Source of the DNA: Sminthopsis crassicaudata
Lineage: Eukaryota
Reading direction: 5' to 3'
NCBI RefSeq assembly: GCF_048593235.1
Contig: NC_133620.1
Span: forward strand, 200,882,852 to 200,946,851
Length of the DNA: 64,000 bases
How positions within the stretch are numbered: position 1 is the stretch's first letter; every line of letters starts with the position of its first letter. This document shows, in pieces, positions 1-64,000 of the stretch. A model generated the notes under the pieces. It was not told the origin of the DNA and ran no database searches. It saw only the letters and a list, made by a program, of their open reading frames with translations. The position numbers were made by a program, and so were the translations under genes.

Positions 1-100
1 AAGTGACTTGCCCAGAGTCACATTAAGTATCTAAGAGTGGACCTGAACTCAGGTCTTCCTGACTTCAATTTGGTACTTTATCCACTGTGCCACCTAGCTA
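1..100 (-). mobile_element. Core-SINE (WSINE/MIR-type) fragment
   Basis: aagtgacttgccc...tgaactcaggtcttcctgac...ccactgtgccacctagct is the reverse complement of the marsupial tRNA-derived core-SINE head. Confidence 0.7.
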
Positions 101-169
101 TTCCTACATTTGTATATTATTTATATATTACATACATACTTCTTATTGTCTCAGTTATTGAAAATCCAT

Positions 170-282
170 TAAATTGTGGGTCCCTTGAGGACAGGAACCA
201 GCTTTTGTCTCCTTTTGTATTTCCAGCACTTAGCATAGTGCCTGGCACATAGTAGGTACTTAATAAATGTTTATTGATTGAA
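170..282 (+). mobile_element. L2 LINE 3' end
   Basis: cttagcatagtgcctggcacatagtaggtacttaataaatgtttattgattg is the typical L2 3' terminus. Confidence 0.65.
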
Positions 283-1382
283 ACAAATAGGTGGATTTTG
301 TAATGGGCCAGAGACTTGAATATAGATGCAATGTGTAAATCCTGAGCATACTTTAAGTGTGGATTTTCTTTATTTCTTTTTATATGATATCTGGGATTAA
401 AAAAGCAATAGAAGTATTAATAATTTACTTTTGGAAACCTTTTGAAAGTAACTGGGACATAAATATACTAAAAGAGAATGGTGACATCTGGATAGATGAG
501 GTTTTTTTTCTCCCCTGATATGATGTGACATTTTCAAACATAGTCAAATATATATGCAGACTAAAGAATGCACATCCTATATACGAGGTATGTAGGTATG
601 ACATAACATATGTTCTGTCCAAAATTCAAAAGGAGTAAAAAAAAAAGATACTCCAACTAATGAACAGGGCAACCCTGTCCAGAATCCTAATGGCTTCTCA
701 ATGAGGTAAACAATGACTCTTAATTAGAAGCTAAAAATTTTAATTAAGATGATTCTGCAGTAATTATCTCAGTTGTCTGCTTCAGTGGATTTTAATGAAA
801 AAGATTGATTAGGTATAAAACCAGTAGCATAATTAAACATTCAGGGTCTGCATTGGTTATTGAGGTGAAAGTAATATGGTTAACTTCCAAAGTGCATTTT
901 TCCACAAATGATGTTAGTTAGATGGGAAATTCTAGTATCCGGAGGCTCCATTCTTAATGGGGAGTTCTTGTACAAATCATTTCAGGGAAATTCAGACTAT
1001 AATAAATGAAAATGTAAAAAACATTTGAAAGCAAAGTAAAAATGTTGCTACCACTGTATATTGAGGACCATGTTAACATATACAACGTTTTTATGAAGTA
1101 CCTAACCATTTTCTGGCTACTGGTTTAAAAAAAAAAATCTGAGACTTGGTTATTGTGGGATTTGTCTGTGATGATAAATCTAATAAATGCCAGGAGTAAG
1201 ATTTGGATCCCTATCTACTTGAGCCTCAAGTCTAACATATTTTCCACTATGCCATACTTTTCCCCACTAGTTTTCATGTCAATATGTGATAAATATTTTA
1301 AGTCATTCATTTAGGTCAGTTGATTAATTGGTTTCTCCCTGCCTTCTTCCATCCCTGATCAATTATCATCATAGAAAGAGTT

Positions 1383-1480
1383 AGGGAGCACGATAGATAA
1401 AATACTGGAATTGGAATCAGGAGGAACTGAGTTCAAATCCAGCTTCAGACACTTAACTACTTCTGTGATCTGAACAAATC
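1383..1480 (+). mobile_element. Degraded core-SINE (MIR-type)
   Basis: gaatcaggaggaactgagttcaaatccagcttcagacactt B-box/core motif. Confidence 0.55.
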
Positions 1481-2805
1481 ATATATTTTTTATTTCCATA
1501 GTAAATGCCATTTAAATGTTTGCTATTATAATTAGCTATTACATGAATTGCTGGAGACCTTTATTATTTGTGCCATCCTAAATCTCTTGGAGTTTCAGTT
1601 ACTTTATATATAAAATAAAAGAGTTGGACTTAATCTAACTCTATGAACTAAGGATTCAAACAGATCAGAGAATGTGGATATTTTGGGCAAGACATTTAAT
1701 CTCTCTGATCATTCATTTGTAAAATGAGAGAGATTGTACTAGATGGTCTTTGAGATCTTTTTCATTTCTAAGTGGAACTAAATGGAACTCCCACAAAACC
1801 ACCACCACAAAGCCTAAAGCAAAGGGAAAACAAGAAGTTGACTGTAAGTCATATTTTGTAATTGTTAGTATCTAAATAAAGGAAAATAAGTAACTTAAAT
1901 GTTTAGCTCTCTGTGTGTCTCTTTCAATGTGCATAAAAGTACATATATTGACATATATACACATGCACACACATATGTATTCTTTATTTAAAGATGAATA
2001 AATTAAATGCTTGTTATAGTTGTAGCCAGGATTTGGAAGTTATAAAATCACCATGAAAGCAAACAAACCAAACCCTGCACAGCTATGAGAAAACTTACTG
2101 TTTATACTAACTAGCTTGTGCTTTCCCTGAAAAAGCAGTATCATTGACTTAAACAATTATTTCATTTTATATTTGCTTTACAAGGATAGAGTTCTATAAA
2201 TTATTTTTGGAGCACAGAAATCTTAAAAAATTTCCATAAACCTCCTTCAATTAACTGAAGACTTTTGTATTAGCCTTTGTCAGTACATGTAGCTAAGGTA
2301 TATGTTTGTAATTATAACCTGAGAAATCTCTCTCTCCAGATTTTGAAATGTGAATATGGAATCGATTGGCCAAAGATTGTTCAGGGAAGTTTTTATCTTC
2401 AAGGATAGCTTTGCATCCACTTGTGGAGATGTCCCCTACCCCATTAATTCAGTTGTAGTTAGCTTCTTATTAGTAAACAGAGGATTGTTTCAGACATTTC
2501 TTTTTGAATCAAATCAGTGAACAAAATCTTCATTGTAACTTTTACAGATAGAATAGCAATCACTGCCAAGCAGAAAACTTTTCTGCTTTGTCTTTATCTT
2601 TACACTTTGTATTACCTCTAGTAGAGATACTTGATTCCGCCCTCACTTTTACCTCTTGGTTTTTCTGACTTCTTTCAATCATCCATCTCCAGTTGTGAAT
2701 GCCTTCCTGTCTCAGATTGCTTTCCATTTTCTCATATGATTGATATTTGCATGTGTGCAACCTCTCTGAGTCTCTGAATTCACATTTGTAAGAAAAATTA
2801 TTATT

Positions 2806-2950
2806 TTTTTCTTTTGTGAGGCAATTGGGGTTAAGTGATTTGCCCAGCATCACACAGCTAGGAAGTGTTAAATGTCTGAGGTCATATTTGAACTCCAGGT
2901 CCTCCTGACTGTAGGGCCAGTGCTCACTCTATTACGCCATCTAGCTGCCC
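2806..2950 (-). mobile_element. WSINE1-type marsupial SINE
   Basis: T-rich tail followed by gaggcaattggggttaagtgatttgccc...ctagctgccc, the reverse complement of WSINE1. Confidence 0.85.
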
Positions 2951-5900
2951 TTTATTTTTTTTAATCTTTTAGAAAAATTAAACTAGATATTTTAAGAAAT
3001 TTTATGGTCTTTGTCACAATCAAGGACCACTCAACAGAGGTTCATCATAAAAATAAAAATCATACAAAATTATGGCTTTCAGGAGATAAAATTATTTTTA
3101 TCCACATCAAATCACAATATATTATGTTATATCATAATATGAATATTGTCTATTCATATATAAAGGGATTGCTATTTTTCTTCATTGATAGTTGTGCCTA
3201 CATTGGGATGTTTACCAAAAGTAGTAATCTAGTATATGACAGTATTTCAGGAACTGCAAATGGGAATATTTATATTTTTAATGACTAAGTTTATAGTATA
3301 AGAGAAATTTTTAAAATGAAATGATATAATTCAAGAAATGAGAACATGAGCTTTTGGGATTCATATACTATTCCTCAGAAATATACTACTGTTGGGATTG
3401 ACAGAAATTGGAGATCTGTAGTGGAATGTTGTATTATACAATAAATACTCCCACAAAGATATCAGGAAGCAATTGATGCTACTGAAAGCACTTTGATCTC
3501 TTGCTCTGATGACTGTGGAGACTGTTTAAGAGAAGATACTTGAAGAAAATAATTCTATTTGTACAAAATGGCAATGGACAACTATAGTAAGAATAAGACT
3601 TGTATTCAAAAAGTGCTAACAAATCAATTAGGTTGTTTACAGAAAGAGTTTAAATGCCAGTGAGCCTTTGGTGCTTATATACATGCTCTTTATTCCTGAA
3701 AGAAGAAAGGAAAAGTTTAAAAACATTTTAATGGGGAAAATCATTTTATTAGATATGCATGAGTGTATACCATCATACATCTGGAAAACCTTTCTGGTTA
3801 TTAAGAAGTATTGCTTTGTATTCCTTAAAATATTTCTTTGAAAACAGTCTGCCAGAATCCACTCTGATCAAAATAGAGACTTGAAAGCAAAATACCAAAA
3901 GAAGCATTAATTTGTAGAAAAATAAAACAATTGAGAGCATTATTTATTCCATCTCTATATGATCATATTGACTTCCCTATACCTCCAAAATATCAGTATT
4001 TGATTTCCTATTATTGGAATCATTGTCTTTTGAGTTACTATCTACTTTTGACAGTCTCTCTTTTATTGTAGACCTCTTTACTTTACAGTTTGTTTGGCAG
4101 ACAATCTTTGTTCTTTCCCTCATGTGTATAATCACCTCTCCTATAGGCAATCTGCAGTTTGATGTCCTGTCTTGGTGAAAAACTATCTTATAGACTTCCA
4201 AGTTGCCCAATATTTTAATTACTTGTCATGGTATTGTGAGCTTGAATAAGTAATTTCCTCTCTTTGAGCCTCAGTAAATGTAAAATGAAAAGTGTGGACT
4301 TTTGAAATCTTTTCAGTTTTAAATCTGAATTCACTATGTCTTTTTAATAGTCTAATATTTTGTGTACCCCATTTGACATGGTTTCTTAGAAGAACTCTAT
4401 GGCCTCACTGCAAACATTAACAATGAACTCAATAATCATATTATTTTGGATTTTATTAGAACTTTTCTGAGCTGAGGTCATCCATGTGTAGATGATTTAA
4501 ATTAGCTAAGAATATGTATTGATTGTGAATGTCTATGTCTTCTCCATCTTTGGATAACTCCAAAAGTAAAGTGAGCAGGTAAACAAGATCTGCTTGTTGA
4601 ATATTGGGAACACTTATTGGTACTTTTATACAGCTGAGAAGACAGAAATACTATGAAGATCTAAAATCCACTGAGAACTAGAGATAGACACAAACAATGT
4701 GGTGTTTATTCCAGGGCTTCCTCTGTATTTTACGGTACACAAGAAGGCAAAGGTCATATTAATTAAGTGATAGTGAGCGACCTGGTCAAGCAATCTACTG
4801 CTGAACGGGATCATACATTGGTTGCAGTGCTCTTTACCTCCAGCATTTGGAATTGAATGTTTGCAAGTACAGGGTTAGTCTAACACTGTTAATGGGAATC
4901 CAGCTATATTTCTTGGTTTCTTAGGTCTTTGAAGCTTCTGAACAAAAAAGGAATGAGAAATTCCTCCATAAATATAGAGGTCCTTCTCATTATGGGTTCT
5001 GAACACATAGGTTTTATACACATTGGCAACAACAATTAAACTTATCCAGTTTGTCAGAGCCAATCCTATTTTTCAAGAGGTTCAGAAAAAAGAATCTGGT
5101 TAGCCTTTAGTCCACTGGTTAACCTTGGAGTCTACTTACTGCATATTAAAAAATATTGCTAATTATCTACTAATCTCTTTTTGCTCTTTTTGCTAACTGA
5201 ACAGAACAATCTATCATACCATGTCCTTGAAGTCTTTTTGTGATAAATTAAATTATTCACTCTTTATTTCTTTAAAGTTGGAATACATTTGCTGTATTTG
5301 ATTTCATTAAGTTACTGTTGCTCTAATTGTGTTACACTTTCCCAATAGAATGTAAGCTCTTTGAAGACAGAGATTGTTTTTCATTTTTGTCTTTGTATCC
5401 CTACCTCCTATCCCACTCCTTTGAATGGAGAAGACCCTGAATAAATAGTTTATTCAATTAGACTGATATTAAAACTTGCTGAAAATCATTGAGGGAAAAA
5501 AGTGTTGAGAAAGCTTCACAAAATATGTTTCTACTCAGCATTTGTTATTCATGCTGACCATTTAAAATCAATTGAAATATATTTCTTTTCAAGCTGGTAG
5601 GAATGACAGATTTGAAATACTCACATGCCATTTGTGCTGTGCCAATCAATGTCTGCTTTAAAGTGGAATGGAATGCTTTTTAATTGCTCTGATTTTCCAG
5701 TTGCAGTTCCTGAATTAACATATGGCCTGAAGAGGACATATATACACATTTTTCTCTGTTAGCTATTATACCAGCTAATAGTAAGTGCAATAAGGTTATA
5801 ACTTTAAAAGGAAAACTTCAGGCTTCCTTTCTCATAAATACATTATGTACGCATAGTGAACTGTATATGGCTAAATAAAAATGTAAGAATATAGTATAAT

Positions 5901-6469
5901 ATAGTACCTAAACAGTCTGTGACCATTTACTTGCTTTTTTAGTAAGATTGTTTATCCAAATCTCTCTTTTCACATGCTAACAGGAATATACCCATATGTA
6001 TATGTGGGCAATACACTCAGAAGGTATACAATAGGCACATAGTACACAGTGTACACAAAAATACATGTGTACATATATATGTGCAACACATGGACACAGT
6101 GGGGGACACAGCATACATTAGCATTACACACATTTATCTTTATACATGGACTTTAATAATTTTATGTTACCCTTTCTAGCAACCAAAATGCTCATATATG
6201 AAATACACTTACATTTATTTGGGAAATAAGACTAGACATATTGGAGAGACTCAGTTTTCACAAGACACATATAAAAACAAGACACTTAATTTAATGAATT
6301 ATATGATTCTATCAAAGAAGTTTAGCCTTGAGATCAGAAGTAGAGGTCAGAGGTTAGACTAGGGGTTTGAAGCACAGATATTGAGACTTTTAGAGACTAC
6401 TACTCTATAGCTCTTTGTGTAAGACAGAGACAATGATTTAAGGGGAATCTTTTAATAGTCAATCAGCCT

Positions 6470-8220
6470 CAACAAATAGTTACCAAATGCCTATTATGTG
6501 TTAGTTCCTGCACAAGGGCACTGGGGATATGAAGACAGATCTACCACAGTACTGCCTTCATGTATTCTATAATATAATGGAACAGAAGGCATGAATGTAT
6601 ATGTATATGTATACTCATGTATGCTTATGTATACATATACATATCTATTCACATGCAATATACACACATACATATATAGAACAGATACAAAGCAGAACTT
6701 TGAGAGGAAGTATACTATCAAGTATACTATAGGAAGTAAAAGAATAGTATTTAAGTTGAGTATAGGAGGCAACAGTAAATCACTATAGTATCTTTGCCAA
6801 GAAAACCCCAAATGGGGTCACTATAAATTGAACATGACTGAAACGACTGAACAGCAAGAAAAAGAGCAAGAGCAAGAGCAACACAACAACATTTGAAAGA
6901 AAGAGGAGTATAAGAGGTGAAAGGAAGGAAGGAGGGTATTCCAGGCATGGGGGGCATTTGGAGCCAAGGTGTGACAGGAGTGAGGTATAATAAGAATGCT
7001 TGACTGAACTGTAGAATTAAGGAAGGGGAGAAATGATAATGGATCAAGAAAAGCAAAAAGCAGTCAGATTATGAAGAATTTTCAATTCAGAGAAGTTTAT
7101 ATCTGATCTTAGGGGTAAAAGGGAACCCTTGGACCTTATCCAGTAGGAATGTGATATGATACTATGCTTAGGTATTCCTAAAGTTGCTAGAAACATTTTG
7201 TCAATTGAGTGGAGGATGAACTACAGGAGAGAAAGACTAGATAGGAAGGCCAATTAAGAAGCTACTATAAAAAGTCGAGAAGAAAGGTACTAAGATTTTG
7301 AAATAGGTTGTTGGCTCTACAAGTGGAAAGAAGGTTTTGTTTATATGTAATATAGAATCAGAAATGACAAGATTAGGCAACACAATGTATATGTGACTTA
7401 AGGGAAAGTGAGGAATAGAGAACGATAGAAAGATTGAAAACCTGAGTAAAAGTTTCCTAGAAAGTAATAAGATTCAAAAGAGAGTTGTATGTATGTATGT
7501 ATGTATGTATGTGTGTGCGTGTTGGGGTAAATGAATTATATTTCTACATGTTGAGTATAAGAAGCTTATGGGACATCCAGTTTGAGATGCTCAGTATATA
7601 GTTATTCAGAGACTAGAGCTTGGAAAAAGGGGTAGGTTTTGGATATATATAAATCAGTGAGTCATCTGCACAATAGAAGCTGATGATATTGCAAAGGGAA
7701 TAGATAAAGAGAAAAATTAGAAAACCTAGAAGACCTAGAGGTCTGTCTATAGTTAGGAGCCATAGTATAGATGGCAGTCTGCCAAAAGAAACTGAAAAGA
7801 GAAGAAGGAGGGTCTCTTCAGAGAGAAGAGTATCTAGGAAAAGTTGAGCAACAGGATAAGAATGAAGATTGAATGAATCTTTTTCAGGATAAGAATGAAG
7901 ATTGAGAAAAGACATTCAATGTGGGAATTGAGAAAGCATTGGGAACCTTGAAAGGGCATTTTCATTTGGACAATAAGATTGGAAATCAGGCTGAGGAATA
8001 TTTGGAAGATCATTAAAGGAGTGAAAGAGAAGGGAGAACCTGTAGTATGGAGTTTGACAGAAAAAGAGAGGAAATATAGGAGGGTAACTTTTGGAAATGG
8101 TGTTTAATAATGATTCTTTAAGGAGTAGGACATTTGAGGTTATAGGCAGGAAAGAAGGGACAAGTAGATATGGAAAGACTGAAGACAGGACATCATCAAG
8201 GGTACATATAGAAGGATGAA
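6470..8220 (-). mobile_element. Old L2 LINE remnant, interrupted by TA/TG-rich low-complexity sequence
   Basis: Starts with the reverse complement of an L2 3' end (caatca...tgcctattatgtg...gcactggggata), followed by purine-rich sequence typical of antisense L2. Confidence 0.55.
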
Positions 8221-8239
8221 CAGCTACAATGTGAAAGGT

Positions 8240-8933
8240 CATTTAAAATTTTCATTTAATAGTGTTTTATTTTTCTAAATACTGACAAAGGTATCCCTTG
8301 AATAATTTTCTGTTCCAAATTTTTCTCCATCTCCTCTTCCTTTCCCCCTCCCCAAGACATAAACAATCTTATATAGATTAAGCATGCAATTCTTCTAAAT
8401 ATATTTCCATATTTGTCATGCTGGGCAAAAAAAATCAGATCAAAAAGGGAAAAAAACATGAAAAAAGAGGAAAAAACAGGCAAACAAAAGGAATAAAAAT
8501 ACTACGCTTTGATCACCATTTAGTCTCCATAATTCTGTCTCTGGATGTAGATGGCTCTCTCTATCCCAAGAGTATGGGAATTGCCTTGAATTGCCTTATT
8601 GTTGAAAAGAACCAAGTCCATCACAATTGATCATCGTGTAATCTTGTTGCTGTGTACAATGTCTTGGTTCTGCTCATTTCACTTAGCATCAGTTCCTATA
8701 AGTCTTTCCAGGCTTTTCTGAATCAGCCTGCTCATCATTTCTTACGAGAACAGTAATATTTCATTATAGTCCATATACCATAACTTATACAGCCATTTCT
8801 TAAATGAGGAGCATCTTATACAATTAAACTGTTCCTTGCCACCGAACAAAAAGAGCTGCTACAATATTTTTGCATGTGTAAGTCCTTTTCCATCTTTTAT
8901 GATCTTTTTGGATCCAGACCCATGAGAGACACT

Positions 8934-8978
<45 letters not shown>

Positions 8979-9250
8979 ATACACACACACACACTTCACA
9001 CAGTTTGATATACTTTTGGGTATAGTTCCAAATTGCTCTCCAGAATGGTTAGATTAGTTCACAACTCTACCAACAATGCATTAGTATCTCAGTTTTCTCA
9101 TGTACCTCCCAACATTCATCATCTTTTTCTGTCATTTTAGCCAAATTTATCTCAGAATTGTTGTTAATTTGCATTTCTCTAAGCAAGTGATCTAGAGCAT
9201 TTTTTCATGTGACTAGAAATGACTTTAATTTCTTTGTCTGAAAATTGTTC
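8240..9250 (-). mobile_element. L1 3' fragment (ORF2 end and 3'UTR)
   Basis: Reverse-strand marsupial L1 3'UTR motifs (gatctccttggttctgctcatttcacttagcatcag-like; ctctccagaatggtt...cacaactctaccaacaatgcattag). Confidence 0.75.
8939..8994. repeat. (CA)n microsatellite
   Basis: Directly visible. Confidence 0.95.
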
Positions 9251-11099
9251 ACATTTGGGAAGGTCATGTCTTAAACAGACTATATCTCTTTGTACTAAGT
9301 AGACAGGAAGGACATCAGGGGATTTTTGAACTACTTGGCTTTTCTCCTCACCAGGTTGGTTTTTATGCCACATTGAAAGGAAAAATGCAAAGTAATTTGA
9401 ATTTTCAGTTGTCCATCTATATTTCTTCCCACTTTTTGTGTAGGGCAGTATTTGTCAATATCATTCTGGATGTCAAAAAGGAAAAAGTCAATATTATAGA
9501 GCATATTTTGGTTGAGTGCAGTGGAAAAGGTGTTTGATTTGGAGTTAGAAATATGAATTTGAATACTTGTCTTGCCACTTGCTACTTATGTGAATTTGGA
9601 TACGTTTGCTTAATGAACCTTAATTCTTTATCAGTAAAATGAAGATGTTGAACTAGAAAATTCCATAGTTCTTTCCAGTTTTAAATCTATGATCCTATTA
9701 TCTCTAGACTCTAGATATGGAGTCTTATATTTATATTTTTAGCTATGTATTTTTGAAGTTTTTTGTGGTAATTCTATTATAATGCTATAATACTGAAAAA
9801 TAGGAGGCCAGAGAGGTAATTGATATTAATAAAATGTATATATTATAGCATATATTATGATACATATGAATTTTTATTTATGTTAATCTGTAAGTGAGAG
9901 GAAGTATGTTGCAGTGATTTAGAGTCAGCAGGACTTTGGCTCAGATGATTCTGATACATAGTACTTGTGTGATTGTGGGTAGGTTATGGACCCCATGTAA
10001 TTCTCTAAGACTATATAGTACTTTGGAAGCAAAGTATATGATTGTTGATGAGAAAGAGAAAGGAAGAAAGATAATGGTTGATAATATGTTTTTTCTCTCT
10101 GATTTTTTTTGTTGAAATATCTTTATATATTTTTCATTACTCCATTATATAGAATAGTATATTTGTGCTTGTGGCCTGGAGTAATTAATTTTCTTTGTCC
10201 TGTAGGCATTAGTAAATGTGATACCATGTGGGAAGTGAATGATTATTTTTCATAAGTGACTAGTTAAAATGGAGGCTTTTTTATTAACACATAAACATTT
10301 TTTCAGTTTTAACTTCTGAAACATATGAAAGTTTGATTGGTCATAAAGAGTGCAGACTTCTTGAACATACTTGAAAAAACTTAAAGATGTTGCATGTCAC
10401 TAGCATATTTTTATCTTCAATGTTACCTTTGGAAATTATGAATTATGTTGGGTATCCAAAAATAAGAAGAGAATAACTCCATAGGGAAAGTTATTTGATT
10501 CTACTTTTGGTTGATTTTTCTGGCTGATTGTTTACAATTTTCAATCTCAGAATTGCAATAAAAATACTATAGACAATTTAAAGTCCAACTCTGACCTCTT
10601 GGCTTGGGTATTTAAAGTAAATGAAAAAGCTCATCTCCCACTACTAGTCTATTAAAGAATAATCCAGAATCTTAGTTGATTAAAAATATCAAAACAGCAT
10701 AGTAAACTTTTCTAGCAATGTAAACGTTTGAAAATATTAAGTATAAGTCATATCATAAATCTACCAATATGTAGATTCAAGTGCAGCATTTTTAGAGATG
10801 TTTATCTCCTCAGAGGTAACTTCCTTTCTTGAGAAGAAAATCACAAGAGATTGTATTTTTGCTTATGTCAAAGTAGTACATATATCAGAAATAAATGTCC
10901 TCATGATTCTCTTTGCTGTTTGTAAACTGCCTGATTGAAGACTTCCTAGGTTTCTGGGAAGGGAAAATATTTGTCTGTCAATTTTGAAGTTATTTCTAAA
11001 ATATATCTTGCTGGTTAGACATCAAATAGACATATTACTTTGAAAAAACAGTATTAATAAAGTTAAAGCACTATGTCAAGGTTTGTACCTATCCCTCTT

Positions 11100-11720
11100 T
11101 GCTTTTGTTCTTACATTCTTTCTCTTGTTGATACCACAACTTATCTCTTTGGAGATGATACTCAGATGTGTCCACTCTTACCCTCTTTCCTGAGTTACAG
11201 TCTATCATCAACTTTCTGCTGGCTACCTCTGAAATAAAGTCCTCTAGACATCTCAAAATCAACATACCTAACCTAAATCAGAATTCATTATGCCTTCCTA
11301 AATCCATCACTTCAAAATTCCCTATTGTTACTGAGAATACAACCACCTTTCTAATTACTTTTGTTTGAAATCTCAGAATCATTCTTGACACTTCACCTTT
11401 TCTCAACCTCTATATAATCAGTTAATTTTTTGTCAATTGTGTTAAAAAAAAACAAAAAAAAACCTTGCATCTTCTTTCTTTTTACTCACATAGACAGCAC
11501 TCTTGTTCAGAGACTAGTTATCCATTGCCTGTACTAATGTAATTTTCTTCTAAATGGATTCACTATCCACAGTCTCCACTCTATCTTATCTAGCTTCCAT
11601 ATAATTTCAAAATATTCTTCCTAAGTATCTCTACCTCCTGCTCAATTATCTTTATGACCACTTATTGCAAAACCGACAACTGCTCACCTTTGCAGACTTA
11701 ATTAATATTACTCTTTATCT
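11100..11720 (+). mobile_element. Degraded L2 fragment
   Basis: Pyrimidine-rich L2-like motifs (gacatctcaaaatcaacatacctaa...cagaattcatt). Confidence 0.45.
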
Positions 11721-11819
11721 AGTAAGATGCTCAAACAATTTACCATTTCTTATGTTGACTAGTGAAATGGATGCAATTAGAATTATCTCTAAGGACATAA
11801 ATGTATAAAAATATTGAAA

Positions 11820-12410
11820 GCACTTCTTTTTGTGGTGACAAAGGATTAGAAATTAAGGGGATGCCATCAATTGAGGAATGGATGAACAAATTGTGGTATA
11901 TAGGTATAATGGAATATTATTGCACTATAAGAATTGGTAAGTAGGTGGATTTCAGAAAAATCTGGAAAGACATATATGAACTGATTCTGAGAGAAGTGAG
12001 CAGAACCAGGAGGACATTATGCACAGCAATGGTAACATTATATGATCAAGTATGATTGATTTAGCTCTTCTCAGCAATACAATGATCCTAGATAATTTCA
12101 AAAGAATCATGATAGAAAATGCATCCACATTCAGAGAACCAACTGATGTAGTCTGAATGCAGATCAAGGGATACTTTTTTCACTTTCTTTGTTTTTTCCT
12201 TTTTATTCTGTTTCTTCTTTTACAATATGAGTAATGTGGAAATTTTATTTACATGATTGCACATATAATCTATATCATATTGCTTGTCATCCTGAGGAGA
12301 GGGATGGAAAAGAATAGAGGAAGAAAAATTTGAAACTCAAAATCTTACAACATGAATGTTAAAAATGTCGTTACATATAATTGGAAAAACAAAATACTAT
12401 TTACATTAAA
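11820..12410 (+). mobile_element. L1 3' fragment
   Basis: gatgccatcaattgaggaatggatgaacaaattgtggtatata... L1 ORF2 end and 3'UTR, with an A-rich end. Confidence 0.75.
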
Positions 12411-13208
12411 AGCTTATCTTTTTCAATGCTAGCAATCAAACATTATTTATATAAACATTATTTAGAACATCTAAGTAGGATAGTGGATAGCTGACTATAC
12501 CCAAGTTTTGATTACTGTTTAGTGATTTAAATTACTTACCTAGGAATCTGATTGATTCATAATGACATATGAACACATACATGTTGTTTGCCAAACTATA
12601 CCGCAGTTATGCATATTTCACTAATGAGGAACAAGTCATGAAAAACAAACATCAAACCACATCAACACAAAATAGTGAATTAATACATGTCAAGCCACAC
12701 AATTGTTCTTACTATACTTCTTTTCACATATACTATACTTCCAGTCATATTGGCCTGTTTATAATTTTCCTAAGTCCTCATTCCATTTCTAGCCTCTGTG
12801 TTTTGTTACAAACTGTCTCAGACCAGTTGAGATGTACTCACTCCTCATTTATCAGTATCTTTAACCTTCTTCCAAGCTCATCTCAAGTTCAATGTTCAGC
12901 AAGAAACCTTTCCTAAACACTGTAGTTCTTAGTTTTTACTTCTTCTGAAAGATGTGTATATCTATATCTATATCTATCTATCTATTTTAGATAGATAGAT
13001 GATATATGCATGTAGATATATACATATACAGATAGACATATTTGTGTGTGTTTATATGTTCATAAATCATATCTATATGTCTGATTGCCTAATTTATATG
13101 TCATAAAAACTTGAGTTTCAAGTCTCATTTCTGACGCATATTGGCCAAGTAACTTTCAGTTAGTCATTTAATCTTTCTAAGATGTAAGTTACATAGAAAG
13201 TGCTGATC

Positions 13209-13347
13209 AGAGCAGCCAGATGGAGCAGTGGATAGAGAGCACCAGGTCTAAAATCAGGAGAACTTGAGTTCAAATTTGACCTCAGATATTTAACATTGCC
13301 AAGCTGTGTGACCCTGGAGACAAGTCACTTACCCCAATTTCCTCAAC

Positions 13348-13378
<31 letters not shown>

Positions 13379-13379
13379 C
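13209..13379 (+). mobile_element. WSINE1 with (AAAAC)n tail and 12-bp TSD, nested in an older MAR1/MIR-like SINE
   Basis: TSD aaagtgctgatc at 13197-13208 and 13380-13391; SINE head gagcagccagatggagcagtggataga. Confidence 0.9.
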
Positions 13380-13629
13380 AAAGTGCTGATCTGCATTCTC
13401 AAGAGCTCCCTAAACCTATCATATCACAAATACAGTAGAAAATTCTATTTAAATGTTGTATCTCAGTAATAATAACTATTTATCAAGTGCCAACTATGTG
13501 CCAGTCACTATGCTAAGAGCTGGGGATACAAATAAGACAAAATAATTAATCTCTGCCTTCAAGAAGTTTATTTACAATCTAGTGCACACAGAAAAGGAAG
13601 ATGAAAAACAAGGTAGGGGGCTGAGAATT

Positions 13630-14092
13630 CATTGGTATAGCACTAAATAAATAGATTAGTTTAGGGAGTATTGTCATCTTAATTATATTTGCTCGGTCTA
13701 TCTAAGAGCACTGAATGTCTTTCCAATTATTTAAATCTGACTTTATTTTTGTGGCAAGTGTTTTGTAATTTTGCTCATATAATTCCTGACTTTCCTTTGA
13801 TAGATATATTCCCAAATATTTTATACTATCAACAGTTATTTTGAATGGAATTTCTCTTTGTATCTCTTGCTCTTGGATTGTGTTGATAATGTATAGAAAT
13901 GTTGAGGATTTATGTGGCTTTATTTTGTATCCTGCAACTTTGCTAAAGTTCTGAATAATTACTAATAGCTTTTTAGCAGAGCCTTTGGGGTTCTCTAAGT
14001 ATACCATCATGTCATCTGCAAAGAGTGATAGTTTGATTTCCTCATTTCCTACTCTTATTCCTTGAATCTCTTTCTTGGCTTTTATTGCCGAG

Positions 14093-14142
<50 letters not shown>

Positions 14143-16156
14143 TTCTAGTACTATATTGAATAGTAATGGTGATAGTGGGAGACCATGTTTCACTCCTGAT
14201 CTTACAGGAAAAGGTCTAGTTTATAGCCATTACATAGGATGTTTACTGACGGTTTTAAATATATGCTCCTCATTATTTTAAGGAATAGTCCATTTATTCC
14301 TATACTCTCAAGCGTTTTTAGTAGGAATGGATGTTGGATTTTATCAAATGCTTTTTCTGCATCTATTGAGATGATCATATGGTTTTTATTAATTTGATTA
14401 TTAATATGGTCAATTATACTAATAGTTTTCCTAATATTAAACCGGCCCTGCATTCCTGGTATAAATCCCACTTGGTCATAGTGTATTATCCTGGGGATGA
14501 TTTTCTGAAGTCTTTTTGCTAATATCTTATTTAAGATTTTAGCATCAATATTCATTTATTGGTCTATAGTTTTCTTTCTCAGTTTTCAATCTACCTGGTT
14601 TAGGTATCAGTACCATGTCTGTGTCATAAAAGGAATTTGGTAGGACTCCTTCAATCCCTATTTTTTCAAATAGTTTATATAGCATTGGAGTTAGTTGTTC
14701 TTTAAATGTTTGGTAGAATTCACATGTAAATCCATCTGGTCCTGGGGATTTTTTCTTAGGGAGTTGGTTAATAGCTTGTTCTATTTCTTTTTCTGAAATG
14801 CTACTATTTAGACTACTTACTTCTTCCTCTGTTAATCTGGGCAAGCTATATTTTTGAAGGTATTCTTCCATTTCATTTAAGTTATCAAATTTATTGGCAT
14901 AAAGTTGAGCAAAGTAGCTCCTAACTATTGTTATAATTTCCTCTTCATTAGTGGTGAGTTGTCCCTTTTCATTTACAAGACTAACAATTTGCTTTTTCTC
15001 TTTCCTTTTTTTAATCAGGTTTACTAAGGGTTTGTCTATTTTGTTGGTTTTTTCATAGAACCAACTCTTAGTTTTATTAATTAATTCAATAGTTTTTTTT
15101 TTACTTTCAATTTTATTAATCTCACCTTTTATTTTTAGAATTTCAAGTTTCATGTTTGTGTGGGGGTTTTTAATTTGTTCCTTTTCTAGCAATTTTAGTT
15201 GTAAGCCCAATTTGTTGACCCTCTCTTTCTCTATTTTATGCAAGTAGGCCTCTAGAGATATAAAACTTCCCCTTATTACTGCTTTGGCTGTATCCCACAC
15301 ATTTTGGTATGATGTCTCATTATTGTCATTTTCTTGGGTGAAGTTATTAATTATGTCTATGATTTGCTGTTTTACTCAATCATTCTTTAGTGTAAGATTA
15401 TTTAGTTTCCAATTATTTTTTGGTCTATTTTCCCCTGGCTTTTTATTAAATGTAATTTTAATTGCATTGTGGTCTGAAAAGGATGCATCTACTATTTCTG
15501 CCTTACTGCATTTGATTTTGAGGTTTTTAATGTCCTAGTATATGATCAATTTTTGTATAGGTTCCATGAACTGCTGAGAAGAAAGTATACTCCTTTCTGT
15601 CTTCATTTAGTTTTCGCCAAAGCTCTATCATGTCAAACTTTTCTAGTATTCTTTTTACCTCTTTGACTTCTTTCTTATTTATTTTGTGGTTTGATTTATC
15701 TAATTCTGAGAGTGTAAGGTTGAGATCTCCCACTATTATAGTTTTGCTGTCTATTTCTTCTTGTAGCTCTCTTAATTTCTCTTTTAAGAATTTAGATGCT
15801 GCACCACTTGATGCTTATATGTTTAATATTGATAATGCTTCATTATCTATGCTATCCTTTAGCAGGATATAATGTCCTTCCTTATCTCTTTTAATTAGAT
15901 CAATTTTGTTTTTGCTTGATCTGAGATGAGGATGGCTACCCCTGCTTTTTTTGGCTTCCCCTGAAGCATAGTAGATTCTGCTCCACCCTTTTACTTTTAA
16001 TTTGAATGTATCACCCTGTTTCAGGTGTGTTTCCTGTAAACAACATATAGTAGGATTCTGACTTTTAATCCAGTCTGCTAACTGCTTCCTCTTTATGAGG
16101 GAGTTTACCCCAATCACATTTATGGTTAGAATGACTAATTCTATATTGCTTGCCAT
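13630..16156 (-). pseudogene. L1 ORF2 (endonuclease and reverse transcriptase), broken into at least 5 frames
   Basis: ORFs 15815-16156, 15527-15733, 14545-15300, 14202-14555 and 13702-14193 are collinear pieces of ORF2. Confidence 0.92.
14096..14137. repeat. (TA)n microsatellite inside L1 RT
   Basis: Directly visible; translates as YIYIYI in the ORF track. Confidence 0.95.
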
Positions 16157-16749
16157 CCTCTTAACCCATGCTTATGCTTTTCTCCTTTCCTTCCCTCTTA
16201 TCCCCCTACCCAGTATTAAACTTGTGAGCACCACTTGCTTTTCACAGCCCTGCCTTTTTAGTATCCCTCCCCCACCTTAAAGTTCCTCCCCCTATTTTAC
16301 CCCTTTTCCTCACAATTTCTGTATTCCCTTCCCCTTAGCTTACTCCTTTCCTCTCACTTTTCAATGAAGTGGAAGAAGTTTTACCATAAATCGAATATGT
16401 CTATTGATATACACTATGTTCATCCCCCTCCTTTCTTTCTCTCAGATATAATAGGTTACCTTTGCCTTTTCATGAGATGTAGTACCACCACTTTACCCTT
16501 TTTTTATGATATAATTTCCTTTCCACCTCTAGTTTCTAGGACAAATTATACTTGTGTTCTTTACATATCTTTATGGAAGAAACATAGTTTCTCAAGATTT
16601 CTTTTTTACCTTTTTAGAAATCTCTTGAATTCTGTATTTGAAGATCAAACATTTTGTGTAGGTCTGGTTTTTTCATCAAGAATAGATGGAATTCATTTAT
16701 TTTGTCCATCTTCTTCCCTGGAAAACGATGCTCATTTTTGCTGGGTAAG

Positions 16750-17800
16750 TTATTCTTGGCTGCATACCAAGTTCCTTAGCCTTTCAGAATATTTCCAGGC
16801 CCTTCGTTCTTTTAATGTGGACACTGCTAGATCCTGGGTTATCCTTATTGTGACTCCTCCATATCTCAATTGTTTTTTTCTAGCAGCTTCCAGTATTTTT
16901 TCCTTTGTCTGATGGTTCTTGAACTTGGCCAATATATTTCTTGGCGTTTTGATTTTAGGGTCCCTTTCAGTAGGTGATCGATGAATTTTTTCAATGTCTA
17001 TTTTCCCCTCTGTTTCCAAAATGTCTGGGCAGTTCTCTTTGATAATTTCCTCGAAAATAGTGTCCAGGATCTTTTTTTCCTCACATTTTTCAGGGAGTCT
17101 GATTATTCTCAAATTGTCTCTCCTGGATCTGTTTTCCAGGTCTGTTGTCTTTCCAATAAGGTACTTGACATTCTTTTCAATTGTTTCATTTTTCTGGTTT
17201 TGCTTGACTACTTCTTGGTTTCTCCTTGAGTCATTCATTTTTACTTGTTCGAGTCTAATTTTCAATGATGTATTTTCTTCACTCACTTTTTTATATCTTT
17301 TTGTAATTGTCCAATTGAGTTTTTAAGTGAGTTTTTTCTCCTATGGAATTTTTTTCCATTTCATCCATTTTATTTTTTAGAGAGCTGTTTTCTTTTTCCA
17401 GCTCACTAATTTTATTTCTCAATGATTTGATCTCTTTATCCACTCTGGATAACTTCTCCAGACTCTCTTGCCAAGCTTCCCTTTCCTTTTCCCATTTCTC
17501 TTCTAGCTCTGTTGTGAGAGCCTTTTTGATTTCCTCTATGAGATTCTTTTGTATTGAGGAGCAGCTCATATCCCCCTTAGGGGATTCCTCTGGAGACAAT
17601 CTGCTTTTAGTGTCCTCAGTGTTTGAAGTCTGCTCTCTCTCCACACAGAAGCTGTCAGTGGTTAGAGCCCTTTTAAATTTTTTGTTCATTTTGTCAAGAG
17701 CAGAATTGAAGAAAACAAATTGACAAGAGAAATAATTGGTCTGTTTTGGAGGGGGGATGGGGCTGGATGGTGTTACCAGGCTTCCCCTACAGACTGGGGG
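16750..17800 (-). pseudogene. L1 ORF1, frameshifted
   Basis: Coiled-coil region (17291-17851) and RRM/CTD-like region (16750-17286: DLENRSRRDNLRI...IHRSP...RITQDL). Confidence 0.9.
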
Positions 17801-19899
17801 AGACAGAAGCGAGGCACTAACAGGACAGTGATGGCTATGCTGTGTCTGCACTGTGAGGCTCTAAGAATGTGCTGAGTCACTCTGGGTGGTGGTGGGAGTG
17901 GCCAGTCCCGAGAGACGCTAGCTTTCTGGGGTTTTATTCTTCACCTCTGGTGTTTACACCTTCTCTGCTGATCTTGGCTTGCTGCCAAAATGGAATATCC
18001 ACACTGGAGTAAAAGTCTTTTCACAGAAATGGCAGAGATTATACCCCCCTCCCTCTGGTCTACAGTGTAAGCTGCCTGTCTCGCTCTCACTCCTGTCCTC
18101 AGCCTGCACCCAGTCTGTTTGTCCCCTCCCCCAAGCAAACACAGACCTTCTCTGGCGAATTTCAAGGATGTCGTCTGTTGGTGATTATTTGTGGGTTTCT
18201 TTTCCGGTCAAGCATTAACTCCGAGGCTTATCATGAAATAAGTCCTGAGAGAAAACATGAAGCTCAAGCAGCTGTCTGCCTCTACACCGCCATCTTGGCC
18301 GGAAGTCTGTTTTTTGTTTTCTTATTGTGTCCCCAGTGCTCACTCAATACAGTGTTTTGTAAAGAGTACATGTTTAAAGAATTTTGAGTAAAATTAAAAA
18401 TCAATAGCCTAGATTCTCATTTAAGAATCTTAGAATTGACAAATAGAAATAGAGATATTTATTAGTCAATTTGCAATGGAAACAATTAAGAAGAATTTTC
18501 ATATTATTGTAAACAATAATATTGTTTAAACAGTATTACCTTAGGAAGGGAGATAGATTAAACTTGAAGGATTTTATGTTAATTCCCTTACCAGAGAATT
18601 GATTTAGGTACCCAAGGAGTTTGCCTCTAGCTAGGACTCCACCTAGAGACTCTCTAATGTGACTTGGAACAAATGAATTTATCTCTCTGGGCCTCAGTTT
18701 GCTCATCTATAAAACATGGCAATTGAATTAAATTATGTTTAAAGTCTTTTCCAAGACAAATGTTCTATGATTCTTAGTCAAAGAAAAAAGTTTGGAGCAA
18801 TAAAAGCAATAAGATGTATTGGAATTCTCAGTATATCCAATTTGCCCCCTTTCTGGGCACATTACAATGTTTTGTGACACATACTTAATAGTACAATTTG
18901 TGTCCTTTTATCATTATTTGGATCTCATTTCCAAAATCCTATGGAATTTTGAAGCTCCCGTGCTTCAACTTGTAATAAATATTACATTTTTTTTTCAGTA
19001 GAATTCTTCCAAGTGATTAATTGGAATGAATTCAGGAACTCTAATAGGTACATTGGAGACTCGTGTTTTCTAGAGTGTTAGTGCCAGAAGCAGTTACTTA
19101 TGAGAAAAGTTAATGTGTGTACCTGCCTCATTTCCCATATTGCAGTTTGTTTATTCCACTAATCTCTCCTATTTCCCAAAGCAGTCTCTGAATGCTTTCA
19201 GTATGAAAATATTTATAGTCCTATAAAATGTGACTTGAAATTGGAAACCTAAGTGAAAATTGGAAATAAATTTTGCTTGTCTCTTTAGAAATTCAGTAAA
19301 TTGATGTTTGGAAGATTCAAGAAAACCAAATCATGGAACTATATTTATATTCACAATCTCAGGCCCATCTCTGACATATATTGACTTCATGACATTGGGC
19401 AAATCACTTAAACCTCTCAATAGTCTAGATACATTTCTAAGATTATAAATTAAATATTGGTTAAGGGTATTTCCTCACTGGGAATTCCCTTCACCACTGA
19501 AATCACAGATTCAATTCAATCTCTGTTCATATTCACAGTAGGAGAAATGTTCTAAATTTATGGCAGCTTTAGGGACAACTATTCATAGACTAAATGTTTC
19601 TAAAAATTATATATATATATGTATAATATACATATATATATGTATATATATATATATTTAATCAACAAAAATCTTTCTTCTTATCTTCCCTAGCCCTACT
19701 TGTCAATAAATAATTATTATATGCATTATGCTATGATAAATAAAATATTTAAAGTTAAATAGCACATGGTTCTTATCTTCAAGATTCTTAGTCTACTAGA
19801 ATATTTATACAGAAGAGGTAAGTAACCTGCAGATAAGTATAACACAATTTAAAATATGACAAGCTCACAGGAAGAATACTATTGCAATTGCTCTTTCAG

Positions 19900-21400
19900 G
19901 TTACTAATGACTTTCTGGTCAAATCCAATGGTGCTTTTTTTAGTTCCTAACTTCTTTGACTTAGCAATGCATAGAATTTGGACCACATGTACCAATATAC
20001 TCAGCAACACTTGGCTCATACTCTACATATACCTTTAATCCTTTGGATTTTGACTCTGTGGATCAGCTTTTCCTACTGAATACCACATCCCCATCACCCT
20101 GGCATTAGAGACATGACACTCTTCTAATTCTTCTCTTACATCTTTAACCAATCATTTTGCCTCCTTTACTTTTTCCTAATTTTATTCCTAACCTCTTTAA
20201 TGTGACTGTTCTTCAAGGTTCTCTCATTTACTATTTTCTGTTCTTTTCTTTCTGTTTCCTTCTGTCCCTTTCCATAGCTTCATCTATTACTTCCATGTAG
20301 ATGGTGCTTAAATTTATATCTCTAGTCCTGACCTTCCTTCTAAATTTCAGGCCTACATTTTCAACTGCTATAAGTGAATTATGTAAAAGAAATTTAGAAT
20401 CCATGAATGTCAATATCTTTACTTTATTGATGAAGAAACTAGCATCCATAGAAATAAAGTGATTAGTTTATAGTCATGCAGCAAAGTAAGTAAAAAAGTC
20501 AGGACTCAGTTTAAAATATTACTCTATCATTCAATCTTAAAATATACTCCCTGAATGTCCTACAAGAGCCCCAAATTCAATGTGTGCAGAACTGAAATCA
20601 TTATTTTTCCTTCAAATCTACTTTGTCTTCTGTTCATTATCTCTATCTGTGATATATCATTTTTATGTCATATTTACAAACATAGCTATTCTTTTATCTC
20701 TTTATCTCACTCACTATATTAGATCCATTTGATTCCATATATGAAAGATATCCCACTCTTTTCCCTTCTCTCTAGGGTAGAATGTGGGGGGAAGCTAATG
20801 AAATATTCAATTTACGATGGCTATGGGACATAACAGCTTAAAATATACAATAGTTGGAGATGCAATATAGAGGTCAGTAGAAAGGTAGATAAATGTATTG
20901 GTGAATCATTTGTAAAGAACTAAAGCCGAGTATATGGGAACTGATAAAATTACTAAATAAATGTATAGAAAAAGGAGAATAGTGTCCAAGGCAGAGCTTG
21001 GGGATATTTACTGGAAATGGGCTCCACCTGGATGTAGATTCAGAAATGGTAGTCAGGTAGAAGGGGAAAAAGTGAGTAGATGGTGTCAAAAGATTATCAG
21101 CAGTGTCAAATGCTGCTGAAAGGTCAAGAAAGAAGACAAATTAAAGTCAATTAGATTAGGCAATTAAAAAATCATTGTTATCTTTGGAGAGAACAGTTTG
21201 AACTGAATGATAAGGTCAGAAGCCAGACTGCATGCAGTTAAGAATAAAATGAGAGGGGGAAAAGTGAATGCATCAATTATAGAAAACCTTTTCAAGAATT
21301 TTAGCCCACAGAAAGGATACAAAAAAGATACAAAATGACATCTATCAATGATGAAAGGATCAGGTGTGAGGTTTGTTTGTTTTTTGGAAGATATGGAGAA
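19900..21400. mobile_element. Cluster of degraded L2 fragments in both orientations
   Basis: L2-like motifs (tagtcctgaccttccttctaaatttcaggcctac; cagtgtcaaatgctgctgaaaggtcaag). Confidence 0.5.
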
Positions 21401-21409
21401 GTTTAAAAA

Positions 21410-23211
21410 GCAAAATTGGCTCACTGGGAAAGGGATTACAAAAGCTCATTAAGAAAAATAATCCCTTAAAAATTAGAATTGAGCAATGGAAGCTAATGAT
21501 TTTATGAGAAATCAAGATACAATAAAACAAAATCATAAAAAGGAAAAAAATTGAAATATCTCATTAGAAAAACAACTGACCTGGAAAAATAAGTCAGGGA
21601 AGAATAATTTTAAAATTATTGGTCTCCCTGAAAGTCATGATCAAAAAAAAGAGCCTGGGCATTGTTTTTCAAGAAATTTTCAACTTTTCAAAAAACATTA
21701 TCCTGATATTCTAGAACCAGAGGGTAAAATAGAAATTGAAAAAAAATCCACCAATCACGTCCTGAAAGATCCCAAAATGAAAACTCCCAGAAATATTAAT
21801 GACCAAATTCTGGAACTTTCAGATCAAGGAGAAAATATTGCAAACATCATGAAAGAAACAATTCAAGTGTAGTGGAGCCACAATCAGGATAACTCTAGAT
21901 TTGGCAGCTTCTACATTAAAGGACTTGAGGGCTTGGAATATGATATTCTGGAGAGCAATGGAGCTAGGACATCAGCCAAGAATTACCTACCCAGCAAAAC
22001 TGAGTAACATCCTTTAGGGGGAAAAGTGGATATTCAATGAAATAGATGATTTTCAAGATGAAAAAAAGGAGAAGCATAAGGAGGTAATCAGGAAAGTGAT
22101 ATAAGGGACTTTATAAGACTTTGTCTGTTTACTTTCCTACATGGGAGGATGATACTTGTAATACATTAGAACTTTCTCATTATTGTGGCAGCTTAAAAGA
22201 GTATATATAGACAGAGGGCACATATTTGAGTTGAATAAGAAGGGATAATACCTAAAAAGGATTAACTTAAGAGGTAAGAAAGGAACATACTGGGAGAAAG
22301 GAAAAGGGAGAAGTGGAATGGTGTAAACTATCTGCCATAAAAAAGAGACAATAAAAAGTTTTTACAGTGGAGTGGAAGAGGAGGAGAAGTGAATAAACTT
22401 AAAGCTCATCAGAATTGGCTCAAAGAGGAAATACTATACACACTTAACAGGGGTATAGAAATCTATCTTACCCTGTAGGAAAATAGGGGGCGAATGAATG
22501 GGATACTGGAAGGGGGAGAATGATAAAAGAGAAGGCATACTAGGGGAGAGAATGATCAGCAGCAAAACACTTTTGAGGACAGGCAAGGTAAAAAGAGAGA
22601 GAAAATAGAATAAATGGGGGGGATATAGTTAGCAATAATAATTGTAAAAATGATTTTGAAGCAATTATCTCTCTCAAACATAGAGGGAACTGAGTCAAAA
22701 TTTATTTTAAAAAATTAGAAGCCATGGCTCAATAGGTAAATAATCAAAAGATATGATATATGCCCCAAAGGCATGCATATCCTTTGACCTAACAATACCA
22801 CTACTAGAAATGAATACTAAAAGAGATTTTTAATAAAGGAAAAAGATCTATATGTATCAAAATATTTGTAGCAGCTCTCTTCTCAGGGGCAAAAAAATGG
22901 AAATTGAGAGGATGCCCATCAATTGGGGAATGGCTGAATAAATTGTGATATGTGATTGCCATGAAATATTATTGTTCTATGGGAAATGATGATCAGAATA
23001 CTCTAAAAAAACCAAACAAACAAACTTGGAAAATCCTCCATGAACTTAAGTAAAATAAAATGTACTATAAACAAAATAAGAACAATGTTCTGGGATTACC
23101 ACTTACAAATGACTTTGCCATTCTTGGCAGGGTCATAATAAATGACTACTCTGAAGAATTTATGATGAAAAATCCTATCCATATTAGAAAAGAAACTGAT
23201 TGTGTCTGTAT
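21410..23211 (+). mobile_element. Degraded L1 (ORF1 remnant, spacer, then ORF2 3' end) with a large internal deletion
   Basis: aaaacaactgacctggaaaat...aattattggtctccctgaaag is ORF1-like; ggatgcccatcaattggggaatggctgaataaattg is the ORF2 end. Confidence 0.75.
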
Positions 23212-23358
23212 NNNNNNNNNNNNNNNNNNNNNNNNNNNNNNNNNNNNNNNNNNNNNNNNNNNNNNNNNNNNNNNNNNNNNNNNNNNNNNNNNNNNNNNNN
23301 NNNNNNNNNNNNNNNNNNNNNNNNNNNNNNNNNNNNNNNNNNNNNNNNNNNNNNNNNN
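23212..23358. other. Assembly gap (147 N)
   Basis: Run of n. Confidence 1.
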
Positions 23359-23899
23359 ACTTAGTGTTCAGTGGTAGCTTCTCTTAGAGAATGTCTTCTT
23401 CAAAAACAATTGAGCTATTCAAGCTTCCTACACTTCTTAGAATGTAGAATATTTCTTTTAAATTTGAAACATTTAAAAAATATTTCAGTATCTGTTTTTG
23501 CTCCTTTATAATTCTTAAAATCCATATAGGGCATACCCTTATACTATCTTCCTAGATTTTTATCTAGGAACTTTGTGATAGGACTAATATCTAACTACTC
23601 TCAGCATGGAATAGGATTAGGCCTCTTCTCCTGCACTCAGGCATTAGTTTCCTTAAAAGAAGAAAATACATTTCCTAGAAACTTATTGGCTCCAGTTTCC
23701 AAGTTGAAACTGTAAGTCACTTAAAGTTAGTAGATATACCAGAGCTGACTTATTTCAGCTCAAAAAAGCAGATTATTAAATTTTCAGGAATTTTGGAAAC
23801 TGGTTGTTTTAACATAGTCCATAAACAAGTTCATTGAGTGCCTGCACTGATAGTTATTTGTTGCTTTATAGTGTTGACAATACAGTGAATTTTTTATAC

Positions 23900-25150
23900 A
23901 TTATTGTCAACTTTAAATGTTAGGGTTTTAATAATGAATATTTAAAATTGAGCTTAACTGCATTGTTTTCATTAATGGTGTTAATATAATACTGAGAAGA
24001 AATACTAGAGGACCTATAAAGTTCTTAAAAAGTCTTCCTGAGATCAACATTTGGCATTAATTTAAATCATTGATCATGATTTCACTTAGCAATTCAATAT
24101 TTTAAATAAAACAAGTTAATAATTTCTGGATGAAATTATTCTATTTATTATCAATCTAATAAAAACCAAATTGAGCTAGAAACAGTAAGTTATGAATTTG
24201 AAATTGAAATTATTAAAATTGGTTGAGGGCTAGTACTGAGATGGGTAGCATGTAGTTTATGAGCTGCTATTGCTGAATGACATACGTATCCTGCATTACA
24301 TATGCATTATTCTTGTTCTCATTCTGGTTTGGCAAAGGGATTAGCTAACATTAATTTCTTGCAAGACATTGCTCTAATGATTGACACTTTCAAAGAATTT
24401 TCATTACTTTCATTTGCACTGAAGTCCAGATCAACTAACATTCAGAAAGTGTGAAAATTAATCAAATGCACAATAAGAGCTTTGGAAAATTTAAAGATTG
24501 ATAAAGATTGGAAAGCATGACTCAAGTAGAAGATTTGATTAACTCAGATAAGTTTAAAGACATTCCATTTAATAAAAAATAATATGCTCTTTCTAGGAAT
24601 ATGTTCATAGAAAATATAATTCAACACATGAAATTATATCTTTTATTAGACAGGAACAATGATGAAAGTATTTTGAATTATTTTGATTTATTAGAACCAT
24701 CTCCTTGGTCTTATAAAGAACTAACTTTACTGTGAATACCTAGAAGATATTATAAATTACATTTTAAAACATAAAATTAAAGGGAATGATTTTCAGGACA
24801 ATACTGAATAATCAAAAAAATATTACAAATCCTGGTATTGCACAAAAAGTTAAAAAAATGTCAGCATTGCAATCAGCAGTGCTGATACTGAAAAAGGTCT
24901 CAGTTTAACGAATATAATTTGTATGACTGAAAAATGGCATAACAGTAGATCACAGATCATATTTAATAACAAATATATTTTTAAAAGTCTGTATACTGAT
25001 ATGAAACTCCATTTAGTTATGTTGTTTATGTATATTGGTTATGTATATAAATTGGTTATGCATATGAAACTCCTACAAAAATCAATAAAATCAATTATCT
25101 TTATGAAGTTCACAATAAAGAATATTATATACTTTATTATTATTTGTAAA
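23900..25150 (+). mobile_element. Fossil hAT DNA transposon (Tip100/Zaphod-like), transposase remnant
   Basis: 24866-24946 translates IAISSADTEKGLSLTNIIC, resembling the hAT C-terminal dimerisation motif (S-A-x-x-ERGFS-x-MN-x-I). Boundaries are approximate. Confidence 0.6.
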
Positions 25151-28100
25151 TAGTGCTTTACATATTCTTTATATCAACAAAGTTTATCATAATTTACATA
25201 TACATATATATCTTTTTGAGAACCAAATATTAAATATTTGACAATACACAAGTGCCTAAGCCCATTAAAAGTCCCAACCACATGGAGCTTAGGATTTTCA
25301 GATATGGTGAGTGCTTGTGACCAAACAAATCAGCTTACCCTAATGATTTGATGACTTAGACCCATTTCTGTGAAGAGGGGAGAAAAAACTAGCAAAACTG
25401 AAGATAAATGCTTGCTTATCCGGTTTCATGTCCTGCTATGGAAAAATAAATATTTTTTCTAATCCTTAATGACTTAAGAATGACTTATTTCATCCCTAAA
25501 TCAAATCTCTACTGAGAGAGCTTCCAACAGCTGTTTAATAGATATTTCTACCTTGATTTTTTCATGTCTTCATATTTCTGAGCATGGCCCTTTACCCATT
25601 ATAACATTATTCACCTTTTCATAATCATAAGTTCATTGAACTCAAGATGGGATATTTAAAATTTAAAGAACATTTAATGTACCTCTTTAGTCGACAGATT
25701 GAGAAACTGAGTCACAGAAAAGTTAAGAAACTTTCTTAAGTTTCTAAGGGAACTTAGGTCACCCATTTAATTGATTTTAGGAGTAGGATTTTGTGAATAT
25801 GTCTAAAGTATATTTTAAAAATTTGTTCATTATTAGCTTTTGTAATGAAAAGTCCCTAATTAGTTTTACTAGAGAAAAAAGTTATCTCATTTTGGTCATA
25901 TGGAGTATATGCATATTTTATTGTTCATTTTGGTCATTACCTAAGGTACTTTTAAAATAAAATACTATTCATGTAAATATAATTAGAATGATTTTAATAA
26001 GAATTCCAGGAGGTTTTGCCATGTTATTGCTAAAAGCTATCTTGAAATGATCTTTAGCAAGTCATAAAGACAATGAAACTCCCTGTTCTCAAACAGCCAC
26101 TTACTTGTTCAAAGGTCTAATGAGTCTCAGTTTAATTGTCAGGTAGTGATGATAGGAAATGGGAAAGCTGCAGCAGCTTTCATGATGACAAGAACATGTC
26201 TGAGAGCTAATTTTAGTTTGGTCTCCTTGCTGAAAGGCATGAGAAAGATCTTTGTGGAGAATTAAATAAAACTTTGGGATGCAAAGGAAGGCTCATGATG
26301 ACTAAGAACTTCATGGTAATTAATGTAGCAAAGGCTTTCATCATTTCAGAAGTTATATATATTGGCATACATGCTTCCCAGAAGAACCACTTAAAGAGAA
26401 AAGATTAATGATTAAAAGAGGGTATTCCACAGAACGTAGGACAGAGGCTCTGATTAACTTAGATTTCAGCAGCAGAAGTCTCATATAAGAACCTTTACAT
26501 GTCTAAATTCAGCCCTATAATTCCTGAGAAGAGGAAATACCATCACTTAAATGAATTAGTAAAGCAAGCATTTTAGCTGTAATTTTTCAAAGTAAATTTC
26601 CATTGGGGATCTCATGCCTCCATTTCAGGAGAATATTAGTAGTATTGGTGCTTTGCTTAGATATTGAGTATGTGATATTTTTTATGACACCATTTGAGAC
26701 TTAGGGAGAATGTCCATATGGATTATAAGATATCAGAACTGAAATGGCTATCAGAGGTCATATAGTTCAACCTTTACCTGACCAAGAACCCCTTCTAGAA
26801 GGGAAAAAAAAAGTTTCACAGAATCATATATTCAGTGTTATGAGGGAACCATGTAATCTTACTTATATTTGACCAAGTATATTATTTTCCCCCAAAATGG
26901 TCATAAGACCATAGGTGCAAAAGTCCTCAGAGTCTAATCTATACCATAGAAGTAAATAAACTTCTCTATAGCTGCATATTAACTTTTACATGTCAACCAC
27001 CAACATATAAATATCTCTACATATCAGGCAAATTGAAGGAAGGCAGCATTGTATAGTAGAAAAAGTTCTGGTTTTGGAGTCAGAAAATGTAGAACTATGA
27101 CCAAGTGACTTCGTTTTTCTAAGCCTCAATGCCCTCATCTGTAAAATGATGGGGTTGGACTAGTTTCTAAGTCCTACTTCTAAACCTATGTATGACAAGT
27201 GTATATCTAGCTTTTAAAGGTCTAAAGTGAGATAGAGCCCAATGAGAACCAGTGTTCTTGTATGTACCATTTATTTTAATAAAATCTCTTATCTGTATAA
27301 AACTTGACAACTTTCAAATTCCTTTAATAGACTTTATCTCATTTGGTTGCCACAACAACTTCCCTCTTTTTTTCTATCTGATAGAGGTTAAAGGAATTGA
27401 GATATAAATACATGGAAGGTTAGTTAATATTTATCTGAAAAAAGACAATCAAACTCTGAAAAGTCTAGTGGTACTTCATCCAAAGAAAATGGGCAGGGAT
27501 TTTAGATTATGTGTGGGAGGTGAAGAGACAAACTTGAAAAACTGTGTGGCATTTAAAGAAAAATGGAAGAACCCTTAGGGTGATCTGACTGAGATTTAGA
27601 AGTCCTGAGTTAAGAATCCATTTTTATGAAAATACATTGTCAAAAGCAAGGAATCATTATGGCTGTACCTGACTGCTTATTGTTGTAGTAATAATAATTA
27701 ACAGTTAACTGCTTCAAAGTTTGCAAAGGATTTTACGTATATTTGTTGAGCCCTGCACTAATCCTCTGGGGTCAGTGCTATAGGTTTTATTAAAATCTTT
27801 TTAGAGAAGAGGAATTTGATCATTCTCGTATAGCTAGTAAATGTCTGTAGTGGTTTGAACCAGATCATCCTTATTATCTCATACTGCAGTGGAAGAGAAA
27901 GATTCCAAAAGAAGTGAAAGGTAAAAGACCTTGAAAGGATATATTTATCGGAGTAGAATCTTAGCCAAACAATCAAATTAGAAGAAGGAAACAAGCATTT
28001 ATCAAACTCTTGCCATGTGATGGGAACAATAAATGGTAGCAAAAATCAGATAAGGATCTTTCTGGTTGGTGGCTGCTCTTGTTGAATTTCCTTTCATATT

Positions 28101-28752
28101 CTAAACAGAGGGAGTGCTGAGAGATTTAGATTATTAGGAAAATTTATCCATTTCTACATAAATAATTGTTCATTTCAGCTTTCTTGGAAAGGTACATTTG
28201 GCTTTATTTAAAAAGATTGTCAAGTGTTTTATTTTGTCTTATGAAAATGTTGCTTATATCACATTGGATTTTTCAGAAGCTTTTTTTCAAATGAAGGCTG
28301 TAAAAAACTTACTCTATAATGTGAATGAAATGGAATCAATCAATCAAAAATACAAGAATCAGGGAAAGCATTTCTAAGTGTCTAAGTATATAAAAATAAA
28401 TTCATAGAAAGAAGTTTTACAACTGCACCATACATTGCCAAAGCAAAAGCCATTATAAATGGAGAGAAAAAAAAGATGCTGTCAATAAAATCTACAATTT
28501 GAAAGATGTAAAACAGAAAACTGTGTATGTCAGAGATTGAACATCCTAGTTTCAAAGTTTCTGTGGGTACACATCCCCTAAAGCCATAATTCATGAGGCT
28601 CTTACAATATATGTGCTTTTAAATTGTGAGCTAGAGCAAAAGCAAGGTCAAATAAAAGCATTCAGTGAAACATGCCTAAGAAAAGTTGGAATAATAATTT
28701 CTCCCCATAAACGTGGGGTTAATTTTCCAAATAGTTATTGAATTGTTTCAGT

Positions 28753-29212
28753 TGTAAAGTTCTTGAATTGTGAAGGTCCGGTCGTCTGCTCAATTATAAT
28801 CCTCTGGGAGGAGATCTTTTAAATCTTTTCCTCTGTGCACAGGTTTCTTGGGAGCTCTGAATCTCCTCCAGCTCTTGTCTTTCCCCAAATCAAACTGGTT
28901 TCCTTTCAGCCTGCCTGGTGTCACCACTCTATCCCAGAGTAGATTCTCTCAGACCCAAGGCTGCCCTTCTTTTATCCTCCCAGAGAATGTGCCTGTAAGA
29001 ACTCAGCAGGGCGTAGGGAAAAACTTCCACCAATGAACTTGCTCCTCTTAGAATTCCTAAGGTATAAACTCCCTATAAAGGCCGGAAACAAAGGTCTGAG
29101 CCAGAGAACTGTCAAGTCGACCTGAGTTCTCACCTTGTCACTGTCCAGACAACCTGAGTTCTCACCTTGTCACTGTCCAGACAACCTGAGTTGTCACCTT
29201 GTAATCCTAACA
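28753..29212 (-). mobile_element. LTR 1 (3'-most/edge LTR, 460 bp, 2.5 x 32-bp U3 repeats at 29121-29202)
   Basis: TGTTAGG...CTTTACA termini on the minus strand; preceded by a polypurine tract; diverged from the internal LTRs. Confidence 0.92.
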
Positions 29213-29230
29213 TCTGTCCCTTTCTTTTCA
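29213..29230 (-). promoter_or_regulatory. Polypurine tract (repeated next to LTRs 1-7)
   Basis: Minus strand ...GAAAAGAAAGGGACAGA directly abuts the TG of the LTR. Confidence 0.85.
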
Positions 29231-29584
29231 TTTAGAACATAGGGTGGTCATGACCTTGAAACATAAATCCATCAATATGGGAGGTATTACACATAATTAC
29301 ATAAATTACATAAGCACATAGTAATATAGTAACATAGTGACATAATACATGCTAGAAGTATGTAACAAATAACATGATCAAATAATCATAAATTGAGAAT
29401 TCATAAATGTCCATAAGTTCATTGTCCATTAATCTCATCTTATGTTAGGAAATCCAATGATTCCTGCTGGTTTTAAAGTTCTTTAACAGTCTTCTTATCA
29501 GCCATGGTCTTTCAGTGTCAGATGTTTCTTAGATCTTCTCCTTTGCTTTAAGGTCTTTCTCTTTTTCTCTCTCTCTCTCTGAGT

Positions 29585-31264
29585 GCTTGTTGCCACCTAT
29601 CTGTTTCCTTCTTCATCTGTTTCCTTCTTTCATTAAAATACAAGTAAACCCTCTCTCCCAGGCAGTTGACCTATCTAATTTCCTTCTATTTACCACTTTC
29701 TAAATCTCTTTTCATCATCTGGCAATTGCATTGGAGTTGTATGCACTGGACATAGCCCTGTTGGTTTAAAAGGCCTGCATTCTCCCCAAGTGTAATCTAT
29801 TTTTGCAATCGGATTGCCTTTTGGCTGACTGATCAGGTAATCCCTTTCTTTCATGTGATTGCTTTTCAGCTGATAGATCAAATCAGAGTCCTGACCTCCT
29901 AAAGGCTCTTTGGGTGTAACCTCAGTTGCAATCATTCCCCACCTATCCTTTGCTTGATATCTTGGAGCTGGGCCCCACTTCTCATTTCCCTGGGTCAATC
30001 TGCATTCTGAGGCCCAGTGAAAGCCTTTGTGACATTTTGGACATGGAGTTTTAGGTCTTCTTTCACCCTGTCTTCTCACTCTATCTCCATATCTACATTG
30101 AGCTCTTAGGGGTCCAATTTTTCCACATTGGAAACATGGACGAATTTCTCTAGAAATCCCTGGCCAGGAGGGACCCTGTCTTTCCATGTTCATCATAGTC
30201 TGGGTGTAAAAAGCATTTGTTCCCACTGTGGCACATAGTCTTATGATCTCCTCTAAAGGAGCATCTTTGTCTAATCCCCATATAATTCTTTTGCAAATCT
30301 CATTGGCATTTTCCTTAGCCAGACGTCTGGTCATTATTTCTGTAGCTGCATCTTCTCCAATAGTTCTCTGACAGCAGTTTGTAGACGTCCTACAAAATCC
30401 GCAAAAGGTTCATTGGGACCTTGCTATATTTTAGTGAAAGCCTCTCCCTGATCTTTCTGTCCAGGGAGGACACCCCAAGGTTTTATTGCAGCCTTAGAAA
30501 TTTGCTCATACACTGTCATGGGATAATTAATCTGCTCTGAATTCTCTCCATACCGACCTTCACCAGCTAGCTGGTCAAAAATGAATTGTTTGTTAACTCC
30601 TGTTTCCATATTATGTCTGACTTGAATTCTACATAATTCATGAAAGTCTGAAAGCCACAAATTTTGTCCAGGTTCTAAACACATCCCAGCTATGGATTTC
30701 TTTCTTTTTAAAATTTTTTTTTATTAATTTTATAATTATAACATTTTTTGACAGTACATATGCATAGGTAATTTTTTACAACATTATCCCTTGTACTCCT
30801 TCTGTTCCGAATTTTCCCCTCCTTCCCTCCACCCCCTCCCCTAGATGGCAGGCTTTCCCATACATATTAAATATGTTATAGTATAACCTAGGTACAATAT
30901 ATACGTGCAGAACCGAATTTTGTTGTTGTTGTTGTATTTGGAAGGTAAAAATAACCTGGGAAGAAAAACAAAAAATGAAAACAGTTTACACTCATTTCCC
31001 AGTGTTCCCTCTCTGGGTGTAGCTGATTCTGTCCATCATTGATCAATTGGAACTGAATTAGATCTTCTCTTTGTTGAAGATATCCACTTCCATCAGAATG
31101 TATCCTCATGCAGTATCGTTGTTGAAGTGTATAATGATCTCCTGGTTCTGCTCAATTTCACTCACTAGCTATGGATTTCCAATCATTCAAGGTTAGGATT
31201 TCATAAGACAAATTATCTAGTCACATTTTAACATAAGATGATTTAGCCCCATAAATAGCGCAAC
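29585..31264 (-). pseudogene. Unit 1 betaretrovirus-like gag (CA-NC) remnant plus integrase C-terminal remnant
   Basis: MHR-like QGPNEPFADFVGRL; CCHC knuckles (first has H to P, second is CPKCHKGFHWASEC); GGGAAAT slippery site at 29984-29990; IN-like AWERGFTCI; stops, frameshift and L1 insertion. Confidence 0.9.
30701..31166 (-). mobile_element. 5'-truncated L1 3'UTR inserted in gag, 13-bp TSD (unit 1)
   Basis: TSD agctatggatttc at 30688-30700 and 31167-31179; A-rich tail on the minus strand. Confidence 0.9.
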
Positions 31265-31301
31265 TTTTTTTCAGATACATAATTTTATTGAAAAAAAATT
31301 C

Positions 31302-31433
31302 TTTTTTTTTTTTTTAGGCTGGGGTTAAGTGACTTGCCCAGGGTCACACAGCTAGGAAGTGTTAAGCATCTGAACTCGGGTCCTCCTGAATTCAGGGCTG
31401 TTGCTCTATCCACTGAGCCACCTAGCTGCCCCC
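31302..31433 (-). mobile_element. WSINE1 in the RANBP3 3'UTR (unit 1, 12-bp-deleted form)
   Basis: GGGGGCAGCTAGGTGG head through to an A14 tail on the minus strand. Confidence 0.9.
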
Positions 31434-31834
31434 AATTTTACTCAAATCTAAAGGAGTGTGGCTTCGATGTTTTTGCCCTAAAGAGTAAACCTCTTCAATG
31501 GCAGGATATGCATGTATAAAATCACTCGTCCCAAGGAGGGCTTGTGAGTGACAAGCCAATATGCCATTTCAATGAAAAAAGGGGGAAGGAAGGTTATTTT
31601 TCTGCTCATCAATATGATGAGCTTTCGTGTCCCAAACCACATTCCGGCAGTTTTCTGAGTCTGCTTTGTGTGGAATCTACTGATCCAGGCCCAAAAAACC
31701 AAACAAACAGAACAGGGATGCATGGTTCCTAAGTCCTGGAGCCGCCAACACTGCCTGGAACGATTGCGGCGCTGCCGGGGGAAGGGGGGAGAGTGGACAA
31801 GCAGCAGCCTTGCAAGCGGATGAGCTTCCAGCTG

Positions 31835-33154
31835 CTATGTGCTCCCGCCGGTCTGCCCATCCCCTTCATCACCGGTGGACTCTCCAGTGGATGCAGAAGG
31901 AGCCAGAACATCATCATCGCTGTCCTCCTCATTTGACTGTGTCACTTGAGGCTCTGGAGCTGGGATCTTGGTCTCCTGTTCTTGTTCTATCCTGCTGCGC
32001 AATGCTAAGATCCGGTGATGCAGTGCTGCATACAACTGCCCAGTATCTCTGGAGCTGGCGGAGATCAGGAACACTTTGACTCCCTGACCCTCAGTGTCCA
32101 TGGCTGTGATTCGAATGCTCTTCTCATTGGCTTTGTCAATCTGCATCTGTGCCCACAGCTTGGTGTTGAGCATAAGCCGCAGGCTCCCCTGGGTCCGCAT
32201 TACCAGTCGAGATGGTAACGTCCCATCATCTGTGGAAGCCATGTCATTAAGTCTGAGTAGTCCTCTGCCTCTTTCCACCCAAGACTGTGATGTTTTGTCA
32301 AACACAAACAACTTGCCTTGGATCTGTAATACGTTGCTCTCTGCCTCTTCCCCGGTGATCACTTCCACCTTTTCTAGTAAACACTTCCGGGCTGTGGCCT
32401 TGGTGTAGGCAGCTGCTGACTCTGCCAGTGACTCTGAAACATTATTAGCTTTCTCAGGGGTGGCTTCTAGGGAGGAGGATTCTGAGCCGGATTCAGCAGC
32501 AGTATTGTCCTTGCTGACATCTCTACTAGATTCACTGGGTTTGGGTGGATTCAGCACTCTTTCACTCATGTTCTGTCCAAATATAAATTTGTTGCTGGAG
32601 GCACCAGCAGTATTCGTTGAGTTCTCGAAACCGGAGCTGATGTATTGTAGGAAATAGTTGGTTAGAGAGGGTGTTTCAGAGCTCGGATGCCCTGCATTCT
32701 CTAAGTCACTTGTTGCAGCATTTTCATGTCCTAGCTTGTCAGCAGATTCAGAAGGATTCCTCAATGCACTATTATTTATTGATTCAGATGGAGCTGCTCC
32801 TTGACAGTCTGAAGGTACCTTAGCACCATTGGTGCCACTGTTAGGAACTGTTTGTAAAAGTACCTTTGGCTGGGGAGCTTGTAATACTGCTGAGCACAGC
32901 ACACTTCGCTGCTCTTCCTTAGGTTTCTGGCTTGGTAGACCTGCACTGGGTGCCTGACCATGGATCAGTGTGGGAGGCTTCAGTTGGGATCCATTGCTCT
33001 TTTCCTCTGACTGTGATGGAGGAAATGGAGTTAATGAAGAAGTTCTTTCCCGTTTTACAGGAGGACAGCAGTTTCCATCTTCTCTGTCGGAATCTTCTCT
33101 ATCTCCTGGACTTGAACCTTCAGCGGATCTCTTTTGAGATTTCAGTTTCCTCAT
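31835..33154 (-). CDS. RANBP3: RANBP3 retrogene copy 1 (439 aa, intronless, N-terminally truncated, internal in-frame gap)
   Basis: PPVKRERTSS NLS, KFIFGQNMSERV and the Ran-binding domain (KLFVFDKTSQSWVERGRGLLRLND) match RANBP3; no introns; 3'UTR and AATAAA (31284-31289) follow. Confidence 0.93.
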   Translation of the reverse strand: MRKLKSQKRSAEGSSPGDREDSDREDGNCCPPVKRERTSSLTPFPPSQSEEKSNGSQLKPPTLIHGQAPSAGLPSQKPKEEQRSVLCSAVLQAPQPKVLLQTVPNSGTNGAKVPSDCQGAAPSESINNSALRNPSESADKLGHENAATSDLENAGHPSSETPSLTNYFLQYISSGFENSTNTAGASSNKFIFGQNMSERVLNPPKPSESSRDVSKDNTAAESGSESSSLEATPEKANNVSESLAESAAAYTKATARKCLLEKVEVITGEEAESNVLQIQGKLFVFDKTSQSWVERGRGLLRLNDMASTDDGTLPSRLVMRTQGSLRLMLNTKLWAQMQIDKANEKSIRITAMDTEGQGVKVFLISASSRDTGQLYAALHHRILALRSRIEQEQETKIPAPEPQVTQSNEEDSDDDVLAPSASTGESTGDEGDGQTGGST

Positions 33155-33201
33155 GCTTACTTCTGGGATAGAGAGACTGTCCCAGAATCAGGATCCTGTC
33201 T

Positions 33202-33219
33202 GTCCCTGTTCGGGAGCCA
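33202..33219 (-). promoter_or_regulatory. Primer-binding site, tRNA-Lys(UUU)-type (present in all 7 units)
   Basis: TGGCTCCCGAACAGGGAC is 17/18 identical to the canonical Lys3 PBS TGGCGCCCGAACAGGGAC. Confidence 0.88.
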
Positions 33220-33457
33220 AAATTGACGTGGGGCGCTAATATGTAACGTTCTTGAATTGTGAGGGTCCGGTCGTCTGCTCAATTATAATCCTTCTCTGGG
33301 AGGAGATCTGTAAAATCTTTTCCTCTGTGCACCGGTTTCTTGGGAGCTCTGAATCTCCTCCAGCTCTTGTCTTTCCCCAAATCAAACTGGTCTCCTTTCA
33401 GCCTGGCGTCACCACACTATCCCTGAGTCAATTCTCCCAGACCCAATGCTGCCCTCC

Positions 33458-33524
33458 TTTTATCCTCCCAGAGAATGGGCGTGGGATAACGCAAGGGCTT
33501 CTGGGAAACATGACTTCCACCAAT
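33458..33524 (-). promoter_or_regulatory. Putative LTR core promoter (CCAAT box at 33520-33524, TATA-like GATAAAA at 33458-33464)
   Basis: Motif spacing of about 60 bp in the expected U3 position; inferred from motifs only. Confidence 0.5.
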
Positions 33525-33610
33525 GAGCTTGCTCCTCCTAGAATTCCTAAGGTGTAAACTCCCTTTAAAGGCCCTAACCAAAGGTCTGAGCCAGAGAACT
33601 ATCAAGTCGA

Positions 33611-34076
33611 CCTGAGTTTTCACCTTGTCACTGTCCAGACAACCTGAGTTCCCCCCTTGTCACTGTCCAGACAACCTGAGTTCTCCCCTTGTCACTGTCC
33701 AGACAACCTGAGTTCTCCCCTTGTCACTGTCCAGACAACCTGAGTTCTCCCCTTGTCACTGTCCAGACAACCTGAGTTCTCCCCTTGTCACTGTCCAGAC
33801 AACCTGAGTTCTCCCCTTGTCACTGTCCAGACAACCTGAGTTCTCCCCTTGTCACTGTCCAGACAACCTGAGTTCTCCCTTTGTCACTGTTCAGACAACC
33901 TGAGTTCTCCCCTTGTCACTGTCCAGACAACCTGAGTTCTCCCCTTGTCACTGTCCAGATGACCTGAGTTCTCCCCTTGTCACTGTCCAGACGACCTGAG
34001 TTCTCCCCTTGTCACTGTCCAGACGACCTGAGTTCTCCCCTTGTCACTGTCCAGACGACCTGAGTTCTCACCTTGT
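33611..34076. repeat. 32-bp U3 minisatellite cctgagttctccccttgtcactgtccagac(a/g)a; also at 38477-38942, 43343-43808, 48210-48644, 53046-53479, 57897-58394, 62809-63437
   Basis: Exact 32-bp periodicity (e.g. 33611, 33643 ... 34059); no spacers. Confidence 0.97.
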
Positions 34077-34458
34077 AATCCTAACATCTGTCCCTTTCTT
34101 TTCATTTAGAACATAGGGTGGTCATGACCTTGAAACATAAATCCATCAATATGGGAGGTATTACACATAATTACATAAATTACATAAGCACATAGTAATA
34201 TAGTAACATAGTGACATAATACATGCTAGAAGTATGTAACAAATAACATGATCAAATAATCATAAATTGAGAATTCATAAATGTCCATAAGTTCATTGTC
34301 CATTAATCTCATCTTATGTTAGGAAATCCAATGATTCCTGCTGGTTTTAAAGTTCTTTAACAGTCTTCTTATCAGCCATGCTCTTTCAGTGTCAGATGTT
34401 TCTTAGATCTTCTCCTTTGTTTTAAGGTCTTTCTCTTTTTCTCTCTCTCTCTCTGAGT

Positions 34459-36130
34459 GCTTGTTGCCACCTATCTGTTTCCTTCTTCATCTGTATCCTT
34501 CTTTCATTAAAATACAAGTAAACCCTCTCTCCCAGGCAGTTGACCTATCTAATTTCCTTCTATTTACCACTTTCTAAATCTCTTTTCATCATCTGGCAAT
34601 TGCATTGGAGTTGTATGCACTGGACATAGCCCTGTTGGTTTAAAAGGCCTGCATTCTCCCCAAGTGTAATCTATTTTTGCAATCGGATTGCCTTTTGGCT
34701 GACTGATCAGGTAATCCCTTTCTTTCATGTGATTGCTTTTCGGCTGATAGATCACATCAGAGTCCTGACCTCCTAAAGGCTCTTTGGGTGTAACCACAGT
34801 TGCAATCATTCCCCACCTATCCTTTGCTTGATATCTTGGAGCTGGGCCCCACTTCTCATTTCCCTGGGTCAATCTGCATTCTGAGGCCCAGTGAAAGCCT
34901 TTGTGACATTTTGGACATGGGGTTTTAGGTCTTCTTTCACCCTGTCTTCTCACTCTATCTCCATATCTACATTGAGCTCTTAGGGGTCCAATTTTTCCAC
35001 ATTGAAAACATGGACGAATTTCTCTAGAAATCCCTGGCCAGGAGGGACCCTGTCTTTCCATGTTCATCATAGTCTGGGTGTAAAAAGCATTTGTTCCCAC
35101 TGTGGCACATAGTCTTTCCTCTAAAGGAGCATCTTTGTCTAATCCCCATATAATTCTTTTGCAAATCTCATTGGCATTTTCCTTAGCCAGACGTCTGGTC
35201 ATTATTTCTGTAGCTGCATCTTCTCCAATAGTTCTTTGACAGCAGTTTGTAGACGTCCTACAAAATCCGCAATAGGTTCATTGAGACCTTGCTGTATTTT
35301 AGTGAAAGCCTCTCCCTGATCTTTCTGTCCAGGGAGGACACCCCAAGCTTTTATTGCAGCCTTAGAAATTTGCTCATACACTGTCATGGGATAATTAATC
35401 TGTTCTGAATTCTTTCCATACCGACCTTCACCAGCTAGTTGGTCAAAAATGAATTGTTTGTCAACTCCTGTTTCCATATTATGTCTGACTTGAATTCTAC
35501 ATAATTCATGAAAGTCTGAAAGCCACAAGTTTTGTCCAGGTTCTAAACACATCCCAGCTATGGATTTCATTCTTTTTTAAAATTTTTTTATTAATTTTAT
35601 AATTATAACATTTTTGACAGTACATATGCATAGGTAATTTTTTACAACATTATCCCTTGTACTCCTTCTGTTCCGAATTTTCCCCTCCTTCCCTCCACCC
35701 CCTCCCCTAGATGGCAGGCTTTCCCATACATATTAAATATGTTATAGTATAACCTAGATACAATATATACGTGCAGAACCGAATTTTGTTGTTGTTGTTG
35801 TATTCGGAAGGTAAAAATAACCTGGGAAGAAAAACAAAAAATGAAAACAGTTTACACTCATTTCCCAGTGTTCCCTCTCTGGGTGTAGCTGATTCTGTCC
35901 ATCATTGATCAATTGGAACTGAATTAGATCTTCTCTTTGTTGAAGATATCCACTTCCATCAGAATGTATCCTCATGCAGTATCGTTGTTGAAGTGTATAA
36001 TGATCTCCTGGTTCTGCTCAATTTCACTCACTAGCTATGGATTTCCAATCATTCAAGGTTAGGATTTCATAAGACAAATTATCTAGTCACATTTTAACAT
36101 AAGATGATTTAGCCCCATAAATAGCGCAAC
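34459..36130 (-). pseudogene. Unit 2 gag/IN remnant with L1 insert (35569-36032)
   Basis: ORFs 34564-35202 and 35202-35570; same TSD. Confidence 0.9.
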
Positions 36131-36167
36131 TTTTTTTCAGATACATAATTTTATTGAAAAAAAATTC

Positions 36168-36299
36168 TTTTTTTTTTTTTTAGGCTGGGGTTAAGTGACT
36201 TGCCCAGGGTCACACAGCTAGGAAGTGTTAAGCATCTGAACTCGGGTCCTCCTGAATTCAGGGCTGTTGCTCTATCCACTGAGCCACCTAGCTGCCCCC
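36168..36299 (-). mobile_element. WSINE1 in 3'UTR (unit 2)
   Basis: As unit 1. Confidence 0.9.
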
Positions 36300-36700
36300 A
36301 ATTTTACTCAAATCTAAAGGAGTGTGGCTTCGATGTTTTTGCCCTAAAGAGTAAACCTCTTCAATGGCAGGATATGCATGTATAAAATCACTCGTCCCAA
36401 GGAGGGCTTGTGAGTGACAAGCCAATATGCCATTTCAATGAAAAAAGGGGGAAGGAAGGTTATTTTTCTGCTCATCAATATGATGAGCTTTCGTGTCCCA
36501 AACCACATTCCGGCAGTTTTCTGAGTCTGCTTTGTGTGGAATCTACTGATCCAGGCCCAAAAAACCAAACAAACAGAACAGGGATGCATGGTTCCTAAGT
36601 CCTGGAGCCGCCAACACTGCCTGGAACGATTGCGGCGCTGCCGGGGGAAGGGGGGAGAGTGGACAAGCAGCAGCCTTGCAAGCGGATGAGCTTCCAGCTG

Positions 36701-38020
36701 CTATGTGCTCCCGCCGGTCTGCCCATCCCCTTCATCACCGGTGGACTCTCCAGTGGATGCAGAAGGAGCCAGAACATCATCATCGCTGTCCTCCTCATTT
36801 GACTGTGTCACTTGAGGCTCTGGAGCTGGGATCTTGGTCTCCTGTTCTTGTTCTATCCTGCTGCGCAATGCTAAGATCCGGTGATGCAGTGCTGCATACA
36901 ACTGCCCAGTATCTCTGGAGCTGGCGGAGATCAGGAACACTTTGACTCCCTGACCCTCAGTGTCCATGGCTGTGATTCGAATGCTCTTCTCATTGGCTTT
37001 GTCAATCTGCATCTGTGCCCACAGCTTGGTGTTGAGCATAAGCCGCAGGCTCCCCTGGGTCCGCATTACCAGTCGAGATGGTAACGTCCCATCATCTGTG
37101 GAAGCCATGTCATTAAGTCTGAGTAGTCCTCTGCCTCTTTCCACCCAAGACTGTGATGTTTTGTCAAACACAAACAACTTGCCTTGGATCTGTAATACGT
37201 TGCTCTCTGCCTCTTCCCCGGTGATCACTTCCACCTTTTCTAGTAAACACTTCCGGGCTGTGGCCTTGGTGTAGGCAGCTGCTGACTCTGCCAGTGACTC
37301 TGAAACATTATTAGCTTTCTCAGGGGTGGCTTCTAGGGAGGAGGATTCTGAGCCGGATTCAGCAGCAGTATTGTCCTTGCTGACATCTCTACTAGATTCA
37401 CTGGGTTTGGGTGGATTCAGCACTCTTTCACTCATGTTCTGTCCAAATATAAATTTGTTGCTGGAGGCACCAGCAGTATTCGTTGAGTTCTCGAAACCGG
37501 AGCTGATGTATTGTAGGAAATAGTTGGTTAGAGAGGGTGTTTCAGAGCTCGGATGCCCTGCATTCTCTAAGTCACTTGTTGCAGCATTTTCATGTCCTAG
37601 CTTGTCAGCAGATTCAGAAGGATTCCTCAATGCACTATTATTTATTGATTCAGATGGAGCTGCTCCTTGACAGTCTGAAGGTACCTTAGCACCATTGGTG
37701 CCACTGTTAGGAACTGTTTGTAAAAGTACCTTTGGCTGGGGAGCTTGTAATACTGCTGAGCACAGCACACTTCGCTGCTCTTCCTTAGGTTTCTGGCTTG
37801 GTAGACCTGCACTGGGTGCCTGACCATGGATCAGTGTGGGAGGCTTCAGTTGGGATCCATTGCTCTTTTCCTCTGACTGTGATGGAGGAAATGGAGTTAA
37901 TGAAGAAGTTCTTTCCCGTTTTACAGGAGGACAGCAGTTTCCATCTTCTCTGTCGGAATCTTCTCTATCTCCTGGACTTGAACCTTCAGCGGATCTCTTT
38001 TGAGATTTCAGTTTCCTCAT
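36701..38020 (-). CDS. RANBP3: RANBP3 retrogene copy 2 (439 aa)
   Basis: Protein identical to copy 1. Confidence 0.93.
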   Translation of the reverse strand: MRKLKSQKRSAEGSSPGDREDSDREDGNCCPPVKRERTSSLTPFPPSQSEEKSNGSQLKPPTLIHGQAPSAGLPSQKPKEEQRSVLCSAVLQAPQPKVLLQTVPNSGTNGAKVPSDCQGAAPSESINNSALRNPSESADKLGHENAATSDLENAGHPSSETPSLTNYFLQYISSGFENSTNTAGASSNKFIFGQNMSERVLNPPKPSESSRDVSKDNTAAESGSESSSLEATPEKANNVSESLAESAAAYTKATARKCLLEKVEVITGEEAESNVLQIQGKLFVFDKTSQSWVERGRGLLRLNDMASTDDGTLPSRLVMRTQGSLRLMLNTKLWAQMQIDKANEKSIRITAMDTEGQGVKVFLISASSRDTGQLYAALHHRILALRSRIEQEQETKIPAPEPQVTQSNEEDSDDDVLAPSASTGESTGDEGDGQTGGST

Positions 38021-38107
38021 GCTTACTTCTGGGATAGAGAGACTGTCCCAGAATCAGGATCCTGTCTGTCCCTGTTCGGGAGCCAAAATTGACGTGGGGC
38101 GCTAATA

Positions 38108-38952
38108 TGTAACGTTCTTGAATTGTGAGGGTCCGGTCGTCTGCTCAATTATAATCCTTCTCTGGGAGGAGATCTGTAAAATCTTTTCCTCTGTGCACCG
38201 GTTTCTTGGGAGCTCTGAATCTCCTCCAGCTCTTGTCTTTCCCCAAATCAAACTGGTCTCTTTTCAGCCTGGCGTCACCACACTATCCCTGAGTCAATTC
38301 TCCCAGACCCAATGCTGCCCTCCTTTTATCCTCCCAGAGAATGGGCGTGGGATAACGCAAGGGCTTCTGGGAAACATGACTTCCACCAATGAGCTTGCTC
38401 CTCCTAGAATTCCTAAGGTGTAAACTCCCTTTAAAGGCCCTAACCAAAGGTCTGAGCCAGAGAACTATCAAGTCGACCTGAGTTTTCACCTTGTCACTGT
38501 CCAGACAACCTGAGTTCCCCCCTTGTCACTGTCCAGACAACCTGAGTTCTCCCCTTGTCACTGTCCAGACAACCTGAGTTCTCCCCTTGTCACTGTCCAG
38601 ACAACCTGAGTTCTCCCCTTGTCACTGTCCAGACAACCTGAGTTCTCCCCTTGTCACTGTCCAGACAACCTGAGTTCTCCCCTTGTCACTGTCCAGACAA
38701 CCTGAGTTCTCCCCTTGTCACTGTCCAGACAACCTGAGTTCTCCCTTTGTCACTGTTCAGACAACCTGAGTTCTCCCCTTGTCACTGTCCAGACAACCTG
38801 AGTTCTCCCCTTGTCACTGTCCAGACGACCTGAGTTCTCCCCTTGTCACTGTCCAGACGACCTGAGTTCTCCCCTTGTCACTGTCCAGACGACCTGAGTT
38901 CTCCCCTTGTCACTGTCCAGACGACCTGAGTTCTCACCTTGTAATCCTAACA
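38108..38952 (-). mobile_element. LTR 3 (845 bp, 14.5 repeats)
   Basis: As LTR 2. Confidence 0.95.
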
Positions 38953-39324
38953 TCTGTCCCTTTTTTTTCATTTAGAACATAGGGTGGTCATGACCTTGAA
39001 ACATAAATCCATCAATATGGGAGGTATTACACATAATTACATAAATTACATAAGCACATAGTAATATAGTAACATAGTGACATAATACATGCTAGAAGTA
39101 TGTAACAAATAACATGATCAAATAATCATAAATTGAGAATTCATAAATGTCCATAAGTTCATTGTCCATTAATCTCATCTTATGTTAGGAAATCCAATGA
39201 TTCCTGCTGGTTTTAAAGTTCTTTAACAGTCTTCTTATCAGCCATGCTCTTTCAGTGTCAGATGTTTCTTAGATCTTCTCCTTTGTTTTAAGGTCTTTCT
39301 CTTTTTCTCTCTCTCTCTCTGAGT

Positions 39325-40996
39325 GCTTGTTGCCACCTATCTGTTTCCTTCTTCATCTGTATCCTTCTTTCATTAAAATACAAGTAAACCCTCTCTCCCA
39401 GGCAGTTGACCTATCTAATTTCCTTCTATTTACCACTTTCTAAATCTCTTTTCATCATCTGGCAATTGCATTGGAGTTGTATGCACTGGACATAGCCCTG
39501 TTGGTTTAAAAGGCCTGCATTCTCCCCAAGTGTAATCTATTTTTGCAATCGGATTGCCTTTTGGCTGACTGATCAGGTAATCCCTTTCTTTCATGTGATT
39601 GCTTTTCGGCTGATAGATCACATCAGAGTCCTGACCTCCTAAAGGCTCTTTGGGTGTAACCACAGTTGCAATCATTCCCCACCTATCCTTTGCTTGATAT
39701 CTTGGAGCTGGGCCCCACTTCTCATTTCCCTGGGTCAATCTGCATTCTGAGGCCCAGTGAAAGCCTTTGTGACATTTTGGACATGGGGTTTTAGGTCTTC
39801 TTTCACCCTGTCTTCTCACTCTATCTCCATATCTACATTGAGCTCTTAGGGGTCCAATTTTTCCACATTGAAAACATGGACGAATTTCTCTAGAAATCCC
39901 TGGCCAGGAGGGACCCTGTCTTTCCATGTTCATCATAGTCTGGGTGTAAAAAGCATTTGTTCCCACTGTGGCACATAGTCTTTCCTCTAAAGGAGCATCT
40001 TTGTCTAATCCCCATATAATTCTTTTGCAAATCTCATTGGCATTTTCCTTAGCCAGACGTCTGGTCATTATTTCTGTAGCTGCATCTTCTCCAATAGTTC
40101 TTTGACAGCAGTTTGTAGACGTCCTACAAAATCCGCAATAGGTTCATTGAGACCTTGCTGTATTTTAGTGAAAGCCTCTCCCTGATCTTTCTGTCCAGGG
40201 AGGACACCCCAAGCTTTTATTGCAGCCTTAGAAATTTGCTCATACACTGTCATGGGATAATTAATCTGTTCTGAATTCTTTCCATACCGACCTTCACCAG
40301 CTAGTTGGTCAAAAATGAATTGTTTGTCAACTCCTGTTTCCATATTATGTCTGACTTGAATTCTACATAATTCATGAAAGTCTGAAAGCCACAAGTTTTG
40401 TCCAGGTTCTAAACACATCCCAGCTATGGATTTCATTCTTTTTTAAAATTTTTTTATTAATTTTATAATTATAACATTTTTGACAGTACATATGCATAGG
40501 TAATTTTTTACAACATTATCCCTTGTACTCCTTCTGTTCCGAATTTTCCCCTCCTTCCCTCCACCCCCTCCCCTAGATGGCAGGCTTTCCCATACATATT
40601 AAATATGTTATAGTATAACCTAGATACAATATATACGTGCAGAACCGAATTTTGTTGTTGTTGTTGTATTCGGAAGGTAAAAATAACCTGGGAAGAAAAA
40701 CAAAAAATGAAAACAGTTTACACTCATTTCCCAGTGTTCCCTCTCTGGGTGTAGCTGATTCTGTCCATCATTGATCAATTGGAACTGAATTAGATCTTCT
40801 CTTTGTTGAAGATATCCACTTCCATCAGAATGTATCCTCATGCAGTATCGTTGTTGAAGTGTATAATGATCTCCTGGTTCTGCTCAATTTCACTCACTAG
40901 CTATGGATTTCCAATCATTCAAGGTTAGGATTTCATAAGACAAATTATCTAGTCACATTTTAACATAAGATGATTTAGCCCCATAAATAGCGCAAC
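39325..40996 (-). pseudogene. Unit 3 gag/IN remnant with L1 insert (40435-40898)
   Basis: ORFs 39430-40068 and 40068-40436. Confidence 0.9.
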
Positions 40997-41033
40997 TTTT
41001 TTTCAGATACATAATTTTATTGAAAAAAAATTC

Positions 41034-41165
41034 TTTTTTTTTTTTTTAGGCTGGGGTTAAGTGACTTGCCCAGGGTCACACAGCTAGGAAGTGTTAAGCA
41101 TCTGAACTCGGGTCCTCCTGAATTCAGGGCTGTTGCTCTATCCACTGAGCCACCTAGCTGCCCCC
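41034..41165 (-). mobile_element. WSINE1 in 3'UTR (unit 3)
   Basis: As unit 1. Confidence 0.9.
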
Positions 41166-41566
41166 AATTTTACTCAAATCTAAAGGAGTGTGGCTTCGAT
41201 GTTTTTGCCCTAAAGAGTAAACCTCTTCAATGGCAGGATATGCATGTATAAAATCACTCGTCCCAAGGAGGGCTTGTGAGTGACAAGCCAATATGCCATT
41301 TCAATGAAAAAAGGGGGAAGGAAGGTTATTTTTCTGCTCATCAATATGATGAGCTTTCGTGTCCCAAACCACATTCCGGCAGTTTTCTGAGTCTGCTTTG
41401 TGTGGAATCTACTGATCCAGGCCCAAAAAACCAAACAAACAGAACAGGGATGCATGGTTCCTAAGTCCTGGAGCCGCCAACACTGCCTGGAACGATTGCG
41501 GCGCTGCCGGGGGAAGGGGGGAGAGTGGACAAGCAGCAGCCTTGCAAGCGGATGAGCTTCCAGCTG

Positions 41567-42886
41567 CTATGTGCTCCCGCCGGTCTGCCCATCCCCTTCA
41601 TCACCGGTGGACTCTCCAGTGGATGCAGAAGGAGCCAGAACATCATCATCGCTGTCCTCCTCATTTGACTGTGTCACTTGAGGCTCTGGAGCTGGGATCT
41701 TGGTCTCCTGTTCTTGTTCTATCCTGCTGCGCAATGCTAAGATCCGGTGATGCAGTGCTGCATACAACTGCCCAGTATCTCTGGAGCTGGCGGAGATCAG
41801 GAACACTTTGACTCCCTGACCCTCAGTGTCCATGGCTGTGATTCGAATGCTCTTCTCATTGGCTTTGTCAATCTGCATCTGTGCCCACAGCTTGGTGTTG
41901 AGCATAAGCCGCAGGCTCCCCTGGGTCCGCATTACCAGTCGAGATGGTAACGTCCCATCATCTGTGGAAGCCATGTCATTAAGTCTGAGTAGTCCTCTGC
42001 CTCTTTCCACCCAAGACTGTGATGTTTTGTCAAACACAAACAACTTGCCTTGGATCTGTAATACGTTGCTCTCTGCCTCTTCCCCGGTGATCACTTCCAC
42101 CTTTTCTAGTAAACACTTCCGGGCTGTGGCCTTGGTGTAGGCAGCTGCTGACTCTGCCAGTGACTCTGAAACATTATTAGCTTTCTCAGGGGTGGCTTCT
42201 AGGGAGGAGGATTCTGAGCCGGATTCAGCAGCAGTATTGTCCTTGCTGACATCTCTACTAGATTCACTGGGTTTGGGTGGATTCAGCACTCTTTCACTCA
42301 TGTTCTGTCCAAATATAAATTTGTTGCTGGAGGCACCAGCAGTATTCGTTGAGTTCTCGAAACCGGAGCTGATGTATTGTAGGAAATAGTTGGTTAGAGA
42401 GGGTGTTTCAGAGCTCGGATGCCCTGCATTCTCTAAGTCACTTGTTGCAGCATTTTCATGTCCTAGCTTGTCAGCAGATTCAGAAGGATTCCTCAATGCA
42501 CTATTATTTATTGATTCAGATGGAGCTGCTCCTTGACAGTCTGAAGGTACCTTAGCACCATTGGTGCCACTGTTAGGAACTGTTTGTAAAAGTACCTTTG
42601 GCTGGGGAGCTTGTAATACTGCTGAGCACAGCACACTTCGCTGCTCTTCCTTAGGTTTCTGGCTTGGTAGACCTGCACTGGGTGCCTGACCATGGATCAG
42701 TGTGGGAGGCTTCAGTTGGGATCCATTGCTCTTTTCCTCTGACTGTGATGGAGGAAATGGAGTTAATGAAGAAGTTCTTTCCCGTTTTACAGGAGGACAG
42801 CAGTTTCCATCTTCTCTGTCGGAATCTTCTCTATCTCCTGGACTTGAACCTTCAGCGGATCTCTTTTGAGATTTCAGTTTCCTCAT
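41567..42886 (-). CDS. RANBP3: RANBP3 retrogene copy 3 (439 aa)
   Basis: Protein identical to copy 1. Confidence 0.93.
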   Translation of the reverse strand: MRKLKSQKRSAEGSSPGDREDSDREDGNCCPPVKRERTSSLTPFPPSQSEEKSNGSQLKPPTLIHGQAPSAGLPSQKPKEEQRSVLCSAVLQAPQPKVLLQTVPNSGTNGAKVPSDCQGAAPSESINNSALRNPSESADKLGHENAATSDLENAGHPSSETPSLTNYFLQYISSGFENSTNTAGASSNKFIFGQNMSERVLNPPKPSESSRDVSKDNTAAESGSESSSLEATPEKANNVSESLAESAAAYTKATARKCLLEKVEVITGEEAESNVLQIQGKLFVFDKTSQSWVERGRGLLRLNDMASTDDGTLPSRLVMRTQGSLRLMLNTKLWAQMQIDKANEKSIRITAMDTEGQGVKVFLISASSRDTGQLYAALHHRILALRSRIEQEQETKIPAPEPQVTQSNEEDSDDDVLAPSASTGESTGDEGDGQTGGST

Positions 42887-42973
42887 GCTTACTTCTGGGA
42901 TAGAGAGACTGTCCCAGAATCAGGATCCTGTCTGTCCCTGTTCGGGAGCCAAAATTGACGTGGGGCGCTAATA

Positions 42974-43818
42974 TGTAACGTTCTTGAATTGTGAGGGTCC
43001 GGTCGTCTGCTCAATTATAATCCTTCTCTGGGAGGAGATCTGTAAAATCTTTTCCTCTGTGCACCGGTTTCTTGGGAGCTCTGAATCTCCTCCAGCTCTT
43101 GTCTTTCCCCAAATCAAACTGGTCTCTTTTCAGCCTGGCGTCACCACACTATCCCTGAGTCAATTCTCCCAGACCCAATGCTGCCCTCCTTTTATCCTCC
43201 CAGAGAATGGGCGTGGGATAACGCAAGGGCTTCTGGGAAACATGACTTCCACCAATGAGCTTGCTCCTCCTAGAATTCCTAAGGTGTAAACTCCCTTTAA
43301 AGGCCCTAACCAAAGGTCTGAGCCAGAGAACTATCAAGTCGACCTGAGTTTTCACCTTGTCACTGTCCAGACAACCTGAGTTCCCCCCTTGTCACTGTCC
43401 AGACAACCTGAGTTCTCCCCTTGTCACTGTCCAGACAACCTGAGTTCTCCCCTTGTCACTGTCCAGACAACCTGAGTTCTCCCCTTGTCACTGTCCAGAC
43501 AACCTGAGTTCTCCCCTTGTCACTGTCCAGACAACCTGAGTTCTCCCCTTGTCACTGTCCAGACAACCTGAGTTCTCCCCTTGTCACTGTCCAGACAACC
43601 TGAGTTCTCCCTTTGTCACTGTTCAGACAACCTGAGTTCTCCCCTTGTCACTGTCCAGACAACCTGAGTTCTCCCCTTGTCACTGTCCAGACGACCTGAG
43701 TTCTCCCCTTGTCACTGTCCAGACGACCTGAGTTCTCCCCTTGTCACTGTCCAGACGACCTGAGTTCTCCCCTTGTCACTGTCCAGACGACCTGAGTTCT
43801 CACCTTGTAATCCTAACA
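42974..43818 (-). mobile_element. LTR 4 (845 bp, 14.5 repeats)
   Basis: As LTR 2. Confidence 0.95.
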
Positions 43819-44190
43819 TCTGTCCCTTTTTTTTCATTTAGAACATAGGGTGGTCATGACCTTGAAACATAAATCCATCAATATGGGAGGTATTACACAT
43901 AATTACATAAATTACATAAGCACATAGTAATATAGTAACATAGTGACATAATACATGCTAGAAGTATGTAACAAATAACATGATCAAATAATCATAAATT
44001 GAGAATTCATAAATGTCCATAAGTTCATTGTCCATTAATCTCATCTTATGTTAGGAAATCCAATGATTCCTGCTGGTTTTAAAGTTCTTTAACAGTCTTC
44101 TTATCAGCCATGCTCTTTCAGTGTCAGATGTTTCTTAGATCTTCTCCTTTGTTTTAAGGTCTTTCTCTTTTTCTCTCTCTCTCTCTGAGT

Positions 44191-45862
44191 GCTTGTTGCC
44201 ACCTATCTGTTTCCTTCTTCATCTGTATCCTTCTTTCATTAAAATACAAGTAAACCCTCTCTCCCAGGCAGTTGACCTATCTAATTTCCTTCTATTTACC
44301 ACTTTCTAAATCTCTTTTCATCATCTGGCAATTGCATTGGAGTTGTATGCACTGGACATAGCCCTGTTGGTTTAAAAGGCCTGCATTCTCCCCAAGTGTA
44401 ATCTATTTTTGCAATCGGATTGCCTTTTGGCTGACTGATCAGGTAATCCCTTTCTTTCATGTGATTGCTTTTCGGCTGATAGATCACATCAGAGTCCTGA
44501 CCTCCTAAAGGCTCTTTGGGTGTAACCACAGTTGCAATCATTCCCCACCTATCCTTTGCTTGATATCTTGGAGCTGGGCCCCACTTCTCATTTCCCTGGG
44601 TCAATCTGCATTCTGAGGCCCAGTGAAAGCCTTTGTGACATTTTGGACATGGGGTTTTAGGTCTTCTTTCACCCTGTCTTCTCACTCTATCTCCATATCT
44701 ACATTGAGCTCTTAGGGGTCCAATTTTTCCACATTGAAAACATGGACGAATTTCTCTAGAAATCCCTGGCCAGGAGGGACCCTGTCTTTCCATGTTCATC
44801 ATAGTCTGGGTGTAAAAAGCATTTGTTCCCACTGTGGCACATAGTCTTTCCTCTAAAGGAGCATCTTTGTCTAATCCCCATATAATTCTTTTGCAAATCT
44901 CATTGGCATTTTCCTTAGCCAGACGTCTGGTCATTATTTCTGTAGCTGCATCTTCTCCAATAGTTCTTTGACAGCAGTTTGTAGACGTCCTACAAAATCC
45001 GCAATAGGTTCATTGAGACCTTGCTGTATTTTAGTGAAAGCCTCTCCCTGATCTTTCTGTCCAGGGAGGACACCCCAAGCTTTTATTGCAGCCTTAGAAA
45101 TTTGCTCATACACTGTCATGGGATAATTAATCTGTTCTGAATTCTTTCCATACCGACCTTCACCAGCTAGTTGGTCAAAAATGAATTGTTTGTCAACTCC
45201 TGTTTCCATATTATGTCTGACTTGAATTCTACATAATTCATGAAAGTCTGAAAGCCACAAGTTTTGTCCAGGTTCTAAACACATCCCAGCTATGGATTTC
45301 ATTCTTTTTTAAAATTTTTTTATTAATTTTATAATTATAACATTTTTGACAGTACATATGCATAGGTAATTTTTTACAACATTATCCCTTGTACTCCTTC
45401 TGTTCCGAATTTTCCCCTCCTTCCCTCCACCCCCTCCCCTAGATGGCAGGCTTTCCCATACATATTAAATATGTTATAGTATAACCTAGATACAATATAT
45501 ACGTGCAGAACCGAATTTTGTTGTTGTTGTTGTATTCGGAAGGTAAAAATAACCTGGGAAGAAAAACAAAAAATGAAAACAGTTTACACTCATTTCCCAG
45601 TGTTCCCTCTCTGGGTGTAGCTGATTCTGTCCATCATTGATCAATTGGAACTGAATTAGATCTTCTCTTTGTTGAAGATATCCACTTCCATCAGAATGTA
45701 TCCTCATGCAGTATCGTTGTTGAAGTGTATAATGATCTCCTGGTTCTGCTCAATTTCACTCACTAGCTATGGATTTCCAATCATTCAAGGTTAGGATTTC
45801 ATAAGACAAATTATCTAGTCACATTTTAACATAAGATGATTTAGCCCCATAAATAGCGCAAC
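44191..45862 (-). pseudogene. Unit 4 gag/IN remnant with L1 insert (45301-45764)
   Basis: ORFs 44296-44934 and 44934-45302. Confidence 0.9.
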
Positions 45863-45899
45863 TTTTTTTCAGATACATAATTTTATTGAAAAAAAATTC

Positions 45900-46032
45900 T
45901 TTTTTTTTTTTTTTAGGCTGGGGTTAAGTGACTTGCCCAGGGTCACACAGCTAGGAAGTGTTAAGCATCTGAACTCGGGTCCTCCTGAATTCAGGGCTGT
46001 TGCTCTATCCACTGAGCCACCTAGCTGCCCCC
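45900..46032 (-). mobile_element. WSINE1 in 3'UTR (unit 4)
   Basis: As unit 1. Confidence 0.9.
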
Positions 46033-46433
46033 AATTTTACTCAAATCTAAAGGAGTGTGGCTTCGATGTTTTTGCCCTAAAGAGTAAACCTCTTCAATGG
46101 CAGGATATGCATGTATAAAATCACTCGTCCCAAGGAGGGCTTGTGAGTGACAAGCCAATATGCCATTTCAATGAAAAAAGGGGGAAGGAAGGTTATTTTT
46201 CTGCTCATCAATATGATGAGCTTTCGTGTCCCAAACCACATTCCGGCAGTTTTCTGAGTCTGCTTTGTGTGGAATCTACTGATCCAGGCCCAAAAAACCA
46301 AACAAACAGAACAGGGATGCATGGTTCCTAAGTCCTGGAGCCGCCAACACTGCCTGGAACGATTGCGGCGCTGCCGGGGGAAGGGGGGAGAGTGGACAAG
46401 CAGCAGCCTTGCAAGCGGATGAGCTTCCAGCTG

Positions 46434-47753
46434 CTATGTGCTCCCGCCGGTCTGCCCATCCCCTTCATCACCGGTGGACTCTCCAGTGGATGCAGAAGGA
46501 GCCAGAACATCATCATCGCTGTCCTCCTCATTTGACTGTGTCACTTGAGGCTCTGGAGCTGGGATCTTGGTCTCCTGTTCTTGTTCTATCCTGCTGCGCA
46601 ATGCTAAGATCCGGTGATGCAGTGCTGCATACAACTGCCCAGTATCTCTGGAGCTGGCGGAGATCAGGAACACTTTGACTCCCTGACCCTCAGTGTCCAT
46701 GGCTGTGATTCGAATGCTCTTCTCATTGGCTTTGTCAATCTGCATCTGTGCCCACAGCTTGGTGTTGAGCATAAGCCGCAGGCTCCCCTGGGTCCGCATT
46801 ACCAGTCGAGATGGTAACGTCCCATCATCTGTGGAAGCCATGTCATTAAGTCTGAGTAGTCCTCTGCCTCTTTCCACCCAAGACTGTGATGTTTTGTCAA
46901 ACACAAACAACTTGCCTTGGATCTGTAATACGTTGCTCTCTGCCTCTTCCCCGGTGATCACTTCCACCTTTTCTAGTAAACACTTCCGGGCTGTGGCCTT
47001 GGTGTAGGCAGCTGCTGACTCTGCCAGTGACTCTGAAACATTATTAGCTTTCTCAGGGGTGGCTTCTAGGGAGGAGGATTCTGAGCCGGATTCAGCAGCA
47101 GTATTGTCCTTGCTGACATCTCTACTAGATTCACTGGGTTTGGGTGGATTCAGCACTCTTTCACTCATGTTCTGTCCAAATATAAATTTGTTGCTGGAGG
47201 CACCAGCAGTATTCGTTGAGTTCTCGAAACCGGAGCTGATGTATTGTAGGAAATAGTTGGTTAGAGAGGGTGTTTCAGAGCTCGGATGCCCTGCATTCTC
47301 TAAGTCACTTGTTGCAGCATTTTCATGTCCTAGCTTGTCAGCAGATTCAGAAGGATTCCTCAATGCACTATTATTTATTGATTCAGATGGAGCTGCTCCT
47401 TGACAGTCTGAAGGTACCTTAGCACCATTGGTGCCACTGTTAGGAACTGTTTGTAAAAGTACCTTTGGCTGGGGAGCTTGTAATACTGCTGAGCACAGCA
47501 CACTTCGCTGCTCTTCCTTAGGTTTCTGGCTTGGTAGACCTGCACTGGGTGCCTGACCATGGATCAGTGTGGGAGGCTTCAGTTGGGATCCATTGCTCTT
47601 TTCCTCTGACTGTGATGGAGGAAATGGAGTTAATGAAGAAGTTCTTTCCCGTTTTACAGGAGGACAGCAGTTTCCATCTTCTCTGTCGGAATCTTCTCTA
47701 TCTCCTGGACTTGAACCTTCAGCGGATCTCTTTTGAGATTTCAGTTTCCTCAT
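46434..47753 (-). CDS. RANBP3: RANBP3 retrogene copy 4 (439 aa)
   Basis: Protein identical to copy 1. Confidence 0.93.
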   Translation of the reverse strand: MRKLKSQKRSAEGSSPGDREDSDREDGNCCPPVKRERTSSLTPFPPSQSEEKSNGSQLKPPTLIHGQAPSAGLPSQKPKEEQRSVLCSAVLQAPQPKVLLQTVPNSGTNGAKVPSDCQGAAPSESINNSALRNPSESADKLGHENAATSDLENAGHPSSETPSLTNYFLQYISSGFENSTNTAGASSNKFIFGQNMSERVLNPPKPSESSRDVSKDNTAAESGSESSSLEATPEKANNVSESLAESAAAYTKATARKCLLEKVEVITGEEAESNVLQIQGKLFVFDKTSQSWVERGRGLLRLNDMASTDDGTLPSRLVMRTQGSLRLMLNTKLWAQMQIDKANEKSIRITAMDTEGQGVKVFLISASSRDTGQLYAALHHRILALRSRIEQEQETKIPAPEPQVTQSNEEDSDDDVLAPSASTGESTGDEGDGQTGGST

Positions 47754-47840
47754 GCTTACTTCTGGGATAGAGAGACTGTCCCAGAATCAGGATCCTGTCT
47801 GTCCCTGTTCGGGAGCCAAAATTGACGTGGGGCGCTAATA

Positions 47841-48654
47841 TGTAACGTTCTTGAATTGTGAGGGTCCGGTCGTCTGCTCAATTATAATCCTTCTCTGGGA
47901 GGAGATCTGTAAAATCTTTTCCTCTGTGCACAGGTTTCTTGGGAGCTCTGAATCTCCTCCAGCTCTTGTCTTTCCCCAAATCAAACTGGTCTCCTTTCAG
48001 CCTGGCGTCACCACACTATCCCTGAGTCAATTCTCCCAGACCCAATGCTGCCCTCCTTTTATCCTCCCAGAGAATGGGCGTGGGATAACGCAAGGGCTTC
48101 TGGGAAACATGACTTCCACCAATGAGCTTGCTCCTCCTAGAATTCCTAAGGGGTAAACTCCCTTTAAAGGCCCTAACCAAAGGTCTGAGCCAGAGAACTA
48201 TCAAGTCGACCTGAGTTTTCACCTTGTCACTGTCCAGACAACCTGAGTTCCCCCCTTGTCACTGTCCAGACAACCTGAGTTCTCCCCTTGTCACTGTCCA
48301 GACAACCTGAGTTCTCCCCTTGTCACTGTCCAGACAACCTGAGTTCTCCCCTTGTCACTGTCCAGACAACCTGAGTTCTCCCCTTGTCACTGTCCAGACA
48401 ACCTGAGTTCTCCCCTTGTCACTGTCCAGACAACCTGAGTTCTCCCCTTGTCACTGTCCAGACAACCTGAGTTCTCCCCTTTGTCACTGTCCAGACGACC
48501 TGAGTTCTCCCCTTGTCACTGTCCAGACGACCTGAGTTCTCCCCTTGTCACTGTCCAGACGACCTGAGTTCTCCCCTTGTCACTGTCCAGACGACCTGAG
48601 TTCTCCCCTTGTCACTGTCCAGACGACCTGAGTTCTCACCTTGTAATCCTAACA
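47841..48654 (-). mobile_element. LTR 5 (814 bp, 13.5 repeats)
   Basis: As LTR 2 with one repeat fewer. Confidence 0.95.
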
Positions 48655-49026
48655 TCTGTCCCTTTCTTTTCATTTAGAACATAGGGTGGTCATGACCTTG
48701 AAACATAAATCCATCAATATGGGAGGTATTACACATAATTACATAAATTACATAAGCACATAGTAATATAGTAACATAGTGACATAATACATGCTAGAAG
48801 TATGTAACAAATAACATGATCAAATAATCATAAATTGAGAATTCATAAATGTCCATAAGTTCATTGTCCATTAATCTCATCTTATGTTAGGAAATCCAAT
48901 GATTCCTGCTGGTTTTAAAGTTCTTTAACAGTCTTCTTATCAGCCATGCTCTTTCAGTGTCAGATGTTTCTTAGATCTTCTCCTTTGTTTTAAGGTCTTT
49001 CTCTTTTTCTCTCTCTCTCTCTGAGT

Positions 49027-50698
49027 GCTTGTTGCCACCTATCTGTTTCCTTCTTCATCTGTATCCTTCTTTCATTAAAATACAAGTAAACCCTCTCTCC
49101 CAGGCAGTTGACCTATCTAATTTCCTTCTATTTACCACTTTCTAAATCTCTTTTCATCATCTGGCAATTGCATTGGAGTTGTATGCACTGGACATAGCCC
49201 TGTTGGTTTAAAAGGCCTGCATTCTCCCCAAGTGTAATCTATTTTTGCAATCGGATTGCCTTTTGGCTGACTGATCAGGTAATCCCTTTCTTTCATGTGA
49301 TTGCTTTTCGGCTGATAGATCACATCAGAGTCCTGACCTCCTAAAGGCTCTTTGGGTGTAACCACAGTTGCAATCATTCCCCACCTATCCTTTGCTTGAT
49401 ATCTTGGAGCTGGGCCCCACTTCTCATTTCCCTGGGTCAATCTGCATTCTGAGGCCCAGTGAAAGCCTTTGTGACATTTTGGACATGGGGTTTTAGGTCT
49501 TCTTTCACCCTGTCTTCTCACTCTATCTCCATATCTACATTGAGCTCTTAGGGGTCCAATTTTTCCACATTGAAAACATGGACGAATTTCTCTAGAAATC
49601 CCTGGCCAGGAGGGACCCTGTCTTTCCATGTTCATCATAGTCTGGGTGTAAAAAGCATTTGTTCCCACTGTGGCACATAGTCTTTCCTCTAAAGGAGCAT
49701 CTTTGTCTAATCCCCATATAATTCTTTTGCAAATCTCATTGGCATTTTCCTTAGCCAGACGTCTGGTCATTATTTCTGTAGCTGCATCTTCTCCAATAGT
49801 TCTTTGACAGCAGTTTGTAGACGTCCTACAAAATCCGCAATAGGTTCATTGAGACCTTGCTGTATTTTAGTGAAAGCCTCTCCCTGATCTTTCTGTCCAG
49901 GGAGGACACCCCAAGCTTTTATTGCAGCCTTAGAAATTTGCTCATACACTGTCATGGGATAATTAATCTGTTCTGAATTCTTTCCATACCGACCTTCACC
50001 AGCTAGTTGGTCAAAAATGAATTGTTTGTCAACTCCTGTTTCCATATTATGTCTGACTTGAATTCTACATAATTCATGAAAGTCTGAAAGCCACAAGTTT
50101 TGTCCAGGTTCTAAACACATCCCAGCTATGGATTTCATTCTTTTTTAAAATTTTTTTATTAATTTTATAATTATAACATTTTTGACAGTACATATGCATA
50201 GGTAATTTTTTACAACATTATCCCTTGTACTCCTTCTGTTCCGAATTTTCCCCTCCTTCCCTCCACCCCCTCCCCTAGATGGCAGGCTTTCCCATACATA
50301 TTAAATATGTTATAGTATAACCTAGATACAATATATACGTGCAGAACCGAATTTTGTTGTTGTTGTTGTATTCGGAAGGTAAAAATAACCTGGGAAGAAA
50401 AACAAAAAATGAAAACAGTTTACACTCATTTCCCAGTGTTCCCTCTCTGGGTGTAGCTGATTCTGTCCATCATTGATCAATTGGAACTGAATTAGATCTT
50501 CTCTTTGTTGAAGATATCCACTTCCATCAGAATGTATCCTCATGCAGTATCGTTGTTGAAGTGTATAATGATCTCCTGGTTCTGCTCAATTTCACTCACT
50601 AGCTATGGATTTCCAATCATTCAAGGTTAGGATTTCATAAGACAAATTATCTAGTCACATTTTAACATAAGATGATTTAGCCCCATAAATAGCGCAAC
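49027..50698 (-). pseudogene. Unit 5 gag/IN remnant with L1 insert (50137-50600)
   Basis: ORFs 49132-49770 and 49770-50138. Confidence 0.9.
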
Positions 50699-50735
50699 TT
50701 TTTTTCAGATACATAATTTTATTGAAAAAAAATTC

Positions 50736-50868
50736 TTTTTTTTTTTTTTTAGGCTGGGGTTAAGTGACTTGCCCAGGGTCACACAGCTAGGAAGTGTTAA
50801 GCATCTGAACTCGGGTCCTCCTGAATTCAGGGCTGTTGCTCTATCCACTGAGCCACCTAGCTGCCCCC
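50736..50868 (-). mobile_element. WSINE1 in 3'UTR (unit 5)
   Basis: As unit 1. Confidence 0.9.
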
Positions 50869-51269
50869 AATTTTACTCAAATCTAAAGGAGTGTGGCTTC
50901 GATGTTTTTGCCCTAAAGAGTAAACCTCTTCAATGGCAGGATATGCATGTATAAAATCACTCGTCCCAAGGAGGGCTTGTGAGTGACAAGCCAATATGCC
51001 ATTTCAATGAAAAAAGGGGGAAGGAAGGTTATTTTTCTGCTCATCAATATGATGAGCTTTCGTGTCCCAAACCACATTCCGGCAGTTTTCTGAGTCTGCT
51101 TTGTGTGGAATCTACTGATCCAGGCCCAAAAAACCAAACAAACAGAACAGGGATGCATGGTTCCTAAGTCCTGGAGCCGCCAACACTGCCTGGAACGATT
51201 GCGGCGCTGCCGGGGGAAGGGGGGAGAGTGGACAAGCAGCAGCCTTGCAAGCGGATGAGCTTCCAGCTG

Positions 51270-52589
51270 CTATGTGCTCCCGCCGGTCTGCCCATCCCCT
51301 TCATCACCGGTGGACTCTCCAGTGGATGCAGAAGGAGCCAGAACATCATCATCGCTGTCCTCCTCATTTGACTGTGTCACTTGAGGCTCTGGAGCTGGGA
51401 TCTTGGTCTCCTGTTCTTGTTCTATCCTGCTGCGCAATGCTAAGATCCGGTGATGCAGTGCTGCATACAACTGCCCAGTATCTCTGGAGCTGGCGGAGAT
51501 CAGGAACACTTTGACTCCCTGACCCTCAGTGTCCATGGCTGTGATTCGAATGCTCTTCTCATTGGCTTTGTCAATCTGCATCTGTGCCCACAGCTTGGTG
51601 TTGAGCATAAGCCGCAGGCTCCCCTGGGTCCGCATTACCAGTCGAGATGGTAACGTCCCATCATCTGTGGAAGCCATGTCATTAAGTCTGAGTAGTCCTC
51701 TGCCTCTTTCCACCCAAGACTGTGATGTTTTGTCAAACACAAACAACTTGCCTTGGATCTGTAATACGTTGCTCTCTGCCTCTCCCCCGGTGATCACTTC
51801 CACCTTTTCTAGTAAACACTTCCGGGCTGTGGCCTTGGTGTAGGCAGCTGCTGACTCTGCCAGTGACTCTGAAACATTATTAGCTTTCTCAGGGGTGGCT
51901 TCTAGGGAGGAGGATTCTGAGCCGGATTCAGCAGCAGTATTGTCCTTGCTGACATCTCTACTAGATTCACTGGGTTTGGGTGGATTCAGCACTCTTTCAC
52001 TCATGTTCTGTCCAAATATAAATTTGTTGCTGGAGGCACCAGCAGTATTCGTTGAGTTCTCGAAACCGGAGCTGATGTATTGTAGGAAATAGTTGGTTAG
52101 AGAGGGTGTTTCAGAGCTCGGATGCCCTGCATTCTCTAAGTCACTTGTTGCAGCATTTTCATGTCCTAGCTTGTCAGCAGATTCAGAAGGATTCCTCAAT
52201 GCACTATTATTTATTGATTCAGATGGAGCTGCTCCTTGACAGTCTGAAGGTACCTTAGCACCATTGGTGCCACTGTTAGGAACTGTTTGTAAAAGTACCT
52301 TTGGCTGGGGAGCTTGTAATACTGCTGAGCACAGCACACTTCGCTGCTCTTCCTTAGGTTTCTGGCTTGGTAGACCTGCACTGGGTGCCTGACCATGGAT
52401 CAGTGTGGGAGGCTTCAGTTGGGATCCATTGCTCTTTTCCTCTGACTGTGATGGAGGAAATGGAGTTAATGAAGAAGTTCTTTCCCGTTTTACAGGAGGA
52501 CAGCAGTTTCCATCTTCTCTGTCGGAATCTTCTCTATCTCCTGGACTTGAACCTTCAGCGGATCTCTTTTGAGATTTCAGTTTCCTCAT
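51270..52589 (-). CDS. RANBP3: RANBP3 retrogene copy 5 (439 aa, E269G)
   Basis: Intact ORF with one substitution. Confidence 0.93.
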   Translation of the reverse strand: MRKLKSQKRSAEGSSPGDREDSDREDGNCCPPVKRERTSSLTPFPPSQSEEKSNGSQLKPPTLIHGQAPSAGLPSQKPKEEQRSVLCSAVLQAPQPKVLLQTVPNSGTNGAKVPSDCQGAAPSESINNSALRNPSESADKLGHENAATSDLENAGHPSSETPSLTNYFLQYISSGFENSTNTAGASSNKFIFGQNMSERVLNPPKPSESSRDVSKDNTAAESGSESSSLEATPEKANNVSESLAESAAAYTKATARKCLLEKVEVITGGEAESNVLQIQGKLFVFDKTSQSWVERGRGLLRLNDMASTDDGTLPSRLVMRTQGSLRLMLNTKLWAQMQIDKANEKSIRITAMDTEGQGVKVFLISASSRDTGQLYAALHHRILALRSRIEQEQETKIPAPEPQVTQSNEEDSDDDVLAPSASTGESTGDEGDGQTGGST

Positions 52590-52676
52590 GCTTACTTCTG
52601 GGATAGAGAGACTGTCCCAGAATCAGGATCCTGTCTGTCCCTGTTCGGGAGCCAAAATTGACGTGGGGCGCTAATA

Positions 52677-53489
52677 TGTAACGTTCTTGAATTGTGAGGG
52701 TCCGGTCGTCTGCTCAATTATAATCCTTCTCTGGGAGGAGATCTGTAAAATCTTTTCCTCTGTGCACAGGTTTCTTGGGAGCTCTGAATCTCCTCCAGCT
52801 CTTGTCTTTCCCCAAATCAAACTGGTCTCCTTTCAGCCTGGCGTCACCACACTATCCCTGAGTCAATTCTCCCAGACCCAATGCTGCCCTCCTTTTATCC
52901 TCCCAGAGAATGGGCGTGGGATAACGCAAGGGCTTCTGGGAAACATGACTTCCACCAATGAGCTTGCTCCTCCTAGAATTCCTAAGGGGTAAACTCCCTT
53001 TAAAGGCCCTAACCAAAGGTCTGAGCCAGAGAACTATCAAGTCGACCTGAGTTTTCACCTTGTCACTGTCCAGACAACCTGAGTTCCCCCCTTGTCACTG
53101 TCCAGACAACCTGAGTTCTCCCCTTGTCACTGTCCAGACAACCTGAGTTCTCCCCTTGTCACTGTCCAGACAACCTGAGTTCTCCCCTTGTCACTGTCCA
53201 GACAACCTGAGTTCTCCCCTTGTCACTGTCCAGACAACCTGAGTTCTCCCCTTGTCACTGTCCAGACAACCTGAGTTCTCCCCTTGTCACTGTCCAGACA
53301 ACCTGAGTTCTCCCCTTGTCACTGTCCAGACAACCTGAGTTCTCCCCTTGTCACTGTCCAGACGACCTGAGTTCTCCCCTTGTCACTGTCCAGACGACCT
53401 GAGTTCTCCCCTTGTCACTGTCCAGACGACCTGAGTTCTCCCCTTGTCACTGTCCAGACGACCTGAGTTCTCACCTTGTAATCCTAACA
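52677..53489 (-). mobile_element. LTR 6 (813 bp, 13.5 repeats)
   Basis: As LTR 2 with one repeat fewer. Confidence 0.95.
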
Positions 53490-53861
53490 TCTGTCCCTTT
53501 CTTTTCATTTAGAACATAGGGTGGTCATGACCTTGAAACATAAATCCATCAATATGGGAGGTATTACACATAATTACATAAATTACATAAGCACATAGTA
53601 ATATAGTAACATAGTGACATAATACATGCTAGAAGTATGTAACAAATAACATGATCAAATAATCATAAATTGAGAATTCATAAATGTCCATAAGTTCATT
53701 GTCCATTAATCTCATCTTATGTTAGGAAATCCAATGATTCCTGCTGGTTTTAAAGTTCTTTAACAGTCTTCTTATCAGCCATGCTCTTTCAGTGTCAGAT
53801 GTTTCTTAGATCTTCTCCTTTGTTTTAAGGTCTTTCTCTTTTTCTCTCTCTCTCTCTGAGT

Positions 53862-55533
53862 GCTTGTTGCCACCTATCTGTTTCCTTCTTCATCTGTATC
53901 CTTCTTTCATTAAAATACAAGTAAACCCTCTCTCCCAGGCAGTTGACCTATCTAATTTCCTTCTATTTACCACTTTCTAAATCTCTTTTCATCATCTGGC
54001 AATTGCATTGGAGTTGTATGCACTGGACATAGCCCTGTTGGTTTAAAAGGCCTGCATTCTCCCCAAGTGTAATCTATTTTTGCAATCGGATTGCCTTTTG
54101 GCTGACTGATCAGGTAATCCCTTTCTTTCATGTGATTGCTTTTCGGCTGATAGATCACATCAGAGTCCTGACCTCCTAAAGGCTCTTTGGGTGTAACCAC
54201 AGTTGCAATCATTCCCCACCTATCCTTTGCTTGATATCTTGGAGCTGGGCCCCACTTCTCATTTCCCTGGGTCAATCTGCATTCTGAGGCCCAGTGAAAG
54301 CCTTTGTGACATTTTGGACATGGGGTTTTAGGTCTTCTTTCACCCTGTCTTCTCACTCTATCTCCATATCTACATTGAGCTCTTAGGGGTCCAATTTTTC
54401 CACATTGAAAACATGGACGAATTTCTCTAGAAATCCCTGGCCAGGAGGGACCCTGTCTTTCCATGTTCATCATAGTCTGGGTGTAAAAAGCATTTGTTCC
54501 CACTGTGGCACATAGTCTTTCCTCTAAAGGAGCATCTTTGTCTAATCCCCATATAATTCTTTTGCAAATCTCATTGGCATTTTCCTTAGCCAGACGTCTG
54601 GTCATTATTTCTGTAGCTGCATCTTCTCCAATAGTTCTTTGACAGCAGTTTGTAGACGTCCTACAAAATCCGCAATAGGTTCATTGAGACCTTGCTGTAT
54701 TTTAGTGAAAGCCTCTCCCTGATCTTTCTGTCCAGGGAGGACACCCCAAGCTTTTATTGCAGCCTTAGAAATTTGCTCATACACTGTCATGGGATAATTA
54801 ATCTGTTCTGAATTCTTTCCATACCGACCTTCACCAGCTAGTTGGTCAAAAATGAATTGTTTGTCAACTCCTGTTTCCATATTATGTCTGACTTGAATTC
54901 TACATAATTCATGAAAGTCTGAAAGCCACAAGTTTTGTCCAGGTTCTAAACACATCCCAGCTATGGATTTCATTCTTTTTTAAAATTTTTTTATTAATTT
55001 TATAATTATAACATTTTTGACAGTACATATGCATAGGTAATTTTTTACAACATTATCCCTTGTACTCCTTCTGTTCCGAATTTTCCCCTCCTTCCCTCCA
55101 CCCCCTCCCCTAGATGGCAGGCTTTCCCATACATATTAAATATGTTATAGTATAACCTAGATACAATATATACGTGCAGAACCGAATTTTGTTGTTGTTG
55201 TTGTATTCGGAAGGTAAAAATAACCTGGGAAGAAAAACAAAAAATGAAAACAGTTTACACTCATTTCCCAGTGTTCCCTCTCTGGGTGTAGCTGATTCTG
55301 TCCATCATTGATCAATTGGAACTGAATTAGATCTTCTCTTTGTTGAAGATATCCACTTCCATCAGAATGTATCCTCATGCAGTATCGTTGTTGAAGTGTA
55401 TAATGATCTCCTGGTTCTGCTCAATTTCACTCACTAGCTATGGATTTCCAATCATTCAAGGTTAGGATTTCATAAGACAAATTATCTAGTCACATTTTAA
55501 CATAAGATGATTTAGCCCCATAAATAGCGCAAC
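53862..55533 (-). pseudogene. Unit 6 gag/IN remnant with L1 insert (54972-55435)
   Basis: ORFs 53967-54605 and 54605-54973. Confidence 0.9.
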
Positions 55534-55571
55534 TTTTTTTCAGATACATAATTTTATTGAAAAAAAAATTC

Positions 55572-55719
55572 TTTTTTTTTTTTTTTTTTAGGCTGGGGTT
55601 AAGTGACTTGCCCAGGGTCACACAGCTAGGAAGTGTTAAGCGTCTGAGACCAGATCTGAACTCGGGTCCTCCTGAATTCAGGGCTGGTGCTCTGTCCACT
55701 GCGCCACCTAGCTGCTCCC
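55572..55719 (-). mobile_element. WSINE1 in 3'UTR (unit 6, long form without the 12-bp deletion)
   Basis: Retains gtctgagaccag. Confidence 0.9.
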
Positions 55720-56120
55720 AATTTTACTCAAATCTAAAGGAGTGTGGCTTCGATTTTTTTGCCCTAAAGAGTAAACCTCTTCAATGGCAGGTTATGCATG
55801 TATAAAATCACTCGTCCCAAGGAGGGCTTGTGAGTGACAAGCCAATATGCCATTTCAATGAAAAAAGGGGGAAGGAAGGTTATTTTTCTGCTCATCAATA
55901 TGATGAGCTTTCGTGTCCCAAACCACATTCCGGCAGTTTTCTGAGTCTGCTTTGTGTGGAATCTACTGATCCAGGCCCAAAAAACCAAACAAACAGAACA
56001 GGGATGCATGGTTCCTAAGTCCTGGAGCCGCCAACACTGCCTGGAACGATTGCGGCGCTGCTGGGGGAAGGGGGGAGAGTGGACAAGCAGCAGCCTTGCA
56101 AGCGGATGAGCTTCCAGCTG

Positions 56121-57440
56121 CTATGTGCTCCCGCCGGTCTGCCCATCCCCTTCATCACCGGTGGACTCTCCAGTGGATGCAGAAGGAGCCAGAACATCAT
56201 CATCGCTGTCCTCCTCATTTGACTGTGTCACTTGAGGCTCTGGAGCTGGGATCTTGGTCTCCTGTTCTTGTTCTATCCTGCTGCGCAATGCTAAGATCCG
56301 GTGATGCAGTGCTGCGTACAACTGCCCAGTATCTCTGGAGCTGGCGGAGATCAGGAACACTTTGACTCCCTGACCCTCAGTGTCCATGGCTGTGATTCGA
56401 ATGCTCTTCTCATTGGCTTTGTCAATCTGCATCTGTGCCCACAGCTTGGTGTTGAGCATAAGCCGCAGGCTCCCCTGGGTCCGCATTACCAGTCGAGATG
56501 GTAACGTCCCATCATCTGTGGAAGCCATGTCATTAAGTCTGAGTAGTCCTCTGCCTCTTTCCACCCAAGACTGTGATGTTTTGTCAAACACAAACAACTT
56601 GCCTTGGATCTGTAATACGTTGCTCTCTGCCTCTTCCCCGGTGATCACTTCCACCTTTTCTAGTAAACACTTCCGGGCTGTGGCCTTGGTGTAGGCAGCT
56701 GCTGACTCTGCCAGTGACTCTGAAACATTATTAGCTTTCTCAGGGGTGGCTTCTAGGGAGGAGGATTCTGAGCCGGATTCAGCAGCAGTATTGTCCTTGC
56801 TGACATCTCTACTAGATTCACTGGGTTTGGGTGGATTCAGCACTCTTTCACTCATGTTCTGTCCAAATATAAATTTGTTGCTGGAGGCACCAGCAGTATT
56901 CGTTGAGTTCTCGAAACCGGAGCTGATGTATTGTAGGAAATAGTTGGTTAGATAGGGTGTTTCAGAGCTCGGATGCCCCGCATTCTCTAAGTCACTTGTT
57001 GCAGCATTTTCATGTCCTAGCTTGTCAGCAGATTCAGAAGGATTCCTCAATGCACTATTATTTATTGATTCAGATGGAGCTGCTCCTTGACAGTCTGAAG
57101 GTACCTTAGCACCATTGGTGCCACTGTTAGGAACTGTTTGTAAAAGTACCTTTGGCTGGGGAGCTTGTAATACTGCTGAGCACAGCACACTTCGCTGCTC
57201 TTCCTTAGTTTTCTGGCTTGGTAGACCTGCACTGGGTGCCTGACCATGGATCAGTGTGGGAGGCTTCAGTTGGGATCCATTGCTCTTTTCCTCTGACTGT
57301 GATGGAGGAAATGGAGTTAATGAAGAAGTTCTTTCCCGTTTTACAGGAGGACAGTAGTTTCCATCTTCTCTGTCGGAATCTTCTCTATCTCCTGGACTTG
57401 AACCTTCAGCGGATCTCTTTTGAGATTTCAGTTTCCTCAT
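56121..57440 (-). CDS. RANBP3: RANBP3 retrogene copy 6 (439 aa; Y29, T78, Y163)
   Basis: Intact ORF with three amino-acid differences from copy 1. Confidence 0.93.
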   Translation of the reverse strand: MRKLKSQKRSAEGSSPGDREDSDREDGNYCPPVKRERTSSLTPFPPSQSEEKSNGSQLKPPTLIHGQAPSAGLPSQKTKEEQRSVLCSAVLQAPQPKVLLQTVPNSGTNGAKVPSDCQGAAPSESINNSALRNPSESADKLGHENAATSDLENAGHPSSETPYLTNYFLQYISSGFENSTNTAGASSNKFIFGQNMSERVLNPPKPSESSRDVSKDNTAAESGSESSSLEATPEKANNVSESLAESAAAYTKATARKCLLEKVEVITGEEAESNVLQIQGKLFVFDKTSQSWVERGRGLLRLNDMASTDDGTLPSRLVMRTQGSLRLMLNTKLWAQMQIDKANEKSIRITAMDTEGQGVKVFLISASSRDTGQLYAALHHRILALRSRIEQEQETKIPAPEPQVTQSNEEDSDDDVLAPSASTGESTGDEGDGQTGGST

Positions 57441-57527
57441 GCTTACTTCTGGGATAGAGAGACTGTCCCAGAATCAGGATCGTGTCTGTCCCTGTTCGGG
57501 AGCCAAAATTGACGTGGGGCGCTAATA

Positions 57528-58404
57528 TGTAACGTTCTTGAATTGTGAGGGTCCGGTCGTCTGCTCAATTATAATCCTTCTCTGGGAGGAGATCTGTAAA
57601 ATCTTTTCCTCTGTGCACCGGTTTCTTGGGAGCTCTGAATCTCCTCCAGCTCTTGTCTTTCCCCAAATCAAACTGGTCTCCTTTCAGCCTGGCGTCACCA
57701 CACTATCCCTGAGTCAATTCTCCCAGACCCAATGCTGCCCTCCTTTTATCCTCCCAGAGAATGGACGTGGGATAACGCAAGGGCTTCTGGGAAACATGAC
57801 TTCCACCAATGAGCTTGCTCCTCCTAGAATTCCTAAGGTGTAAACTCCCTTTAAAGGCCCTAACCAAAGGTCTGAGCCAGAGAACTATCAAGTCGACCTG
57901 AGTTTTCACCTTGTCACTGTCCAGACAACCTGAGTTCCCCCCTTGTCACTGTCCAGACAACCTGAGTTCTCCCCTTGTCACTGTCCAGACAACCTGAGTT
58001 CTCCCCTTGTCACTGTCCAGACAACCTGAGTTCTCCCCTTGTCACTGTCCAGACAACCTGAGTTCTCCCCTTGTCACTGTCCAGACAACCTGAGTTCTCC
58101 CCTTGTCACTGTCCAGACAACCTGAGTTCTCCCCTTGTCACTGTCCAGACAACCTGAGTTCTCCCTTTGTCACTGTCCAGACAACCTGAGTTCTCCCCTT
58201 GTCACTGTCCAGACGACCTGAGTTCTCCCCTTGTCACTGTCCAGACGACCTGAGTTCTCCCCTTGTCACTGTCCAGACGACCTGAGTTCTCCCCTTGTCA
58301 CTGTCCAGACGACCTGAGTTCTCCCCTTGTCACTGTCCAGACGACCTGAGTTCTCCCCTTGTCACTGTCCAGACGACCTGAGTTCTCACCTTGTAATCCT
58401 AACA
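57528..58404 (-). mobile_element. LTR 7 (877 bp, 15.5 repeats)
   Basis: As LTR 2 with one extra repeat. Confidence 0.95.
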
Positions 58405-58776
58405 TCTGTCCCTTTCTTTTCATTTAGAACATAGGGTGGTCATGACCTTGAAACATAAATCCATCAATATGGGAGGTATTACACATAATTACATAAATTA
58501 CATAAGCACATAGTAATATAGTAACATAGTGACATAATACATGCTAGAAGTATGTAACAAATAACATGATCAAATAATCATAAATTGAGAATTCATAAAT
58601 GTCCATAAGTTCATTGTCCATTAATCTCATCTTATGTTAGGAAATCCAATGATTCCTGCTGGTTTTAAAGTTCTTTAACAGTCTTCTTATCAGCCATGCT
58701 CTTTCAGTGTCAGATGTTTCTTAGATCTTCTCCTTTGTTTTAAGGTCTTTCTCTTTTTCTCTCTCTCTCTCTGAGT

Positions 58777-60448
58777 GCTTGTTGCCACCTATCTGTTTCC
58801 TTCTTCATCTGTATCCTTCTTTCATTAAAATACAAGTAAACCCTCTCTCCCAGGCAGTTGACCTATCTAATTTCCTTCTATTTACCACTTTCTAAATCTC
58901 TTTTCATCATCTGGCAATTGCATTGGAGTTGTATGCACTGGACATAGCCCTGTTGGTTTAAAAGGCCTGCATTCTCCCCAAGTGTAATCTATTTTTGCAA
59001 TCGGATTGCCTTTTGGCTGACTGATCAGGTAATCCCTTTCTTTCATGTGATTGCTTTTCGGCTGATAGATCACATCAGAGTCCTGACCTCCTAAAGGCTC
59101 TTTGGGTGTAACCACAGTTGCAATCATTCCCCACCTATCCTTTGCTTGATATCTTGGAGCTGGGCCCCACTTCTCATTTCCCTGGGTCAATCTGCATTCT
59201 GAGGCCCAGTGAAAGCCTTTGGGACATTTTGGACATGGGGTTTTAGGTCTTCTTTCACCCTGTCTTCTCACTCTATCTCCATATCTACATTGAGCTCTTA
59301 GGGGTCCAATTTTTCCACATTGAAAACATGGACGAATTTCTCTAGAAATCCCTGGCCAGGAGGGACCCTGTCTTTCCATGTTCATCATAGTCTGGGTGTA
59401 AAAAGCATTTGTTCCCACTGTGGCACATAGTCTTTCCTCTAAAGGAGCATCTTTGTCTAATCCCCATATAATTCTTTTGCAAATCTCATTGGCATTTTCC
59501 TTAGCCAGACGTCTGGTCATTATTTCTGTAGCTGCATCTTCTCCAATAGTTCTTTGACAGCAGTTTGTAGACGTCCTACAAAATCCGCAATAGGTTCATT
59601 GAGACCTTGCTGTATTTTAGTGAAAGCCTCTCCCTGATCTTTCTGTCCAGGGAGGACACCCCAAGCTTTTATTGCAGCCTTAGAAATTTGCTCATACACT
59701 GTCATGGGATAATTAATCTGTTCTGAATTCTTTCCATACCGACCTTCACCAGCTAGCTGGTCAAAAATGAATTGTTTGTCAACTCCTGTTTCCATATTAT
59801 GTCTGACTTGAATTCTACATAATTCATGAAAGTCTGAAAGCCACAAGTTTTGTCCAGGTTCTAAACACATCCCAGCTATGGATTTCATTCTTTTTTAAAA
59901 TTTTTTTATTAATTTTATAATTATAACATTTTTGACAGTACATATGCATAGGTAATTTTTTACAACATTATCCCTTGTACTCCTTCTGTTCCGAATTTTC
60001 CCCTCCTTCCCTCCACCCCCTCCCCTAGATGGCAGGCTTTCCCATACATATTAAATATGTTATAGTATAACCTAGATACAATATATACGTGCAGAACCGA
60101 ATTTTGTTGTTGTTGTTGTATTCGGAAGGTAAAAATAACCTGGGAAGAAAAACAAAAAATGAAAACAGTTTACACTCATTTCCCAGTGTTCCCTCTCTGG
60201 GTGTAGCTGATTCTGTCCATCATTGATCAATTGGAACTGAATTAGATCTTCTCTTTGTTGAAGATATCCACTTCCATCAGAATGTATCCTCATGCAGTAT
60301 CGTTGTTGAAGTGTATAATGATCTCCTGGTTCTGCTCAATTTCACTCACTAGCTATGGATTTCCAATCATTCAAGGTTAGGATTTCATAAGACAAATTAT
60401 CTAGTCACATTTTAACATAAGATGATTTAGCCCCATAAATAGCGCAAC
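58777..60448 (-). pseudogene. Unit 7 gag/IN remnant with L1 insert (59887-60350)
   Basis: ORFs 58882-59520 and 59520-59888. Confidence 0.9.
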
Positions 60449-60486
60449 TTTTTTTCAGATACATAATTTTATTGAAAAAAAAATTC

Positions 60487-60631
60487 TTTTTTTTTTTTTT
60501 TAGGCTGGGGTTAAGTGACTTGCCCAGGGTCACACAGCTAGGAAGTGTTAAGCGTCTGAGACCAGATCTGAACTCGGGTCCTCCTGAATTCAGGGCTGGT
60601 GCTCTGTCCACTGCGCCACCTAGCTGCTCCC
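60487..60631 (-). mobile_element. WSINE1 in 3'UTR (unit 7, long form)
   Basis: Retains gtctgagaccag. Confidence 0.9.
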
Positions 60632-61032
60632 AATTTTACTCAAATCTAAAGGAGTGTGGCTTCGATTTTTTTGCCCTAAAGAGTAAATCTCTTCAATGGC
60701 AGGATATGCATGTATAAAATCACTCGTCCCAAGGAGGGCTTGTGAGTGACAAGCCAATATGCCATTTCAATGAAAAAAGGGGGAAGGAAGGTTATTTTTC
60801 TGCTCATCAATATGATGAGCTTTCGTGTCCCAAACCACATTCAGGCAGTTTTCTGAGTCTGCTTTGTGTGGAATCTACTGATCCAGGCCCAAAAAACCAA
60901 ACAAACAGAACAGGGATGCATGGTTCCTAAGTCCTGGAGCCGCCAACACTGCCTGGAACGATTGCGGCGCTGCTGGGGGAAGGGGGGAGAGTGGACAAGC
61001 AGCAGCCTTGCAAGCGGATGAGCTTCCAGCTG

Positions 61033-62352
61033 CTATGTGCTCCCGCCGGTCTGCCCATCCCCTTCATCACCGGTGGACTCTCCAGTGGATGCAGAAGGAG
61101 CCAGAACATCATCATCGCTGTCCTCCTCATTTGACTGTGTCACTTGAGGCTCTGGAGCTGGGATCTTGGTCTCCTGTTCTTGTTCTATCCTGCTGCGCAA
61201 TGCTAAGATCCGGTGATGCAGTGCTGCATACAACTGCCCAGTATCTCTGGAGCTGGCGGAGATCAGGAACACTTTGACTCCCTGACCCTCAGTGTCCATG
61301 GCTGTGATTCGAATGCTCTTCTCATTGGCTTTGTCAATCTGCATCTGTGCCCACAGCTTGGTGTTGAGCATAAGCCGCAGGCTCCCCTGGGTCCGCATTA
61401 CCAGTCGAGATGGTAACGTCCCATCATCTGTGGAAGCCATGTCATTAAGTCTGAGTAGTCCTCTGCCTCTTTCCACCCAAGACTGTGATGTTTTGTCAAA
61501 CACAAACAACTTGCCTTGGATCTGTAATACGTTGCTCTCTGCCTCTTCCCCGGTGATCACTTCCACCTTTTCTAGTAAACACTTCCGGGCTGTGGCCTTG
61601 GTGTAGGCAGCTGCTGACTCTGCCAGTGACTCTGAAACATTATTAGCTTTCTCAGGGGTGGCTTCTAGGGAGGAGGATTCTGAGCCGGATTCAGCAGCAG
61701 TATTGTCCTTGCTGACATCTCTACTAGATTCACTGGGTTTGGGTGGATTCAGCACTCTTTCACTCATGTTCTGTCCAAATATAAATTTGTTGCTGGAGGC
61801 ACCAGCAGTATTCGTTGAGTTCTCGAAACCGGAGCTGATGTATTGTAGGAAATAGTTGGTTAGAGAGGGTGTTTCAGAGCTCGGATGCCCCGCATTCTCT
61901 AAGTCACTTGTTGCAGCATTTTCATGTCCTAGCTTGTCAGCAGATTCAGAAGGATTCCTCAATGCACTATTATTTATTGATTCAGATGGAGCTGCTCCTT
62001 GACAGTCTGAAGGTACCTTAGCACCATTGGTGCCACTGTTAGGAACTGTTTGTAAAAGTACCTTTGGCTGGGGAGCTTGTAATACTGCTGAGCACAGCAC
62101 ACTTCGCTGCTCTTCCTTAGTTTTCTGGCTTGGTAGACCTGCACTGGGTGCCTGACCATGGATAAGTGTGGGAGGCTTCAGTTGGGATCCATTGCTCTTT
62201 TCCTCTGACTGTGATGGAGGAAATGGAGTTAATGAAGAAGTTCTTTCCCGTTTTACAGGAGGACAGCAGTTTCCATCTTCTCTGTCAGAATCTTCTCTAT
62301 CTCCTGGACTTGAACCTTCAGCGGATCTCTTTTGAGATTGCAGTTTCCTCAT
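61033..62352 (-). CDS. RANBP3: RANBP3 retrogene copy 7 (439 aa; Q5, T78)
   Basis: Intact ORF with two amino-acid differences from copy 1. Confidence 0.93.
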   Translation of the reverse strand: MRKLQSQKRSAEGSSPGDREDSDREDGNCCPPVKRERTSSLTPFPPSQSEEKSNGSQLKPPTLIHGQAPSAGLPSQKTKEEQRSVLCSAVLQAPQPKVLLQTVPNSGTNGAKVPSDCQGAAPSESINNSALRNPSESADKLGHENAATSDLENAGHPSSETPSLTNYFLQYISSGFENSTNTAGASSNKFIFGQNMSERVLNPPKPSESSRDVSKDNTAAESGSESSSLEATPEKANNVSESLAESAAAYTKATARKCLLEKVEVITGEEAESNVLQIQGKLFVFDKTSQSWVERGRGLLRLNDMASTDDGTLPSRLVMRTQGSLRLMLNTKLWAQMQIDKANEKSIRITAMDTEGQGVKVFLISASSRDTGQLYAALHHRILALRSRIEQEQETKIPAPEPQVTQSNEEDSDDDVLAPSASTGESTGDEGDGQTGGST

Positions 62353-62439
62353 GCTTACTTCTGGGATAGAGAGACTGTCCCAGAATCAGGATCGTGTCTG
62401 TCCCTGTTCGGGAGCCAAAATTGACGTGGGGCGCTAATA

Positions 62440-63447
62440 TGTAACGTTCTTGAATTGTGAGGGTCCGGTCGTCTGCTCAATTATAATCCTTCTCTGGGAG
62501 GAGATCTGTAAAATCTTTTCCTCTGTGCACAGGTTTCTTGGGAGCTCTGAATCTCCTCCAGCTCTTGTCTTTCCCCAAATCAAACTGGTCTCCTTTCAGC
62601 CTGGCGTCACCACACTATCCCTGAGTCAATTCTCCCAGACCCAATGCTGCCCTCCTTTTATCCTCCCAGAGAATGGGCGTGGGATAACGCAAGGGCTTCT
62701 GGGAAACATGACTTCCACCAATGAGCTTGCTCCTCCTAGAATTCCTAAGGTGTAAACTCCCTTTAAAGGCCCTAACCAAAGGTCTGAGCCAGAGAACTAT
62801 CAAGTCGACCTGAGTTTTCACCTTGTCACTGTCCAGACAACCTGAGTTCCCCCCTTGTCACTGTCCAGACAACCTGAGTTCTCCCCTTGTCACTGTCCAG
62901 ACGACCTGAGTTCTCCCCTTGTCACTGTCCAGACAACCTGAGTTCTCCCCTTGTCACTGTCCAGACGACCTGAGTTCTCCCCTTGTCACTGTCCAGACGA
63001 CCTGAGTTCTCCCCTTGTCACTGTCCAGACGACCTGAGTTCTCCCCTTGTCACTGTCCAGACGACCTGAGTTCTCCCCTTGTCACTGTCCAGACGACCTG
63101 AGTTCTCCCCTTGTCACTGTCCAGACGACCTCAGTTCTCCCCTTGTCTCTGTCCTGACGACCTGAGTTCTCCCCTTGTCACTGTCCTGACGACCTGAGTT
63201 CTCCCCTTGTCACTGTCCTGACGACCTGAGTTCTCCCCTTTTCACTGTCCAGACGACCTGAGTTCTCACCTTGTCACTGTCCAGACGACCTGAGTTCTCA
63301 CCTTGTCACTGTCCAGACGACCTGAGTTCTCCCCCTTGTCACTGTCCAGACACACCTGAGTTCTCACCTTGTCACTGTCCACGACAACCTGAGTTCTCAC
63401 CTTGTCACTGTCCAGACAACCTGAATTCTCACCTGGTCATCCTAATA
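62440..63447 (-). mobile_element. LTR 8 (5'-most LTR, about 1008 bp, about 19.5 repeats, irregular distal end)
   Basis: Same unique part as LTRs 2-7; ends in the degenerate ...tcacctggtcatcctaata. Confidence 0.9.
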
Positions 63448-63799
63448 CTTTATGGCTAATTTTGGGGTCATATGTGGGGAAAATGTGGGACAAAGGCACA
63501 TATAAGGAGTAGCAATTCAAATCTTTGATGCTTCAGGATTGTTATTTTTTTCTGCTATTATGTGGGAGGACTTTCCACTGCTCTGAAGCCAATTACACGG
63601 TGGTTAAAGGGAGTCATATAAGGACATTCTCAGGATCCCCCAGAAGAACTTTGGAATCATCTATGTGACATGAGAGACACTGGCACAAGACTGTCCAGTG
63701 TACATGCTACACACTTTAAAAAGTAGGTGTGCTCTATGAGCAAAGAAAAATTACAGTAGCTCAAAAGAAACTCAAGATAAACAAATTTAGAGACATCTT

Positions 63800-63955
63800 C
63801 ATTCCAAATTCATATGGACTATGTGTCCTTGATCTCTGGTAGAACATTCTGAGCTCATATAGGTCTGATCAGTCACAGCTGGACAAACTGTACCTTGACT
63901 GCAACATAGTGATATAGTTTTGGTCCTCTTCAAGAATAAAGGGCAGCAACCAAGT
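63800..63955 (+). mobile_element. RTE-type LINE/SINE 3' end
   Basis: tgtaccttgactgcaacatagtgat...ttttggtcctcttcaagaataaagggcagcaacca resembles marsupial RTE 3' termini. Confidence 0.5.
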
Positions 63956-64000
63956 TACCAAGCAACCAATTAACTAATCAACCAGTCTGTTGCACATTGT

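What the first reader, a model, noticed from the sequence alone, without database searches (positions are those of the whole stretch)
28753..63447. ERV-chassis macrosatellite amplifying an LTR-driven RANBP3 retrogene
Seen: seven tandem ~4.87-kb units, each with LTR, PBS, an 87-nt leader, an intact intronless 439-aa RANBP3 ORF, 3'UTR and AATAAA, followed by dead gag/IN and a PPT. Known: RANBP3 is a CRM1/XPO1 export cofactor and Ran-binding protein, and ORF-bearing macrosatellites exist in mammals (D4Z4/DUX4, RS447/USP17). Inferred: a host nuclear-export gene was captured into a provirus and amplified at the DNA level as an expression cassette, giving a lineage-specific multicopy gene family. 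I know of no description of this, but cannot search.
Basis: partly seen in the sequence, partly recalled or inferred. Interest (0 to 1): 0.95.

Follow-up and report, generated by a model that had tools for sequence, protein, structure and literature searches.

The report
Captured RANBP3 gene in amplified provirus
A fat-tailed dunnart chromosome carries seven tandem copies of an old, defective endogenous retrovirus that once picked up a spliced copy of the host nuclear-export gene RANBP3; the structure is real and unusual, but the captured gene has evolved almost neutrally, so a function is unproven.

Summary
The repeat is real. On the minus strand of 28753-63447 lie eight LTRs and seven internal units (4.84-5.04 kb). 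Each unit holds an intact intronless 439-aa RANBP3 ORF. The window is Sminthopsis crassicaudata; the intron-containing parent gene lies on another chromosome.

The ERV is a class II, gag-only, non-autonomous element of about 3.5 kb, with three relatives found in the same genome. RANBP3 RNA replaced the 3' leader and about the first 200 Gag codons. Thirteen exact exon joins, a 9-nt microhomology at the 5' junction, a short one at the 3' junction, no poly(A) tail and no TSD fit LTR-mediated retroposition by template switching.

The "3'UTR AATAAA" lies in gag-derived DNA. The "dead IN" is the Gag C-terminus.

LTR1-7 are near-identical; the 3'-terminal LTR is about 10% diverged. This indicates one insertion roughly 10-30 My old, expanded recently by unequal LTR recombination.

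The retro branch has 16 synonymous and 39 non-synonymous changes (ratio 0.74, parent 0.09), so constraint is relaxed, although the ORF is intact. Both processes are known; their combination is new. Expression and function are untested.

The parts
28753..63447 (-). Whole array: 8 LTRs and 7 internal units (LTR-int-LTR-int...-LTR)
62440..63447 (-). LTR1, 5'-terminal (1008 bp; 32-bp minisatellite 62806-63439, 19.7 copies)
57528..58404 (-). LTR2, shared (minisatellite 57896-58394, 15.6 copies)
52677..53489 (-). LTR3, shared (minisatellite 53045-53479, 13.6 copies)
47841..48654 (-). LTR4, shared (minisatellite 48209-48644, 13.6 copies)
42974..43818 (-). LTR5, shared (minisatellite 43342-43808, 14.6 copies)
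38108..38952 (-). LTR6, shared (minisatellite 38476-38942, 14.6 copies; TATA-like ATAAAAG at 38329)
33242..34086 (-). LTR7, shared (minisatellite 33610-34076, 14.6 copies)
28753..29212 (-). LTR8, 3'-terminal (460 bp, about 2.5 minisatellite copies, about 10% diverged from LTR1-7; its true end may lie near 28707)
62353..62439 (-). Unit 1 ERV leader, 87 nt (PBS 62417-62400)
57441..57527 (-). Unit 2 ERV leader (PBS 57505-57488)
52590..52676 (-). Unit 3 ERV leader (PBS 52654-52637)
47754..47840 (-). Unit 4 ERV leader (PBS 47818-47801)
42887..42973 (-). Unit 5 ERV leader (PBS 42951-42934)
38021..38107 (-). Unit 6 ERV leader (PBS 38085-38068; retained splice-donor-like GTAAGC just before the ATG)
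33155..33241 (-). Unit 7 ERV leader (PBS 33219-33202)
60726..62352 (-). Unit 1 RANBP3-derived segment (24-nt intronic cassette, 13 exons, 307 nt of 3'UTR); intact 439-aa ORF 61033-62352
55814..57440 (-). Unit 2 RANBP3-derived segment; ORF 56121-57440
50963..52589 (-). Unit 3 RANBP3-derived segment; ORF 51270-52589 (= P0001)
46127..47753 (-). Unit 4 RANBP3-derived segment; ORF 46434-47753 (major form, P0122)
41260..42886 (-). Unit 5 RANBP3-derived segment; ORF 41567-42886 (major form)
36394..38020 (-). Unit 6 RANBP3-derived segment; ORF 36701-38020 (major form); cassette 37997-38020
31528..33154 (-). Unit 7 RANBP3-derived segment; ORF 31835-33154 (major form)
58882..60725 (-). Unit 1 gag remnant (from about Gag residue 193-217 to the natural Gag stop); broken
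53967..55813 (-). Unit 2 gag remnant; broken
49132..50962 (-). Unit 3 gag remnant; broken
44296..46126 (-). Unit 4 gag remnant; broken
39430..41259 (-). Unit 5 gag remnant; broken; its last 212 codons are open (CA C-terminus, two zinc knuckles, Gag tail)
34564..36393 (-). Unit 6 gag remnant; broken (at least 1-2 frameshifts, at least 3 stops, 2 nested retroposon insertions)
29690..31527 (-). Unit 7 gag remnant; broken; the most diverged copy
58405..58881 (-). Unit 1 non-coding tail with PPT (58420-58405)
53490..53966 (-). Unit 2 tail with PPT (53505-53490)
48655..49131 (-). Unit 3 tail with PPT (48670-48655)
43819..44295 (-). Unit 4 tail with PPT (43834-43819)
38953..39429 (-). Unit 5 tail with PPT (38968-38953)
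34087..34563 (-). Unit 6 tail with PPT (34102-34087); collinear with the tails of L004, L008 and L009; no pro, pol, IN or env signal
29213..29689 (-). Unit 7 tail with PPT (29228-29213)

Best explanation
The locus is one old insertion of a defective class II (ERV-K-like) endogenous retrovirus of a gag-only, non-autonomous family. Before it integrated, this element had acquired a spliced RANBP3 transcript by LTR-mediated retroposition. During reverse transcription the enzyme switched from ERV RNA (within gag) into the RANBP3 3'UTR. It copied the mRNA back through 13 exon joins to a cryptic SINE-derived exon, then switched back into the ERV leader at a 9-nt microhomology. RANBP3 thereby replaced the 3' leader and about the first 200 codons of gag.

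The recombinant integrated roughly 10-30 My ago. Much later (about 3 My ago or less, with the central units far younger) unequal homologous recombination expanded it to seven internal units that share single LTRs. The first exchange lay in or near the 32-bp U3 minisatellite; later exchanges were between whole units.

Shown here: the anatomy, the parent gene, both junctions, the family architecture and the order of events. Inferred: the RNA-level mechanism and the dates.

On an LTR-started transcript the captured ATG would be the first AUG, so each unit is a potential LTR-driven RANBP3 gene. The coding sequence has drifted almost neutrally, however. I consider the array most likely a by-product of recombination that retains coding potential, not a proven adaptation.
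For: Species and parent gene.

Intronless copy: 13 unique GT-AG-compatible joins.

Cassette: 24/24 match inside a RANBP3 intron, unique in 81.6 kb even at up to 3 mismatches, bounded by AG and GT, and conserved in Antechinus.

ERV family: L004, L008 and L009 are all LTR-gag-tail-LTR elements of about 3.5 kb. They are collinear with the array's gag and tail at 84-86.5% over 1.5 kb. L008 has an intact 607-aa Gag with Gag_p10, p24 and two zinc knuckles. NCBI names one of these Gags 'endogenous retrovirus group K member 5 Gag polyprotein-like'.

5' junction: the array leader is collinear with three relatives through the donor-like site to GAGGAAACT and then follows the cassette. The chance of a microhomology of 9 nt or more is about 8e-5.

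3' junction: it lies in mid-3'UTR with a short microhomology, no poly(A) tail and no TSD, and ERV sequence is replaced rather than interrupted. These are the diagnostic features given in PMC5131818.

Array history: LTR1-7 differ by 3/373 nt or fewer, while LTR8 differs by 37-39 mismatches plus 3 gaps. Central units differ by 0-2 per 4 kb and edge units by 11-40. The differences of unit 7 sit next to LTR8. The shared-LTR mechanism is as described for HML-2 arrays.

Dating: retro-to-parent synonymous divergence (26/302) is about equal to or greater than Sminthopsis-to-Antechinus (19/302). Site patterns give a near-trichotomy, 7:5:3. Crown Dasyuridae is dated 20.6-29.3 Mya.

Relaxed constraint.

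First-AUG property: 0 ATG in 310 nt where about 5 are expected.
Against: No target-site duplication flanks the array (ATAAAG against ACTGAA). The two terminal LTRs might therefore come from different proviruses, or the flank has been rearranged.

The 3' junction microhomology is short and blurred by later substitutions.

Only three family relatives could be fetched, and the dunnart genome could not be searched for dispersed copies of the RANBP3-carrying element or for an empty site.

An intact 1.32-kb ORF after 55 substitutions, with no indel, has a probability of only about 0.001-0.02 under strict neutrality. The same-age gag remnant carries several disabling lesions. Some constraint on the ORF cannot be excluded.

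Two units are 100% identical, and copy number rests on one assembly.
Confidence: 0.8

Rival explanations
1. One reading: the array is a selected, LTR-driven multicopy RANBP3 gene family, maintained and amplified for dosage. It could be either a host co-option or an ERV accessory function tied to CRM1-dependent export.
For: All seven ORFs are intact. P(no stop and no frameshift) under neutrality is about 0.001-0.02, while the same-age gag remnant is broken several times. The captured ATG is the first AUG after the TATA-like box. The NLS, one FG motif and the RanBD are retained. NCBI annotates the ORFs as genes. RanBP3 is part of the CRM1 export complexes used by complex retroviruses.
Against: pN/pS is 0.74 on the retro branch and not different from 1 (p=0.34), against 0.09 in the parent. 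There are about 39 private replacements, many at positions invariant across marsupials and a monotreme, six of them in the RanBD. Variation between copies is 4 synonymous to 5 non-synonymous. CpG sites have decayed about 4-fold faster than other sites. The LTR has no canonical poly(A) signal. No orthologue is annotated in Antechinus or Sarcophilus. The finding was also selected because the ORF is intact.
Confidence: 0.22
2. A variant for the 5' step: classical read-through transduction. A provirus sat in the RANBP3 intron 26 bp upstream of the cassette. Its read-through RNA, spliced from the cassette's GT donor into downstream exons, was packaged. A direct-repeat jump at GAGGAAACT then deleted the viral interior. 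That provirus is now a solo LTR.
For: A 492-bp sense-oriented solo LTR lies at L002 33857-34348. It has a 5-6-bp imperfect duplication and is absent from the empty site in Antechinus. It is the only LTR-like match in 81.6 kb and ends 26 bp before the first captured base. The array LTR's last 75 nt or so (U5) resembles this solo LTR better (z 11.8) than the L004-type LTR (z 5.8). Its U3/R resembles the L004 type (z up to 32), as expected if the 5' and 3' ends of the recombinant RNA came from different elements.
Against: Overall identity between the solo LTR and the array LTR is about 55%, barely above shuffled sequence. The U5 signal rests on a 32-nt stretch at 90%. The PBS and leader are L004-like. 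The proximity was noticed after the fact.
Confidence: 0.35
3. An ordinary L1-mediated processed RANBP3 pseudogene that happened to land inside a pre-existing ERV.
For: L1 is the main retroposition engine in mammals (PMC5131818). L1 and SINE insertions occur inside this very unit.
Against: There is no poly(A) tail, and the 3'UTR is cut about 307 nt after the stop. No TSD flanks the insert. About 0.7 kb of ERV leader and gag is missing exactly at the insert. Microhomology is present at the junctions.
Confidence: 0.03
4. The copy number or the array itself is an assembly artefact, either an over-expansion or a mis-join of a one- or two-copy locus.
For: Units 5 and 6 are 100% identical over 4866 bp, and four ORFs are identical. 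Only one assembly was seen.
Against: Units differ in minisatellite copy number (13.6-19.7) and carry unit-specific substitutions. These form a graded pattern with the edges most diverged. LTR8 is a distinct terminal LTR.
Confidence: 0.08

Closest known systems
LTR-mediated retrocopies (template-switch retroposition; Tan et al. 2016, PMC5131818), including 3 human and 8 mouse cases
   Same: A partial spliced host mRNA replaces part of the interior of an LTR element. Microsimilarity is present at the fusion points. There is no poly(A) tail and no L1-type TSD. Both LTRs are present, and the product is a pseudo-non-autonomous LTR element.
   Different: Here the complete coding region of a natural short isoform is carried and is still open after roughly 10-30 My. 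The 5' end comes from a cryptic intronic cassette. The carrier is already a gag-only element. The locus was later amplified into a seven-unit array.
Host mRNA capture by crocodilian ERVs (KIT-ligand, nectin3; PMC4299795)
   Same: A germline-fixed ERV carries an intronless host ORF. The capture costs viral coding sequence, as in the nectin3 case.
   Different: The crocodilian ORFs are dispersed in several proviral copies and show purifying selection. The dunnart ORF is known from one locus, was amplified by DNA recombination, and evolves near neutrally.
Shared-LTR tandem proviral arrays (HERV-K HML-2 at 7p22.1 and 12 other loci, up to 6 copies, bioRxiv 10.64898/2026.09.22.753638; plant tandem LTR-RTs and kangaroo centromere arrays, PMC11899658)
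   Same: n internal regions with n+1 LTRs, a single LTR between neighbours, explained by unequal recombination between 5' and 3' LTRs.
   Different: Seven units. The cargo is a host gene rather than viral genes. A greatly expanded U3 minisatellite is the likely exchange site. The terminal 3' LTR preserves the pre-amplification state.
Acutely transforming (oncogene-transducing) retroviruses, read-through and recombination model
   Same: Viral 5' leader joined to spliced host exons, a non-homologous 3' junction back into viral sequence, and a defective genome. A candidate donor LTR sits just upstream of the first captured base in the host gene.
   Different: The element is endogenous and old. 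The cargo is a nuclear-transport cofactor with no evidence of transforming activity. The 5' join is a microhomology jump that retains the intron side of the viral donor site, not a donor-to-acceptor splice.
ORF-bearing macrosatellites such as D4Z4/DUX4
   Same: Kilobase-scale tandem units, each with an intronless ORF of retrogene origin.
   Different: The unit boundaries here are retroviral LTRs, and growth is explained by LTR-LTR exchange. Copy-number polymorphism and expression are unknown.

Membership tests
LTR-mediated retrocopy (PMC5131818) | Intronless copy of a host transcript | tested here: met
   13 exon joins on unique GT-AG boundaries of L002
LTR-mediated retrocopy (PMC5131818) | The retrocopy replaces part of the LTR element's interior (discontinuous flanks) rather than interrupting it | tested here: met
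   Relative to L004, L008 and L009, the 3' leader and about the first 193-217 Gag codons are missing exactly at the insert
LTR-mediated retrocopy (PMC5131818) | Microsimilarity at the fusion points | tested here: met
   5': GAGGAAACT, 9 nt, present in the leaders of L004 and L008 (8/9 in L009), chance about 8e-5. 3': 4 nt exact, 7/8 imperfect, chance about 0.02
LTR-mediated retrocopy (PMC5131818) | No poly(A) tail and no L1-type TSD around the retrocopy; mRNA often truncated | tested here: met
   3'UTR homology ends about 307 nt after the stop and joins directly to gag
LTR-mediated retrocopy (PMC5131818) | Co-transcription with the flanking LTR | not testable with these tools
   No expression data. 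Only a TATA-like box and the absence of upstream ATGs are seen
Integrated provirus | 4-6-bp target-site duplication flanking the terminal LTRs | tested here: not met
   ATAAAG against ACTGAA, and no better match if LTR8 ends near 28707
Integrated provirus | TG..CA LTRs, a PBS next to U5 and a PPT next to U3 | tested here: met
   The PBS is 17/18 to the Lys3-type PBS. Oddity: a 22-nt spacer separates the LTR from the PBS, against 3 nt in relatives
Shared-LTR tandem proviral array (unequal LTR recombination) | n internal regions, n+1 LTRs, one LTR between neighbours, same orientation | tested here: met
   7 internal regions and 8 LTRs
Shared-LTR tandem proviral array (unequal LTR recombination) | Internal LTRs are 5'/3' hybrids and the terminal LTRs keep the older state | tested here: met
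   LTR2-7 match LTR1 in the 373-nt downstream part (3 differences or fewer). LTR8 is about 10% diverged and has about 2.5 minisatellite repeats
Shared-LTR tandem proviral array (unequal LTR recombination) | Reciprocal or variant alleles (solo LTR, other copy numbers) in the population | not testable with these tools
   Only one assembly was available
Class II (betaretrovirus-like, ERV-K-like) ERV | Gag with p10 matrix, p24 capsid and two CCHC knuckles; Lys-type PBS | tested here: met
   Pfam on P0127 and P0267, the NCBI name and the PBS. No pro or pol is available for a phylogeny
RANBP3 protein family | RanBD plus N-terminal NLS and FG motif | tested here: met
   Pfam Ran_BP1. PDB 2crf, 2y8f and the NLS peptide 5xzx all hit. 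85-90% identical to marsupial RANBP3
L1-mediated processed retrogene | Poly(A) tail and 7-20-bp TSD | tested here: not met
ORF-bearing macrosatellite (D4Z4-like) | Copy-number polymorphism and unit-borne expression | not testable with these tools
   The tandem ORF-bearing units are confirmed. Nothing is known on polymorphism or expression

The most novel reading that the evidence does not exclude
The captured RANBP3 is not a relic but a lineage-specific, LTR-driven and dosage-amplified nuclear-export cofactor. On this reading it is caught in a conflict with the class II retroviruses that have proliferated in dasyurids. It would be either an ERV-borne accessory gene that boosted CRM1-dependent export, or a host-retained decoy that interferes with it. 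Its many private replacements would then reflect diversifying rather than relaxed selection, and the recent expansion would reflect selection for dose.
Probability: 0.1. Interest if true: 0.85.

Novelty: new variant of a known kind. Interest (0 to 1): 0.6.

Why it matters
This is an unusually legible fossil of host-gene capture by a retrovirus-like element in a mammalian germ line. The parent gene, the exact exon structure, a cryptic exon, both recombination junctions, a candidate donor LTR in the parent intron and uncaptured relatives of the carrier element can all be read from sequence.

It also shows a second route by which an LTR-mediated retrocopy can multiply. Besides re-transposition, proviral LTR-LTR exchange can turn a single retrogene into a macrosatellite of seven potential LTR-driven genes.

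If the ORF proves to be expressed and constrained, it would be a marsupial-specific multicopy paralogue of a CRM1 cofactor with an obvious link to retroviral RNA export. If not, it is a calibrated example of how long an unconstrained ORF can stay open and how fast such arrays grow.

Tried and rejected
- **Integrase remnant in the tail.** No Pfam hit in any stop-to-stop piece at E<=1. The post-NC peptide is the family's Gag C-terminus.
- **P0145 as a polyprotein with IN.** It is a host C2H2 zinc-finger protein that shares a short motif.
- **The AATAAA as RANBP3's poly(A) signal.** It lies in gag-derived DNA.
- **MRKLKSQK as a viral or Gag N-terminus.** It is a RANBP3 intron cassette.
- **Viral-donor-to-host-acceptor splicing for the 5' junction.** Disfavoured, because sequence on the intron side of the conserved donor-like site is retained.
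- **Target-site duplication.** None found.
- **ERV- or RANBP3-like sequence in the flanks.** Only unrelated SINE matches.
- **Rfam.** No family hit in the window.
- **tRNA genes in the fetched loci for a direct PBS test.** None found. The PBS was identified through the literature instead.
- **More family members.** P0126 and P0212 are not on record, one look-up failed for lack of capacity, and L006 holds only a partial element.
- **A dunnart uterus transcriptome paper that mentions RANBP3.** It refers to RANBP3L, a different gene.
- **Resolving the capture relative to the Sminthopsis-Antechinus split.** The site patterns 7:5:3 do not resolve it.

Full report
**Observation.** Tandem Repeats Finder, ORF listing and self-BLAST confirm the repeat. 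On the minus strand there are seven 439-aa ORFs spaced 4835-5043 bp apart. The array has eight LTRs (TG...CA; 813-1008 bp, with the last only 460 bp) and seven internal regions of about 4.02 kb. Neighbouring internal regions share a single LTR.

It has 13.6-19.7 copies in LTR1-7 and about 2.5 in LTR8. Each internal region has, in order:
- an 87-nt leader with a PBS;
- the RANBP3 ORF;
- 307 nt of RANBP3 3'UTR;
- a broken gag remnant;
- a 477-nt non-coding tail that ends in a purine tract abutting the next LTR.

**Identity and source.** The ORF has a Ran_BP1 domain, and its RanBD is about 93% identical to the solved RANBP3 domain. The exact protein is on record from assembly GCA_048593235.1, contig CM109184.1 at about 200.9 Mb, where the ORFs are called as genes. 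Proteins on other contigs of the same assembly are named Sminthopsis crassicaudata. The intron-containing RANBP3 gene (71.6 kb, locus L002) lies on a different chromosome.

**The captured segment.** BLAST of the unit against L002 gives 14 collinear blocks at 89-100% identity. All 13 joins fall on unique GT-AG-compatible exon boundaries. The exon set is that of a natural short isoform (457-aa forms in possum and opossum), except for the first block.

The first block is the 24 nt that encode MRKLKSQK. It matches, 24/24, a site deep inside a RANBP3 intron. That site is bounded by an AG and a GT, lies in an antisense MIR-type SINE, and is unique in the 81.6-kb locus even at three mismatches. It is conserved 24/24 in Antechinus. 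The start codon and N-terminus are therefore host-derived, from a cryptic cassette, and not viral.

Parental homology ends about 307 nt into the 3'UTR, with no poly(A) tract.

**The carrier element.** A library-wide HMMER search with the 212-aa gag ORF found close Gag relatives. Their loci in the same dunnart assembly (L004, L008, L009, on three chromosomes) are all elements of about 3.5 kb with the plan LTR-PBS-leader-gag-tail-LTR and no pro, pol or env.
- L008 encodes an intact 607-aa Gag with p10, p24 and two zinc knuckles.
- NCBI calls L004's Gag 'endogenous retrovirus group K member 5 Gag polyprotein-like'.
- The PBS matches the Lys3-type PBS quoted in PMC2770672 at 17-18 of 18 positions.
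- Related copies occur in a Tasmanian devil assembly (L005, L006).

The array's gag and tail are collinear with these relatives over 1.5 kb at 84-86.5% identity. The stretch right after the RANBP3 3'UTR is gag as well.

No integrase signal exists in any frame of the tail.

In every unit the gag remnant starts at about Gag residue 193-217. It carries at least one or two frameshifts, at least three stops and two nested retroposon insertions. All seven units share the two insertions, so these predate the amplification.

**Junctions and mechanism.** All three relatives have, after the PBS, a conserved donor-like GTGAGT followed nine bases later by GAGGAAACT (AAGGAAACT in L009). The array keeps this arrangement and then continues with the RANBP3 cassette, whose own sequence contains GAGGAAACT. 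The 5' junction thus lies within a 9-nt microhomology, with a chance probability of about 8e-5 in a breakpoint simulation. Sequence on the intron side of the viral donor site is retained, which argues against a simple viral-donor-to-host-acceptor splice.

At the 3' junction the parental UTR, the array and three relatives overlap in a short, partly blurred microhomology: GATT exact and AGTGATT at 7/8, with P about 0.02 for 4 nt or more.

A spliced insert, replacement of about 0.7 kb of ERV sequence, microhomology at both ends, no poly(A) and no TSD are exactly the diagnostic features of LTR-mediated retroposition by double template switching. That mechanism has been described in flies, fish, chicken, mouse and human (PMC5131818). 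L1-mediated nesting is effectively excluded.

**A possible donor provirus.** Twenty-six bases upstream of the cassette, the Sminthopsis RANBP3 intron carries a 492-bp sense-oriented solo LTR with an imperfect 5-6-bp duplication. The site is empty in Antechinus. It is the only LTR-like match in the 81.6-kb locus.

The array LTR's U3/R resembles the L004-type LTR (z up to 32), but its last 75 nt or so (U5) resemble this solo LTR better (z 11.8 against 5.8). That is what reverse transcription would give if the recombinant RNA had its 5' end from an intronic provirus and its 3' end from an L004-type element.

The signal is short and overall identity is near background. I rate this read-through variant at about 0.35.

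**History of the array.** In the 373-nt non-repeat part, LTR1-7 differ by three bases or fewer. LTR8 differs from all of them by 37-39 substitutions and three gaps.
- Internal regions 3-6 differ by 0-2 bases in 4 kb.
- Regions 1 and 2 differ from the others by 11-20 bases.
- Region 7 differs by 23-40 bases, almost all in the half next to LTR8.

This pattern fits one provirus whose two LTRs had already diverged by about 10% when an unequal exchange, in or near the U3 minisatellite, created the first hybrid LTR. Such a hybrid keeps the downstream part of the 5' LTR. Further unit-level exchanges followed, the latest very recent. The same mechanism is described for HML-2 arrays and for plant and kangaroo arrays. 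Integration as a multimer would not leave a single diverged terminal LTR.

No target-site duplication is visible. This remains unexplained.

**Age.** With bilby (L003) and Antechinus (L007) RANBP3 as references, informative sites split 7 (Sminthopsis+retro): 5 (Sminthopsis+Antechinus): 3. Retro-to-parent synonymous differences (26 of about 302 sites) are at least as many as Sminthopsis-to-Antechinus (19). The capture therefore dates to about the crown-dasyurid split or somewhat later. That split is estimated at 20.6-29.3 Mya (PMC5715987). The 10% LTR1-LTR8 divergence is of the same order, so I give 10-30 My.

The roughly 1.2% difference at the array edge scales to a few million years at most. 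The central units are far younger.

**Selection.** On the retro branch there are 16 synonymous and 39 non-synonymous changes (pN/pS 0.74, binomial p=0.34 against neutrality). On the parental branch there are 10 and 3 (0.09; Fisher p=0.003). The four-taxon count gives 13 and 39.
- Replacements hit positions invariant across marsupials and echidna, including six in the RanBD.
- No region is strongly protected.
- Copies differ at 9 sites, 4 synonymous and 5 non-synonymous.
- CpG sites decayed about four times faster than other sites.

Against pure neutrality, 55 random substitutions leave the frame stop-free in only 11-15% of simulations. At the local indel-to-substitution ratio (0.08-0.12), no frameshift is expected in only about 0.5-2% of cases. 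The same-age gag remnant is broken several times.

Because the finding was picked for its intact ORF, I treat this as weak-to-moderate evidence for some constraint.

**Transcript features.** There is a TATA-like box in the LTR and no ATG in the 310 nt before the ORF's ATG (about 5 expected). The LTR has no canonical poly(A) signal. Expression could not be examined.

**Comparison and novelty.** Each process is known: LTR-mediated retrocopies, ERV capture of host mRNAs in crocodilians and shared-LTR proviral arrays. No report of a RANBP3 retrocopy in dasyurids, or of an LTR-mediated retrogene expanded into a proviral array, was found in the searchable library.

I classify it as a new variant of a known kind. 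RanBP3's role in the CRM1 export complexes used by complex retroviruses makes the cargo suggestive, but that link is untested.

**Flanks.** The flanks are ordinary AT-rich DNA with a degraded LINE-1 and microsatellites. The N run at 23212-23358 was left untouched.

1. The PBS comparison was later made with the window's own letters and a paper's quotation.
2. An earlier count gave window coordinates of the two nested retroposon insertions inside the gag remnant. The same positions can be read from HSP bounds printed.

The only exons joined were those of the host RANBP3 gene.

Noticed in passing
L004 9285-12790 approx; L008 4309-7860 approx; L009 3900-7250 approx: A dunnart family of gag-only class II ERVs of about 3.5 kb (LTR-gag-tail-LTR, no pro, pol or env) on at least three chromosomes. 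One copy keeps an intact 607-aa Gag (P0267). Related copies occur in the Tasmanian devil (L005, L006). It is unclear whether this is a non-autonomous parasite of larger ERVs or includes a retained gag gene.
   Followed up: partly
L002 33857-34348 (RANBP3 intron, S. crassicaudata); empty site at L007 about 32706/32707: A Sminthopsis-lineage solo LTR in sense orientation, 26 bp upstream of the cryptic cassette that became the retrogene's first eight codons. It is absent from Antechinus.
   Followed up: yes
window 38086-38107 (and the equivalent in each unit); window about 28707-28752: The array has a 22-nt spacer between the LTR end and the PBS, where relatives have 3 nt. Its CCCCACGT motif recurs 44 nt beyond the alignable end of LTR8, so the true 3' end of the element may be about 45 bp further out. 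No TSD is found under either reading.
   Followed up: partly
window 33610-34076, 38476-38942, 43342-43808, 48209-48644, 53045-53479, 57896-58394, 62806-63439; about 29125-29200: The 32-bp U3 minisatellite has about 3 copies in relatives and about 2.5 in LTR8, but 13.6-19.7 copies in LTR1-7. C/T variant repeats are arranged in blocks. It probably served as the substrate for the first unequal exchange. Any enhancer role is untested.
   Followed up: partly
window about 13700-17900, minus strand: A degraded LINE-1 with reverse transcriptase, endonuclease and ORF1 RBD-like fragments in separate ORFs.
   Followed up: yes
   Followed up: no
retro-ORF, e.g. window 36701-38020: Substitutions on the retrogene branch have a transition:transversion ratio of only 32:27. 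This is low for mammalian neutral DNA and is unexplained.
   Followed up: no
P0145 (2473-aa protein from the representative library): A C2H2 zinc-finger protein carries five repeats of a roughly 30-residue motif that resembles the C-terminal tail of this ERV family's Gag (..W.EC.PFKPT). This may be a Gag-tail-derived linker or a chance match.
   Followed up: no
L007 32730-32753; L003 about 33534-33723: The 24-nt cassette is 24/24 identical in Antechinus, within intron sequence that is about 90% identical. The bilby keeps only a diverged version of the SINE. No annotated RANBP3 isoform among 120 examined uses the cassette.
   Followed up: partly
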